Shown: in pieces, positions 1-64,000 of the stretch
Layout of the letters: every line of letters begins with the position of its first letter
How positions within the stretch are numbered: position 1 is the first letter of the stretch
Assembly (NCBI GenBank): GCA_965203275.1
Contig: OZ241865.1
Coordinates: 384,001 to 448,000 of the forward strand
Length of the DNA stretch: 64,000 bases
Direction of reading: 5' to 3'
Origin: Bdellovibrionales bacterium
GTDB taxonomy: Bacteria > Bdellovibrionota > Bdellovibrionia > Bdellovibrionales > JAUICD01
Made by a program: the position numbers and the translations under genes
The notes under the pieces: generated by a model
Databases searched by the model: none
Told to the model about the DNA's origin: nothing
What the model saw: the letters and a program-made list of their open reading frames with translations, nothing else

Positions 1-318
1 TTGATTAACAGCCCTCTTATACGACCTCCCCTATCATCAAGTTCAACAAGCCTGATAGATAAACTGATCTCTGAACAATTGTTATCTCTTGACAAATTAC
101 AAAATGATTCTATTCTAAGAGAGGTGGAAAAAATCATTATAACAGATGCTCTTATAAAACATAAAGGTCATCAAACTTCCACTGCAAAGTTCTTAGGAGT
201 TTCAAGAAGTACACTGCATTCACGTATACAACAACATAGAATTAACATTGATAAAAAAATAGAAGAAATCAAATCAGATATGCAAAATGTTCAAAATGAA
301 AACAACATCTTAAAATAA
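1..318 (+). CDS. C-terminal part of a Fis-type HTH protein, probably a sigma54-dependent regulator; 5' end likely outside the window
   Basis: LREVEKIIITDALIKHKGHQTSTAKFLGVSRSTLHSRI matches the Fis/HTH_8 pattern; the ORF starts at the window edge. Confidence 0.7.
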   Translation: MINSPLIRPPLSSSSTSLIDKLISEQLLSLDKLQNDSILREVEKIIITDALIKHKGHQTSTAKFLGVSRSTLHSRIQQHRINIDKKIEEIKSDMQNVQNENNILK

Positions 319-350
319 AGCTTTATAATTATTGTTTGCAAAGGGTTATT

Positions 351-596
351 ATGTTGAATATTGGTCTTATGGAATGGATTTTTTTATTCATAATAGTTCT
401 TCTAGTTATAGGACCTGAGCAACTTCCTCAAATGACACAAATGATATTACGCACAATCAATGAACTCAAAAGAGCTATAAATTCCATCAAAATACATGAT
501 TTTACAAAAGACTTTAACAAGAATACATCCAGTACAAATACAAAGTCTTCTATTAAAAAAAATCTTCCACCTCATTTCAAAATAACCAAAGAATAA
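351..596 (+). CDS. tatB: Twin-arginine translocase TatA/B family subunit
   Basis: MLNIGLMEWIFLFIIVLLVIGPEQLP carries the TatA/B TM plus GP.LP motif; lies directly upstream of tatC. Confidence 0.8.
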   Translation: MLNIGLMEWIFLFIIVLLVIGPEQLPQMTQMILRTINELKRAINSIKIHDFTKDFNKNTSSTNTKSSIKKNLPPHFKITKE

Positions 597-621
597 CAAC
601 TTAAATTATTTAAGATATGCC

Positions 622-1362
622 ATGACTGGACAAAATGATCCTTTAAACTCAACAAGTCAAGATACATTGATTGGTCATTTAATTCAATTGAGAAAAAGAC
701 TGATTTACTCTTTATATGGGATATTCATTGGTTGTTTGCTGTGTTGGCTAGGGAGTGATTTTTTATTTGCTATCATTAGAATGCCCATAGAGCCTTTTCT
801 TACCACAGATTCCAAAGGTTTGATCTATACTGGTGTGATGGATAAATTTATGGCCTATATAAAGATTTCTTTTTTAGGAGGTATTATTTTTACCTGTCCT
901 TATTGGCTTTATCATGTATGGATTTTCATAGCCCCTGGACTTTATCTCAAAGAAAAAACATATACATTTATATTTGTGATCTTAGGGAGTCTTCTTTTTT
1001 TAACAGGTGTGGCTTTTGTTTACTTTATTGTTTATGATTTGGTATTTTATTTTTTAATGAATTTTGGAGACCCTCAAGATGTTCCGCTTATTTCTATAGA
1101 TAAATATCTTTCCTTTTTCATCACGACCACACTTGTCTTTGGTTTAGCTTTTGAGCTACCACTTATTTTGACTTTTTTATCTTTGATGGGCATATTATCT
1201 CGAAAAGACCTTATAGAAAAAAGACCTTATGCTATTGTTTTACTAGCTATTTTATCAGCACTGCTCACCCCTCCAGATGTGATCAGCATGGCTCTTATGA
1301 TGGGTCCATTGCTTTTACTCTACGAAATATCTATTTTTGCAGTAGGAGTTATCTCAAAATGA
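622..1362 (+). CDS. tatC: Twin-arginine translocase subunit TatC
   Basis: HLIQLRKRL, WIFIAPGLY..EK, FGLAFELP and LTPPD motifs; multiple TM segments. Confidence 0.95.
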   Translation: MTGQNDPLNSTSQDTLIGHLIQLRKRLIYSLYGIFIGCLLCWLGSDFLFAIIRMPIEPFLTTDSKGLIYTGVMDKFMAYIKISFLGGIIFTCPYWLYHVWIFIAPGLYLKEKTYTFIFVILGSLLFLTGVAFVYFIVYDLVFYFLMNFGDPQDVPLISIDKYLSFFITTTLVFGLAFELPLILTFLSLMGILSRKDLIEKRPYAIVLLAILSALLTPPDVISMALMMGPLLLLYEISIFAVGVISK

Positions 1363-1454
1363 ACAACACTATTCTTTTTAAAATATTTAAGTGGTTGTTG
1401 GCTATCCTTTTAGGCAGTCTCCTTTTAGCAAGCTTCTATAAAAGTATACTCTGA
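1359..1454 (+). CDS. Putative 31-aa single-TM small protein coupled to tatC (not in the ORF track)
   Basis: ATGA overlap with the tatC stop, TAGGAG RBS at 1343-1348, translation MNNTILFKIFKWLLAILLGSLLLASFYKSIL. Confidence 0.45.
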   Translation: MNNTILFKIFKWLLAILLGSLLLASFYKSIL

Positions 1455-1656
1455 TCTTTTACTATGAAAATAAATAGCTTGAGATTATTGTTATAATTAT
1501 TTAAAATAATTGTATTTTTTAACTTTAAGCAATATTTATTTTTTACATATTTGTATTTATAGTTGATCTAATATCAAGGTATAAAATAATTATTATAAGA
1601 AAAGTTTTTTGACAATATGTTTAAAATATGTCAGTTTAAAATACGTTATTATAAAA

Positions 1657-4353
1657 ATGAAAAATAATAACGACAAAGAAAAAGTGAGAAGTCTCGTGCC
1701 GGTAAAATCATCCCACAAAAAACTTGTCATTGTAGAGTCTCCCACAAAGGCTCGCACTATACGTAAGTTTTTAGGACAAAACTTTGATGTGATCTCTTGT
1801 ATGGGACATGTCAGAGACCTTCCTAGCAGTGCTAAAGATATTCCAGAAAAATACAGAAAAGAATCTTGGTCTAAACTAGGTGTTAATGTGGATAGAGATT
1901 TTTCACCTCTTTATTGTGTTCCTCCAAAAAAGAAAAAAACTATTACAGAGCTTAAACAAAAGCTCAAAAATGCTTCTGAGCTTTATTTAGCAACAGATGA
2001 AGATAGAGAAGGTGAAAGTATCTCATGGCATCTTTTAGAAATTTTAAAACCTAAGGTGCCTGTTAAAAGGATGGTTTTCCACGAAATCACTCGCAAAGCT
2101 ATTTTAGAATCTTTAGAAAGTACTAGACAAATTAACGAAGATTTAGTCAGAGCCCAAGAGGCTCGTCGCATATTAGATCGCTTAGTTGGCTACACCATTT
2201 CACCCCTTTTATGGAAAAAAATTGCTTATGGTTTATCTGCTGGTAGGGTGCAATCAGTTGTTGTGCAAATTCTCACAGAAAGAGAACTTGAAAGAATGAA
2301 ATTTATTTCCGCAGATTATTGGAACTTGCTTGCTGAGCTTTCACCTCAATCTTCTCAGACTCAAGAGACACCACTTCCTGAAAAGCAAACATTTCAGGCT
2401 AAACTGCTCAGTCTTGACAATAAAAAAATAGCCAAAGGTCAAGACTTTGATCCAGAGACAGGGAAGCTTTTTAAAAATAAACAAGTAGACACACTATGGC
2501 TCTCAAAAGAAAAAGCTGAGAAATTAAGACAAGAAATCCAATCTGCTACTTGGAAAGTGATAGAAGTTAATAAAAAAACACTTTATCGAAAGCCCCCTTC
2601 TCCATTTATTACTTCTACTTTGCAACAAGATGCCAGTCGTCGTTTCAGATGGGGAGCTACCCATGTTATGAGAGTAGCTCAGGCTCTTTATGAACAAGGG
2701 CATATCACTTATATGAGGACAGATAGCACTTTTATTTCTAGTCAAGCTATTAACACTGTCAGACAGTCTATACAAAAACTTTATGGTAAAGAGTATTTAC
2801 CAGATCGGCCTAGAAGTTATGCCTCAAAAAAAGTCAAAGGGGCTCAAGAAGCCCACGAAGCTATTCGCCCTTCCGGCACAGACTTTCAACATCCCAGTCA
2901 AATGAAACTTGAAAAAGACCAATTAAAACTTTACGATTTGATATGGAGACGAACCATAGCCTCTCAAATGACTGACTCAAAACAAAGACAAGTTAGTTTC
3001 AGGATTCAAGCTCATCAAGCTATTTTTTCAGTATCAGGTACAACTATTGAATTTCTTGGCTTTTTAAAAGCTTATGAGGAGGGCCGAGATGAAGCTAAAG
3101 ATGAAGAAAACATTATCTTACCTGATCTCCAAGAAGGGGATCTTTTGACCTGCCATAAAATAGAGTCTACTTTGCATAAGACCAAACCTGCTGCTAGATA
3201 CACAGAAGCTAGTATTATTCAAACTATGGAGAAAAGAGGCATTGGCCGTCCTTCTACGTATGCACCCACCATCTCTACCATCACGCAGAGGGGATATGTG
3301 ATCAAGCAAAACTCTGTTTTGATCCCGACCTTTACAGCATTGGTTGTCTCACAATTACTTAAAAGTCATTTACCGGATTATGTAGAATCAGAATTTACTT
3401 CTGAGATGGAAGAATCTTTAGATAATATTGCAGAGGGCCGGTTAGATTGGGTGAAATATTTAAAAGGCATTTATTTTGGAGATGCTGGACTGAAAGATCT
3501 CGTCAAGAAGCAAGAAGAAGAAATTGACCCAAATGAAGCACGATCGCTTAATGGCATTGAAGAGTTTAAACAAAAAGACTTAGATCAATTTGAATTTCGA
3601 GTGGGTAAATATGGAGCCTATGTGTGTAAGGAAGGCACAGAAGGCAAAGTCTGTGCTTCTATTCCAGATGTGCAACCTCCCGCAGAAGTCGATGCAGAGT
3701 GGATCAATAAACTCATAGAGAAAAAGCTAACAGGAGCAGATGCCTTTGGCAAAGACCCTCAAACTGGCCAACCTATTTATTTATTAGAAGGTAGGTATGG
3801 ACCTTACATTCAGTTGGGGGAATTAGGAGATGCCTTAGGACTTAGTAAAACTTCTATTAAAAGAGCTTCTATTCCTAAGCATCTATCCTCTGAAGATCTC
3901 ACCCTAGAGCAAGCTCTTTTTTTATTATCTCTCCCTAAAACTCTAGGCCATCATCCTCAAGATAAAAAACCCATCAAAGTAGGGAATGGACAATTTGGTC
4001 CTTATATAGTGCATGAAAAAGATTACAGATCTATACCTAAAGAAGACAATCTTTTTAGTATTGATTTGAAAAGAGCTTTAGAGTTACTTGCTCAGGAAAA
4101 AAGAGGCCGAGGGCGAAAAGCTCAAACACCTTTAAAAGAATTAGGCCGCCATGAAGAAAAACCTCTGGCTATTTATGAGGGTCGGTATGGTCCTTATATC
4201 AAGTGGGACAAAAAAAACTATGCCCTGCCAAAAGATGTACCACTTGAAAAAGTCAACTTAAAGAAAGCTATTGAAATTATAGACAATAAAATAAAAGAAG
4301 ACCCTAAATTCAAAAGTAAAAAAAGTTATAAGAAAAAAGCAAGTAAAAAGTAA
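1657..4353 (+). CDS. topA: DNA topoisomerase I with C-terminal GRYGPY-type repeats and a Lys-rich tail
   Basis: LVIVESPTKA, ATDEDREGE, SAGRVQS, ITYMRTDS and AQEAHEAIRP motifs; start placed at ATG 1657. Confidence 0.97.
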   Translation: MKNNNDKEKVRSLVPVKSSHKKLVIVESPTKARTIRKFLGQNFDVISCMGHVRDLPSSAKDIPEKYRKESWSKLGVNVDRDFSPLYCVPPKKKKTITELKQKLKNASELYLATDEDREGESISWHLLEILKPKVPVKRMVFHEITRKAILESLESTRQINEDLVRAQEARRILDRLVGYTISPLLWKKIAYGLSAGRVQSVVVQILTERELERMKFISADYWNLLAELSPQSSQTQETPLPEKQTFQAKLLSLDNKKIAKGQDFDPETGKLFKNKQVDTLWLSKEKAEKLRQEIQSATWKVIEVNKKTLYRKPPSPFITSTLQQDASRRFRWGATHVMRVAQALYEQGHITYMRTDSTFISSQAINTVRQSIQKLYGKEYLPDRPRSYASKKVKGAQEAHEAIRPSGTDFQHPSQMKLEKDQLKLYDLIWRRTIASQMTDSKQRQVSFRIQAHQAIFSVSGTTIEFLGFLKAYEEGRDEAKDEENIILPDLQEGDLLTCHKIESTLHKTKPAARYTEASIIQTMEKRGIGRPSTYAPTISTITQRGYVIKQNSVLIPTFTALVVSQLLKSHLPDYVESEFTSEMEESLDNIAEGRLDWVKYLKGIYFGDAGLKDLVKKQEEEIDPNEARSLNGIEEFKQKDLDQFEFRVGKYGAYVCKEGTEGKVCASIPDVQPPAEVDAEWINKLIEKKLTGADAFGKDPQTGQPIYLLEGRYGPYIQLGELGDALGLSKTSIKRASIPKHLSSEDLTLEQALFLLSLPKTLGHHPQDKKPIKVGNGQFGPYIVHEKDYRSIPKEDNLFSIDLKRALELLAQEKRGRGRKAQTPLKELGRHEEKPLAIYEGRYGPYIKWDKKNYALPKDVPLEKVNLKKAIEIIDNKIKEDPKFKSKKSYKKKASKK

Positions 4354-4425
4354 AATATGTGTTATAATAAATAAATAGGCTACTTTTGTAGGCAACAGCA
4401 TAATTATTGTATCGGAGATAATCAA

Positions 4426-6525
4426 ATGAAGTTTCATCAATACTATTGGCAGCATTGGCAACAAAAATGTTCAAATCAAATGAAAAAGGCCTCTCAAGGG
4501 CTTTTAAAATATTTATACAAATGCAAGTTCTTGTTTATATTACTCATCTTTGTTTATCTTTTCAGTGTTCATCTTTTAAACAGCAATAAAGCTATTGCAG
4601 CTTCTTTAGATTGTCCCTTTTTGCATCCTATTATCACGGCTATGCTTCAAGATCATATTATACATAGTCAGATCACAGTCAATTTAGAGCATAAGACAAT
4701 CGATCAATATATTAAATTTTTAGATAGCTCTAAAATTTACCTTCTCCAATCGGATGTCAATAGGATTAAAAGATTAATGAAAGGCATTTATAAAAACTTA
4801 CAGCAACAGTCCTGTCAAACACTTATGACTATTCAGCAGATTTATTTGAAAAGAACAAAAGAGCGTATGGAATTTGCTCAAAGATTTTTAGGTAAAAACT
4901 ACAAATTGAACTCAAAAGAGCAAATTCATTTAGATGCTTCTAAAAGAAAGTATCCTAAAACAAAAGCTCAATTAGAGAATTTTCAAAAAAAGTATATTCA
5001 TTTCCAGATGGCTAATTTTATGGTTGCTGATATGAATCTTAATGAAGCGAAACAGCAAGTTCTTAAGAGGTATCAAAGGGAATTTAACCAGCTTTCTAGT
5101 AGAAAGCCAGAAATTCTTTACGCTAATTTTTTGTATGCAGTCGCCAGAAGTCTTGATCCACACTCTGACTTTCTCTCTAAAGATCGCTTAGAGGATTTTG
5201 AAATGCAGATGAAGTTATTTTTAGAAGGCATAGGAGCTTCTTTAAGCTCTGAAAATGGTTACACTGTGATAGAAAATCTTATAAAAGGTGGAGCTGCGGA
5301 AGCTTCTGGTCTTTTAGAAGTAGAAGATAAAATTTTAGCTGTTGCTCAAGGAACCAAAGGTTCTTTTGTCCCTATTATTGACATGCCCCTCAACGAGGTT
5401 GTGCAGTTGATTCGAGGACCTAAAGGCACAAAAGTACGTTTAAAGATTCTACGCCCTGTACCGGGTAAAAAGCCAAAACATTTTCAAATCACACTCATAC
5501 GTCGCAAAATTAACTTAGAAGAAAATGCTGCAAGTATTCGCTATGTTGATCATGTCAATAAAACTTCTAAAAAGAGAAAAAAGAAAATTTCTGTTTTAGA
5601 TTTACCTTCATTTTACCTGGATTCTCAGAGAAAAGGCCGGTCCTCCTATAAGGATGTTAAAAAACTTCTTCAACAAGTAAGAAAAAGAAAAGCTGATGGC
5701 TTGGTTTTGGATTTATCTTCAAATGGTGGTGGCAGTTTGACAGAAGCAGTGAAGGTGGCAGGGCTTTTCTTTAAAACTGGTAATGTCGTAAAAACATCTG
5801 GGAAAACTCGAAATATGACAACATCCGAAATATTAAGTGACAAGGATACTCAGGTCGATTATGCAGGACCTCTTGTGATTTTAACCAGCCGATTGAGTGC
5901 CAGTGCCTCTGAAATTGTTGCAGGAGCTTTACAAGATTATGGACGTGCTGTGATTGCAGGAGCTGATCATACGTATGGCAAAGGAAGTGTGCAGTCTGTG
6001 ATCAATTTATCTAAAGACATTGGAGCTTTTAAAATTACAATGGGTATGTTTTTTATCCCAGGGGGAGGATCCACACAGCATACAGGAGTGATCTCTGATA
6101 TTATTTTCCCCAGTGTTTATGCCAGAGAAGATGTTGGAGAGCAGTATTTAGATTATTCTTTACCTCCTAAAAAAATTAAACCTTTTATTTCTCAAACAGC
6201 TTTTGTAGATAAAGGGCGTCAAGCTTGGAAAAAAGTGACAAAAAGTATTTTAAAAAAATTAGCTCATCAATCTCAAAGACGAATAGGTAAGAGCAAGGAT
6301 TTTAAGGAAATTCAAGATGAAATTAAAAAGAATAAAGAACGTGATCATATTATTCATATATCAGAAATTTTAAATGAAAATGAAGACTTGAAAGAGAAAA
6401 AAGAAATTGCAAAACAAAAACGACGTGATCCTGATTTTAAAGAGAAAGAATACATGAAAAGAGCCGATATTAAAGAAGCTGTCAATATTGCAGCAGATCT
6501 TGCTGACTTATTGCATTCAAAGTAG
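4426..6525 (+). CDS. Carboxy-terminal processing protease (S41, PDZ), Prc/CtpA-like
   Basis: LDPHS, EGIGA, IRGPKGTKVRL, DLSSNGGGSL, SASASEIVAGALQDYGRA and TYGKGSVQ motifs. Confidence 0.93.
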   Translation: MKFHQYYWQHWQQKCSNQMKKASQGLLKYLYKCKFLFILLIFVYLFSVHLLNSNKAIAASLDCPFLHPIITAMLQDHIIHSQITVNLEHKTIDQYIKFLDSSKIYLLQSDVNRIKRLMKGIYKNLQQQSCQTLMTIQQIYLKRTKERMEFAQRFLGKNYKLNSKEQIHLDASKRKYPKTKAQLENFQKKYIHFQMANFMVADMNLNEAKQQVLKRYQREFNQLSSRKPEILYANFLYAVARSLDPHSDFLSKDRLEDFEMQMKLFLEGIGASLSSENGYTVIENLIKGGAAEASGLLEVEDKILAVAQGTKGSFVPIIDMPLNEVVQLIRGPKGTKVRLKILRPVPGKKPKHFQITLIRRKINLEENAASIRYVDHVNKTSKKRKKKISVLDLPSFYLDSQRKGRSSYKDVKKLLQQVRKRKADGLVLDLSSNGGGSLTEAVKVAGLFFKTGNVVKTSGKTRNMTTSEILSDKDTQVDYAGPLVILTSRLSASASEIVAGALQDYGRAVIAGADHTYGKGSVQSVINLSKDIGAFKITMGMFFIPGGGSTQHTGVISDIIFPSVYAREDVGEQYLDYSLPPKKIKPFISQTAFVDKGRQAWKKVTKSILKKLAHQSQRRIGKSKDFKEIQDEIKKNKERDHIIHISEILNENEDLKEKKEIAKQKRRDPDFKEKEYMKRADIKEAVNIAADLADLLHSK

Positions 6526-6548
6526 TTTGATGTCTCATTGCTTTTTTA

Positions 6549-6650
6549 GGGGAGGGGGGTGAGAAAAAAGGGGAGTGGGGTAGATAAGAAAAAGGGGGAT
6601 GAGAAAAGGGGGATGAGAAAAAAGGGGGATGAGAAAAAAAGGGAGTGAGG
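6549..6650 (+). repeat. Purine-rich degenerate tandem repeat (GGGGGATGAGAAAAA-like) with many G-tracts
   Basis: About 6 imperfect copies read directly from the sequence. Confidence 0.8.
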
Positions 6651-6721
6651 AATACAAATCAAAAGTATAGAATTTGAAATTTATAAAGCCAAGCTCTTCT
6701 TAAAACTTATAAAATGCAACT

Positions 6722-7078
6722 ATGAATGAGCAAAATCACACAAATAAATTATTTGGATATTTTCCAAACGAATTTGTCAAGAAAGATAGCATCAAACCTA
6801 TTATTAGCTGTCTTATAGTTATCTCTACTATGATGCTGATAGTTTTTGCTAAAATGGAAGTTCGTAGGCTTGGGTATGCTGTTTTTAAACTCACAAAAAC
6901 AGAACACCAAATGACAGATGCCTACCGTAAAAAACAAATTTTTCTGGCAGGACTGAATAGACCTGAACGTATTGAACACCTTGCTCGTGAAAAACTTCAT
7001 CTTAAAAAAGCTAGAAAAGATCAAATCATCCAGCTTGTTGCAGAACAAACAGCCCTCAGATACTCAACAGATCATTAA
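6722..7078 (+). CDS. ftsL: Cell division protein FtsL-like
   Basis: Single TM, then coiled coil and LNRPERIEHLAREKLHL motif. Confidence 0.65.
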   Translation: MNEQNHTNKLFGYFPNEFVKKDSIKPIISCLIVISTMMLIVFAKMEVRRLGYAVFKLTKTEHQMTDAYRKKQIFLAGLNRPERIEHLAREKLHLKKARKDQIIQLVAEQTALRYSTDH

Positions 7079-7089
7079 CTCTTTTTCTC

Positions 7090-7710
7090 TCACTAAAAAT
7101 AAACCAGCCTCTGGCTGTTTTTGGGCATTGCTCTGACAGCTTACGCTGTCTAAAAAGAGCAATGTCGTTGCTTCACTAAAAGTGGTCTGACCTCTGGTCA
7201 CTTTCTGGCGATGACCACGATGGCTTTCGCCATCGGTAAAATGGTCATCGCCTAGAAAGCTTGACCACTTTTAGTAGGAAGGATATCTTCGTTCCTTAAC
7301 TCCATGTTAAGGAAAACGTTCTTTCTTACACCTGCTTGCCGGGTTGCCGGATCCCAGATCCCGGATAAACACGATGTTAAGGAAACAGAGTTTCATTTTT
7401 TTATTTTTTTTTTATTCTCTTTTAGATTCTGCGTAACTCTCAAAAAAAAGTAATTAAGAGGAGGATGGGGCAACGGGAGGCTGAAGATCTTCCGCAAATT
7501 GAGCTTGCTCCTTAAAAGCAAGCTCAATTGAGGACTTCGGAAGGCTCCCGTTGCCCCATCCTCAAGTAAAAACAAAATGGAAAAGCAGAATCGAAGGGCG
7601 GTGGGTGGGGTTAGGGAGAATCCTCTTGTCTCTTGACTACATGTTAGGGAAACAAAACGCCTTTCCTGCCTGATGCCGGGTTGCCGGATCTCAGATCCCG
7701 GATAAACACG
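7090..7710. repeat. Mosaic structured-repeat array A (partial unit, full unit 7173-7316, heptamer modules, long hairpin module 7425-7592)
   Basis: Nested inverted repeats shared with seven other intergenic regions. Confidence 0.9.
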
Positions 7711-7718
7711 CAAGATGT

Positions 7719-8024
7719 TCACTTCTTTTTATTTTTGCTCTCTTGACTCCTTTTACTTTTATTTTTTGCTTCTTTGATAGCTGCTAACATTCTGCTACTG
7801 GGTACAGTTGCAGAAACGTTGTTGCCTGCTTCAATTTTGAAGTACTCAGGAATTGATTTTCTTGAGACAACTGTGCGACGACCTCCTCTTTGAGAAAGAG
7901 TTACTGTATCTTTATCAAATTTTATAATCCTTCCTGTAATTGTCGCATTTTTATAAATTCCTGCAAAAACAGGAGTTATACACAAAATAATTCCTCCGGT
8001 AATTAAAATTATTAAAGTCTTCAT
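7719..8024 (-). CDS. Small secreted hypothetical protein
   Basis: Signal peptide ending in PVFA; AAGGAGG RBS upstream. Confidence 0.7.
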   Translation of the reverse strand: MKTLIILITGGIILCITPVFAGIYKNATITGRIIKFDKDTVTLSQRGGRRTVVSRKSIPEYFKIEAGNNVSATVPSSRMLAAIKEAKNKSKRSQESKNKKK

Positions 8025-8057
8025 TGTTTAATCCTCCTTAGGTTGTTTCTTCGTTTG

Positions 8058-9011
8058 TTAAAAAGCTCCCCTTCCCCTTCTTCTACTTGGAGTTTCTGGC
8101 CATGAAGGTGGTTGTGCTACTATTGCATCTTCTTCTACTACTCCTCTATCAACTTTTGTTCCTGCTTCATGTATACAATCAATTGCTGTTGGACATTTAC
8201 CATTTCTAAGACGAGAACATGAAGCAAAATTAGAATACGCATTCCTTCCCTCACGAGTGAATCCAATATCACACTGAACGTATGAAGCACATAACTGAGT
8301 TGTTCCACAGCCATTGTTGCTAATAAGATAAGGATCTATATCAATAGTGTCTATACTATAAGGAATATCATACCCAATATAACGACAGTTAATGAGATCT
8401 CTAGTTGAACTGGGGGTACGATTACGAGTTGGACTAGAGTTATTATTACTGATAATATCGCGTATTGTACCCATTCGGCTACTGGGAAGGAGATCTTTCT
8501 TGCTGTAAAAGTATGTATCATTCCTTAGTCCATATCCCCCTTCTGCAACTTCAATTTGATCTTCACGGTCTAATATTATGTCTTTTTCTGCTAGTTGATC
8601 CATAACCCACCGATTTTCGCGTAAGGGAATATTATAATAATTCTTGATTGGCCCTGCTACGTCTGCATCTCTTTTGCCAATGTTAAGATGAACGATCTCT
8701 CTTTTTCTAGTACGAGGATTAGTGATTAGCAGTCCTAAACTACTAAGCTTTGTCTCATTATCAATATAGCCACTCGCACCTTCACAGTTCATTCTCACCG
8801 ATCTCGATGATGACGACGCACAAGAAGATGTCGAACCTATGAGTCTAGGACATCTTGACTGGACTACATCAACATATTCATCACAATACACAGCACTTAC
8901 TCTTGCCTGTACAACAGAACTCAAACCCACTACACTGCAAAATGACAGAATAGCTGGTAATAAAGATTTTGATTGCATTATTTTCCAAAATAAATATTTT
9001 AACTTTTTCAT
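8058..9011 (-). CDS. Secreted Cys-containing hypothetical protein
   Basis: Signal-like N-terminus, Cys clusters at both ends, AAAGGAGG RBS at about 9020-9027. Confidence 0.75.
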   Translation of the reverse strand: MKKLKYLFWKIMQSKSLLPAILSFCSVVGLSSVVQARVSAVYCDEYVDVVQSRCPRLIGSTSSCASSSSRSVRMNCEGASGYIDNETKLSSLGLLITNPRTRKREIVHLNIGKRDADVAGPIKNYYNIPLRENRWVMDQLAEKDIILDREDQIEVAEGGYGLRNDTYFYSKKDLLPSSRMGTIRDIISNNNSSPTRNRTPSSTRDLINCRYIGYDIPYSIDTIDIDPYLISNNGCGTTQLCASYVQCDIGFTREGRNAYSNFASCSRLRNGKCPTAIDCIHEAGTKVDRGVVEEDAIVAQPPSWPETPSRRRGRGAF

Positions 9012-9030
9012 TTTTAAATCCTCCTTTGGC

Positions 9031-9478
9031 TCACTAAAAGTAAACTAGCCGCTGGCTACTTTTGGGTAGCCAGCCCGACGACTCTCGTCGTCGATCAAAG
9101 GCTGGCTACCTCAAAAGTCCGTTTACTTTTAGTAGAAAGGATCCTTTCGTCTCTTAACACCATGTTAAGGAGTTTGTTTCACTAAAAGTAAACCAACCTC
9201 TGGTTGCTTTTGGACATTGCTCTGACAGCTATCGCTGTCTAAAAAGAGCAATGTCTCAAAAGTCCGTTTACTTTTAGTAGAAAGGATACTTTCCTCTTTT
9301 AACTACATGTTAAGGAAACAATTCCTTCTTACACCTGCTTACCGGATCCCAGATCCCGGATAAACATCATGTTAAGGAAACAAGGTGTTCGTTTCATCTT
9401 CCTTTTCCTTTTATTGCCGGACTGCCTGTCTACCGGATCCCGGATGAACACTATGTTAAGGAAAAAGTTCCTTCATCA
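9031..9478. repeat. Mosaic structured-repeat array B (two tandem full units 9031-9171 and 9176-9319, plus heptamer modules)
   Basis: Same architecture as array A with different helix sequences. Confidence 0.9.
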
Positions 9479-9585
9479 GATATGTTTCATTTTGAAACAT
9501 ACTCATTAAGAATGATCTTTGATTAAGTAAGAAATATAATAAGAAATAAGAAATAGTTTGCTGGTGGATAAATTATAAAAAAAGG

Positions 9586-9684
<99 letters not shown>

Positions 9685-9785
9685 AAATAAACCACCTTTC
9701 ACTATTATTATCGGCTAAAATACTTTTACCACTTTAATTTTATTTAAAATTTAGGCTTTTGTCTTACTTAAAAGCATGTCTTGTC

Positions 9786-10150
9786 TCACTAAAAATAAAC
9801 CAGCCGTTTGCTTCACTAAAAGTAAACCAACCTCTGGTTGCTTTTTGGCGATGACCACGACGACTTTCGTCGTCGATAAAATGGTCATCACCTCAAAAGT
9901 CCGTTTACTTTTAGTAGAAAGGATCCTCTCCTCTTTTAACACCATGTTAAGGAAAAAGAACTTCATTCGTAAACCCGCTTGCTCTTGAGGTAATAAAAGA
10001 AATTTTCCTTAACATAGTGTAAAGGAATAAAAGGATCCTCCCTACTCAAAATAAATAGATTTTCTAGGCAGTTAGCCTTTGATCGACGGCGGTAGCCGTC
10101 GGGCTAACTGCCATAAAACATGCCAGAGGCATGATTTATTTTGAGTGAAA
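9786..10150. repeat. Mosaic structured-repeat array C (stub, + unit 9812-9957, - unit 10003-10150)
   Basis: Two units tail to tail. Confidence 0.9.
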
Positions 10151-10162
10151 TGTTATTGCTGA

Positions 10163-13100
10163 CTATCCTCTAGGTATTCCATCAGGCATTTCACTTGGTA
10201 TATTGGGGCGATTATCATGCCATATAATACAGCGGAAAATATGAAGTCGACATATTAAAGCCCGACGACAACTCACACTACTTCCTCCATGTTGCCCTAC
10301 ACATTTCCATCTATGAAACTCATCACGTTCAGTTACATCCTGAATAGCTCCTGAGCGACAACCATGACCTCTTGGTTTTGTGTTACATTTACCATTGATA
10401 GGTCTATTTCTCTGACAAGATTGATTTGTGCCACCATTGAGTCCTTCACAAGTCCATCTAAATAGATCATCTGTATCTGCATGTCCGTTGGGATTAGATC
10501 TTCCTGCAGAACAAGCATATTTTTGAGCGGTATTACATACACCGTTTATAGTTTTAGGTTTTTGACAATTCGTCGCTGTTGTTCCACCATGTTCTCCTAC
10601 ACAATGCCACTTATAATCTGTGCGGGTATCGGCAATGGCATTGTCATTGGCTTGCCCACTTTGACAACCATTGCGTACTTCGTTGTTGCAAGCCCCATTG
10701 ACAGGTTTGTGTTTTTGACAATTCGTCGCTGTTGTTCCACCATGCTGTCCCACACATTGCCACTTATAATGCATATCTGTATCTTCAATGGCACCATCGT
10801 TAGCCTGTCCGGCTTGACAACCATTGCGTACATCATTATTGCAAGCTCCATTGACAGGTTTGCGTTTTTGACAATTCGTCGCTGTTGTTCCACCATGTTG
10901 CCCTACACAATGCCACTTATAATCTGTGCGGGTATCAGCAATAGCGTTGTCATTGGCCTGTCCAGTTCGGCAACTATTTCTAACAGCATTATTGCAAGCC
11001 CCATTGACAGGTTTTAGTTTTTGACAATTACTGACTGTTGTTCCACCATGTTGTCCTACACATTGCCATTTATAATGCAGGTCTGTATCGGCAATGGCAT
11101 TGTCATTGGCTTGCCCTACTCGACAACCATTTCGAACAGCATTATTGCAAGCTCCATTGACAGGTTTGCGTTTTTGACAATTCGTCGCAGTTGTTCCACC
11201 ATATTGTCCTACACATTGCCATTTATAATGCATGTCTGTATCTGCTGCATCTTTGAGCGAACCACTTTGACAACTATTTCGGACAGCGTTATGGCAGGCA
11301 CCATTGACAGGTTTGCGTTTTTGACAATTAGTCGCTGACGTTCCACCATGTTGTCCTACACATTGCCATTTATAATGCAGGTCTGTATCTGCTACATCTT
11401 TGAGCGAACCACTTTGACAACTATTTCGAACAGCATTATTGCAGGCACCATTAACAGGTTTGAGTTTTTGACAATTAGTCGCTGTTGTTCCGCCATGTTG
11501 TCCTACACATTGCCATTGATAATGTGTATCTGAATCTGCTAGATCTTTAAGCAGACCAGTTTGACAACGATTTTGAATAGCATTGTTACAAGCTCCATTG
11601 ATTGGTTTAAGTTTTTGGCAATTTGTAACTGTTTGTCCGCCATGTTGTCCTATACACTGCCATTGATAATGTGTATCTGAATCTGCTACATCTTTGAGCA
11701 AACCAGTTTGACAACGATTTTGAACAGCATTATTGCAAGCCCCATTAACAGGTTTGCGTTTTTGACAATTAGTCGCCGTTGTTCCACCATGTTGCCCTAC
11801 ACAATGCCACTTATAATCTGTGCGGGTATCAGCAATGGCATTGTCATTGGCCTGTCCAGTTCGACAGCCATTTTGAACAGCATTATTGCAAGCTCCATTA
11901 ACAGGTTTGCGTTTTTGACAATTCGTCGCCGTTGTTCCGCCATGTTGTCCTACACAATGCCACTTATAATGCAGGTCTGTATCTGCAATGGCATTGTCAT
12001 TGGCCTGCCCAGCTTGACAACCATTTTGGAGGGCATTATTGCAAGCCCCATTGACAGGTTTGCGTTTTTGACAGGTTGTAGCTGTTCCACCATGTTGTCC
12101 TATACATTGCCACTTATAATGCATATCTGTACTAGCTATATTACGACTACTGGCTTGTCCAGCTTGACAACCATTGCGTATGTTATTATTGCAAGCCCCA
12201 TTGACAGGTTTGAGTTTCTGGCAGTTAGTGGCACTTCTTCCGCCGTGTTGTCCTACACATTGCCATTGATAATGTGTATCTGAATCTGCTACATCTTTGA
12301 GCGAACCACTTTGACAACCATTTCGAACAGCATTATTACAAGCCCCATTGACGGGTTTAAGTTTTTGGCAATTTGTAACTGTTTGTCCGCCATGTTGTCC
12401 TACACAATGCCACTTATAATGTGTGTTGCTATCGGCAATGGCATTGTCATTGGCTTGCCCTGTTCGACAGCCATTTTGAACTGCATTATTGCAAGCTCCA
12501 TTGACAGGTTTGAGTTTTTGACAGGTGGTGGCTGTTGTTCCACCATGTTGCCCTACACAATGCCACTTATAATGTGTGTTGCTATCGGCAATGGCGTTGT
12601 CATTGGCTTGCCCTGTTCGGCAACCATTTTGAACAGCATTATTACATGCTCCATTGACAGGTTTTAGTTTTTGACAGGTAGTGACTGTTGTTCCCCCATG
12701 TTGCCCTATACATTGCCATTGATAATGTGTATCTGTACTAGCTATGTTACGGGCTTGTCCAGCTTGACAACCATTGCGTACGTTATTATTACAAGCCCCA
12801 TTGACAGGTTTTGATTTTTGACAATTAGTCGCCGTTGTTCCGCCATGTTGCCCTACACAATGCCACTTATAATCTGTGCGGGTATCGGCAATGGCATTGT
12901 CATTGGCTTGCCCTGTTCGGCAACCATTTTGAACAGCATTATTACATGCTCCATTGACAGGTTTTAGTTTTTGACAATTAGTTGCTGTTGTTCCACCATG
13001 TTGCCCTACACAATGCCATTTATAATCTGTGCTGGTATCGGCAATAGCATTGCTATTGGCTTGTCCAGTTCGACAGCCATTTTGAACAGCATTATTGCAA

Positions 13101-16100
13101 GCTCCATTGATTGGTTTGAGTTTTTGACAGGTGGTGGCTGTTGTTCCGCCATGTTGTCCTACACATTGCCACTTATAATGTGTGCTACTGTCGGCAATGG
13201 CATTGCTATTGGCTTGCCCTGTTCGGCAACCATTTTGAACAGTATTATTACAAGCTCCATTGACAGGTTTTAGTTTTTGACAATTACTAGCCGTTGTTCC
13301 GCCATGTTGCCCTACACAATGCCACTTATAATGTGTGTTGCTGTCAGCAATAGCATTGCTATTGGCTTGTCCAGTTCGACAGCCATTTTGAACGGCATTG
13401 TTACAAGCTCCATTGACAGGTTTGAATTTCTGGCAGTTAGTGGCACTTCTTCCGCCATGTTGTCCTACGCACTGCCATTTATAATGTGTATCTGAATCTG
13501 CCACATCTTTAAGCAAGCCAGCTTGACAACGATTTTGAACAGCATTATTACAAGCTCCATTGATGGGTTTAAGTTTTTGACAGGTAGTGACTGTTGTTCC
13601 ACCATGTTGCCCTATACATTGCCATTTATAATGTGTATCTGAATCTGCTACATCCTTGAGCAGACCAGTTTGGCAACGATTTCGAACTGCATTATTGCAA
13701 GCTCCATTGATGGGTTTGAGTTTTTGACAAGTGGTGACATTTGTTCCGCCGTGTTGTCCTACACAATGCCACTTATAATGTGTGTTGGTATCAGCAATAG
13801 CATTGCTATTAGCTTGTCCAGTTCGACAGCCATTTCGAACTGCATTATTGCAGGCTCCATTAACAGGTTTTGCTTTTTGGCAATCTGTAGCTGCTCTTCC
13901 TCCATGTTGCCCTACACATTGCCACTTATAATGTGTATCTGAATCTGCTACATCCTTGAGCAGGCCAGTTTGACAACGATTTTGAACAGCATTATTGCAA
14001 GCCCCATTGATAGGCTTGAGTTTTTGACAATTAGTAACAGTTGTTCCACCATGTTGCCCTAAACAATGCCACTTATAATGTGTATTGGTGTCAGCAATAG
14101 CATTGTCATTGGCTTGTCCTACTCGGCAACCATTTTGAACAGCATTATTGCAAGCCCCATTGACAGGCTTAATTTTTTGACAATTTTCTGCATTTTGTCC
14201 ATTTCGGCCCACACACTGCCATTTATAATGTGTGTCGGTATCGTGTGTGTCATTTAATTTGCCTGCTTGACAATCATTTGTAATGGCATTATTACATTGT
14301 CCATGTTCAGATATAGAAAACTGACAATTACTATCCGTTGTTCCACCATTTCTGCCAACACAATCCCACTTATGAAATCCATTAGCATTGGGTTTGCGTT
14401 GAGCCGTACCTGATAAACAACGATCTCTTTGTGTATTGTCACAACGGCCATTATTTGTGTTCCATTGACAGGAGGCAGTTGTTCCACCACGTTGTCCTTC
14501 ACAAGACCACTTCTTTATATTAGGATTTTGACGATCAAAACCTGCATTGACGAATTTACCACTTTGGCAATTAAGAGTTAAATAATTACAGGCTCCATGT
14601 ACTGGTTTTATTTTTTGACAATTAATGGCTGTTGTTCCGCCATGTTGCCCCAGACATTTCCATCTATAATGTGTACTGGTATCATCAATGGCACTGTCAT
14701 CAGCTTGCCCAACTCGGCAACCATTTTGAACAGTATTATTGCAAGCCCCATTGACAGGTTTTATTTTTTGACAATTAATGGCCGTTGTTCCGCCATGTAA
14801 ACCTGCACAATGCCACCTATAATGTGTGTTGGTATCAGCAATAGCATTGTCATTGGCTTGCCCTGCTCGACAACCATTTTGAACAGCATTATTACAAACT
14901 CCATTGCTTGGCTTTAATTTTTGACAATTAATGGCTGTTGTTCCGCCATGTTGCCCTACACATTGCCATCTATAATGAGTGTTGGTATCAGCAATAGCAT
15001 TGTCATTGGCTTGTCCTACCCGACAACCATTTTGAACGGCATTATTGCAAGTTCCATTAATTGGTTTTATTTTTTGACAATTAATGGCTGTTGTTCCACC
15101 ATGTTGTCCTACACAATGCCACTTATAATGTGTGCGGGTATCAGCAAGAGCATTGTCATTAGCTTGCCCTGCCCGACAACCATTTTGAACAGCATTATTA
15201 CAAACTCCATTGATTGCTTTTAGTTTTTGACAATTGGTAGCCGTTGTTCCGCCATGTTGCCCTACACAATGCCATCTGTAATGAGTGTCTGTATCAGCAA
15301 TGACATTGTCATTTGATTGCCCTTTTTGACAGCCATTTTGAACGGCATTATTACAAGCTCCATGGACAGCTTTAAATTTTTGACAATTGGTAGCTGTTGT
15401 TCCGCCATGTTGCCCTACACAATGCCACCTGTAATGGGTGTCTGTGTCAACAACAGCATTGTCATTGGCTTGACCTTTTTGACAGCCATTTTGAACGGCA
15501 TTGTGACAGACTCCATTAATTGGTTCATTTTCACTATTAAGTGCAACAGATCCCCTTTGACATGTATGATGACTTGGTCTGTCTTCTGCAGTTCCAAAAA
15601 AGCAAATATCTTCATCTGTCGGACAATAACTATAATAAGCTTGCTGGTAAGATGAATCTCCTTTGATGGCTGTGACCTCTATTTCAAATTCTTGACATTC
15701 TCTGCTTGATATAGAATATAAAGGAGCAAAATTCTGCTTGGGATCTTCTATAGATCTTCTTTTGTCATCACCTGTTGTAGTTGTAGGAAACATATCAACT
15801 CTGCCATTAACACAGTTGATAGGGTATATCTGTGAGCCTTTTTGAAAAGAACAACTATCTGCTGCTGCAATATCAACTGCTATATACTGAGAAGATAATC
15901 TATCGTGTTTATAGATGGCATTACTTTCTAAAGACATAATAGCATTCTGTCCATCACTATCTAAAATAAGAGGCGGATTAAAATAAGGAGATGTATCTTC
16001 AGTGACTTGAAGTGTTTTTTGTCTGTAAACAGTACATTGACTCTCTGAAGATTCTACAGGATTGGCTTTGACTTCTAGGATTAAATCAGAACCTACAGAA

Positions 16101-16831
16101 GCTGTCGTAGGGATATTAAAAGTAACAGTTCCAGCTTCTGAAGTGATCACCTGTTGAGATGGTAATGTGACCCTCCACCGAATAGAAGAAAATAAAAGAG
16201 GATCTCGAATAGTGAAAGTTGCTGATTGACCTACATTTACTGCACCGCTTTGTAACTTAATTTCTAAAATATCAGTTTGGGAACAAGTTTCTCCTATAAC
16301 AACTATTTTGTTAAATTGACCTAGTAGGTTATTCATGTCCACTGTTTTATATGATTTTGCAAAGATATTATAAATTCCAGGTTGAACAAAACGGTGTTTA
16401 TAAGTAGCAGTGCTACTAGTGGCTTTATTCACAATTGTTTCAAAACCTTTCTTGATAGTCCATTGAAAGTAATTAGAGAGAGGATCTGCGTGAATGACCT
16501 GCATATTCACATTGGTATTAATAGGAAAATAATTAACAGGATCTATTTCATTCCCCTGTTCATTGATAAAGACTATACTTCCTTTATTACTATTAGGAGA
16601 AGATCTTATTTCATCATCATCATCTTCTTCATCACTCTGCTCCTTTTGCTGTTGTTGCTGTTGCTGTTGTTGTCGCTGTCGTTGTGGATTTTCATTATCT
16701 GAAGATACAAGAGAATTAGGCTCACAATTTTGAAATAACAAAATACATGTCAAGGTCAATAAAACCATAAAAGCTATGACATGTACCTTTCCATAAAGAT
16801 GGCTTATAAGTTTATCATTTTGTGTTGACAT
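10163..16831 (-). CDS. 2222-aa surface lipoprotein/adhesin candidate with about 35 tandem 4-Cys repeats of ~50 aa
   Basis: Hydrophobic segment ending in LFQNC, poly-Q/acidic linker, PKD-like beta region, then repeats of consensus PVNGACNNAVQNGCRTGQANDNAIADTNTHYKWHCVGQHGGTTATNCQKLK. Confidence 0.9.
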   Translation of the reverse strand: MSTQNDKLISHLYGKVHVIAFMVLLTLTCILLFQNCEPNSLVSSDNENPQRQRQQQQQQQQQKEQSDEEDDDDEIRSSPNSNKGSIVFINEQGNEIDPVNYFPINTNVNMQVIHADPLSNYFQWTIKKGFETIVNKATSSTATYKHRFVQPGIYNIFAKSYKTVDMNNLLGQFNKIVVIGETCSQTDILEIKLQSGAVNVGQSATFTIRDPLLFSSIRWRVTLPSQQVITSEAGTVTFNIPTTASVGSDLILEVKANPVESSESQCTVYRQKTLQVTEDTSPYFNPPLILDSDGQNAIMSLESNAIYKHDRLSSQYIAVDIAAADSCSFQKGSQIYPINCVNGRVDMFPTTTTGDDKRRSIEDPKQNFAPLYSISSRECQEFEIEVTAIKGDSSYQQAYYSYCPTDEDICFFGTAEDRPSHHTCQRGSVALNSENEPINGVCHNAVQNGCQKGQANDNAVVDTDTHYRWHCVGQHGGTTATNCQKFKAVHGACNNAVQNGCQKGQSNDNVIADTDTHYRWHCVGQHGGTTATNCQKLKAINGVCNNAVQNGCRAGQANDNALADTRTHYKWHCVGQHGGTTAINCQKIKPINGTCNNAVQNGCRVGQANDNAIADTNTHYRWQCVGQHGGTTAINCQKLKPSNGVCNNAVQNGCRAGQANDNAIADTNTHYRWHCAGLHGGTTAINCQKIKPVNGACNNTVQNGCRVGQADDSAIDDTSTHYRWKCLGQHGGTTAINCQKIKPVHGACNYLTLNCQSGKFVNAGFDRQNPNIKKWSCEGQRGGTTASCQWNTNNGRCDNTQRDRCLSGTAQRKPNANGFHKWDCVGRNGGTTDSNCQFSISEHGQCNNAITNDCQAGKLNDTHDTDTHYKWQCVGRNGQNAENCQKIKPVNGACNNAVQNGCRVGQANDNAIADTNTHYKWHCLGQHGGTTVTNCQKLKPINGACNNAVQNRCQTGLLKDVADSDTHYKWQCVGQHGGRAATDCQKAKPVNGACNNAVRNGCRTGQANSNAIADTNTHYKWHCVGQHGGTNVTTCQKLKPINGACNNAVRNRCQTGLLKDVADSDTHYKWQCIGQHGGTTVTTCQKLKPINGACNNAVQNRCQAGLLKDVADSDTHYKWQCVGQHGGRSATNCQKFKPVNGACNNAVQNGCRTGQANSNAIADSNTHYKWHCVGQHGGTTASNCQKLKPVNGACNNTVQNGCRTGQANSNAIADSSTHYKWQCVGQHGGTTATTCQKLKPINGACNNAVQNGCRTGQANSNAIADTSTDYKWHCVGQHGGTTATNCQKLKPVNGACNNAVQNGCRTGQANDNAIADTRTDYKWHCVGQHGGTTATNCQKSKPVNGACNNNVRNGCQAGQARNIASTDTHYQWQCIGQHGGTTVTTCQKLKPVNGACNNAVQNGCRTGQANDNAIADSNTHYKWHCVGQHGGTTATTCQKLKPVNGACNNAVQNGCRTGQANDNAIADSNTHYKWHCVGQHGGQTVTNCQKLKPVNGACNNAVRNGCQSGSLKDVADSDTHYQWQCVGQHGGRSATNCQKLKPVNGACNNNIRNGCQAGQASSRNIASTDMHYKWQCIGQHGGTATTCQKRKPVNGACNNALQNGCQAGQANDNAIADTDLHYKWHCVGQHGGTTATNCQKRKPVNGACNNAVQNGCRTGQANDNAIADTRTDYKWHCVGQHGGTTATNCQKRKPVNGACNNAVQNRCQTGLLKDVADSDTHYQWQCIGQHGGQTVTNCQKLKPINGACNNAIQNRCQTGLLKDLADSDTHYQWQCVGQHGGTTATNCQKLKPVNGACNNAVRNSCQSGSLKDVADTDLHYKWQCVGQHGGTSATNCQKRKPVNGACHNAVRNSCQSGSLKDAADTDMHYKWQCVGQYGGTTATNCQKRKPVNGACNNAVRNGCRVGQANDNAIADTDLHYKWQCVGQHGGTTVSNCQKLKPVNGACNNAVRNSCRTGQANDNAIADTRTDYKWHCVGQHGGTTATNCQKRKPVNGACNNDVRNGCQAGQANDGAIEDTDMHYKWQCVGQHGGTTATNCQKHKPVNGACNNEVRNGCQSGQANDNAIADTRTDYKWHCVGEHGGTTATNCQKPKTINGVCNTAQKYACSAGRSNPNGHADTDDLFRWTCEGLNGGTNQSCQRNRPINGKCNTKPRGHGCRSGAIQDVTERDEFHRWKCVGQHGGSSVSCRRALICRLHIFRCIIWHDNRPNIPSEMPDGIPRG

Positions 16832-17258
16832 TCTGCTTCCTATTCTATCTTTAACAAAATTCGCTTTATCATCTATGAATATTTTTTATGTATACTCTAG
16901 TCATCGGCAGGAAGTTTTTAAAACTTAAGACCTACTTAAAAAAAAATTATATCTAATGCTTTCCAAAAATAAAGTTGATAGATTTCAATGATTTACAAAA
17001 ATAAAAAAAATATGTTACGGCAGTTTGAGTATTTGTGGTGAGGTTTTAGACAGTTCATTAAAATTGCTAAATGCAAAATTTGCATAAAATAAACAACAAG
17101 GTCTTGCTTTATAAATGGCTTTCAATTAAAGTGGCTTTTAAAATAGTTATAAGAGCAGTCAATTTGTATTTTTTAAGCTATAAACTATTTTGATGTTTTA
17201 CATTATTAGATGTTTAATTGGTTTTAACTTTTTAATTAATTAATAAGAGGAGTGTCAT

Positions 17259-18335
17259 GTGAGCCAAGCAAGTAAAAAGTTAAATTTTGCGGAATACATT
17301 TGGTTAGATGGGGCCAGCCCTGTTCAAGAGTTGCGTTCTAAAACCAAAATGTTATTTTATAAGGAAGATCGAGATTTAAGTTCTTTCCCTGAATGGAGTT
17401 TTGATGGTTCTTCAACTTGGCAAGCTTTAGGTAGAAATTCTGATTGTATCTTAAAGCCTGTCTTTTCAGCACCAGATCCATTAAGAGATGGAGAACACTA
17501 TCTTGTTCTTTGTGAAGTTTTAAATGCAGATGGCACCCCACACCCTACAAACAAAAGGGTTGGTTTGTCTGATCTGATAAAAAAGGTGTCTGATCAAGAC
17601 CCTTATATTGGTTTTGAGCAAGAGTACACTCTCTTTTCAGGAGAGTTGGAGTCAGAAATGTGGCCAGTGGGTTGGCCTAAAGGAGGTTATCCTATTCCTC
17701 AAGGTCCTTTTTATTGTGGTGTAGGAGCAGGTCGTGTCTATGGGCGTGAAATTGCAGAAGAACATGCTCAAGCGTGTGCCTTAGCCAACTTAAATATTTA
17801 TGGTATCAATGCAGAAGTGATGCTTTCTCAATGGGAGTTTCAAGTAGGTTATCGTGGTCGAAAAGACGAACCATCTGATCCTCTCACAATAGCAGATCAC
17901 CTTTGGATTGCTCGCTATCTTCTCAAGCGTATTGCTGAAAGTTGTGATGTTTCTGTTTCTTTTTACAATAAACCTATTTTAGGAGATTGGAATGGAGCAG
18001 GTATGCATACAAACTTTTCTACAAAAGCTATGCGAAGCAAAGGTCAAGGTCAGGGAATAGAGGCTATTCATGCAGCTATTGCCAAATTAGAAGCTCATCA
18101 TCATGACCATATCAAGAATTATGGTCATAACTTAAAACTGCGTTTGACAGGTCTTCACGAGACTTGCCATATTGATGAGTTCAAAGCAGGGGTTTCTAAT
18201 CGAGGAGCTTCTATACGTATTCCTTTGTCAACGCATCAAGCTGGTTGTGGTTATTTTGAAGATAGAAGACCTGGTGCAAATGCTGACCCTTATGTCGTTG
18301 CAACACAAATTGTCAGTACAGTTTGTGGCAATTAA
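17259..18335 (+). CDS. glnII: Glutamine synthetase type II
   Basis: 358 aa; AEYIWLDG, WSFDGSST, GPFYCGVG, QWEFQVG, DWNGAGMHTNFST, RLTGLHET and GYFEDRRP are GSII signatures. Confidence 0.93.
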   Translation: MSQASKKLNFAEYIWLDGASPVQELRSKTKMLFYKEDRDLSSFPEWSFDGSSTWQALGRNSDCILKPVFSAPDPLRDGEHYLVLCEVLNADGTPHPTNKRVGLSDLIKKVSDQDPYIGFEQEYTLFSGELESEMWPVGWPKGGYPIPQGPFYCGVGAGRVYGREIAEEHAQACALANLNIYGINAEVMLSQWEFQVGYRGRKDEPSDPLTIADHLWIARYLLKRIAESCDVSVSFYNKPILGDWNGAGMHTNFSTKAMRSKGQGQGIEAIHAAIAKLEAHHHDHIKNYGHNLKLRLTGLHETCHIDEFKAGVSNRGASIRIPLSTHQAGCGYFEDRRPGANADPYVVATQIVSTVCGN

Positions 18336-18367
18336 TTTTAAGTACAACAGTTTAAATTTTGACAAGT

Positions 18368-18399
18368 GGCCCTTTAAATAAATATAAGGGTCTTTTTTT
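18368..18399 (+). terminator. Probable Rho-independent terminator after glnII
   Basis: GGCCCTT...AAGGGTC stem followed by a T run. Confidence 0.55.
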
Positions 18400-18938
18400 A
18401 TATTTTCTCTAATTTTAACTTCTAAAATAACAGGTCATTAAAAAGAAATTTTAAGAATAAAATGATCGTTTCTGTCTTGCAGTATGGATGGACTTCCATT
18501 TATCAACAGATGACATACTGTTTTTATTTTTAACTTTTGTGTCTATTATAGATAAAACTATATACCAAACTATAGATGCTAAACTTGTTGCAAAAAGTAT
18601 TTTAAGCATAAATGTAAATACCTCCTTAATTCTGATAACCCTCTATAATATATTATAGCAATTACTATGCCAAATAATAATGCACTTATTGGCTATAACA
18701 GTGTCTAATCTTTAGACAAGTGTTAATATCTTTTAAACACTTACAACTGTAGCAAATATTTTGACTTAAAAGAGAGCCGCTCATCTCTCAAGTATTAAAA
18801 TATTTTACCTTCAGTGTTTGTTGTATATTATTCATACAATAAGGCTATAGACTTTTGTAGAGAATTATCTTCTGCCCTTCAAAAAATCTTTATGCAAAAG
18901 CTATACTAAAGTATGAATTTACATTAAAGAGGTGTCCC

Positions 18939-19361
18939 TTGTTTAAAACTCTACATATTTGTCTTGAAGTCTATGGTTGTTGCACCTTAGAAATAGATAA
19001 TGTTTTTAGTTCCCTCTACGACCATATCAAACCTTGGACTCTTATTCCTAGTCCACCTCACAAAACCAATCTTTTAATTGTATCAGGTTGGCTTGCTCCA
19101 CAACTTCAAACACATATTAAATTAGTTTATGAAAAACTTCTCACAGATAAAAAAGTTATTGCTATAGGTGTTTGCTCTCTTTCAGGTGTTGTTTATCAAA
19201 CAAAACAGCAAACAAATGTATCAGTGGATCAAATTTTACCTGTATCTGTTTTTGTTCCTGGTTGTCCTCCTTCGCCAGAGCAAATTATATCAGGAATCAA
19301 GCTCGCTTTAGATACTAAAATACCCAGCAAAAGTAAGGATAACTTTTTAAATGTTTACTGA
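18939..19361 (+). CDS. Divergent NuoB / group-4 hydrogenase small-subunit-like Fe-S protein
   Basis: GCC..E, IAIGVC and VFVPGCPP motifs. Confidence 0.75.
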   Translation: MFKTLHICLEVYGCCTLEIDNVFSSLYDHIKPWTLIPSPPHKTNLLIVSGWLAPQLQTHIKLVYEKLLTDKKVIAIGVCSLSGVVYQTKQQTNVSVDQILPVSVFVPGCPPSPEQIISGIKLALDTKIPSKSKDNFLNVY

Positions 19362-20646
19362 CGTTCACCCAAAGACTTCTTTAAACTTCTTTAAAAAGTC
19401 TGAATTACAGACTTCAGAAATTTCATATATTCAAGAGGATGATTTTTGGAATATATTTGTAAAGCTTAAAGAAATGAGACTTTGTCATCCGTTGATTCTT
19501 CTTAAAGTTCCTCAAGGTGTTTTTCTCTGTTTAAAACTTTTAAGGCCTTTTTTAGAATATCATTTTTTAGTTCAAACTTCAGAAAAGCACACTTTTTGTA
19601 AGAAACTGCAATCTTTTTTTGTTAAAGAAAATTCTTTTATAAAAAATCACTTCAATTTAAATATACAACATATCCAACAGGAAGCTCTTTTAAACAAAAT
19701 GCAAACATTACCTCCTAACATGAGCCTTCACTGGTCTAGCAAAATAGATCCTTTTGAAGGAGTTGCTCTCAGTTGGGCTTTGGCCGGTGTTTATGAAAAT
19801 GCTTGGCAAATTGTTCCTCCTTTTAAAGCGATCCTCTTGCGTACTTTTGCTTGTGAACTGCAAAGAGTTTTATGGGGACTGCAATATTTAAAAGGTATTT
19901 GTCAACAACTTCAGTGGGATTTTTGGAAAGATCTGTGGTTAGATTACAGAGAATGTTTTTTTCAAATACAAGAGCTGGCTTTTCATCATCGTATTTTTCC
20001 TCATTTTATTGTCATAGGAGGGGTCCATCAAGAGATCAATCAAGGCCATCAAAGACTTATTGAAAAATATCTTTTAGAAATCACTCCATCTCTGTCTGAT
20101 CACATCCGTCAGTTTGTAGAAAAAACAAAATACCCATTAAAAGATTTTCTTCCTCTGGATAGAGATGAATTAGAAAAGGCGACATGGGGAGGAATGGTGG
20201 CTAAAGCATCACAAAGTTTTTGGGATGCTCGTCTTTTTGCTTCTTATGGATTAGAAAAGTATGCCCCTCTTTTACTTCCATCAAATAAACCTCCATTAGG
20301 CGACGCATTCGATCGTTTGCAATGTGTAGCAGACAATATCTTGTATTCTTTAAGACATCTTACAGTATTGCTTTTTGACTTATCAAAACAAAGCAACGCA
20401 CCTCTTGCTATAGCCATCTGTCAAGAACAAATGAAAGATCCTAAGGGATGTGTTTTTGTTGTAGAAGGATCGAGTGGTCCTATTTATGCATCAGTATTTA
20501 ATTGGCAAATAGATATTTCAACATCAAGGACGAGAGGTTATAAGTATTTACCTCATTTCTTATCAAAAATAGCAGATAAAAAAATACCTTTAGCTCTAGC
20601 TTCGTTGGGTTTCTTTGACAGAATAAATAAAGGAGAGCCGTTATGA
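19351..20646 (+). CDS. Highly divergent NuoD (49-kDa subunit)-like protein
   Basis: LRTFACELQR, R....IVIGGV, GDAFDR and VEG..G resemble NuoD; no Ni-binding CxxC pairs; lies between nuoB- and nuoI-like genes. Confidence 0.55.
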   Translation: MFTDVHPKTSLNFFKKSELQTSEISYIQEDDFWNIFVKLKEMRLCHPLILLKVPQGVFLCLKLLRPFLEYHFLVQTSEKHTFCKKLQSFFVKENSFIKNHFNLNIQHIQQEALLNKMQTLPPNMSLHWSSKIDPFEGVALSWALAGVYENAWQIVPPFKAILLRTFACELQRVLWGLQYLKGICQQLQWDFWKDLWLDYRECFFQIQELAFHHRIFPHFIVIGGVHQEINQGHQRLIEKYLLEITPSLSDHIRQFVEKTKYPLKDFLPLDRDELEKATWGGMVAKASQSFWDARLFASYGLEKYAPLLLPSNKPPLGDAFDRLQCVADNILYSLRHLTVLLFDLSKQSNAPLAIAICQEQMKDPKGCVFVVEGSSGPIYASVFNWQIDISTSRTRGYKYLPHFLSKIADKKIPLALASLGFFDRINKGEPL

Positions 20647-21026
20647 AAATCTTTAAATTATTAAAACCTCAAAAGCCAATTTTTTTAAGGAAGCTACCTA
20701 GGCAACGCCCTTTTTTATATGGACTTGCAAAAAATAAATGTACAGAATGCCTGCAATGTGAAGTGGTCTGCCCTGTTAAAGCTATAGATATTATAGCCTT
20801 TCCTGAAACAGCACAAAAAAAAACACAATCTTCATCTCTGCCCGATAAAAAAAATATTTATAAATTTTATATGGATTTTTCAAAATGTATTTATTGCAAT
20901 CTCTGTGTTCAAACATGTCCATCCCAAGCTTTGTTCGTACAACAAGGTGAAATACCTGTTGCATGTAAAAAGAGCCAACTCAAAAAAGACCTTTTAACAG
21001 AAAAAACCATTATCTCAAAAACTTAA
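20643..21026 (+). CDS. NuoI-like 2x[4Fe-4S] ferredoxin
   Basis: CTECLQCEVVCP and CIYCNLCVQTCP. Confidence 0.8.
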   Translation: MKIFKLLKPQKPIFLRKLPRQRPFLYGLAKNKCTECLQCEVVCPVKAIDIIAFPETAQKKTQSSSLPDKKNIYKFYMDFSKCIYCNLCVQTCPSQALFVQQGEIPVACKKSQLKKDLLTEKTIISKT

Positions 21027-21348
21027 AATTTCTATTGAAATTTTCATCTTATAAAAAATGCTCTTTGTTTTTTTATAATGGGTCGTAATTTGTCACCTTC
21101 TATATATAGGGGCCTATTTTGTCTAACATGTTAAAATAACTTGTATTTTTATAAGATATATCTTTCGAGATATTTGATCTGTCTAAAAAAACGACATATT
21201 GATCTCTTATTGTTCACTCTTTAAAAAATACAAAAAGCTAAGCAATTTTAATAATTTAGCTATATTAAGCCACTTGGAACAATTTCTGCTTTGAATATTA
21301 TTAGAAGGTTTATTTTTATAAAAAATAATTATTAAAGGAGTGATTCTA

Positions 21349-22491
21349 ATGGATCTTATAAGGCAAAACAAATGGCTATGGGTAGGTATTGTTTTGATAT
21401 TCGTCGTCACGGGTTATACTTTTGGTTTTTTTACTTCTCAGTCAGATCTTGACAATCCCCGTCAATCTCAAACTCATATAGATCATTTATTAGATGAACC
21501 TTTAAGTTTAGATACAAGAGCACAATTTGGAACTTTAGTAACTAAGAAAAAAACTCTTAAAAGAGGAGCTCAGTGGGGCAGTCTTAAAAATATGATGAAA
21601 GGAAAGATTGCTCACACAACAGATAAAAAGAAAAAAGACAAAAAAGATAAAAAAGACGACAAGAAAAAAGATGAAGAAAAAAAGGATAAAGACGAAGAAA
21701 AGAAAGAAGATGAAGAAAAAGAATTAGATTTTGAAGAAGATTATTATGCTCAAGAAGAAAGAGAAGAAGTAGAAGATGATCATACAGACACAGGCTCAGG
21801 TTTATTTCCAGCAGCTTATGCTCGAGGAGGTCGTTTGAATAACCAGACACCTACAACAGTAGATGATTGGATATCTTATTTGACGGGTAGCCCTTCTTTA
21901 CAAAAAACAAATCAATTCATTAATGAGCATCAATCAGGTCAAGTGTCAGCTAATGTTTTTCATCCTGTGGTAGATGCTTTAATAGAAAGTTCTGTTCAGG
22001 AAGTGAAAAGATTTGGTTTTCTTGCTTTATCCAGTACTCCAAGTCTTGAAACTTTTAATCATCTTGTGCGTATTTCTGTCAGTAATCATTCTGCAGACCA
22101 AAAAAGATCTGAAGACATCTTAAAAAACTATACAGAATTCCAACAACTTTCTGTTTTAATGAGAGCTATTCATTCTCCAGAAGACAATATAAGGCTAAAA
22201 GTAGCTGTACTTGCTGCGGAGTCTGCCACTAGGAATTTAAAACCTTCTGAAGCGACTGCACCTAAAGAAGGCTCTAATATTTCATCTAATACAGATGCGG
22301 TTTTGCAAGCCAATCAGTTAGTGTCATTGAAAAGGCAGAACCAAAATGAGAGTAGAATACTCTATGAAAGTTTTAGACAACAGCTTCAACGTCTAGCACA
22401 AAGTGACCCCAACCCTCAAGTCCGTCAGCAAGCTGAACACGCTGTAGGCATTATTGTAGGGTTACTACAACCTACTCAAATCCTTGAATAA
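21349..22491 (+). CDS. Membrane-anchored protein with a K/D/E-rich linker and a HEAT-like helical C-terminus
   Basis: N-terminal TM, low-complexity tract, SDPNPQVRQQA; AAGGAG RBS. Confidence 0.65.
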   Translation: MDLIRQNKWLWVGIVLIFVVTGYTFGFFTSQSDLDNPRQSQTHIDHLLDEPLSLDTRAQFGTLVTKKKTLKRGAQWGSLKNMMKGKIAHTTDKKKKDKKDKKDDKKKDEEKKDKDEEKKEDEEKELDFEEDYYAQEEREEVEDDHTDTGSGLFPAAYARGGRLNNQTPTTVDDWISYLTGSPSLQKTNQFINEHQSGQVSANVFHPVVDALIESSVQEVKRFGFLALSSTPSLETFNHLVRISVSNHSADQKRSEDILKNYTEFQQLSVLMRAIHSPEDNIRLKVAVLAAESATRNLKPSEATAPKEGSNISSNTDAVLQANQLVSLKRQNQNESRILYESFRQQLQRLAQSDPNPQVRQQAEHAVGIIVGLLQPTQILE

Positions 22492-22572
22492 AAACTGACT
22501 TTATTCTGAAATTTAGCACAATTATTTTTAAGATATTTTTTAAGAAATAACTATTTGTCATTCCATACTTTT

Positions 22573-23169
22573 TTAAAAAGAAGAACGAAGACTGTTAGGT
22601 AAAGTAGGATTAACTTTATCTACATGTGAATCTAAATGTGATTTTGATTTTTGATTTTTTGGAGTCGTTTGGTTTTTTTTATTTTGCATTGGAGGATTTT
22701 TATAAGAAACAGGGCCTTTTTCTGCCATTAAGTCATAAACATATTCTTTAACGGGAGCTTCTTGTTTCAAATGAGAAGGGGTAATTAATTTTGACAAATA
22801 AGAAGACATACTGCCATTTTCCGTTTGGATTATTTTAAATAAAATGGGAAGAGGAGCATAGACGCCCATTTTCCTTTCTTTTTCAAAAATAATTTGAGTG
22901 AGAGTGGATGCTGTGATGTCTGTTTTGGTTTTATTATCGACAACTCTGACATTTTTGCGAGTGCGTACCATATTGGCAATATCATTTAAAGTGACATAAC
23001 GACTCCTTTGGGTATCATAAAGCTTTCTATTCTGGTAACGCTTAATGATTTTAAGGGGCATGGGTTGTCTGTGATCCTGAGGAGGATTTCTTTGAAGCAT
23101 TTTTGATGGAGCGGACGGAGCGGGTGGAGCGTTTTGATTGTAGATATTTTGTTTTTTAACTGGATCCAA
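22573..23169 (-). CDS. phaR: PHA/PHB synthesis regulator DNA-binding domain protein (PhaR-like)
   Basis: IIKRYQNRKLYDT..S.YVTL.DI and DNKT..DIT...LTQII motifs. Confidence 0.8.
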   Translation of the reverse strand: MDPVKKQNIYNQNAPPAPSAPSKMLQRNPPQDHRQPMPLKIIKRYQNRKLYDTQRSRYVTLNDIANMVRTRKNVRVVDNKTKTDITASTLTQIIFEKERKMGVYAPLPILFKIIQTENGSMSSYLSKLITPSHLKQEAPVKEYVYDLMAEKGPVSYKNPPMQNKKNQTTPKNQKSKSHLDSHVDKVNPTLPNSLRSSF

Positions 23170-23526
23170 AATAGACCTCCTTCATTACTTTGTTTTCACT
23201 ATTTCCTCTATTCCTATTATAGAAGATTTTATTTTTTTAATTCTTATATTTCTTACTTATATTTTAAAATTCTATTTTAAAATTCTTATGCTTATAAAAT
23301 CTTCTCTTTCTATAAACTTAAAAACTCTTGTAAACTTCAAAGACTCTTACATAATCTATGTCTAAATGTATGCTCTTATTTAACCTACAGTTATAGAAAA
23401 GTCAAATCTTTCTAAAAATATATCTAATTTTTAATATACCTGACGCATGCTGTCAATATTTATTTTGTATTTTTGAAAATTTTACAGGGTTTACAGAGAA
23501 CAAATGGAATATTTTTGAAGTTTAAA

Positions 23527-23596
23527 TGGGTATTTTTAATATCTTGGTATTCTTAATACCTTGGTATTTTTAATACCTTGGTATTCTTAATACCTT
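23527..23596. repeat. Four 17-bp tandem copies containing the GGTATT-N3-AATACC palindrome
   Basis: Direct reading; the last copy overlaps the EamA stop codon. Confidence 0.8.
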
Positions 23597-24564
23597 TTGA
23601 GTTGAATCATAAGGGAGCAGACCACTAAAATGATACCACCGGTGATTTGGATGCCACTTAAAGGTTTACCTAAAAATATCCAGCTCACACTGACAGCTAG
23701 GAGAGGAAAGAATAGTTCTGCCACAGCTCCTATGCGGGCTTTAACAAGGCTAAGCCCTAGATAATAAAAGTACATACCAGAGAGGGCAAAGCCAAAAACC
23801 AAAAGGGCAATACGAGAGCCTGTATTAACAGTGATAGATGGTAAAAAAGTCAGAGTTTCTATTTTAATAAAGGGGATCATAGCTATCAATCCCCAAAAAA
23901 ATCTACCTGCTATAATTTCTTTTTCTGTATAGCCACAAAGAGATAGCTTTTTAGCAAAAACTATAGCTGTTCCCCATCCTCCCACAGCAATAAGGGCATA
24001 GAGATAGCCCCATACTTGATCTTGGGAAAAAATAGCAAATCCTTCTTCTAAAAAGGGTTTTAGCTCATGGTAAGAAACGAGAAAAGCCCCTAGCATAGCT
24101 AGGCTACTCCAGAGAAGAAATTCTTTTCTAATTTTTTCTTTCAGAACAAGATAAGAGAGGCTAACAGCAATAATCAACTGTAGTTTTGAAATAAGGATGA
24201 TGGCAGAGGGGTTGGCTATACCAATAGCTTTGGAAAAGAACAAATTCCCTATCCCTGAACCCCATGCTCCTACAATGATGAAGCAAAAAAGATGGCTCAA
24301 AGGTAAACTTTGGATTCTTTTGTAATGTTTAATGGCAAAGGGAATAAAAAGTAATGTGACGAAGAGATGTTCGTAGAAAACAATAATGGCAGGGCTTACT
24401 CCGCTTGCAATCAAAGGATATCTGATGAGAACATCAATAGACCATAGCAAGCATGCTAAGAGAATAAATAAAAATCCTTTAGCCTTTGAGTCATAAGCCA
24501 AATAACGCACAGGAGTTCCAAGGGCTACTTTAGTTACATCCATGACTTTTTGAGAACTGATCAT
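23587..24564 (-). CDS. EamA/DMT family transporter
   Basis: About 10 TM segments, LKEKI motif, two-repeat organisation. Confidence 0.85.
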   Translation of the reverse strand: MISSQKVMDVTKVALGTPVRYLAYDSKAKGFLFILLACLLWSIDVLIRYPLIASGVSPAIIVFYEHLFVTLLFIPFAIKHYKRIQSLPLSHLFCFIIVGAWGSGIGNLFFSKAIGIANPSAIILISKLQLIIAVSLSYLVLKEKIRKEFLLWSSLAMLGAFLVSYHELKPFLEEGFAIFSQDQVWGYLYALIAVGGWGTAIVFAKKLSLCGYTEKEIIAGRFFWGLIAMIPFIKIETLTFLPSITVNTGSRIALLVFGFALSGMYFYYLGLSLVKARIGAVAELFFPLLAVSVSWIFLGKPLSGIQITGGIILVVCSLMIQLKRY

Positions 24565-24635
24565 TGTATCCTTTTTATTTTTAATCTTCTTTTAGTTTTG
24601 ATATTTTTTCTTGCTATATTGGGGTATTTCTCATT

Positions 24636-24677
24636 GTTTCCCTTACATGGTTTCCCTTACATGGTTTCCCTTACATG
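24636..24677. repeat. Three perfect 14-bp tandem repeats GTTTCCCTTACATG
   Basis: Direct reading, about 70 bp upstream of the EamA start. Confidence 0.85.
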
Positions 24678-25026
24678 ATTGTCTTGATTATTTTTTCTGG
24701 CATAGTTTTTTAATGAAAGCTTTTCTTTTAGATATGATATTTGTTTAAAAAGCTATTATTAAAGGAAGTCTACTTAAAAATCAATAATGATTTTAATTTA
24801 TTATAATGCACCTCAGAAGATTTCTTTATAGAGCGTTAAAAAATATTGTCGCTTGGAATGAAATAAAGATTATGAAATCTTGACTTGAGTCTTTTAATGC
24901 TTTAGATCATCTAGTATTTAAAAGGATATGTTGATATGTCTGTTAAAAATAATATTGTCAGTATTTACAACGATAAATAATGATGATCATAACAAAATCA
25001 ATGTATAATATAAAAGGAGCATCTTA

Positions 25027-25794
25027 ATGAAATATCAATGTCTTAAGGGGAAAAAGGCACTTATTTTTGGAGTAGCTAATGATAAAAGCCTTGCATGGGG
25101 TATTGCTAAGTCTTTACATCAAAGAGCTTGCGAGCTGGGTTTCAGTTATCTTAATGATAGGTTCAAACAGCGTATGTTACCTTTAGCAGAAAGTATCAAT
25201 GCAAAGTTTATAGAAGAGTTAGATGTCAATAATCCTCAGCAAGCTGAGGCCTTTTTTCAAAAAAGCAAAGAGATGTTTGGTCATATAGATATTCTTGTTC
25301 ATTCTTTAGCTTTTGCACAAAGGGATGATTTAGAAGGTCGTTTTATAGACACCAGTCAAGAAGGATTTTTAACAGCAATGCAGACAAGTGTTTATTCTTT
25401 AATACGTCTTGCCAGGTTAGCAGAGCCTCTTATGCCCAATGGAGGTAGAATTATTACTCTGACTTATTTAGGTTCTCAAAAGGTGATCCCCCATTACAAT
25501 GTTATGGGTGTAGCTAAAGCTGCCCTTGAGGCTTCTGTGCGTTACTTGGCTTATGACTTAGGACCCAAATCTATTTGTGTTAATGCTATTTCAGCAGGCC
25601 CTGTTAAAACTCTTTCTGCACTTGGTATTCGTGATTTTAAAGAGATGCTTGGACAAAATAAAAACAAGTCCCCCTTAAGAGAAAATATCACAATTGAAGA
25701 TGTGGGTGAAATGGCTGCTTATCTCTGTAGTGATGGTGGGAAGCATGTCACTGGTACAACCATGTATGTCGATAGTGGGACTCATATTTTATGA
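25027..25794 (+). CDS. fabI: Enoyl-ACP reductase
   Basis: GVANDKSLAWGIA, VHSLAFA, YNVMGVAKAALE and NAISAGP motifs. Confidence 0.95.
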   Translation: MKYQCLKGKKALIFGVANDKSLAWGIAKSLHQRACELGFSYLNDRFKQRMLPLAESINAKFIEELDVNNPQQAEAFFQKSKEMFGHIDILVHSLAFAQRDDLEGRFIDTSQEGFLTAMQTSVYSLIRLARLAEPLMPNGGRIITLTYLGSQKVIPHYNVMGVAKAALEASVRYLAYDLGPKSICVNAISAGPVKTLSALGIRDFKEMLGQNKNKSPLRENITIEDVGEMAAYLCSDGGKHVTGTTMYVDSGTHIL

Positions 25795-26534
25795 ACATTA
25801 TGAATATTATGAACATTCAAAATAAGGCTATTTTTTTAAAAATATTATCCCTTATGCTTAAATATTATAAGATCTGTGGGGTATGTCGTTTAGGTTATAG
25901 TTTTTTAAATAGGCAACCTATAGATTGGTTATGCCCATCTTGTCAGGAATATTTTTTACAAGAAGCTCAATTGAGATCACATAAAGCTCCTGCGTATCAG
26001 GATGGACCTGTTTACTCTTTAATGAAGTGGGATGAACACAACCATGATTTTATATCTCGATTGCTTCAAAGCTTAAAAGGCAATTATAATAAAATAGGCT
26101 GGTCTCTGGTTATCAAGGTTTTTATGCAAGAAATACTATTTAATAATGCAGTTTCTTGGTGGAAACAGGCAGAGGTTATTGTACCTGCTCCTTCTCACAC
26201 ACACGATCGTCAACATGCTCAAGTTTTAGCAGAGGCTTTAGGTCAACACTTACATTTGCCAGTAGCATCAGAGCTTTTAAGCTTTGAACCCGTCGACGAA
26301 AAGTCATGGTTTAGGTTTAAAAGACAAGGGTCTTATAGACAGGCTTTTAAATCTAAAAGCCAGAGGTCTCAGGTATCTATAATTGCTCAACCGTCTAAAT
26401 ATAAAAAAATCTTATTTGTAGATGATATTTGCACTACAGGATCGACTATACTTGCAGCTCGAAAGGCATTTGGTCGGTTGATTTACTTTCAACCTTTTGT
26501 ATTTGCTTGTAAAATGCAAACAATCAGTTTATAA
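25791..26534 (+). CDS. comF: ComF-like phosphoribosyltransferase-fold protein
   Basis: Two N-terminal CxxC motifs and LFVDDICTTGST. Confidence 0.75.
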   Translation: MNIMNIMNIQNKAIFLKILSLMLKYYKICGVCRLGYSFLNRQPIDWLCPSCQEYFLQEAQLRSHKAPAYQDGPVYSLMKWDEHNHDFISRLLQSLKGNYNKIGWSLVIKVFMQEILFNNAVSWWKQAEVIVPAPSHTHDRQHAQVLAEALGQHLHLPVASELLSFEPVDEKSWFRFKRQGSYRQAFKSKSQRSQVSIIAQPSKYKKILFVDDICTTGSTILAARKAFGRLIYFQPFVFACKMQTISL

Positions 26535-26541
26535 TTGATAT

Positions 26542-27732
26542 ATGATGCAAGTTTATATTGAATTTAAAATGTATTTTTTACTATTATTTGCTGTTGTTTT
26601 ATTGCAAAGTTCTTTAGCTTTCAGTAAAGTAAATACACTGGATTTTACACCTTCTCAAACAGCTTCTACTTCACCTACTCTGGTGCGTCCACTGGATCAA
26701 ATGGATCATTCGGATCATTCGGATCATTTGGATCAGCAAAGTGTGGAAAGTACATCTGTTGATGAAGATAAAAATCAGCAAAGTGCGGAAAGTATACCTG
26801 TTGATGAGGATAAAAATCAGCAGAGTGTGGAAAGTATACCTGTTGATGAAAATAAAAATCAGCAAAGTGTGGAAACTATATCTGTTGATGAAAATAAAAA
26901 TCAGCAAAGTGCGGAAAGTATATCTGTTGATGAAAATAAAAATCAGCAAAGTGTGAAAAGTACATCTGTTGATGAAGATAAAAATCAGCAAAGTGCGGAA
27001 AGTACATCTGTTGATGAAAATAAAAGTCAGCAAAGTGCAGAAAGTATATCTGTTGATGAAAATAAAAGTCAGCAGAGTGTGGAAAGTATACCTGTTGATG
27101 AGGATAAAAAAGATCTTGATAAGGCAGAGGATGATTTTTCTGATATACTCAATGCTGTTGAAGCAAAATATACTCAAATGCAAACCCTGCAATCAAAGGT
27201 GACAAAAACAAATATTCTTAAGCTTTTGCAAAGGCAAAACGTTCATAAAGGGGAACTTCAAATCAAAAAAGGGGGCTTGATGCGTTTGGAGTTTAAAACG
27301 CCAGTTAGGTCTATTTTATTGATTAATACAAAAGGAAGTTGGCATATACAGTATCCTGATACTCCTGCATTTGATGATACTATTCGAGTGATCAGTTCTA
27401 AAACAAGGTCTATTTTAGAGCAGGCTTTATTATCTATTTTAGAGTTGGGTGATATTCTAAAATACTTTAACCTTTTAGAAGCTCAAAAAACAAAAGCTTC
27501 ACAAGAAGATTCATCGTATGTTTTTAAATTAAAACCTCATAAAGATGTAGCATCTCTTCATCAATTAGAAGTAGAGATCAATGATCAATTTTTGATCACA
27601 AGGGTTACTTATCAGGATGCATTAGAAAACAAAACATCACTTCATTTTTCTGAAATTTCAATAAATAAAAAGATCAAAGATGCTGTTTTTATTTTTAAAA
27701 AGCCAAAGGATGCTGAGGTGATTGCAAGATAA
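26542..27732 (+). CDS. lolA: LolA-like lipoprotein carrier with an N-terminal acidic tandem repeat (9 x 14 aa)
   Basis: C-terminal KGELQIKKGGLMRLEF and YQDALENKT..F..I.IN...F.FKKP fit the LolA fold; 42-bp repeats at 26734-27111. Confidence 0.7.
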   Translation: MMQVYIEFKMYFLLLFAVVLLQSSLAFSKVNTLDFTPSQTASTSPTLVRPLDQMDHSDHSDHLDQQSVESTSVDEDKNQQSAESIPVDEDKNQQSVESIPVDENKNQQSVETISVDENKNQQSAESISVDENKNQQSVKSTSVDEDKNQQSAESTSVDENKSQQSAESISVDENKSQQSVESIPVDEDKKDLDKAEDDFSDILNAVEAKYTQMQTLQSKVTKTNILKLLQRQNVHKGELQIKKGGLMRLEFKTPVRSILLINTKGSWHIQYPDTPAFDDTIRVISSKTRSILEQALLSILELGDILKYFNLLEAQKTKASQEDSSYVFKLKPHKDVASLHQLEVEINDQFLITRVTYQDALENKTSLHFSEISINKKIKDAVFIFKKPKDAEVIAR

Positions 27733-27744
27733 AGACAGTTAATG

Positions 27745-28967
27745 TCATTAACATCATGTTTATCTGGGATCTGGGATCTGGGATCCGGGATCCGGGATCT
27801 GGGATCCGGGATCGGGATCCGGGATGGGATCCGGGATCCGGGATCCGGGATCTGGGATCCGGGATCTGGGATCCGGCAACCCGCCATCAGGCAGGAAAGG
27901 CGTTTTGTTTCCCTAACATTTCACTCAAAATGCATCATGCCGTCTGTTTCACTTGAAATGAGCCACACCGCTGGTGTGTTTTTTGGTGTTGCCTGCAAAG
28001 GCTTTCGCCTTTGACAAAATAGGCAACACCTAAAAAATCCGCTCATTTCAAGTAGGGCGGATCTCCTTGCTTCTTTACACCATGTTAGGGAAAAAGTGTT
28101 TTTATTGTCTTGGAAGCAAGCGGGCTACAATAAAGGAACTTTTTCCCTAACATCATGTTAAGAGACGAGGAGATCCTCCCCTACTCAAAATGAGCAGTTT
28201 TTTGCGGCATTGCTCTTTTTGGACAGCGATAGCTGTCAGAGCAATCGTCAGAAGGAAATCTTTTTCCTTAACATCGTGTCAAAAGAGGAAAGGATCCTTC
28301 CTACTAAAAGTGGTCAGGCTTTTGAGGCAATGACCATTTTGTCAAAGGCGAAAGCCTTTGCGGTCATTGCCCAAAAGTAGCCAGAGGCTAGACCACTTTT
28401 AGTGAAACAGAGGTGTGGCTCATTTTGAGTGAAACAACTATTTTGAGTAGAGGAGGATCCTTTTATTCCTCTACACCATGTTAGGGAAAAAGTGCTTTTA
28501 TTACTTTAGGAGCAAGCGGGTCTGCGGAAGATCTCCAGCCTGCCCCCGCCTCCCACTCATAATATTCTTCATTTTTTTGAGAGTTACGCAGAATCTAAAA
28601 AAATAAAAAAAACAAAAAAAACGAACATCTTGTTTCCCTAACATCGTATTGATTTTTTCTGGGATCCGGGATCTGGGATCCGGGATCCGGCAACCCGGCA
28701 TCAGATCCCAGAATTGACTTTTTCCTTAACATGGTATAAAGAAATGAAAGGATATTTTTCCGGGATCCGTGATCTGGCACCCTGGCATCAAACAGACAGG
28801 CAAGGATGAAGCGAATATCTTGTTTCCCTAACATTGTGTTAAAAGCAAGGAGATCCTTCCTACTAAAAGTAAACGGACTTTTGAGGTAGCCAGCCTTTGA
28901 TCGACGGCGAAAGCCGTCGGGCTGGCTACCCAAAAGTGACCAGAGGTCAGTTTACTTTTAGGGAAAC
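27745..28967. repeat. Mosaic structured-repeat array D (units 27949-28095 +, 28261-28407 -, 28823-28967 -, partials, hairpin module B on - strand, heptamer tracts)
   Basis: Largest array; all module types present. Confidence 0.9.
27764..27873. repeat. About 16 tandem heptamers CYGGGAT (GATC-dense)
   Basis: Direct reading; expanded form of the module seen in other arrays. Confidence 0.92.
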
Positions 28968-28984
28968 AAATGAAAACAAAGGAT

Positions 28985-29548
28985 TTAGCAATTTCTTTCA
29001 ACTTCACAGAGAGCTATTTGGGCATATCCTAATACACCTTCATTTCCATTGTTATTGAGATTTATTTCTTCATTTTGGAATACTAATTTGAATTCATAAT
29101 GACCATCTTCAAGCTGTTGTTCTTGATAAAGATAAAGGCTACCATGATCGTCAGTATATAGAGCTGCTCTTTCTTCCGTCACAACACCTTGTTGAAACGT
29201 CAATCGAGTGGTGTGTGGAGCATCTTCATCTATCGCATCTTCATCCCATACACTGACAAAAATATCTTGACCTTGAAATTGGATTTCTATTCGGCTGACT
29301 GTTCCTGTGAGATATTCACCTAAGAAATCTTCTGCTACAGTTTCTATGGGATCGTCTGCATTCTCACTAGGGTCAGGTAACTCAAGAGGAATCCAAACAG
29401 AACGAGATCTTGTCATTGGCTGTATATCATTGCCTGTAGTAGATGGAACAACAACTATACCAGAATGATCAGAACATGCTGTAGTCAACATCAAAGTAAA
29501 AAATAGCAATATTGTATGTAAAATAGATTGGCTTGTTCTTTTATTCAT
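28985..29548 (-). CDS. Hypothetical lipoprotein
   Basis: LTTAC lipobox; GAGGAGG RBS before ATG 29548. Confidence 0.7.
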   Translation of the reverse strand: MNKRTSQSILHTILLFFTLMLTTACSDHSGIVVVPSTTGNDIQPMTRSRSVWIPLELPDPSENADDPIETVAEDFLGEYLTGTVSRIEIQFQGQDIFVSVWDEDAIDEDAPHTTRLTFQQGVVTEERAALYTDDHGSLYLYQEQQLEDGHYEFKLVFQNEEINLNNNGNEGVLGYAQIALCEVERNC

Positions 29549-29840
29549 TATTCCCTCCTCATTTTTATATTTAATAAACCCTACATAAATTATTACTTCA
29601 AATATCATGCCAAAATATTTTTTAAAAAAGACATTTTTAAAGGTAAAATCCTTACTTTTAAGCCATTTTAAGTGTGAAAAATAAGAAAAAACAAAAATAA
29701 GATTTTAAGTGACAATTCTGGTCCAACAACTGACTGTTTTTTAGACACTTTGCATTTCATAATACTCTAGTGTATTCAGATCAGAAGTCAGTATATGAAA
29801 GCATCTAGCGTCTAGTGTCTAGTGTATAGAAAGATTAAGG

Positions 29841-30095
29841 TTAGATAAGTAATTTATCTAATTGACCTTGGCGATCTAGTTCGGATAGTTCCTGAAAGCC
29901 ACCAATTAAGACATCATCAATGAAAATTTGAGGGACTGTCCTCATGCCTGTTTTTTCTTGAAGCTTCTTGAAATCCTCCATATTATCTTCCTTAAAGCAA
30001 ATTTCTTCAAAGGGTTGGTTTTTAGACTGGAATAAGCTCTTAGCCCTATCACAATAAGGACAATGATCTTTGGAATAAATGATAACTTTAGCCAC
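29841..30095 (-). CDS. grxC: Glutaredoxin 3
   Basis: CPYC, TVPQIFI and GG motifs; GTG start with AAGGAG RBS. Confidence 0.92.
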   Translation of the reverse strand: MAKVIIYSKDHCPYCDRAKSLFQSKNQPFEEICFKEDNMEDFKKLQEKTGMRTVPQIFIDDVLIGGFQELSELDRQGQLDKLLI

Positions 30096-30205
30096 TTTTA
30101 TTCTCCTTGTAATAATAAATAAACACTTCTTTCTTGAAAAACCACTTAAAATAATTGTACAATACACCCATCAAAAAAAGACTGCAAGGAAAAGGAAAAA
30201 GTACT

Positions 30206-31255
30206 ATGATCAATTCTTTGTCATCACAATACAAAAAAGCAGGCGTGGATATTCAAGCAGGTGAAAAACTTGTAGAGTGGCTTAAGGATACATCCCATCA
30301 AGTAGATTCTTCTCAATGTCGCTGGCTTGAAAAGCACTTGCTTTCTGGTATTGGTGGTTTTGCTTCTATTTTTAAGCTCCCTTCTGGATATAAAAATCCC
30401 TGCTTGGTTAGTTGTACTGATGGTGTGGGGACAAAACTACTCTTAGGTATTCAAGCAGGAAAACTTCAAGGGTTAGGTGAAGACTTAGTGGCTATGTGCG
30501 TCAATGATTTGATTGTACAGGGAGCAAGGCCATTGTTTTTCTTAGATTATTTTGCTTGTGGACAACTAGACCTTAAGACAACTAAGGATTTTTTATTAGG
30601 AGTGCAATCAGCTTGCAAGCAAGCAGGTTGTCTGCTTGTAGGGGGTGAGACAGCAGAAATGCCTGGCTTTTATTTAAAAGGTCATTTTGACTGTGCAGGT
30701 TTTGCTGTAGGTGTTGTTGAAGAAGATCAAATAATTACAGGCCAAGATATGCAACCAGGGGACTTTGTTTTAGGTATTGAAAGTTCTGGTTTTCATAGCA
30801 ATGGTTACAGTCTTTTAAGAAAGATTTTTCATAATGAACCAAAATATTTACAAGAGTTACTCATTCCTACCCGTATTTATGTAGAGCCGATCCTTAAGCT
30901 TTTAGACAAGCAAATAAAGATTCACGGCATGGCTCATATCACAGGTGGAGGCATGGATAACATACAACGTGTTTTACAAAAGGGAATTTCTTTTACGATA
31001 GACCAATGGACGTGGCCTTCTATTTATAAAGAAATTCAACAGCGTACAGGGATGACAACAACAGAACTGCTTAAAACTTTTAACTGTGGTATTGGCTATG
31101 TTCTGATCGTTCCACCCTCATCAGTGGATGCTCTTAAAAAAGAATTAACCTTGTATGATTGGACTGTCCAGCATTTAGGAGTACTTCAGTCTAGCAACCA
31201 GCTTGATAGTTGTTCTTTAAATTATCATCTTGACGAAAAAATAGAAATGCAATAA
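30206..31255 (+). CDS. purM: Phosphoribosylformylglycinamidine cyclo-ligase
   Basis: YKKAGVDI, TDGVGTK, GGETAEMPG, SSGFHSNGYSL, HITGGG and TFNCGIG motifs. Confidence 0.96.
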   Translation: MINSLSSQYKKAGVDIQAGEKLVEWLKDTSHQVDSSQCRWLEKHLLSGIGGFASIFKLPSGYKNPCLVSCTDGVGTKLLLGIQAGKLQGLGEDLVAMCVNDLIVQGARPLFFLDYFACGQLDLKTTKDFLLGVQSACKQAGCLLVGGETAEMPGFYLKGHFDCAGFAVGVVEEDQIITGQDMQPGDFVLGIESSGFHSNGYSLLRKIFHNEPKYLQELLIPTRIYVEPILKLLDKQIKIHGMAHITGGGMDNIQRVLQKGISFTIDQWTWPSIYKEIQQRTGMTTTELLKTFNCGIGYVLIVPPSSVDALKKELTLYDWTVQHLGVLQSSNQLDSCSLNYHLDEKIEMQ

Positions 31256-31364
31256 TTTTTTCATTCTTTATTTATTTTCCATCTGCTTTATCCGATCTGT
31301 TTAAAAATACCAAACAAAAAATCATAACTTTTAAATATATCTTTATAACAGAAAGGATGTTCTT

Positions 31365-31559
31365 ATGAATAATTTTCAAGAAGATATCATACCACCACAA
31401 CATGATCATATCGTTGCAGAATATTATTGTTGTTATTTATGTGGTCACGAATTGGCTTTTTCTTATAAGATAGATGAGCATTATCAAAAGATCACAGAGC
31501 AATCAGCTTGTAAAAGTTGTGGCTTTAAAAACAAACCTCAACAATTCCCTTTACAATAA
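31365..31559 (+). CDS. Small zinc-ribbon protein
   Basis: CYLCG ... CKSCG; AAGGA RBS. Confidence 0.6.
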   Translation: MNNFQEDIIPPQHDHIVAEYYCCYLCGHELAFSYKIDEHYQKITEQSACKSCGFKNKPQQFPLQ

Positions 31560-31767
31560 AATTTTTTCTAAAATATATTCTGTTGTCTGTGTGGTATGGG
31601 CTATATCCTTATAGACTTTTGTCAGAGCTGAGCTGACTTGATTGGTCTTGAAAACTCTAAAGAAAATCACATTATGACCGATATATGTATTAGACAGTGA
31701 TAGATAACTGTTTATAACTAGACTTTAAATAATTTCAAAACAGGTTAAAAAACATAAATTCTGCACA

Positions 31768-32406
31768 ATGAAATACCATGCCATTTTTAAAATATTTAAC
31801 ATGCATATTATAGACTTGATAAATCTTTGTCTTAATAAATTAAATGCATCTTTTGTAATGATTTCATTCATTTGTCTTGCCTTCCAACATGTTGCTTCAT
31901 GCAAGCAAAAGATAAACTATAAAATATTCTGTCTCTATTTTTTATGTAGTGTTTTCTGTTCAAATGTATTAGCTCAAATAACTGATCCTTGGCAACTCAA
32001 TCATAAAAACAACAATGTATGGGTTTGGAATTTAACTGGTCAAAGGCAAGTGATGGGAACTTTTCAATCTCAAAATAGAATCAAACCAATAGACTGGAAT
32101 AAAATCAAATCTAAAGATTTTTTCTTAAGTTTAAAACGTGACAAGCAGAAAATGTTAGGTCTGTTAGGCATAACTCATTGGACTGTGAATACTTCTCAAT
32201 GGAAGAAAAGGTCAGATCATTATGAATTGACTCTAAGAGGATCCTATAAAAGTACCAATGGACAGCATATTCGTTTTTATGAAGTGCATTTATTTTATGC
32301 ATCAAAAACACAGCAAATTTTAGTCTCTCACCCTCAGGAAGTACCTATAAAAAGGCATCTTGCTAGTCAATTTATAAACAAAGCAAAAAGGATGCTTTCT
32401 CAATGA
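31768..32406 (+). CDS. Hypothetical protein, probably secreted; true start uncertain
   Basis: Internal signal-like segment ending in VLA; stop overlaps the start of the next gene. Confidence 0.55.
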   Translation: MKYHAIFKIFNMHIIDLINLCLNKLNASFVMISFICLAFQHVASCKQKINYKIFCLYFLCSVFCSNVLAQITDPWQLNHKNNNVWVWNLTGQRQVMGTFQSQNRIKPIDWNKIKSKDFFLSLKRDKQKMLGLLGITHWTVNTSQWKKRSDHYELTLRGSYKSTNGQHIRFYEVHLFYASKTQQILVSHPQEVPIKRHLASQFINKAKRMLSQ

Positions 32407-34970
32407 AAAATATTTTAACTTCCATTTATATACTGCTTTTGTCCATATTGCTTTTTTCAAAAGCTGTTGCACAGGAAGCACCTTCTACTGAAGAAATTAT
32501 TGAAAGTCTTAGATCTTCTCAAAGTGTGAGTTTTTCAATGCTCCCAATGATTCATGCCTACACAGATTTGTGTCTTCCTCGTAATGAGATCACCAATAAT
32601 CTTACAGATATTTGCGAAGCTGTGATAGCTAGTCCTATTTGTCAAAATGTAGAAGAAGACAAAAAAATGAACTGTCAAACTATGACAGAAAGACGTTCTT
32701 TATTTGGATCTGCGGTGAATATTTGGCATTTTCTGAGAGGTTGTTCAGAAGGTGTCTTTAGCTCTGTGCAAGCACTGCTGGGGTTTATATGGGATCAAAC
32801 AAAGAGCATAGTAGGACATATATCATCTTCAGAGGTGCGAGCTGAAACCTATCAACAGGCTTCTGAATACCTTGAGGGAGTGAATCTCTATTTACACACA
32901 GAATATTCAAAAGCTTATCAAGAAGCCTCTTTACCATTTAGAGAAACAAATGCATTAATGCGGATGAGTATGTCTATATCAAAACAGCTTTTAAGTCGTG
33001 TGATGGAGTTGATCTCACAAAAGTATCAAGAAATAGGCTGTCTTAATTTTGAAGCTAAGTCAAAAACTGTCTGTCAGTTTATTGGTGAGATATTTATACC
33101 TCCTGTAGGAGGTTTTGTATTACTAAAGCATGGGATCAAAGCTTCAGGAAGGTTTTCAAATATTGCTAAAGCTTTTGATAAATTAGATGATGTCACACAA
33201 CAAGCAAGAGGTTCTCACAATAGAAGGAGATTAAATGAGGCAAGACATGTTCTTGAAAGAGACCTTACTCCTCAGCAGAGACGTGCTGTCATAGAAGCCC
33301 ATGAAGTAGGTCAAAATGAGCCAGGAAAAGATGGAAGTCCTGCTAGAATAGGTAACTACACTCAAGCTCAGTTACGTCAAAAAGCACGTATTCTCAAAAA
33401 TCAAGGGTTTAATCAGAGAGAAATTCGTACTTTGATGGAAAACGGCATTGTTGGTTTATCTGCAGCAGAAATGCCTGGTTTTATAGGAATGGTTAGAAAT
33501 CTTTTTAGAAGAAATCCTTATTCCCCTCCCCCAGAGCTTCCTCCAGTAGCACCTAGAACTCCTCCAGTAGTAAATAGAGCTTTGGCTCCAAATACTCCAT
33601 TTGAACAGCAACGGCAGAGATATGAAAACTATGCAAGTTACTTTGATCCGACTCCTTCTAATCGTCCTCGATATAGGAGAGATGTAACTCCAACAATAGG
33701 ACAAGTAGTGGCTGTTCCTCGGTCTAGAGCTAGAGGAGGAGGACTTACAAATGGTACAATTCAAGAGATTCTTCCTGACGGTCGTGTGCGTGTGGAATTG
33801 TTGAATATGGGAGATGATCCCATGGAAATAACTATCATTGGACATAAAGATATTCATCCTCACTTGCTTCAAAGTCCTCTTAATTTAGATGTTCAAAGTA
33901 TAAAAATAAATGATGAGGTATCAATCCATAGATCAAATGGCGAAAGATCCAATGTGAATATTGTATCTATTGACAATGATAGAGCTTCTGTCACTTGGAC
34001 ATCAGCAAGTGGAAGACAATATATGAAGTCAGTTGATATACAAGATTTGGGCAGACCAATAAATAACGGCTATGATGTTGCAAGACAGAGAGGATTATTA
34101 CCTACAGAATCTATTAGAGTCAGAGGTGCAGATGATGTAAAAGTCGGGAAATTTTTCCAAGATCCAGATGGAAGACTTTTTACTGTTGCTAAAGTCACAG
34201 TCAATGGTGTTTCAAATCATCATATATTTTATAGGTCTAAATCACAAAGTGTTTTCAGATTGTTACCAGCTGTAAATAAAAGTGGACTTAGGCCAGGTTA
34301 TGATAAAGGGATAGACGAAAATGCCCTCACACTCCCCCACGAGATTCAAGCAGCGTTATCAGAAAGAGCAAGATCATTGGATAGAAGTCAAATAGACGAG
34401 ATGAAACCCATAGAATTAGACGGTATCGTAAGAGTTAATCACTCTTTTAAAGATCATTTAAATCAAGGAAAGGTGGGTGAAGACTTTCGCAGAGATACCA
34501 TTATAAATCCTGGTGTTGAAAGAAAGATTGCAGACTCAGTCAACCGATTTTTTGCAAATCCAAGAGATGTTCGCATTCAAGTAGAAGCAAATAGACCCAA
34601 TTATAGTCGCTCTACAAGTTCTTATAAATTAAACTCTCCAGTATATGGAGATGTCACAGCTTATGTTTATCCATCACGTAATGGTCAATTAGAATACACC
34701 TTATTAAAAGACGAAAGTAATAGAATTTGGTTTGCTGATGTTGGGTACAGAGGAAGTTCTTTATCATCACATGGGTTAAGGGAAGATGCTATTAATGCAG
34801 AAGAACTCACAATGCCTTTGTGGGAGTATTCAAAGCAAATACCAGACGGTTATAATAATAGAAAAAATGAGCGACGTGAACGTGATTATGTGAGTAGCTG
34901 GAGTTATATTCGAGAAATGCCAGAGATTCAAAGATGGTATAGAGAAAATAATATGCCCATTCCTGAATAA
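32403..34970 (+). CDS. 855-aa secreted multidomain protein (effector/polymorphic-toxin-like layout)
   Basis: Signal peptide, Cys-containing helical N-region, Pro-rich linker, two SH3/Tudor-like segments, distinct C-terminal domain. Confidence 0.7.
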   Translation: MKNILTSIYILLLSILLFSKAVAQEAPSTEEIIESLRSSQSVSFSMLPMIHAYTDLCLPRNEITNNLTDICEAVIASPICQNVEEDKKMNCQTMTERRSLFGSAVNIWHFLRGCSEGVFSSVQALLGFIWDQTKSIVGHISSSEVRAETYQQASEYLEGVNLYLHTEYSKAYQEASLPFRETNALMRMSMSISKQLLSRVMELISQKYQEIGCLNFEAKSKTVCQFIGEIFIPPVGGFVLLKHGIKASGRFSNIAKAFDKLDDVTQQARGSHNRRRLNEARHVLERDLTPQQRRAVIEAHEVGQNEPGKDGSPARIGNYTQAQLRQKARILKNQGFNQREIRTLMENGIVGLSAAEMPGFIGMVRNLFRRNPYSPPPELPPVAPRTPPVVNRALAPNTPFEQQRQRYENYASYFDPTPSNRPRYRRDVTPTIGQVVAVPRSRARGGGLTNGTIQEILPDGRVRVELLNMGDDPMEITIIGHKDIHPHLLQSPLNLDVQSIKINDEVSIHRSNGERSNVNIVSIDNDRASVTWTSASGRQYMKSVDIQDLGRPINNGYDVARQRGLLPTESIRVRGADDVKVGKFFQDPDGRLFTVAKVTVNGVSNHHIFYRSKSQSVFRLLPAVNKSGLRPGYDKGIDENALTLPHEIQAALSERARSLDRSQIDEMKPIELDGIVRVNHSFKDHLNQGKVGEDFRRDTIINPGVERKIADSVNRFFANPRDVRIQVEANRPNYSRSTSSYKLNSPVYGDVTAYVYPSRNGQLEYTLLKDESNRIWFADVGYRGSSLSSHGLREDAINAEELTMPLWEYSKQIPDGYNNRKNERRERDYVSSWSYIREMPEIQRWYRENNMPIPE

Positions 34971-34976
34971 CATTTT

Positions 34977-35749
34977 TTCACTAAAAGTGGTCTAGCCTCT
35001 GGCTACTTTCTGGCAATGACCGCAATGGCTTTCGCCATTGGCAAAATGGTCATTGCCTAGAAAGCCTGACCACTTTTAGTAATGAGGATCCATTTCTCAT
35101 TTAACACCATGTTAAGGAAAAAGTTCCTTCATCGCAACTCGCATGCTCCCTAAAAACATTTGAGAAGCATACCTTGTTTCCCTAACATGGTGTCAGAAGC
35201 AAGGAGATCCGCTCTACTCAAAATGAGCAGATTTTTGAGGCATTGCTCTGACAGCTTACGCTGTCCAAAAAGAGCAATACCTCAAAAATCCGTTTATTTT
35301 TAGTAGGAAGGATCCTTTCCTTTTTTAACACAATATTAAGGAAAAAGTTCCTTCTTAAATGCTGGCAACCTCAAAAGTCCGTTTACTTTTAGTAGGGAGG
35401 ATCTCTTCGTTTTTTTACACAATGTTAAGGAAAATATCCTTCTAATAACAGTTAGCCCTACGGCTACCGCCGTCATCAAAGGCTAACTGCCTAGAAAATC
35501 CATTTATTTTGAGTAGGGGAGGATCCTTTTATTTCTTTACACTATGTTAAGGAAAAATTTCTTTTATTGCCTTAAGAGCAAACAAGCATACAAATGAAAC
35601 TCTTTTTCCTTAACATGTGGTTAAGAGACGATGAGATCCTTCCTACTAAAAGTGGTCAAGCTTTCTAGGCAATGACCATTTTGCCAATGGCGAAAGCCAT
35701 TGCGGTCATTGCCAGAAAGTAGCCAGAGGCTAGACCACTTTTAGTGAAA
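34977..35749. repeat. Mosaic structured-repeat array E bounded by ~100-bp near-perfect inverted copies
   Basis: 34978-35080 is the reverse complement of about 35645-35747 with one mismatch; fills the gap between two convergent stops. Confidence 0.92.
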
Positions 35750-36178
35750 TTAACCGAGATTGGATCTGATTGTCTTAAAAAAAGTCACTTGATTACCTTT
35801 CTGAGACCCTGAATATTCAATGCGATCACTTAAATTTTTAACAAGGTGGATACCCATCCCTCCCCCTGACCTGTCTTCTATATTCCCTTCAGGAAGCTCA
35901 GGTGCTTGCCTTAGTAAATTAAAGGGTGGGGCAAAATCGTGAACACTAACCTTGATCTGTCCATCTTGAATACAAGCAACAATAGTCACTGGCCCCTTAG
36001 GATTACCATAAGAAAAAGAATTTAATACAAGCTCTTCTAATGAAACCTCTAAATCAAAAAGACTTTTAGGATTGACATTGTTTTTTTCACAAAAAGAATG
36101 AAATCCTTCAGCACACTTTGGAAATTCTTTTTCAAAATTGTTTAAAATAGATTTGAATTCTAATACACTCATAATCAA
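35750..36178 (-). CDS. RsbW/SpoIIAB-like anti-sigma factor (HATPase_c_2)
   Basis: LEELVLNSFSYG, V.D..PPFN and GGMGIHLVKNLSD motifs. Confidence 0.88.
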   Translation of the reverse strand: MIMSVLEFKSILNNFEKEFPKCAEGFHSFCEKNNVNPKSLFDLEVSLEELVLNSFSYGNPKGPVTIVACIQDGQIKVSVHDFAPPFNLLRQAPELPEGNIEDRSGGGMGIHLVKNLSDRIEYSGSQKGNQVTFFKTIRSNLG

Positions 36179-36529
36179 GCCATTTTTTTAATCATCATGT
36201 TTTCATCATATTGAAGATTTAGCTAGCATATATAGTGTGACACAAAAAGAAACAAGAGTCAAAGACGAAACAAACCACTCTACAATAGTCAGTTTGATAA
36301 AAAAATTATAAAAAAATATAAAAATAAATTTGACCTTTAAGAGGATATATTAAATTTTTAAGTAATTATAGTGGGTTATAAAATTTTTCATATAAAGCCC
36401 TTTGACTTGGCACGAAAAATAAACTATTTTTTAGTCCTGAGAAAGATGATACATTAAATATTTCACACCTTGTAATGTATCATCTTGAGTCAGTATTTAT
36501 GTTCAATCAACCTAAACAAAGAGGTAAAT

Positions 36530-37075
36530 ATGATTCTAAACTTAGTATCAGTTTTCAATTATTCAGTACTTAGGTGCTGTTTTATTTTTTGTTTTATATA
36601 TTGTTATTTTAATTATCCACAGACTGTACTGGCATTTAGCCCTCAGCTAGCTCAAGCACAACCAGTACAACCAACACAGCCAACACAGAGATCATCTGTG
36701 GTGTGCTATCATTCTCAAGACTTATTAGAAATAGAAATTGGCAAGGAGGCAGACTTTTCTACTCCAGAAGATCCTGTCTTTCAGTTTTATGCAAGAATGA
36801 CTAGTCTTCAAGTAGATCCAAGTCGCTTAACTTATACTTGGAGAGTTCATTCCCCTGAAGGTTCTGTTATTTCTCCACAACCTATTGCATCCCCGCGATT
36901 GGTACTTAATCCAGATGTGTTTGGTACTTATGAGATCACTTTGATCTTACAAGATTCTTCTCAAAATTGTCGGTACTCTGTTTATATCTTTCAATATCCT
37001 GAAATGGATCAAGAAGACATTCAAATTCTTACAAGTATTCATGCACATTTTTTAGACAATCATTGGACATTTTAA
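36530..37075 (+). CDS. Secreted PKD-like domain protein
   Basis: Signal peptide; LTYTW...SPEGS and PDVFGTYEITL. Confidence 0.6.
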   Translation: MILNLVSVFNYSVLRCCFIFCFIYCYFNYPQTVLAFSPQLAQAQPVQPTQPTQRSSVVCYHSQDLLEIEIGKEADFSTPEDPVFQFYARMTSLQVDPSRLTYTWRVHSPEGSVISPQPIASPRLVLNPDVFGTYEITLILQDSSQNCRYSVYIFQYPEMDQEDIQILTSIHAHFLDNHWTF

Positions 37076-37090
37076 GATGAAAACAAAGGA

Positions 37091-38326
37091 TTGACTGTGG
37101 ATTTTTCTTACATTCAAGAGCAGTTTCCTATTTTAAAACGCAAAATCAATGGTCAACCTTTGGTCTATCTTGACAGCGGAGCTTCTAGTTTAAAACCAAG
37201 GATTGTTGTGGATCGCATCAATCAATATTATTTAATGGGGGCTTCTAATGTGCATCGAGGGCTACATTATTTAAGTGACCAAGCTACGAGTGATTATGAA
37301 AATGCTAGATCGACTGTAGCTAGCTTTTTAAATGCCTCCTCCCATGAAAGAATTATTTTCACACGGGGTACCACAGAAAGCCTTAATCTTATTGCCTCTT
37401 GTTTAGGGGAAGTCATCTTAGAACCAGGGGATGAAATCTTGATCACAGAGATGGAACATCATTCGAATATTGTGCCTTGGCAAGTATTAGCCCACAAGAA
37501 AAAATGCACTGTAAAATTTGTACCGGTCAATAAATACGGCACTTTGGATTTATTAGAAGTGGAAAAGTTATTAAGTCATAAAACCAAAATTTTTGCATTT
37601 ACTTTTATCTCCAATGCATTAGGCATAGAAAATCCTGTGCAGTCTTTAACTCAAATGGGTCATGCCGTAGGAGCTAAAGTTGTTGTAGATGCTGCCCAAG
37701 CCTTAGCTCATACTCCAATAAATATGCAAGAATTAGCTTGTGATTTTTTAGTGGGTTCTGCCCATAAAGTGTTTGGACCCACAGGTGTAGGGTTTTTATG
37801 TGGCTCTCAAGAACTATTAGAAAAAATGCCTCCTTATCAATATGGAGGAGGGATGATCTCACAAGTGAGCAAAGAACAAACGACGTATGCAGAAATGCCT
37901 CAAAAATTTGAAGCAGGAACACCTCATATTGCAGGTGTGATTGGGTTTTCTGAAGCTTTAAAGTTTCTTCAGAAATTTTCTTATTCTGCTGTGATGCAAC
38001 ATGAACAGACCTTAATTCAACAAACCTTAAATGGGTTAAAAGATATAAAAGGTGCTTGCTTGATTGGACAACCAGAGGCTGTAGGTGCTATCAGAAAATC
38101 TGCTATTTCTTTTATTGTAGAAGGTTGTCATCATCAGGATTTGGGGCAAATATTAAATAATTATGGAATAGCTGTGAGGGCAGGGCATCATTGCTGTCAG
38201 CCATTGATGGCAAGGTTTCAATTAGATGGGACTCTCCGAGTGTCTTTTAGTTTGTACAATACTTTAAAGGATGTTCAGTATTTCTTAGAATCTCTTCAAA
38301 AATCCATTCAACTTTTGCACGTTTAA
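37091..38326 (+). CDS. sufS: Cysteine desulfurase (SufS/CsdA class)
   Basis: LVYLDSGAS, NVHRG, MEHHSN, SAHKVFGPTG, FEAGTP and VRAGHHC motifs. Confidence 0.93.
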   Translation: MTVDFSYIQEQFPILKRKINGQPLVYLDSGASSLKPRIVVDRINQYYLMGASNVHRGLHYLSDQATSDYENARSTVASFLNASSHERIIFTRGTTESLNLIASCLGEVILEPGDEILITEMEHHSNIVPWQVLAHKKKCTVKFVPVNKYGTLDLLEVEKLLSHKTKIFAFTFISNALGIENPVQSLTQMGHAVGAKVVVDAAQALAHTPINMQELACDFLVGSAHKVFGPTGVGFLCGSQELLEKMPPYQYGGGMISQVSKEQTTYAEMPQKFEAGTPHIAGVIGFSEALKFLQKFSYSAVMQHEQTLIQQTLNGLKDIKGACLIGQPEAVGAIRKSAISFIVEGCHHQDLGQILNNYGIAVRAGHHCCQPLMARFQLDGTLRVSFSLYNTLKDVQYFLESLQKSIQLLHV

Positions 38327-38516
38327 GATTTTGATATATTTATGTCTAATTTTGAGTCATTTTTTAAAAAAAATATTATTTTTTTTCACAATTTATCAAA
38401 AAATCTAAGCTTATTTACTGTAAAAGCCGATAAAGAAAATGAGGTTATAGGTTCATAAGAACCTATCTGGTCTATTTACATCAATAATAAATTATTTTTT
38501 AAAAAGGAGTTTTATT

Positions 38517-38726
38517 ATGACAATAGAATTAGTGATTTTATTAACACTAACAGCCTTTATTTATGGACCTATAACAATGGGAGAGGGTGGCCTTATAGGA
38601 AAAACTTTTAAAAGTGCTGGTCCCCATTTAGGAGGACGCATTGAAAGGCAGTTAGATACAGCAGCAGGTTTCCAGGAAATAGCAACTGGTAACATTGACA
38701 ATCCATTGAGTTGGAGTGATCGGTAA
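38517..38726 (+). CDS. Small pilin-like protein at the head of the Tad cluster
   Basis: TIE followed by a hydrophobic helix; gene context. Confidence 0.55.
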   Translation: MTIELVILLTLTAFIYGPITMGEGGLIGKTFKSAGPHLGGRIERQLDTAAGFQEIATGNIDNPLSWSDR

Positions 38727-38727
38727 T

Positions 38728-39234
38728 ATGTTGATAGAAGTTTTTACTTTATTTCTATTACCTACTTTAATCCTAGTGATTGGCGTGATAGATGATATTT
38801 GGCATCGCAAATTTCATAACTGGCTTTTTTTGTCTTTGCTAGCTTTCAGTATACCTATTGTAGCTGTAACTGGTGGGGTTAGTGGTTTAATAACTGGATT
38901 TTATGGCTTTCTAGTAGCCTTTGCTTTAGGCTTTCCACTTTTTTTATTAGGTGTTATCAGAGCTGGTGATGTGAAGCTTCTGATGGTCTTTGCTATGACC
39001 ACAAGCGGACATGTTGTCTTCAATGTGATGCTCCTTGCTATTTTATGGGGAGGAGTGATGGGTTTGATGCACTCTGTGATCTCTGGTGGTTTTTTCAAAA
39101 TTTTTAATAATCTTACGTTATTACTGATTTATCATCTTAAGCCAGAGAAGAGTTCTCTACATGTGATTCCTTACACTGTGCCTATTTGTTTGGCATGGTC
39201 GACACATATATCCATGATGGAGGTGGCCAAATGA
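38728..39234 (+). CDS. cpaA: Prepilin peptidase, A24 family (CpaA/TadV)
   Basis: D....K..N, AGDVKL and IPY motifs; multi-TM. Confidence 0.85.
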   Translation: MLIEVFTLFLLPTLILVIGVIDDIWHRKFHNWLFLSLLAFSIPIVAVTGGVSGLITGFYGFLVAFALGFPLFLLGVIRAGDVKLLMVFAMTTSGHVVFNVMLLAILWGGVMGLMHSVISGGFFKIFNNLTLLLIYHLKPEKSSLHVIPYTVPICLAWSTHISMMEVAK

Positions 39235-39536
39235 TATTTAAAAGACTTTTTATGTATAAAAGAGTGCAGCAAAAGCAATGTAGATTTTTATTACAGAGGA
39301 CAGGTCAAGTGACAGTGGAACTCATTTTACTTTTGGTGATCTTTGTAGGCATCGCTGGAATTATTCGAGGTGCAATTGGAGATACAGCTGAAAATTTGAT
39401 TAAAGCACCGTGGGAAAAAGGTATCCGTGGCATGATAGAAAGTGGTAACTGGGGTACAAGAGATGAAGCGAAAAAGATGCATCCAGGAATAGTTGATGAT
39501 AGAAAAGTCTCTATAAAAGGAGAAAAGATTCAATGA
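39231..39536 (+). CDS. Pilin/pseudopilin-like protein
   Basis: GQVTVELILL class III signal; ATGA coupling to cpaA. Confidence 0.7.
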   Translation: MIFKRLFMYKRVQQKQCRFLLQRTGQVTVELILLLVIFVGIAGIIRGAIGDTAENLIKAPWEKGIRGMIESGNWGTRDEAKKMHPGIVDDRKVSIKGEKIQ

Positions 39537-40108
39537 AAAGTTTAAAAAACCAAAAAGGTGTTTTGGCATTTGATTTTCTTTTTGGATTTATGTTTATGGC
39601 AAGCTTTTTTATGTTGATTGTGATCTTGAGTTTCACTCTATCTGCTGTTGAAGTTCTGCAATACATTGCCTTTGCCACATCTCGCAGTTATGTGGCCTCT
39701 GATGTAAGTGAAGGTAAACAAAAAAAAGCAGCAAGGGATAAATATGAATATTTAATAAATGGAGGTATTTTTAAAATGAAACCAGAATGGTTTAACCTGC
39801 CAGACAAAGACGATAACAAGCTTATTTCTAATAACAAAAAAGTAGGAGATAGAGGGATAGGCACTTATATAGAATTCAATGCTAAAATATTATCAGTTGA
39901 TTTGCCATTTTTAGGGGATACAACATCAGGCAATTTTATATCCAGTGTCAACTCGTATATTGGCAGAGAACCTCCCATGAATAAATGTCAAGAGTTTGTC
40001 CGGAACCGTCCTGATCTTATTATGGAAATGGATAATGGTGATATGTACAAAGCATATCAAAGTGAAATGAAGAAGTTCTCAGCACCTATATGGGATAATG
40101 GATGCTAA
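39533..40108 (+). CDS. TadE-like pseudopilin
   Basis: NQKG-VLAFDF followed by a TM helix and AF.TSR. Confidence 0.65.
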   Translation: MKSLKNQKGVLAFDFLFGFMFMASFFMLIVILSFTLSAVEVLQYIAFATSRSYVASDVSEGKQKKAARDKYEYLINGGIFKMKPEWFNLPDKDDNKLISNNKKVGDRGIGTYIEFNAKILSVDLPFLGDTTSGNFISSVNSYIGREPPMNKCQEFVRNRPDLIMEMDNGDMYKAYQSEMKKFSAPIWDNGC

Positions 40109-40656
40109 TGAAAAATTTAAAATATATATTTTATAATAAAACAATAAGAGCTAGCCAGAAACTGGCCAGCCAGAGACTGGCCAGCCAGAAACTGACTAGT
40201 CAGAAAGGCTTTGCTTCTATAGAAGCTATATTATCTATTACAATTTTTTTGATTATGTTGAGTTTTAGTTTAGGTTTTTTTGGAATAGTGCATTCAGGGA
40301 TTGTCAACTCTATTGCTGCTCGTAATTATGCATTTGATACATTTAATAATCGTACTTACTTAACATATCACAGAGATACACTGGATACTCTGATTTCTAA
40401 TCAAAAAAATGGATTTAGATTACACCTTATTACAACAGATGAAGATGACAATCCAAATTCAAAGTTTATAGTGACAAAAAGACAGATTGCTTTTCCACCT
40501 AAAAAAAATACTACTTCAAATGCTGATCACAGAAAAATGGTAGAAGATGCAAAGAATAATAATGATAAAAAAAATATTACAGATTATAAATTTGACCCTG
40601 TGTGGATTAAAGCAGGTTATGGGATATGTTTGAATGCATCCTGTAAACCAAACTAG
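40102..40656 (+). CDS. TadE-like pseudopilin
   Basis: QKGFASIEA, TM helix and AARNYA; a 15-bp repeat gives ASQKL-like x3 in the leader. Confidence 0.7.
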   Translation: MLMKNLKYIFYNKTIRASQKLASQRLASQKLTSQKGFASIEAILSITIFLIMLSFSLGFFGIVHSGIVNSIAARNYAFDTFNNRTYLTYHRDTLDTLISNQKNGFRLHLITTDEDDNPNSKFIVTKRQIAFPPKKNTTSNADHRKMVEDAKNNNDKKNITDYKFDPVWIKAGYGICLNASCKPN

Positions 40657-40777
40657 ATAGTTATTAAAAGTAAAGAAATGATAAAAAGTAATGCATATAT
40701 CCTAAGTCTATATAAAAAAATTCTTTGCGAGAGAGCAAAGCTAAAAAATAAAGCAACATGGTCATAAAAAGGAGTTA

Positions 40778-41629
40778 ATGATGAATTCAAATCCAACTAG
40801 AACATTAGCCGTCTCATTAGGGGCAGGTATATTTGCTATGTTTCTTGTGTATAGTTATTCACAAGAGAAAAAAGCAGAATATGATAAACTCTATGGTGTC
40901 ACAAAGCGTGTGGTGGTAGCTACAACAGAAATTTTAGAGATGCAAACCATTGATGATAGCATGATAGAGTATAGAGAAATCCCTGTTCACTTTATACAGC
41001 CAGGAGCGATCACCAATCCAGAGGACGCTATTAACACCATTGCTTCTGCCCCTATTCAGAAAGGAGAACAAATCCTCACTACAAAACTGCTTGCTCCAGG
41101 ACCTGTCACAGGACTTTCTAGTCAAATTGCACCTAATAAGAGGGCTGTGACAATTTCTATAGATGAAGTGCGAGGTGTTGCTAAACTTTTAAGACCAGGC
41201 GATCGTGTTGATATACTAGCGTCTTTATCCAGCGGTACATCCACAAACCGCAAGGTAGAAGTCAAAACTATTATGCAAGATATTGTGATTTTAGCTACAG
41301 GGATCAATATCACAAATAACATTCCCCGTTCAGCAGAAGTGGAAGGGGATCAAGTCGTAGGCTATAGAAACCTCAATGGAGATATTTCTTTTAAAACCAT
41401 TACATTAGAGGTCAGTCCTAAGGAAGCCCAAGATTTAGTATTTTTACAAATAGCTTCACCTGGAGGCATTTATCTCACACTTCGCAACACTATTGATCGC
41501 TCAAGCTCAAAATCACCTACAAGTACAATGAATTCTCTTTTGGGAAGAATTGCCACAACAACAAAGGTCAGACAACAAGCATTTAATCCTGCTAACTTAC
41601 CTCCACCCATTCAAAAACAAGGGCGGTAA
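40778..41629 (+). CDS. cpaB: Flp pilus assembly protein CpaB/RcpC
   Basis: SAF-like VVVA...I, RAVTI, GVAKLLRPGDRVDIL and TITLEVSP motifs. Confidence 0.9.
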   Translation: MMNSNPTRTLAVSLGAGIFAMFLVYSYSQEKKAEYDKLYGVTKRVVVATTEILEMQTIDDSMIEYREIPVHFIQPGAITNPEDAINTIASAPIQKGEQILTTKLLAPGPVTGLSSQIAPNKRAVTISIDEVRGVAKLLRPGDRVDILASLSSGTSTNRKVEVKTIMQDIVILATGINITNNIPRSAEVEGDQVVGYRNLNGDISFKTITLEVSPKEAQDLVFLQIASPGGIYLTLRNTIDRSSSKSPTSTMNSLLGRIATTTKVRQQAFNPANLPPPIQKQGR

Positions 41630-43140
41630 TGATGAAACAAAGAATATATTTATTTTTAGGTTTATTGACTTTGTCGTCTGATTTTTTTTATACAGATGTG
41701 GCTTTGGCCCAACGTAATAAAGAACCTAAAAAGGATCGCAAGTACATTAATCTTGTTGTAGGACTTGACGAAAATGTCAAAATGCCTTACATGCCTCGCA
41801 AATATACTTTTAAAGGAAACTTTAAAAGATTCACCTCAGTGAAATATCTCAAAGAATTTAAAACTTTACGTTTTTCACCAAAAAGACAAGGGTCTGCTAC
41901 TTTAACTATTCAAGATAGGAGAGGACGTATTGTCTCAGAATTTTTCCTCACAGTTCGAAAGAGCAATCTCAATCGAGTAGCTAAGGAAATCCAATCACTC
42001 CTTAGTGAAATTGATGGAGTGACAGTTAAGATCATTGATAACAAAGTGATTGTGGATGGGCAGGTCCTATTGCCTAAAGAGCTAAGTCGTATCCACACTG
42101 TAGTAGAACAATATGGTAATGATAGGGCAGCTAATTTTGTCACTTTAAGTCCTGTCTCACAAAGGAAAATCGCAGAGTTTATAGAAAGAGACATCAATAA
42201 TCCACAAATCCATGTCAGAAATGTTAATGGTAAATTTCTTCTGGAAGGGATGGGCAATGCTTCTGAGAGTAATAGAGCGTATCAGATTGCACAGGTTTAT
42301 TTTCCAGATGTAGAAGTTATTCGAGGGGATGGTAAGGTGATCCGCCGGATTGGTTCAAAAAAGTATGTGATCAATTTAATCAAGCCTCCTCCACCAGCAC
42401 CTAAGCAAGAAAAACCACCAGATAAGTTAATTCAAATTATGGTACACTTTGTAGAATTAAATAAAGACTATCAAAAATCTTTTCGATTTCAGTGGCAACC
42501 AGATATTAAAGATGGTTCAAAACTTAATTATAGCACCGGTGGTGATGCTTTGGGTTTGGGAGGAATTGTAGGAACTATTACAGGGACTATTTCTAACTTG
42601 CTTCCTAAATTAAATTGGGCTAAATCACATGGACATGCCCGTGTTTTAAAAAGTACCAGTGTGATTGTCAAAGACGGAAAGAAAGGAGAAATTAATCAGC
42701 TATCAAAAATTCCTTATCAAGAACTAGGTGAAGGGGGTACCACAGGAACAGCTTTTGTAGATGTAGGTATTACATCTACAATTACACCCAGTGTTAAAGG
42801 AGCGAACGATAATATTGAGCTAGAGGTCGGCTTTGATGTGTCAGCTGTATCAGGTCAGCTTAGTAATGGCCAACCTATTATCGCTAAAAATAAGATTCAA
42901 ACAACTGTGGTTGTTAGGAGCCGTCAAAGTGCAGCCATTGGAGGTATTGTGTCTCAAACTAGTAACACAGGTTATAATAAGATACCAAATACTTCTGAAA
43001 ATCCGCTTATTTCATTATTAGCTTCAAAGGATTTTTTAAGAAAGCAAAGCCAGTTTGTTGTCTTTGTCACTCCTGTGATTAAAAGTTCTGCAAGCTCAGG
43101 CACAGAGCGTATCAAGCGTAAATTCCGCCTCAGTCAGTAG
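41629..43140 (+). CDS. cpaC: Tad secretin RcpA/CpaC with BON domains
   Basis: N-terminal Ig-like domain, BON-like region, secretin core (VHFVELNK, VVFVTP). Confidence 0.8.
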   Translation: MMKQRIYLFLGLLTLSSDFFYTDVALAQRNKEPKKDRKYINLVVGLDENVKMPYMPRKYTFKGNFKRFTSVKYLKEFKTLRFSPKRQGSATLTIQDRRGRIVSEFFLTVRKSNLNRVAKEIQSLLSEIDGVTVKIIDNKVIVDGQVLLPKELSRIHTVVEQYGNDRAANFVTLSPVSQRKIAEFIERDINNPQIHVRNVNGKFLLEGMGNASESNRAYQIAQVYFPDVEVIRGDGKVIRRIGSKKYVINLIKPPPPAPKQEKPPDKLIQIMVHFVELNKDYQKSFRFQWQPDIKDGSKLNYSTGGDALGLGGIVGTITGTISNLLPKLNWAKSHGHARVLKSTSVIVKDGKKGEINQLSKIPYQELGEGGTTGTAFVDVGITSTITPSVKGANDNIELEVGFDVSAVSGQLSNGQPIIAKNKIQTTVVVRSRQSAAIGGIVSQTSNTGYNKIPNTSENPLISLLASKDFLRKQSQFVVFVTPVIKSSASSGTERIKRKFRLSQ

Positions 43141-43363
43141 TCACTATTCCTGCTACCATCAACAATTGTGACATTCTATTTATTTTAATTTATTGAGATG
43201 GGCTTTTGATTTTCATTAACTGTTATCAACAAAAATCGCCTGCAATCCTAAAGTAGAGGTCTTTAGGGAGTTGAACAGCTTAAAGTCCTAAAGTTTTATA
43301 CCCTTATATGCTATCTTTATTTAAGAAAACAGTTATTTATAACCGAATAAATATAAGGAGGCT

Positions 43364-44011
43364 ATGATGAGATCTGTGACAACAAATGCTCTCCTCACTT
43401 CTTGTAGAGATTACTTTTCTGAAGTGATTGATGAGGGTATGCAACACACAAAATTTTATCCTTCAAAAATGGCTCGTTTCTATCTTTTAGAAATCATGGA
43501 GCAGTTTTTATCTTCAGATAATTTATTTGAAATGGAAAAGCAAACAGGAGAGGATGGTCAACCTTCAACAGGTACTCTTGCAGAAATGCTCTTGACTGCT
43601 ACCAATGAAAAGCACGGTGTACGCGTTAATCTTCTTAAAAAGCTTGCAGATACAAGTCTTTATATCAGTGGCTTTTTAGGTGATTCACTTAAATACAAAA
43701 TCATTGATATTGACTATTATGCTGATATTGGTTGTGTTGCTTATCAAAGGTTATCAAAAGTGATTAAGGATGAGTCCTTTCAAGAACTTTATATGGAGTT
43801 TGCTACAGATTTTATGAGCTTTATGGATTTGCTGACATTTTTTAGTCATAAATCCAATATTCAAACCAATACCGATCTATTAAGACTTTACGATAGATAT
43901 GTCAAAACAGGCTCTCGTGTGGCTAAAGAATTTTTAGAAACTCAAGGGGTGATCTCTGCTGGAGATGAAAACTCCTTAGATAGAGAAAAACTCAAAAAGT
44001 TTAATCAATAG
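43364..44011 (+). CDS. Conserved hypothetical protein
   Basis: AGGAGG RBS; helical protein with LADTSLYISGF..DSL....IDIDYY segment. Confidence 0.7.
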   Translation: MMRSVTTNALLTSCRDYFSEVIDEGMQHTKFYPSKMARFYLLEIMEQFLSSDNLFEMEKQTGEDGQPSTGTLAEMLLTATNEKHGVRVNLLKKLADTSLYISGFLGDSLKYKIIDIDYYADIGCVAYQRLSKVIKDESFQELYMEFATDFMSFMDLLTFFSHKSNIQTNTDLLRLYDRYVKTGSRVAKEFLETQGVISAGDENSLDREKLKKFNQ

Positions 44012-44054
44012 TTGAGCATTTGACCATTGATTTGTGTTTGAGGTAGTTGAAAAA

Positions 44055-46742
44055 CTAACGGCCATGGCATTTTTTGTATTTTTTACCACTACCACAATAA
44101 CAAGGGTCATTCCTCCCTGGCTTTGCACCCTGTCTTACAAAAGGGGTCTTAGATTGTATACGGGCCTTCATACCATTACTGCGATCAGTCGCTTGAGGAG
44201 GTAAATGTCTTCCAGAAAACTGTGTGAGATCTTCACCACTTTGCATTTCCATATCTGAAGGTGCTTGCCCATACCCCATATCATCTTCTAACTCGTTGGT
44301 TCTATTAGCTACAATTTGAATCTTAAAGAGTTTTTCTAAAGTTTCTGTTTTGATAGCTTGATCCATAGTTTCAAATGCTGCATAAGCTTCTTTTTTATAT
44401 TCAATCAAAGGATCTTTTTGAGCATATCCCCTTAAAGACACACTCTCTCGAATATGATCTACCACTTGCAGATGGTCTTTCCATTTGATGTCTATGGTTT
44501 GTAATAAAATCATCTTTTTAATTTGATCATAGTGGACTGCAAGATGTGCTTTTTGAGCTTCAAAACGATCCCCTACAAGAGATTTGATTTTATCTGTGAG
44601 TGACTGGCTTGTCCAATCTATCTCTTCATGATGAAGGTCAACAGCAAATTGTTGATGTAAAGCCACTCTGAGTTTTTCTAACTCCCACGTTTTTGGATCA
44701 CTGGTTTCAGGAGCATATTGATCTAATAATATTGAGGTCATCTCCCCTAAATATTCTTTGACAATAGTGTCAATATTATCTCCATCTAATACTTGCCGTC
44801 TAAGGGCATAAATTGTTTTACGTTGTTTATTCATAACATCATCATAATCAATGAGATGTTTTCGAATATCAAAGTTATGACCTTCGACCTTTTTCTGAGC
44901 CCCTTCAATAGCTCTTGACACCATAGACGAAACAATGGCTTCATCATCCGGTACATTGAGGCGATTCATAATTTTTTGAATTCGCTCTCCTCCAAATATC
45001 CTCATCAAATTATCTTCAAGAGATAAATAAAACAAAGAACTCCCAGGATCTCCTTGTCGACCAGACCGACCTCTTAATTGGTTGTCAATACGACGTGATT
45101 CATGCCTTTCTGTTCCTATAATATGTAACCCTCCTGCCTCAATGACTTTCTTTTTTTCTTCTTCACACTGCACAATATACTTTTGATAAACCTCTTGTCG
45201 TTTGCTTTCATTAGGTTCTAAAGTTTTTGTAAGGATATCTGGATTGCCTCCTAATACAATGTCTGTTCCTCGACCTGCCATATTTGTAGCAATCGTCACA
45301 GCCCCTTTGCGACCTGCTTGAGCAATGATTTCAGCTTCTTTTTCATGATGTTTGGCGTTGAGTATATTGTGTTTTACATTCAGTTGAGATAAAAAATTGC
45401 TAATTTTTTCTGATTTTTCAATACTCACTGTTCCTACTAAAATCGGTTGGCCTTTTTTGTTCTTTTCTTCAATGTCTTTAGCTATGGCTTTAAACTTAGC
45501 GTTTTCTGTTTTGTAAATGACATCATCATAGTCTATGCGAGCAATGGGTTCATTGGTAGGAACAACAGTGACTCCTAAATTGTAAATTTTTTGAAATTCA
45601 ACTGCTTCTGTGTCAGCTGTTCCTGTCATACCTGCCAGCTTGTCATACATCCTAAAATAATTTTGATACGTGATAGAAGCAAGTGTTTGGTTTTCGTTTT
45701 TGACTTGAACATGCTCTTTCGCTTCAATGGCTTGGTGAAGACCATCACTCCATCTACGACCTGGTTGCAATCGGCCTGTAAATTCATCTACAATAACAAT
45801 CTCACCATCTTTGATCATGTAATCGACATCTTTGTTGTAAAGGTGATGAGCTTTTAAAGCTTGGTAAATATGATGTAAGAGTTCAATATGTTTGGGATCA
45901 TATAAATTATCAATGTTGAGAAGTTTTTCAACTGTGTTATTGCCTTCTTCAGTCAACATAGCACTTTTAGATTTTTCCTCAATAGTAAAATGTATTTCTT
46001 TTTGAAGGCTTGGAATAATGCGATTGATCTTTGTATATTTATCTGTGGATTCTTCTGCTGGACCAGAAATAATTAATGGGGTCCTAGCCTCATCAATTAA
46101 AATGGAGTCGCATTCATCTACAATAGAAAAATAATGATCTCTCTGCACATAATCTTGAAGGTGATATTTCATGTGATCTCTAAGGTAATCAAAACCTAGC
46201 TCGTTATTGGTGGCATATAAAATATCTGAATTATAAGCTAGTTTACGTTCTTTATCTGATTGACTGTGTGTTACCACACCTACTGAAAGTTCTAAGAATT
46301 TATAAATTTGCCCCATCCAATCAGCATCTCTTGTAGCTAAATAATCATTGACTGTCACAAGGTGTACACCTTTACCTAAAAGTGCATTTAAGTAGATAGG
46401 GAGAGTGGCTACGAGAGTTTTACCTTCGCCTGTTTTCATTTCTGCAATTCGGCCCTTGTGCAGAATGTAACCACCAATGAGCTGTACATCATAATGACGC
46501 ATTTTAAGTGTACGGCAAGAGGCCTCTCGGCAAACAGCAAAGGCTTCTGGTAAAATATCATCCAGACTAGCTCCATTAGAAAGCTGTTCTTTAAATATAG
46601 ATGTTTTAGCTTTGAGTTGTTCATCAGATAGAGATTTGATAGATTTTTCTAGCTCATTGATTTGATCGACTAGTGGACGAATTCTTTTCATCTCACGATC
46701 ATGTGAACTACCAAAGATTTTAACTGCAATTGCTTTAAGCAT
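44055..46742 (-). CDS. secA: Preprotein translocase ATPase SecA
   Basis: MKTGEGKT, DECDSILIDEARTPLIISG, ATNMAGRGTDI, RRIDNQLRGRSGRQGDPG and SEC-C motif. Confidence 0.98.
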   Translation of the reverse strand: MLKAIAVKIFGSSHDREMKRIRPLVDQINELEKSIKSLSDEQLKAKTSIFKEQLSNGASLDDILPEAFAVCREASCRTLKMRHYDVQLIGGYILHKGRIAEMKTGEGKTLVATLPIYLNALLGKGVHLVTVNDYLATRDADWMGQIYKFLELSVGVVTHSQSDKERKLAYNSDILYATNNELGFDYLRDHMKYHLQDYVQRDHYFSIVDECDSILIDEARTPLIISGPAEESTDKYTKINRIIPSLQKEIHFTIEEKSKSAMLTEEGNNTVEKLLNIDNLYDPKHIELLHHIYQALKAHHLYNKDVDYMIKDGEIVIVDEFTGRLQPGRRWSDGLHQAIEAKEHVQVKNENQTLASITYQNYFRMYDKLAGMTGTADTEAVEFQKIYNLGVTVVPTNEPIARIDYDDVIYKTENAKFKAIAKDIEEKNKKGQPILVGTVSIEKSEKISNFLSQLNVKHNILNAKHHEKEAEIIAQAGRKGAVTIATNMAGRGTDIVLGGNPDILTKTLEPNESKRQEVYQKYIVQCEEEKKKVIEAGGLHIIGTERHESRRIDNQLRGRSGRQGDPGSSLFYLSLEDNLMRIFGGERIQKIMNRLNVPDDEAIVSSMVSRAIEGAQKKVEGHNFDIRKHLIDYDDVMNKQRKTIYALRRQVLDGDNIDTIVKEYLGEMTSILLDQYAPETSDPKTWELEKLRVALHQQFAVDLHHEEIDWTSQSLTDKIKSLVGDRFEAQKAHLAVHYDQIKKMILLQTIDIKWKDHLQVVDHIRESVSLRGYAQKDPLIEYKKEAYAAFETMDQAIKTETLEKLFKIQIVANRTNELEDDMGYGQAPSDMEMQSGEDLTQFSGRHLPPQATDRSNGMKARIQSKTPFVRQGAKPGRNDPCYCGSGKKYKKCHGR

Positions 46743-46833
46743 GGAACAACACCTAATACCTTTAAAAATATTATAACTTTTAAGAATTTTTACAGTCAAA
46801 TAATCATCTTAAGTATTTACATTTTATTATAGA

Positions 46834-46893
46834 GCCTGGTCTTGCCTGGCTTTACCTGGTTTTGCCTGGTCTTGATTGGTCTTGCCTGGTCTT
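46834..46893. repeat. Six 10-bp tandem repeats GCCTGGTCTT
   Basis: Direct reading in the divergent region upstream of secA. Confidence 0.85.
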
Positions 46894-47022
46894 CATAACC
46901 ATCAAAAATAAGTTTGACTTTTATAAAAATGCAGAGTATCCTATTTAAAGAAATCACATTATATTTGATATATTTAGATTTTGATAAGAATTACTTATAG
47001 TTTACAGATGTGGAGGTATTTT

Positions 47023-47598
47023 ATGGAAATACTCATTACAACAGGCTTTTTTACTGTGACAGCTTGGTATTTAACGCGAGCTGTTGCACATATAGATAAG
47101 AGATTTGAGGCTATGGATAAAAGATTTGAGGCTATGGATAAAAGATTTGATGACTTTAAGGAGGGGTCCAATAAGAGATTTAATGACTTTAAGGAGAGTA
47201 TCAATAAAAGGCTTGATGACTTTAAGGAGAATATCAATGAGAAATTTGATGGTGTTAATAAGAAATTTGATGATGTCAATAAGAAAATTGATGATGCTAA
47301 GGAGGAGTCCAATAGAAAATTTGATAATATAGATAAGAAAATTGATGATGCTAAGGAGGAGTCCAATAGAAAATTTGATAATATAGATAAGAAAATCGAT
47401 GATGCTAAGGAGGAGTCCAATAGAAAATTTGATGATTTTAAGTACTTCTTTAAGGAGTTAATTGCTCCTATCAATGAAAAGTTAAATAACCATATCACTG
47501 ATACTGACAAAAAAATTGATCATCTTCAAAATAATGTCAAAGAGATCAACCACAAAATAGATGAGATCAAGGTGCTTCTCACTCAGAATCAAAAATAA
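47023..47598 (+). CDS. TM-anchored coiled-coil repeat protein (Bdr/DUF1640-like)
   Basis: GGAGGT RBS; N-terminal TM; DKRFEAM heptads, 11-aa repeats and 18-aa KKIDDAKEESNRKFDNID repeats. Confidence 0.75.
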   Translation: MEILITTGFFTVTAWYLTRAVAHIDKRFEAMDKRFEAMDKRFDDFKEGSNKRFNDFKESINKRLDDFKENINEKFDGVNKKFDDVNKKIDDAKEESNRKFDNIDKKIDDAKEESNRKFDNIDKKIDDAKEESNRKFDDFKYFFKELIAPINEKLNNHITDTDKKIDHLQNNVKEINHKIDEIKVLLTQNQK

Positions 47599-48217
47599 CT
47601 TAGAGTTATTTATTCCATTTCCCTAATAGGATGTTCATCCGGGATCTGGGATCCGGCAACCCGGCATCTAAATGAACTTTTTCCTTAACATCGTGTTAAA
47701 AAATGAGGAGATCCTCCTCTACTCAAAATAAATGGATTTTCTAGGCAGTTAGCCTTTGATCAACGGCGATAAGCCGTTGGGCTAACTGCCAGAAAACATG
47801 CCAGAGGCATGATTTATTTTGAGTGAAACAACTGCCTTGTTTCCTTAACATGTGGTCAAAAAACGAAGAGATCCTCCCTACTCAAAATAAATGGATTTTC
47901 TAGGCAGTTAGCCTTTGATCAACGGCGATAAGCCGTTGGGCTAACTGCCAGAAAACATGCCAGAGGCATGATGCATTTTGAGTGAAACAACTAACTCTCT
48001 ACTAAAAGTGGTCAAGCTTTCTAGGTTGCCAGCATTTGAGAAGGCGATAGCCTTCGGCTGGCAACCAGAAAGTAGCCAGAGGCTAGACCACTTTTAGTGA
48101 ACCAGTGAACCAAGGAACTTTTTCCTTAACATGTAGTCAAGAAACGAAGGGATCCTCCCTACTAAAAGTAAACGGACTTTTGAGATAGCCAGCCTTTGAT
48201 CGACGGCGAGAGCCGTC

Positions 48218-49617
48218 GAGCTTGTCCCTGATATCGGTGAAAATAGACGGCTCATAAATTAGTTTTTAATTGTTTTTTCTTTTTGTCAATAATAATTTTT
48301 TTTAAACTTTGTTCTAATTGTTCTAAATCTTTAAATCCTTTAATGCTTTTGAAATGTTTTTCTGCTTCCAATAGACTCACAGCAGACCATCTTAAAACTT
48401 GATCTGAAGAAGAACTCCAATTCTTTACCCTCCGAACTTTTTCCCTCACAACTGAAAAAACAGACTCAATAGGATTTGTCGATGATAATGACCTCCTTAA
48501 AAGTAATGAAACTCCAAGCTTGATCGTTGTCAGTGTCTCCATCTCTGCCTCTTTTAAAGATGTGAATGCTGAATGATTGACCCGCTTTAACCAGCTTAAT
48601 AAAGACTCATGCTCTAACTTCGATGACAACTCATCTGGCATACCATGTAACTTCTTCCAACGACTCTTAAACTCTATGTGACGACTTGGAGGTAAGCAAC
48701 TCAGAATATTTCTCTCTTTATGCTGAATACAACGCTGAACTACTGAACGATCTGAAAATACTCTATCTATTCCCTTCCTTAATGCTTTGCTACCATCAAT
48801 CACAAAAAGATAACCCTTCTCTTTATCAAGACCACGACCTATAAGTCCCTCCAGAAGATCACGGCAAACTTCCCAACTCTCTGTATTGCCTTCTTTAAGA
48901 CCTAATATAACCTTCTTACCTTGATCTGTGATTCCTAAGGCCACTATAACCAGCGTAGAACCAATACCCACTCCATCTATCATTATCGCTGGAAACCTGT
49001 ACTTACTTAAATCACGATTGTTAATCGACTCAAGGGCTTGTTTAGATGACTTATTAAAAACTCTACTCACACTACTCCTAGAAAGTTTAAGCCCTCCTGA
49101 AATATCATCTAAAAGATGATTGTAATTCCGTGATGAAACTCCACTCATGGCATGTTTTAAAACACGATCACTGAGTATGTCATAGTGTTGAAGGGCTGAA
49201 TAGATCTTAAGCCTCACTTCACGACCTGACTGCTTAACACGAGGCTTCCTAACCTGCAACTTTTGACCACCTGCAAGTATGCTACCTTTATCACTACCAG
49301 CTCTATGATATGGTGTATCTCTATGACGACCATAACGCTCACCGCAAAGCTCTAATAGCTCTGCTTCAAAAAAACCATAGACCGAACAAAGAATAGATGA
49401 CTTGATCTCATCCTCTACAATCTGACGAATTTCTGACAAAGTATTGGCTGAAACTTGAAATGAATGACTATTTTTGGTACACTTCATAATGGCTCCTTTC
49501 TTTTTATTTTTAAAAGTTAATTGTTAATAAAATTTGGTTGGCTGAAATATGCCAACCAGGAGCCTTCTATCTTAACATCTTCTCTAAGAAAAATTCACCG
49601 AATTATAGGACATGCTC
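48218..49617 (-). mobile_element. Complete 1400-bp IS256-family element
   Basis: Imperfect 24-bp terminal IRs (GAGCTTGTCCCTGATATCGGTGAA / TTCACCGAATTATAGGACATGCTC) and 8-bp target duplication GAGCCGTC at 48210-48217 and 49618-49625. Confidence 0.93.
48252..49487 (-). CDS. IS256/Mutator family DDE transposase
   Basis: GVSSR, IMIDG, VALGI...G.K..LG, IDGSKAL, QRCIQHKERN and STNPIES motifs. Confidence 0.93.
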   Translation of the reverse strand: MKCTKNSHSFQVSANTLSEIRQIVEDEIKSSILCSVYGFFEAELLELCGERYGRHRDTPYHRAGSDKGSILAGGQKLQVRKPRVKQSGREVRLKIYSALQHYDILSDRVLKHAMSGVSSRNYNHLLDDISGGLKLSRSSVSRVFNKSSKQALESINNRDLSKYRFPAIMIDGVGIGSTLVIVALGITDQGKKVILGLKEGNTESWEVCRDLLEGLIGRGLDKEKGYLFVIDGSKALRKGIDRVFSDRSVVQRCIQHKERNILSCLPPSRHIEFKSRWKKLHGMPDELSSKLEHESLLSWLKRVNHSAFTSLKEAEMETLTTIKLGVSLLLRRSLSSTNPIESVFSVVREKVRRVKNWSSSSDQVLRWSAVSLLEAEKHFKSIKGFKDLEQLEQSLKKIIIDKKKKQLKTNL

Positions 49618-49868
49618 GAGCCGTCGGGCTGGCTATCCAAAAGCAGCCAGAGGCTGGTTTACTTTTAGTGAAACAGACAAATGTAGATATTAATATAGAC
49701 TATGGTTCAATTTGAGACAGTTTTTGAAAAAAATTAATTATTTTTGCATTTCTACCGATATAATTTGAGAAAGGTATAGAAGCAAAAAAACGAGTATAAA
49801 ATATATTCAAAGATAACAGAGCAGAACAAAACAAAAATTAGCTCAGTTAGAATATAATAAAAGGTATT

Positions 49869-52800
49869 ATGAATATAATAAAATTAAAATCTCTTTATTA
49901 TCTAAATCTCATTGTTTTATCTTGCATATTCATCTCTTGCGGAAGTGATAAAAATAACAATAATAATAACTTTAATAATAATCTAGAGGTTAATGTAACT
50001 AGTTTAGTGAATATGACTAAAGCTGTTAGGAATAAAGAATGGAGTTGGGGATGTGAGGAGTACAATAAAACAGATAAAAAAAGAAAATCCGTTGATTGCA
50101 CCTATCGTCACGAGATCAACAAAAAGAACTCTCATAAATTTGCAAGCAGTGTGAAGTATAACGATACAAAGAAAGCAACTCAAAAAGGTGCATCTGGAGA
50201 TGATGGTACAAAATATTATATCCATGTTCAGGCAAAATCTAAAAGCAATATAGTATCAAAAGTCAAAAGTGTTTATGCTCTATTAGATACAACTCCTCCA
50301 AAGGCTCCGCAATCTTCTAATGTAAAAGCTCCTATTAATAATAGTAGCGGAAAAACTTTTAAGGTGACTGTGAATAACCTTAAGAAGGGAGACACAGTGA
50401 CTATTTATGTAGAAGGTGGTAGTAGCTCTTCAAACTTTTTAGGGTTACGTTTTTTAGCTTCTCTTTTTAGTCGTAGGAATACAGAAGGAGGGAATTGCAG
50501 AGACGGTAATGCAGTAGGCAAAGCGACGGTATCTAGTGGCACTTCTGTGACAGTGGATGTCACAGCAAAGGAAGGAACAAATAGCTACTATGCTCAGATA
50601 GTGGATGAGGCAGGCAATAGAAGTCCATGTAGTGAGGTCTTTGACCATACAAATACCGGCGGAATTTTAGAGGTGACAAAGATTGCAACAGATAAAAATC
50701 CTCGCAGGTTTAAAAGCTGGGAGTGGAGTTGTAGTACAGAGAGTACGCTTCCTTGTGAATATCGTCATGTTTTAAATCAAAAAATCAGTCATACATTTGA
50801 TAGCAAGGCCACTTACTCTGCTAATAACAGAGCTAATACAAGTGGCAAAGCTGATGGGCGATGGTTTTTACATGTTCAAGCTAAAAATTCGAAGAGAGAA
50901 TCAAATATCAAATCTGTGTTTGTGAGGATTGATAAAACAAAGCCTGAAACTCCAAATACTGATTCAGTTAAAGTCACCCTTCTCAATCGTCAGACACATT
51001 CTTTGAGAGTGACTTTTAGAGATCTCATGCAAGGAGATCGCGTTTTTCTTTATAATGTATCAAATTGCCAGAGTAGCTCTTTGGGAACGACCACAGTAGG
51101 AGATAATAATGAGGGTGTGGTTACCCTGACAGCAACTGGCAGTCGCCAGAATTACTATGCTCGTGTCATAGATGAGGCGGGTAATAGGAGTGGATGTGGG
51201 CAGGTCTTTACATATCCAGAAAATGTGTTACCGCTATTGCCTACAGTGACAGGTCTAGAAAGTGATCAGACTCTTAGAAGAGTGAAAAGCTGGCAGTGGG
51301 GTTGCACTACAGAATCCACACATCCTTGTGAGTACCGTCATATAATTAATCAAAAAACCACCCATACATTTGCTAGCAGTGTGGCTTATACTATAACTGA
51401 TAGAGCAAATACAAGAGGGCAAGAAACCGATGGTACATATTATTTACATGTTCAAGCTAAGAATGTAGCTGGTCCTTCTGAGGTCAAATCGGTCAGTGCG
51501 AAGATAAAGAAAACACCTCCAACCCTAGATAAGGACGAGAACTTAGAAGAGCCTGTCCCTGTTGTCAACAATAGGGCTACTAGGTCATTGAGTGTGAATT
51601 TTGAGGAGTTAATGGAAGGAGATAGGGTTCGCATTTATACAGATAGTCAGTGTTCATCTTCTATAGGTTCAGAGGGGACAGTGGATTCAGATGGAACAGT
51701 TACGATCGACATCACAGCAAAAGCAAATCGCACTACTTACTATGGAAAAGTGACAGATAGGGCAGGCAATAGGAGCGGATGTACTCAGCTATTTACATAT
51801 CCTCCTGAAATTCTTGCTCCGCGTTTAGAGCTAGATGATACTCCTCTTGCCAATCCTTCTAATAACTACTTACATGATAGACCTACATTCAAAGTAAGTA
51901 ATGTAGAAGCTGGAGATACAGTGCTTCTTTATAAGCTTGAAGGTGAGACTGAATGTACTGGCACAGAATGTTGCAATAAAAATACAAGCGGGATAGACCT
52001 AGTGGCAAGTGCTGTATATCCAAGTACTGGTGGTGCAGATTTTACAATTCAGGTCGGTGATCAAATAAATAGTAACCCTCTCGATGAAAGTGAACTGGAA
52101 TATCCTGATAATTTTGTCATAGAACCAGAGGAGTTTACTTTTTATGTTGAAAGAAAATACACAGATGAAGATGGTGAGGAAGTTTCAAAATGTAGCAAGG
52201 AAAATAATGAAGGTGAATCTACTGAACAACAAAATAAAAAATCCGTAGCCTATAACCTCTGGCCTTGGCAACCTATCCATGTAGGAGGAGGTACTGGAGG
52301 TGATCCTTTAGGTTGTCTTTTATCAAAAGAGGGTGAAGTGAGTTGTTGGTGGTATGGTACTATCTTTAACGGATTAGAAAAGCACAAAAACCAATGTTTG
52401 CCTTCTGGAGGTCGGATTGATAACAATGACAATTCTGATAGCTATCCAAATACAGCAGATAAGCTTATGGCCATCTTTAATCCCAATCAATTAGAGAAGA
52501 AAATTGATTTGGGGTGCAGAAGTGGTAGTGGTTCAGATTGTCCAAAATATAAAGCCATTGCTTTAAGTGCAGGAGGACAAAGTTTTTGGGCAGCCTTTGG
52601 TACTGGTGTTCCTTCAGGACTAGGACATATTTGTGTACTTTTAGATGATCAAAAAGTCAAATGTTGGGGGCGTAACAATCATGGCCAATTAGGGCAAGAT
52701 GATGAGCTTGACAAAAATGATCCTGCTGAACTTAATCCAATTAATTTAGGGACAAACTTAAGGGCCAAAGCTATTTCAGCAGGTGGACTGCATACCTGTG

Positions 52801-53813
52801 TACTTTTAGATGACTTTGATGATGATAATGCTGATGATAATAAAATAAAATGCTGGGGAAATAATCAACACGGGCAATTAGGGCAGGATAATACAACTAG
52901 CAGTGATAATCCTGCTGATATTGATCCGGTTGTTTTAGGGACAGACTTAAGAGCAAAAGCTATTTCAGCAGGTGCAGCTCATACCTGTGCAATTTTAGAT
53001 GATACCTCTGGTACAACAGATGATGATAAATTCAAATGTTGGGGATATAATGGTTCTAACCAAATAAATGCAGATAGGCTAGAAGCAGGAGTTAGTCCAA
53101 GTCAAAAATGTAGTTATGGTAATGGTAAGGGTTATAAATCTGGTGATAATAATAATGATGATAGTGATGCAGACACACATGTTGAGTGTGATAATTCAAA
53201 TGGTGTTGGGGCTACAGTTGCTTCTATACTACCAATGGATGGTGGGAAGAAAGCTAAAGCTATACTTGCTGGAGCTTATGATACTTGTATTATCATTAAA
53301 GGTGGTGATGATGATGGTAAATTAAGATGTCAGGGTAGACATTTATTTTATTTGGGAAGATCTCTGGCTGATACAGGAACTGGTGAAGTAAATGAAGGCA
53401 TAACGGTCAGTTCCACAGGTACTGCTCCTAATATTTATTTAAATACTATAACATTTGCAGGAGACAGAAAGCCTACTGCCTTCACACTAGGTGAAGCTGT
53501 AGGTTGCGGGTTATTAGATAATGGCACTGTCAACTGCTTTGGTGCGAAAGAAACAACGGGAGGAGGTTTTCATCCAGATAGGAATCTTTTAGATGATTTA
53601 TCAGGGGATCGCTTAGGTAGCGGTAAAAAAGTAAAATATTTAGCCACAGCTAATACAGCACACTGTGCTTATGTAGAAGATTCTAATGCAAATGCAGAAA
53701 TTAAATGTTGGGGAAGACAGGGTTCCACCTTCCAATCTCCAACAGCCGAGAATAACAGGATTGCTCCACAGATTTGCCCTCTTGAGGCTCCCACTCCTTC
53801 TCCCACTCCATAA
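49869..53813 (+). CDS. 1314-aa lipoprotein with three Cys-containing Ig-like tandem modules and C-terminal RCC1-like repeats
   Basis: FISC lipobox; 3 x W.W.C...C.YRH...HVQAK plus D.AGNRS.C; GG.HTC.LLD..KCWG.N.HGQLG repeats. Confidence 0.85.
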   Translation: MNIIKLKSLYYLNLIVLSCIFISCGSDKNNNNNNFNNNLEVNVTSLVNMTKAVRNKEWSWGCEEYNKTDKKRKSVDCTYRHEINKKNSHKFASSVKYNDTKKATQKGASGDDGTKYYIHVQAKSKSNIVSKVKSVYALLDTTPPKAPQSSNVKAPINNSSGKTFKVTVNNLKKGDTVTIYVEGGSSSSNFLGLRFLASLFSRRNTEGGNCRDGNAVGKATVSSGTSVTVDVTAKEGTNSYYAQIVDEAGNRSPCSEVFDHTNTGGILEVTKIATDKNPRRFKSWEWSCSTESTLPCEYRHVLNQKISHTFDSKATYSANNRANTSGKADGRWFLHVQAKNSKRESNIKSVFVRIDKTKPETPNTDSVKVTLLNRQTHSLRVTFRDLMQGDRVFLYNVSNCQSSSLGTTTVGDNNEGVVTLTATGSRQNYYARVIDEAGNRSGCGQVFTYPENVLPLLPTVTGLESDQTLRRVKSWQWGCTTESTHPCEYRHIINQKTTHTFASSVAYTITDRANTRGQETDGTYYLHVQAKNVAGPSEVKSVSAKIKKTPPTLDKDENLEEPVPVVNNRATRSLSVNFEELMEGDRVRIYTDSQCSSSIGSEGTVDSDGTVTIDITAKANRTTYYGKVTDRAGNRSGCTQLFTYPPEILAPRLELDDTPLANPSNNYLHDRPTFKVSNVEAGDTVLLYKLEGETECTGTECCNKNTSGIDLVASAVYPSTGGADFTIQVGDQINSNPLDESELEYPDNFVIEPEEFTFYVERKYTDEDGEEVSKCSKENNEGESTEQQNKKSVAYNLWPWQPIHVGGGTGGDPLGCLLSKEGEVSCWWYGTIFNGLEKHKNQCLPSGGRIDNNDNSDSYPNTADKLMAIFNPNQLEKKIDLGCRSGSGSDCPKYKAIALSAGGQSFWAAFGTGVPSGLGHICVLLDDQKVKCWGRNNHGQLGQDDELDKNDPAELNPINLGTNLRAKAISAGGLHTCVLLDDFDDDNADDNKIKCWGNNQHGQLGQDNTTSSDNPADIDPVVLGTDLRAKAISAGAAHTCAILDDTSGTTDDDKFKCWGYNGSNQINADRLEAGVSPSQKCSYGNGKGYKSGDNNNDDSDADTHVECDNSNGVGATVASILPMDGGKKAKAILAGAYDTCIIIKGGDDDGKLRCQGRHLFYLGRSLADTGTGEVNEGITVSSTGTAPNIYLNTITFAGDRKPTAFTLGEAVGCGLLDNGTVNCFGAKETTGGGFHPDRNLLDDLSGDRLGSGKKVKYLATANTAHCAYVEDSNANAEIKCWGRQGSTFQSPTAENNRIAPQICPLEAPTPSPTP

Positions 53814-53920
53814 AAAATAAAAAATAAACCTTTACTTTTGTTCTTAAATTTTCATTAATATTTCAAATAAACTGTTACGTTTTTAGTTTATCTACAACAG
53901 TAGAATTTTATTATATAAAG

Positions 53921-54292
53921 TTATCTTCCTTTACTTTGTAGTTCAAACAATTTATCTAGCCTATCATTAATTTTATCCAGCCGATGATTGACCTGCTCTG
54001 CTAATTTATCAACCTTTTGATCCAGTGCTTTGAGATCACTTTTTACTTCTTTGATCTGCTCAGTAAACTTTTGATCCAGTGCTTTGAGATCACTTTTTAC
54101 TTCTTTGATTTGCTCAGTAAACTTTTGATCCAGTTCTTTATACTGACTTGGAATATGATTAGTGACTTGGTTTTCTATATGCTTTAGCCTTGTATAAATA
54201 GGCACTAGCAAAAGACGCAATATAATTATCAAACTGGCAAAACCACCTAACAAACTAGCAACTAAGACAAGGTATTCTGTAAAATTTCCCAT
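53921..54292 (-). CDS. TM-anchored coiled-coil repeat protein, tandem paralogue 3
   Basis: Near-identical to its neighbours, with a different C-terminus. Confidence 0.85.
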   Translation of the reverse strand: MGNFTEYLVLVASLLGGFASLIIILRLLLVPIYTRLKHIENQVTNHIPSQYKELDQKFTEQIKEVKSDLKALDQKFTEQIKEVKSDLKALDQKVDKLAEQVNHRLDKINDRLDKLFELQSKGR

Positions 54293-54310
54293 GATGCCTC
54301 CTTTATTTTT

Positions 54311-54670
54311 TTAGTTTCGTTCTTGAATTTTCATTAATACTTCAAATATTGTATCAAGCCGATGATTAAGCTGTTCTGCTAATTTATCCACCTTTTGATC
54401 AAGTGCCTTGAGATCACTTTTTACTTCCTTGATTTGCTCAGTAAACTTTTGATCCAGTGCCTTGAGATCACTTTTTACTTCTTTAATTTGCTCAGTAAAC
54501 TTTAGGTCCAGTTCTTTATACTGACTTGGAATATGATTAGTGACCTGGTCTTCTATATGCTTTAACCTGGTATAAATAGGCACTAGCAAAAGACGCAGTA
54601 TAATAATCAAACTGGCAAAACCACCTAACAAACTCACAGCTAAAACAAGGTATTCTGTAAAATTTCCCAT
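54311..54670 (-). CDS. TM-anchored coiled-coil repeat protein, tandem paralogue 2
   Basis: AAGGAGG RBS; LDQKFTEQIKEVKSDLKA repeats. Confidence 0.85.
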   Translation of the reverse strand: MGNFTEYLVLAVSLLGGFASLIIILRLLLVPIYTRLKHIEDQVTNHIPSQYKELDLKFTEQIKEVKSDLKALDQKFTEQIKEVKSDLKALDQKVDKLAEQLNHRLDTIFEVLMKIQERN

Positions 54671-54688
54671 GATGCCTCCTTTATTTTT

Positions 54689-55081
54689 TTAGTTTCGTTC
54701 TTGAATTTTCATTAATACTTCAAATATTGTATCAAGCCGATGATTAAGCTGTTCTGCTAATTTATCCACCTTTTGATCCAATGCCTTGAGATCACTTTTT
54801 ACTTCCTTGATTTGCTCAGTAAACTTTTGATCCAGTGCTTTGAGATCACTTTTTACTTCCTTGATTTGCTCAGTAAACTTTTGATCCAGTGCTTTAATTT
54901 GCTCAGTAAACTTTAGATCTAGTTCTTTATACTGACTTGGAATATGATTAGTGACCTGGTCTTCTATATGCTTTAGCCTTGTATAAATAGGCCCTAGCAA
55001 AAGACGCAGTATAATAATCAAACTGGCAAAACCACCTAACAAACTCACAACTAAAACAAGGTATTCTGTAAAATTTCCCAT
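54689..55081 (-). CDS. TM-anchored coiled-coil repeat protein, tandem paralogue 1
   Basis: AAGGAGG RBS; one extra 11-aa repeat relative to paralogue 2. Confidence 0.85.
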   Translation of the reverse strand: MGNFTEYLVLVVSLLGGFASLIIILRLLLGPIYTRLKHIEDQVTNHIPSQYKELDLKFTEQIKALDQKFTEQIKEVKSDLKALDQKFTEQIKEVKSDLKALDQKVDKLAEQLNHRLDTIFEVLMKIQERN

Positions 55082-55200
55082 GATGCCTCCTTTATTTTTT
55101 TAGTTTCGTTCTTGAATTTTCAACATTTCAATTATTTATTTTTTAGTATTAAAATATGATGCTGATAATAGTATATCTTAATTACTCACTCCTTGCAAGT

Positions 55201-55666
55201 GTTTCACTAAAAGTGCTTGGCTCACTAAAAGTAAACGGATTTTTGAGGCAATCAGCCTTTGATCGACGGCGAGAGCCAAAAGGTGTAAGAAAAAACTTTT
55301 TCCTTAACATGGTGTTTATCCGGGATCTGGGATCTGGGATCCGGCATCCGGCAGACAGGCAAGAATGAAGCGAATATCTTGTTTCCCTAACATGGAGTTA
55401 AGAGACGAGAGGATCCTCCTTACTCAAAGTGAACAGGCTTTCTAGGTTGCCAGCCTTGATGAAGGAACTTTTTCCTTAACATGGTGTTAAAAAACGAAGA
55501 TATCCTCTTTACTAAAAATAAACGGATTTTTGAGGCATTGCTCTTTTTAGACAGCGTAAGCTGTCAGAGCAATGCCCAAAAACAGCCAGAGGCTGGTTTA
55601 TTTTGAGTGAAATATTAAGAAAAAAAAGTTTCATCCACAGACCGTTTGCTCTTAAGGCAATAAAAA
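55201..55666. repeat. Mosaic structured-repeat array G (partials, heptamer module, full - unit at about 55468-55612)
   Basis: Same modules as the other arrays. Confidence 0.88.
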
Positions 55667-55689
55667 TAATCCTTATCAAAGTGACAAAG

Positions 55690-56637
55690 CTAATAAAAAA
55701 TAGTCAATAAGTAGATGAAATATAAAGCAAGTAAGAAAATACCCAATATACGAACAAATGCTTTTATATAAATAGATAAAATCAACAAGCCCAATGTGAT
55801 TCCAAACAACCAGAAATAATCATATTTCATAATATCTCTTGTGACTGTCAAAGGCATACACAAAGAGGCCGCTCCTGTGATGAGGAGAGTATTCATAATA
55901 TTTGAGCCAATCACATTAGATATGGATATGTCATGTCTTTTTCTTAAAGCTGCTACAAGGGAAGCAGCTAATTCTGGTAACCCCGTCCCCACAGAGACAA
56001 TTGTCAAACCTATAAGCCTCTCTGTCATACCCATAGCCCTTCCTATATGCACAGCACCTAATAAAACCAAATGAGCTCCTGCTAATAAACCACCAATACT
56101 TAATATGAGAAACATCCAATCTTTAAAGCTTGCCGTGGAAGGCTTTCTCTTTGTTTGGCATAAAGTATCTTGTGAGCTATCCCCTCTTACATGATTGATC
56201 ACAACAGAATATAAAAATATAGCAAATAATATCAAAAACAAAAGGCCATCCCATCTTGTTAAAAACAAGTCCTGCCCTAAAATCCACAAAAGACAAGTAG
56301 CGAGTATCAAAAAAAACCATTCTTTTTTCACAGATACAAATGTGTTTTGTAAAGGTTTTAAACAACAAGCAAATCCAATCACAACCAAGAGGTTAAAAAT
56401 ATTTGAACCTATGATATTGCCAAGTGAAATATCAGGAACACCTTTAAAAGAAGCTATAAGTGAAGTGACTAATTCAGGTAACGATGTGCCAAGTGCTACA
56501 AGAGTCACTGTGATTAAAGCAGCAGGAATGCCTGTTTTTTCTGCAATAGTGATGATAGTTTTTAAAAGAAAATCAGCAGACAATAACAATAGCCCTAAAC
56601 CTAATACTAGCTGTAGGAAGGCAATCACCATATCCAT
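55690..56637 (-). CDS. Calcium/sodium antiporter (YrbG/CaCA family)
   Basis: Two alpha repeats: GTSLPEL...GNIIGSNIFN and GTGLPEL...SNVIGSNIMN. Confidence 0.93.
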   Translation of the reverse strand: MDMVIAFLQLVLGLGLLLLSADFLLKTIITIAEKTGIPAALITVTLVALGTSLPELVTSLIASFKGVPDISLGNIIGSNIFNLLVVIGFACCLKPLQNTFVSVKKEWFFLILATCLLWILGQDLFLTRWDGLLFLILFAIFLYSVVINHVRGDSSQDTLCQTKRKPSTASFKDWMFLILSIGGLLAGAHLVLLGAVHIGRAMGMTERLIGLTIVSVGTGLPELAASLVAALRKRHDISISNVIGSNIMNTLLITGAASLCMPLTVTRDIMKYDYFWLFGITLGLLILSIYIKAFVRILGIFLLALYFIYLLTIFY

Positions 56638-56831
56638 TTTGAATCCTTAAGTTTAGGTCTAAAGATGAGCATTTTTCAAAGACTTTTTGATAATATCGTG
56701 TTGATTCTTAGGTTGCAACTATAACTTAATTTTTATTTCAATGGACAATTGTCTTGATATTATAATGCTTATCATGCTTATCAATAAAAATTATTATTGA
56801 AAACAACAATTTTACAATATATAATAAAAGT

Positions 56832-57284
56832 ATGTTGAGATATAAGATTTCAGGAATTATTGTCATTTGTTTTTGTATAGGGTGTTTGCCAAAGGCCTCA
56901 GATCAGTTAGAAAGAGGTCCTGTTTCAATACAGCAACTCAAAAAGCAAAGAGGAAATCCTCAAAGTATCCAACAAACAGCCTCAGGACAAACTGTCCATC
57001 AATATCGTTCAGGAGAAAATTTTCAAGTTGATCAAGAAGGTCAAGTCACCTATACCTATCGCAATCCTACACAAGAAGAGCAATCATTGCAATATTGGCT
57101 GACCCGTTGGAGAGAGCAAACATATCATTTCACTGCCATAAAAGAAAATAAAACTCACCTTCCTGAAAGTCTTTACTATATTAATTTAGATAACAATGAA
57201 CGATTTGTTTATGATCAAGCTATGGACAAAGTGGTGCGAGTTATTTTTGAGCTTGAAACAGAAAGAGACCCTACTATTCACTAA
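56832..57284 (+). CDS. Hypothetical lipoprotein
   Basis: CIGC lipobox-like signal; the stop codon lies inside the first repeat stub. Confidence 0.65.
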   Translation: MLRYKISGIIVICFCIGCLPKASDQLERGPVSIQQLKKQRGNPQSIQQTASGQTVHQYRSGENFQVDQEGQVTYTYRNPTQEEQSLQYWLTRWREQTYHFTAIKENKTHLPESLYYINLDNNERFVYDQAMDKVVRVIFELETERDPTIH

Positions 57285-58105
57285 AAGTGGTCTATTTCAC
57301 TCAAAGTGAACTGACCTCTGGTCACTTTCTGGCGATGACCACGACGGCTTTCGCCGTCGATAAAATGGTCATCACCTAGAAAGCCTGACCACTTTTAGTA
57401 GGGAGGAACCCTTCGTTTTTTTACTCCATGTTAAGGAGTTGTTTCACTCAAAGTGAACTGGCCTCTGGCCACTTTTGGACAATGACCGCAACGGCTTTCG
57501 CCGTTGACAAAATGGTCATTGTCTCAAAAGTCCGTTTACTTTTAGTAGGAAGGATCTCCTCGTTTTTTTACTCCATGTTAAGGAAACAAGATTTCGTTTT
57601 TTTGTTTTTTTTATTTTTTTAGATTCTGCGTAACTCTCAAAAAAAAGTAATTAAGAGGAGGATGGGGGCAGAGGGATACTGGAGATCTTCCGCAGACCCG
57701 CTTGCTTCTTAAAAGCATTTTAGAAGCATATCTTGTTTCCTTAACATGGTGTAAAAGAATAAAAGGATCCTTCTCTACTCAAAATGAGCGGATTTTTTAG
57801 GTGTTGCCTATTTTGTCAAAGGCGAAAGCCTTTGCAGGCAACACCAAAAAACACACCAGCAGTGTGGCTCATTTTGAGTGAAATGTTAAGGAAAAAGTTC
57901 TTTCTGATGGCGGGTTGCCGGATCCCAGATCCCGGAAAGGTGTGGTGACCATGGCAGGATTCGAACCTGCGACACCAAGTTTAGGAAACTTGTGCTCTAT
58001 CCAACTGAGCTACATGGCCTATTTCCTTTTGTTGCCGGGTTGCCAGATCCCAGATCCCAGATCCCAGAAGAAAGACCCTATCATCCTTTAACATCATGTT
58101 AAAAA
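57278..58105. repeat. Mosaic structured-repeat array H (two + units, partial module B, one - unit, heptamer modules around a tRNA)
   Basis: Units at about 57297-57437, 57444-57587 and 57735-57883. Confidence 0.9.
57943..58019 (-). tRNA. tRNA-Arg(CCT)
   Basis: GGCCATG/CATGGTC acceptor stem, TAGCTCAGTTGGATAGAGC D arm, CAAGT-TTCCTAA-ACTTG anticodon arm, GGTTCGAATCC T arm, encoded CCA. Confidence 0.96.
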
Positions 58106-58157
58106 AAGAAACCCTTATATTGTAAACATCAAAGTCAAACCAATACATTCCAATACA

Positions 58158-60998
58158 TTAAAAGGCACCAATAGAAAAATGCAATCGACCTAAGCTCTCT
58201 TCGCTCCTCTTTCTTAACTTAAAGCCATATTCAATACTTACAGGACCCACAGGTGTTGCAATACGTATCCCTAAACCTACAGCATCTCTATATTCATCCT
58301 CTTGATGCCTTTGATCAATATTCACTCCACCTCCATCATAAAACAAAACACCCCCTAATGCTTTGAAAATAGCAAACCGTAATTCTGACTTTAAAAGATA
58401 AAAATAACTATAAGTAGGAATAGTTAAAGACATACTTTCATCCTCTAAAAGTCCTGATCTGTTAGGAATAGAATTCAACTCATAACCTCTCAGCGTCGAT
58501 TGACCCCCTAAAAAAAAAACTCTTGATTCTGGAATCAATGAACGAGATCTATTTAAATTAGTAATATAACCACCCTGCATAGAGCTAGCTAAAATAATTT
58601 TAGACAGTAAGGGCGTATAAATATTAAACCCTCCTGAAAATCTCAGATAACGAATGGACTTGGTAGAACCTAACAAAGGATCTGCAAAATCTAAATTAAA
58701 TTGAGAATAAATCCCCTTTGTTGTATTAAAAGGATCATTCCTATAATCAAACTCAATACCTGGTCCAGTAGAGCCGATACTTTGACGTTCAATTTCATCA
58801 TTGGAGCGACCATAAAACCTCTTTTCTATCTCTAACTTCCATAAAGTGTAATTTAAAGTGACCTGCCTATTCACCTCGCGTTCTAAAAGCAAATCCAGAG
58901 CTGTAGAATCTTCAATCAATATATCATCACTACGCTGGAATAATGATTCTAAATCTCTTGAATGTACTAAATTAATTCGACCTCTTGTTCTGGAGCTAAA
59001 AATAAATGGTTCATAATAACTCATACCAACTGTATAGCCTAAAAAATTAACATCATTAGCATATCTTAATTCTAAACGTGTATTGATTCCGCGGGCTGTC
59101 CCCCATAAGTTACGATAACCTAAACCAACACTTCCTCGAAAAGTTAAATCAAATTCATTGTTAGCACCTAACAAGAATCTTAAAATGCCTGGATTTCTCT
59201 CTGTAACACGCACCAAAACAGTATGTTGAGATACTTCTGGTAAAGAAATATCTACATTAGAAAATAATCCTGTTTGTTGCAGGCGATATTGACTTTCTTT
59301 GATCAAATCCCATGTTAAAATAGATCCTGGTTGAAATGCTAACTCCTTTAAAATCACATCAGAGTTTGTCTTTTCATTACCCTGAACTAAAATATTTTGG
59401 ACCTTCACCTCAGGTCCTTCATTCAAATCAAAGTGAATATCTGCTAATGTGTTATTATTATTATAAGTAATAATTTCATCAGGATTGCTTATTTTGAAAT
59501 GTAAAAACCCCTTTTGAAAATAATATTCTTTAAGTGTTTCAAATCCATTTTCTAAAAGGGAAAGATTTAAAGGCTCACCTAGATTGAGCTTTAATAGCTC
59601 GAGCAGATCTTCATCTGTAGCATGCTGATTGCCTGTAAAATGAACACTCTTAATTTTTGTTAAAAAACCTTCATTGATAACAATACGTAAACTAACAGTT
59701 TTGTTTTTAGGATGAAAGGTTTCTATTAAGGATTGCATTCTTGCTCTTAAATAACCTTGATTTTGTAATGTACTAATAAGCATGTCTATATCCTTAAGTA
59801 TCTGATCTTTTACGTAGGGTTCTGATAATCTTGTAAAATAAGACCGGTGAGATCTTAAGAGCTTTAGATAATAGGCATTTCTTTCTTTATTCAAACTCAT
59901 TATTTCTATTGCTTTAACATAAAATCTATATCCTGGTTGGATATCAAAGAAAATACGATGCTCAAAATTTTCAGACAAGATATTTTCTGAAACAGATACT
60001 TTCACCTTAGAATATCCCTGACTTTTATAAAAATCTCTCACTCTTTGAGATAAAACTGTCGTTGAAGTCAGACCATCTACTTCATTTAAAAGGAGTGCCT
60101 TCATAACATCCTGAGAAGTCGGAGGTGGCTTTTTATAAGGTAGAGATGGGATAAATTCCTCATTAGAAATATTTAAATGAATAGAAAAGTAATAAGGATC
60201 CTTGACTATGTAAACAATATCTACTGTTTTTTTGTCGTCACTAAGATGTAAGTCATATTCTAAAAAAGTAGCCCTTAAATAACCTTTTTGAAATAAAAAT
60301 TGTTGTAATTTATTTGTCACTTCTTGTAAATATTCCTTTGTATATTTTTTACCTACAAAGGACCTCACTCTTTTTAAAAGCAATTCTTTTATTTTTTGAT
60401 GAGGTGTTACAAAATCAATAGAATTTATTTGACAAGGAAGACCTTCTTCAATGTTCATTTTTACCAGAACACTTTGCTCTTGAGTATCCTCAAAATTAAG
60501 ATCTATTTTCACATCCAAATAACCTATTTCTCGATACTGCTCTTTGATTTTTTCCACATCATTGAGTAGTTCTTGATAGATGAAGACCTCGCCCTTATTC
60601 AATGAATTCATTATTTGGTTTTGAGATAACACATTATGGCCTGTGATCACAATATCGGCAATTTTTCTATTGGGTTGAGCTATAATTTTCCAATAAATCT
60701 TGTCATCTTTTTCTTCAGTGATCAACTCAACTGTTTCATAGCGTCCTAGTTTGAAAATTTCTTTGATAAGATAATTCGCTTGTGGCAAAGATAGAGAAGA
60801 TCTTAATAATCCTCTTTGCGAAAGCACTTGCCTATCTTCTGGAGTTAAACCTATGTAAGTTGCAGGCTCAGAAGTGACGTGATCAGCAAATAAAATCATA
60901 AAACAAAAAACCAAAATAGCTTTGTTATTTATAAATCCAATAGCTTTTTGATTGTATTGATGATGCAAATGTTTAAAGACTTTTCGTGTTAGATGCAT
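58158..60998 (-). CDS. Omp85-family outer membrane protein with multiple POTRA domains (BamA/TamA-like)
   Basis: POTRA repeats, FFLGGQSTLRGY, G.GIRIATPVGP and terminal HFSIGAF; adjacent to TamB. Confidence 0.9.
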   Translation of the reverse strand: MHLTRKVFKHLHHQYNQKAIGFINNKAILVFCFMILFADHVTSEPATYIGLTPEDRQVLSQRGLLRSSLSLPQANYLIKEIFKLGRYETVELITEEKDDKIYWKIIAQPNRKIADIVITGHNVLSQNQIMNSLNKGEVFIYQELLNDVEKIKEQYREIGYLDVKIDLNFEDTQEQSVLVKMNIEEGLPCQINSIDFVTPHQKIKELLLKRVRSFVGKKYTKEYLQEVTNKLQQFLFQKGYLRATFLEYDLHLSDDKKTVDIVYIVKDPYYFSIHLNISNEEFIPSLPYKKPPPTSQDVMKALLLNEVDGLTSTTVLSQRVRDFYKSQGYSKVKVSVSENILSENFEHRIFFDIQPGYRFYVKAIEIMSLNKERNAYYLKLLRSHRSYFTRLSEPYVKDQILKDIDMLISTLQNQGYLRARMQSLIETFHPKNKTVSLRIVINEGFLTKIKSVHFTGNQHATDEDLLELLKLNLGEPLNLSLLENGFETLKEYYFQKGFLHFKISNPDEIITYNNNNTLADIHFDLNEGPEVKVQNILVQGNEKTNSDVILKELAFQPGSILTWDLIKESQYRLQQTGLFSNVDISLPEVSQHTVLVRVTERNPGILRFLLGANNEFDLTFRGSVGLGYRNLWGTARGINTRLELRYANDVNFLGYTVGMSYYEPFIFSSRTRGRINLVHSRDLESLFQRSDDILIEDSTALDLLLEREVNRQVTLNYTLWKLEIEKRFYGRSNDEIERQSIGSTGPGIEFDYRNDPFNTTKGIYSQFNLDFADPLLGSTKSIRYLRFSGGFNIYTPLLSKIILASSMQGGYITNLNRSRSLIPESRVFFLGGQSTLRGYELNSIPNRSGLLEDESMSLTIPTYSYFYLLKSELRFAIFKALGGVLFYDGGGVNIDQRHQEDEYRDAVGLGIRIATPVGPVSIEYGFKLRKRSEESLGRLHFSIGAF

Positions 60999-61008
60999 GG
61001 AGAGAACC

Positions 61009-64000
61009 TTATTTGAATTCTATCTCATATTTTAAATCTATTCCAAAGATGCTTTCACGTTCTACGTTATTATCTACAGGATAATCTGCTTGTGTGCGAT
61101 CCAATAGGTGTCGTTTTCTGTTCTCCCATATACCTACAAGTGAAAAGTTATCATCTAATTGATATTCTACCTTGACATCAGAGGTAGGAACTTCTCTGAC
61201 AGTATCTAAATCATCAGGATTGGCAGCTGAACCTAAATGTCGACTCACACTTGTACTTAATCTTTGTCCCCATTGTTTTTTAAAAGTTACTTTTGGTATA
61301 TCTTCAAAATCCTCTGACTCTTCACTACTGGATGAAAAGTTCATTTCAACGCCAGCAGTTTCTTTGAGAGCCTTTCCCACTCCTGTCAAGCGTCCTGCAT
61401 AATTGCCTGCATAGTTGACTGTCTGTTGCCTCATTCTCTCCCCTGATGAAATGCGTCCTTCGTCTTCTTCTGTAGTGGTAAAGCCCAAAGCAATTAAACT
61501 AATAATATCTCTTTCAGGCAAAGAGGGATTGCTCTCAAATGTAATATTATGATCCTCACTTGTCCCTTGTATGGATATATTAATATCATATTGTTTGACT
61601 TGGGCATTAGCAACTAAGGAGACCACAGGATTGACTTCTTGTTGTTCAGGAGGAAAACGCAAACTAGCTGATATAATATTAAAAGGTGTATCTCTAAATT
61701 TGAGAATACTATCTCGTTTAAAATGAATTGTTCCATCAAAATAAGGGTTGTCAAGAGGTCCAAGGAGCTTCAAGTCACCAAAAAATTCCCCTTCTACAAG
61801 GGAGTTAGCAATGGTTGCATCAGATTGAAAAAATGCATGCATATCCCATATAAATGCAGAGTTTTTCTTTTTAAATAAGGACTTTGGTAGGAGATAGGCA
61901 TAACGTTGTAGAGAGGTATCAGGGATATCATCTTCAAATTCTTTTTCAACTCTAGCTTGATTGACATGATAAGTGCCTTTTAAAAGAAATGGGAACCAAG
62001 ATCCGGACACTTCTATTTGAGCGTCCCCTTGTGTTGTTATACCTTCAGGAACATGCAATGTGATATTGTTAGCTGTGGCTAAAATTTTTGTAGGTAGATT
62101 ACGCCAACCTTCCACAGCAATTTGGCCATTGGCATGGAACTGCCCCGTTGTCAATTGACCACTTAAATCTGTGAGAATAATATTTTCTTCAGAAAATAAA
62201 ACCTCCATTTTTAAATTGTTGAGTGTATGAGGTATATTTTTAAGTCTAGCATCTCCATCATTGATATAAGCACTACCTATGAGTTGCAATTGATCCATTG
62301 AACCTCTAATATCACACCTTAGTTCTAATAACCCCCTTAAGTCTTCCAAAAATGGAGTTAAAAAAGCTATCATATATGTATCAATTTTTCCGTTGAGAGA
62401 TAAGTTCAAATTATCTTTTTGAGAATTTTCAGCATGGACTCGAAAGTGTGTATTATTTCCAGTCAAAAGAAAGTCTTTGATACTCATCTTACCATATTCA
62501 AATGCAATAGATGTGGGTTGCTTTAAATAAAGATCATTTTTCCCTCTTTGCAATATAACTTTGTCTAGCTGAATATTCCCATGAGCCATCCAAATCCAAT
62601 CAGAATTTGAAGAAATATCTACTTGACCTGATACAGATGTTTCGTATTCCTGCACCAAAGCTTCTTGATTGATGAGAGCAAAAGCTGGAGCAAAGTCCCA
62701 CTCATTCATCTTCATTTTAATAAAAAAAGGTGCCTGAGCATGCCAAGGAATTAATGTCTCTAAGTTTAAAGTTTGATTTTCTAAATGGCCATTTATATGA
62801 ACCCCTCGAGAAGAAAGAGTTATATTATAATAAGGTGTGGCAACAGGAAGTTCTGAAATATGAAAGCCCTCTATATGTCCTGAAATTTTCATTTCTGGTT
62901 TTAAAACATGGCCTTGTAAAGATATATTAAAGTTATTTTGACCAAAAACATCTAACCCATAGTCTTGTAAGGTTTCACTGTTTTCTAAATAAAGATTAGT
63001 TCCTTTGATCTGTACATCAATTTGTCCATCAGGATGCCCCACTCCTGATAGAATAGCAATTTTCCCAAGACTTTTGTGTATTTCTACTTGCTGGCTTTCT
63101 ACTTCACCTTTTTGGGCCTCTACGTGAAAGATGATTTGGTCAAAAGATTCTTGAGCTATAGCTCCTTGCTCTGTAGTGATATTTAAGTTATAGCTTAATT
63201 GATGAAATTGAAAAGGACCCCATACTTTAAGGTAGGCTTTTCCCTCAGCATAAACAGGGAGAGGGAAAAGATATTTTCTTTGCATAATATTTCTAAGGTC
63301 AGCTAATTGTATTTTTTCAGAAGTGACTTCTGCTTCTAAAGTAGAAGATCTCAAATCAATATTCAAATCTCCTTTATACTGGCTGTCTTCAAAATGCCCC
63401 TGGATATTTTGAAAAGAAAGCTGGCCTTTTTGATATTGCATCGTAGATGTGAAATTTCCAATACCATAGTCTTCAAACCAAATATTTTGAGCTTTAAGAT
63501 CCATAAATACAGTAGCATATTGAGAATTTCCTTGTGTTAAACCTGTGATAGCTGTTTGTCCTTCTATTTTAAGATCGGCTAAAGATTTTATATCTTTGAA
63601 GTTCAATTTTCGTGTTCCAAAACTAAAGCGAAAGCCTGACTTATAATTGACATGGCCAGAGACAGCTCCTATGGTTTGACCAATATCAAGACCTGCATTG
63701 ATAATGACTTCACGGCTATTGATGGTCACATTGCCTGTAGCTATTCCTTCTTTAAAAGCTGCAATGCTTTTTTGATTGCTACTATGTACTAAAAAGTCAC
63801 TTAAGTTTAAATGACTACCAATACATTGTATTTTAAAAGGAGACTTGAACTGGCCCTTGCAAGGCAGACGGCCTTGAGCATTTAACTGCAAGGGAGGAGG
63901 CCCTATATGAAAGTCTGTCAAAAGCTGTTTTAATTCTAAAGATTTGATTTGAATTTCTGTCTGCAATGAAAGCAAATCATCAAATTGCAAAATTGTATTG
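61009..64000 (-). CDS. tamB: Translocation/assembly module TamB (AsmA-like), 5'-truncated by the window
   Basis: Long beta-rich protein with F.SNPSLPERDIISLIALG and terminal DLKYEIEFK; upstream of the Omp85 gene. Confidence 0.82.
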   Translation of the reverse strand, partial: NTILQFDDLLSLQTEIQIKSLELKQLLTDFHIGPPPLQLNAQGRLPCKGQFKSPFKIQCIGSHLNLSDFLVHSSNQKSIAAFKEGIATGNVTINSREVIINAGLDIGQTIGAVSGHVNYKSGFRFSFGTRKLNFKDIKSLADLKIEGQTAITGLTQGNSQYATVFMDLKAQNIWFEDYGIGNFTSTMQYQKGQLSFQNIQGHFEDSQYKGDLNIDLRSSTLEAEVTSEKIQLADLRNIMQRKYLFPLPVYAEGKAYLKVWGPFQFHQLSYNLNITTEQGAIAQESFDQIIFHVEAQKGEVESQQVEIHKSLGKIAILSGVGHPDGQIDVQIKGTNLYLENSETLQDYGLDVFGQNNFNISLQGHVLKPEMKISGHIEGFHISELPVATPYYNITLSSRGVHINGHLENQTLNLETLIPWHAQAPFFIKMKMNEWDFAPAFALINQEALVQEYETSVSGQVDISSNSDWIWMAHGNIQLDKVILQRGKNDLYLKQPTSIAFEYGKMSIKDFLLTGNNTHFRVHAENSQKDNLNLSLNGKIDTYMIAFLTPFLEDLRGLLELRCDIRGSMDQLQLIGSAYINDGDARLKNIPHTLNNLKMEVLFSEENIILTDLSGQLTTGQFHANGQIAVEGWRNLPTKILATANNITLHVPEGITTQGDAQIEVSGSWFPFLLKGTYHVNQARVEKEFEDDIPDTSLQRYAYLLPKSLFKKKNSAFIWDMHAFFQSDATIANSLVEGEFFGDLKLLGPLDNPYFDGTIHFKRDSILKFRDTPFNIISASLRFPPEQQEVNPVVSLVANAQVKQYDINISIQGTSEDHNITFESNPSLPERDIISLIALGFTTTEEDEGRISSGERMRQQTVNYAGNYAGRLTGVGKALKETAGVEMNFSSSSEESEDFEDIPKVTFKKQWGQRLSTSVSRHLGSAANPDDLDTVREVPTSDVKVEYQLDDNFSLVGIWENRKRHLLDRTQADYPVDNNVERESIFGIDLKYEIEFK

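What the first reader, a model, noticed from the sequence alone, without database searches (positions are those of the whole stretch)
7090..58105. Dispersed ~145-bp multi-branched hairpin unit whose four helices all covary: candidate new structured RNA or ssDNA element family
Seen in the sequence: about 18 near-complete copies plus fragments in 8 intergenic arrays. Layout is TCA-P1-P2 hairpin-P3-P4-P5 hairpin-A-rich bulge-P4'-P3'-P1'-TAG-RRAGGATCCT palindrome-TTAAC N5 GTTARGGAAA. Helix sequences differ between copies, yet both arms usually change together. P1 variants: CTAAAAGTGGTC, CTAAAAGTAAAC, CTCAAAATAAAT, CTTGAAATGAGC. P2 variants: TGACC, TAGCC, CAACC, CAGCC, CATGCC, CACACC, TGGCC, each around a 3-nt loop. 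P4 variants: GGCGATGACCA, GGCATTGCTCT, GGTAGCCAGCC, GGCAGTTAGCC, GGTGTTGCCT, GGTTGCCAGCC. P5 variants: CGATGGC, CGACGAC, CGACGGC, CAAAGGC, CAATGGC, GACAGC, GAAGGC. Helix alleles reassort between copies. Inference: the fold, not the sequence, is conserved. This is much more elaborate than a classical REP, and I do not recognise the family. No RT, Cas, integrase or HUH gene is present in the window.
Basis: partly seen in the sequence, partly recalled or inferred. Interest (0 to 1): 0.92.

Follow-up and report, generated by a model that had tools for sequence, protein, structure and literature searches.

The report
Self-nesting three-armed hairpin DNA repeat
A roughly 150-base non-coding DNA unit that keeps a three-armed folded shape while its sequence varies fills about 6% of the genome of an uncultured Bdellovibrio relative; it behaves like a new family of selfish mobile repeats, and the enzyme that copies it was not found.

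Summary
The window holds 16 complete copies plus fragments in 8 intergenic arrays; the genome holds 1,351 hits (753 near-full, 6.2%). All five stems of a three-way junction covary by Watson-Crick swaps with almost no G-T pairs. The tail palindromes do not covary. No Rfam match. The family was found only in this genus; the apparent third genome is mis-binned DNA. It behaves as a mobile repeat: the P1 end faces outward (104 vs 6 arrays), copies land in older copies and in dispensable genes, there is no fixed target duplication, and 4-8 non-target bases ride with the P1 end. No RAYT, IS91, IS110 or RT gene was found; 454 of 780 candidate proteins were scanned without a new candidate. Four-helix-bundle and Rpn genes are passengers or hot spots, not obligate partners. 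Best reading: a non-autonomous element that moves as a folded single strand, REPIN-like in behaviour but not a member. The scan noted this family at least five times before in this genome.

The parts
9030..9320 (+). two full copies head to tail (9030-9172, 9176-9320)
9810..10150 (.). inverted pair with P1 ends outward (9810-9957 +, 10003-10150 -)
27766..27881 (+). GGGATCY heptamer tandem array at the edge of a repeat array; 249 of 276 such runs in the genome lie within 400 bp of the repeat
27946..28967 (.). array: full copies 27946-28095 +, 28261-28408 -, 28821-28967 -; fragments 28140-28255 -, 28436-28491 +; heptamers 28661-28703
34976..35749 (.). array: full copies 34976-35122 + and 35603-35749 - with P1 ends outward; nested or chimeric pieces 35175-35556
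47678..48225 (-). array: full copies 47678-47829 and 47838-47988, tailless copy 47995-48103, left part of the IS-split copy 48119-48225
48218..49617 (-). IS256-family element (1,400 bp, transposase 48252-49487) inserted at the P5 hairpin of a copy with an 8-bp target duplication; a passenger, its ends are unlike the repeat's
49618..49674 (-). other part of the IS-split copy
55223..55612 (-). array: full copy 55469-55612 plus fragments 55223-55277 and 55380-55457 and heptamers 55322-55349
57294..57883 (.). array: full copies 57294-57437 +, 57441-57588 +, 57734-57883 -; a tRNA gene follows at 57946-58019
7460..7563 (.). long perfect-hairpin module that recurs inside the arrays (a second repeat type, not characterised)
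   Evidence: seen in sequence; related pieces serve as insertion targets

Best explanation
A genus-restricted, non-autonomous selfish repeat whose folded single strand is the functional unit. SHOWN: new junctions form at the P1 end. That end points out of arrays, joins target DNA 4-8 nt beyond the terminal TG with non-target bases in between, and leaves no fixed duplication; 7-140 bp of target are often replaced. Copies land inside older copies and in dispensable multicopy genes. INFERRED: a trans-acting enzyme recognises the folded strand, cuts a few bases outside P1 and transfers it with those flanking bases, as HUH (RAYT/IS200/IS91-type) enzymes do. Ectopic recombination between copies then reshuffles helix alleles and spreads captured gene pieces, and recombinants with unmatched arms seldom amplify. 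The enzyme is unidentified: lost, too divergent to detect, or a host protein. Odds within this reading: HUH-type, lost or undetected, about 0.45; host tyrosine recombinase about 0.25; host repair or annealing about 0.3.
For: Abundance and intergenic restriction: 1,351 hits, only 14 inside ORFs of 150 aa or more although those cover 72% of the genome. An independent run shows depth about 40 in unique DNA and 2,000-7,400 over arrays, so this is not an assembly artefact. Covariation with almost no wobble; 11 pairs show three or more Watson-Crick types. Array polarity 104 vs 6. 590 of 1,332 P1 ends resume inside or next to another copy after a short linker. At 115 distinct targets with a repeat-free paralog, identity to the native site is 0.16-0.39 before TG, 0.33-0.43 at +1 to +4, 0.48-0.62 at +5 to +8 and 0.77 or more from +9; the same target carries different 8-nt linkers. 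Empty-site pairs include a clean 157-bp insertion without duplication, several replacements and one 11-bp duplication. Cores present 3 or more times have mismatched P1 in 1 of 56 cases vs 86 of 374 singletons. PMC8266576 (passages) describes HUH enzymes cutting folded ssDNA 5' and 3' of the hairpin; PMC3116915 (passages) describes compensatory change in REPIN hairpins.
Against: No Y1/RAYT, Y2, IS110 or RT gene in G000; the only intact Y1 gene found in G001 is an IS200-type TnpA with no repeat beside it. No excision or empty-site joint among the rows shown from four runs (219 joints were not shown). The amplification-versus-pairing result is confounded by age: unpaired positions also carry fewer rare variants in multicopy cores (0.0038 vs 0.0225). 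In loci outside G000, 20 of 22 G-N-N-A loops are GNRA, which suits RNA just as well, and the loop-bearing strand folds slightly better with RNA parameters (55 of 60) as with DNA parameters (48 of 60). Native targets show no CT preference, only A-richness at +5 to +7. Only 52 of 449 clusters gave empty-site candidates, many of them noisy, and part of that output was cut from view.
Confidence: 0.62

Rival explanations
1. Tyrosine-recombinase mini-transposon or folded-ssDNA recombination site: the 8 variable bases beyond TG are a carried 'coupling' or overlap sequence, moved by a host recombinase such as the 187-aa integrase (Tn916, attC and CTX analogies are recalled, not from a call).
For: Step in identity at +8/+9 and mosaic 8-nt linkers at one target. 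No fixed duplication. Weakly similar ends, TTTCMCTAAAA vs TTTCCYTAACA. A short integrase whose catalytic residues look complete by eye is in G000 and G001.
Against: That integrase is also in repeat-free G002 and belongs to clusters common in Bdellovibrionota. Head-to-tail spacers are not constant (14-19 nt). Targets do not resemble the element end on average. No dif-like geometry in the tail and no clear dif site found.
Confidence: 0.15
2. Bacterial SINE- or retron-like retro-element: an RNA from the GNRA-loop strand is reverse-transcribed from a fixed 3' end and inserted with microhomology.
For: GNRA loops in the majority (395 vs 232 GNYA in G000; 20 of 22 elsewhere). Fixed 3' end, variable 5' junctions, replacements and inversions. 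G001 has RT genes.
Against: No RT in G000 by Pfam or by phmmer --max with three relatives' RTs (best E 0.56). No invariant branch G after P1 (position 93 is G in 79%). G-U pairs nearly absent.
Confidence: 0.1
3. A functional cis RNA element or ncRNA (mRNA stability, termination, protein binding) kept by host selection and spread by gene conversion.
For: Strong, conserved fold (about -52 kcal/mol vs -19 shuffled); 43 copies start within 16 nt of a stop codon.
Against: Both orientations downstream of genes (171 vs 114); nested fragments; gene disruption; not found in the other 148 genomes of the order sample; wobble-free stems.
Confidence: 0.07
4. The repeat is the non-coding module of a four-helix-bundle (PF05635, Avd-like) or Rpn (PF04754/PF12784) mobile cassette.
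For: In G000 all 32 four-helix-bundle copies or fragments have the repeat nearby, 29 with a downstream copy in one orientation. 27 of 30 Rpn genes have a copy within 500 bp, 14 on both sides, vs 4.3% background for both sides.
Against: 0 of 7 native G004 four-helix-bundle loci carry it; in G001, 4 of 7 have it within 500 bp, mostly in the other orientation. Only 4 of 15 G001 Rpn loci carry it, and G003 has 16 Rpn genes but no repeat. The repeat interrupts both gene types.
Confidence: 0.06

Closest known systems
REP / BIME / REPIN elements with RAYT (TnpA-REP, Y1 HUH); PMC3116915 and PMC8266576, passages read
   Different: 150-nt three-way junction instead of a 20-40-nt hairpin or doublet; GTAG not conserved outside G000 (13 of 47) and its hairpin does not covary; no RAYT in G000, none beside the repeat in G001; no CT target rule
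bcr1 of the Bacillus cereus group (about 155 bp); PMC3184786, passages read
   Same: Size, branched fold kept by compensatory changes, lineage-restricted, mover unknown
   Different: bcr1 has 5-bp direct repeats at every copy and a two-hairpin cruciform; this element has no fixed duplication, a three-way junction, self-nesting and far higher density; different phylum. No direct sequence comparison was made.
Classical MITEs of DDE insertion sequences (PMC3184786, passages)
   Same: Short, non-coding, weakly similar ends
   Different: No fixed target duplication; ends unlike the resident IS256 and IS1634 ends; conserved terminal TGT at one end only
Integron attC sites and Tn916-type coupling sequences (recalled, not from a call)
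   Same: Structure over sequence on one strand; carried flanking bases; cassette-like arrays
   Different: No R-box AAC/GTT pair at the boundary; no integron integrase; spacing not fixed

Membership tests
REP/REPIN (GTAG family) | Conserved GTAG 5' of a covarying palindrome | tested here: not met
   GTAG in 498 of 676 G000 copies but 13 of 47 elsewhere; its hairpin shows no covariation
REP/REPIN (GTAG family) | RAYT gene flanked by the repeats | tested here: not met
   No PF01797 match in G000 even at E 1; G001's intact Y1 gene is IS200-type with no repeat; RAYT-like genes only in repeat-free G002
REP/REPIN (GTAG family) | Inverted doublet as the replicating unit | tested here: inconclusive
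   104 arrays P1-outward vs 6 tail-outward, but 190 same-orientation arrays and 101 singles
REP/REPIN (GTAG family) | Cleavage of folded ssDNA at CT or CA | not testable with these tools
   Needs biochemistry; native targets show no CT bias
MITE (DDE) | Fixed-length target site duplication | tested here: not met
   Empty-site pairs give no duplication, replacements of 7-140 bp, or one 11-bp duplication
MITE (DDE) | Terminal inverted repeats shared with a resident IS | tested here: not met
   IS256 and IS1634 ends unlike the repeat ends; no IS30 in G000; G001's IS ends were not compared
bcr1-like repeats | 5-bp direct repeats flanking every copy | tested here: not met
Known Rfam RNA | Match at gathering score | tested here: not met
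   Only a tRNA in the window
Retron / retro-element | Cognate reverse transcriptase and invariant branch G | tested here: not met
   No RT in G000; junction G not invariant
IS91/ISCR or IS110 | Y2 or DEDD transposase in the genome | tested here: not met
   PF04986 absent from G000 and G001; PF02371 absent from G000
Tyrosine-recombinase element | Fixed-length overlap and core sites at both ends | tested here: inconclusive
   Step at +8/+9 at the P1 end only; tail-side spacing variable

The most novel reading that the evidence does not exclude
A new class of transposase-less selfish DNA: a three-way-junction single strand that a host enzyme (a short tyrosine recombinase or a repair/annealing pathway, possibly helped by the Avd-like or Rpn proteins) moves with a few carried flanking bases, that targets its own older copies, and that disperses and truncates host genes across 6% of a genome.
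Probability: 0.22. Interest if true: 0.85.

Novelty: new variant of a known kind. Interest (0 to 1): 0.6.

Why it matters
How non-coding bacterial repeats spread when no transposase is present is an old open question (bcr1 and similar families). This family gives about 750 natural variants with a defined fold, a defined active end and a measurable junction rule, in a single-contig genome where the usual movers were not found, so the mover can be hunted directly. It also reshapes its host: it fills most large intergenic spaces and truncates or carries Rpn, four-helix-bundle and resolvase genes.

Tried and rejected
Guide-like covariation between the 3' linker and any internal position: none (mutual information at most 0.17, not complementary). 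Four-helix-bundle and Rpn as obligate partners: rejected. G004 as a third host genome: rejected; its hits lie only on contigs C1, C4 and C11, and C11 carries a second rplB 96% identical to G001's vs 69% for the native copy. Loss of MutS or SbcD as the cause: MutS is present in 5 of 5 genomes; SbcD is missing from G000 but present in G001 and missing from repeat-free kin. Replication-strand bias: none seen in 200-kb bins. dif-like site: none clear. Proteome scan: of 780 cytoplasmic candidates, 150 were scanned with NCBIfam, 300 basic ones with PHROGs and 4 more with Pfam (454 in all). They gave only Cas1s, IS256, IS1634, a resolvase, Rpn, HNH and the short integrase. Not scanned: 187 non-basic proteins, 20 basic ones and 119 not on fetched loci; of the 119, the N-termini of 72 basic ones were read by eye. 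No RNA holder listed. Literature searches found no description of this family; the library lacks most subscription papers.
Full report
OBSERVATION. The intergenic sequence shows the units as described. A profile from 16 window copies finds 1,351 hits in the 2.57-Mb single-contig genome G000: 753 near full length, 677 of them distinct, covering 6.2%, in 419 clusters spread evenly on both strands. Only 14 hits lie mostly inside ORFs of 150 aa or more. The window has 16 full copies, a tailless copy, an IS-split copy and fragments in 8 arrays. An independent run (X4) has depth about 40 in unique DNA and thousands over arrays; a run labelled sponge metagenome (X8) covers 29 of 30 bins with pieces a few percent different. 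Rfam gives only a tRNA.

STRUCTURE. Mutual information recovers P1 (profile positions 7-19 with 95-107), P2, P3, P4 and P5. They form one three-way junction with a 3-nt linker, a 1-nt bulge and a 6-8-nt bulge. Perfect arm complementarity is 0.77-0.95 against 0.08-0.29 for shuffled arms. On a 57-sequence alignment from G000, G001 and G004 contigs, 97.2% of cells pair, 32 of 41 pairs change on both sides, 0 of 500 shuffles reach the covariation score, and slid controls collapse. That control ignores relatedness; a tree correction was not attempted because copies recombine. P5 loops on the opposite strand are GNNA: 395 GNRA, 232 GNYA and 56 five-base loops; 45 of 753 were not parsed. Outside G000, 20 of 22 such loops are GNRA. 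The tail palindromes do not covary, but ATGTTARGG is kept in 643 of 676 copies. Alleles reassort only partly (87 combinations among 368 perfect copies), and identical cores carry different tails.

DISTRIBUTION. G001 (same genus) has at least 150 copies (scoring cap). G004's 12 hits sit on three small contigs, one of which carries a second rplB 96% identical to G001's, so they are most likely mis-binned from this genus. No match in the other 148 genomes of the order sample or 150 phylum genomes, nor in viral, plasmid or phage sets. Other pattern hits were chance.

MOBILITY. Arrays with opposite outer copies have P1 ends outward in 104 cases and tails outward in 6. 590 of 1,332 P1 ends continue, after a short A/C-rich linker (mostly 2-10 nt), into the inside of another copy or an inverted neighbour, at preferred positions. 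At 115 targets with a repeat-free paralog, identity to the native site is at background before the terminal TG, 0.33-0.43 at +1 to +4, 0.48-0.62 at +5 to +8 and 0.77 or more from +9. One target can carry several different 8-nt linkers, and the linkers do not covary with the interior. Outside G000 the P1 end has a conserved ACA at +3 to +5. Of 449 clusters, 52 gave empty-site candidates, many noisy and part of the output cut: a clean 157-bp insertion without duplication, replacements of 7-140 bp, and one 11-bp duplication. Multicopy cores rarely have mismatched P1 (1 of 56 vs 86 of 374), but age confounds this.

PARTNER SEARCH. No Y1/RAYT, IS110, Y2 or RT in G000, which is 90% complete by markers. 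Two tyrosine recombinases exist: a XerD-like protein and a 187-aa integrase shared with repeat-free G002 and common in the phylum. IS256 and IS1634 ends are unlike the repeat's; the window's IS256 simply inserted into a copy with an 8-bp duplication. Family scans of 454 of 780 cytoplasmic candidates found nothing new. Two gene families are closely tied to the repeat in G000: a 101-aa four-helix-bundle protein (PF05635; 32 copies or fragments, broken by the repeat at recurrent codons) and Rpn nucleases (27 of 30). Neither tie holds across genomes, so I read them as hot spots and passengers spread by ectopic recombination.

MECHANISM. Shown: fold conservation, an active P1 end, carried flanking bases, no fixed duplication, self-nesting. 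Inferred: the substrate is the folded single strand, probably DNA, cut and joined by a trans-acting enzyme, with recombination reshuffling alleles afterwards. HUH chemistry fits best by analogy (PMC8266576, passages: folded ssDNA cut 5' and 3' of the hairpin, sites chosen by a tetranucleotide guide), but the enzyme is missing. The tyrosine-recombinase 'coupling sequence', attC/CTX, retron and Avd analogies are recalled, not tested.

COMPARISON AND VERDICT. It works like REPINs (PMC3116915, passages) and bcr1 (PMC3184786, passages) but fails their defining tests. PMC4679880 (passages) covers heptamer repeats without this element. PMC5350276, PMC10400941 and PMC3733652 were seen as search listings only; no supplements were read. 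Seven literature searches found no description. Five of the eight earlier notes listed for this genome describe the same family (24 notes fit the look-up). This report adds the junction profile, the G004 contamination, the tests against four-helix-bundle and Rpn partnership, and the proteome scan. Verdict: a new family and an unusual variant of structured selfish intergenic repeats; interest 0.6.

Noticed in passing
window 10163-16831 (-): 2,222-aa secreted-looking protein built of about 40 cysteine-rich repeats of roughly 50 aa (153-bp period); part of a 7-member family in the genome
   Followed up: no
window 48218-49617: IS256-family element inserted into the P5 hairpin of a repeat copy with an 8-bp duplication; 8 near-identical full-length copies in the genome, one of them frameshifted, plus a fragment
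   Followed up: yes
G004 contigs C1, C4, C11 (L013-L015): About 80 kb probably mis-binned from the window's genus: second rplB 96% identical to G001's
   Followed up: partly
G000 four-helix-bundle loci, e.g. L030, L033, L042: PF05635 genes flanked by heptamer arrays in direct rather than inverted orientation; 14, 19 and 19 copies in G000, G001 and G004, none in G002 or G003
   Followed up: partly
G000 Rpn genes, e.g. L107-L111: 30 Rpn genes; four of them, with two different N-termini, end in the same repeat-derived truncation and a fifth is cut nearby, which suggests gene conversion among paralogs
   Followed up: partly
window 7460-7563 and 57655-57700: A second, long-hairpin repeat module recurs inside the arrays and is itself an insertion target
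   Followed up: no
L155:9548-10282, L162:288-6315, G000 about 2.27 Mb: Three CRISPR adaptation loci: truncated type V Cas1, a type I-Fv locus, and split Cas1/Cas2/Cas4 pieces
   Followed up: no
L001:1399-2352 (-): The only full-length Xer-like recombinase appears to have Gln in place of the first His of the HxxR motif; no second full-length Xer and no clear dif site
   Followed up: partly
window 18939-21026: Divergent NuoB-, NuoD- and NuoI-like genes scoring below family cut-offs (for B and I; D judged by eye)
   Followed up: no
G000, genome-wide: Unusually many DNA methyltransferase genes and a 77-member family of small membrane-anchored coiled-coil proteins
   Followed up: no
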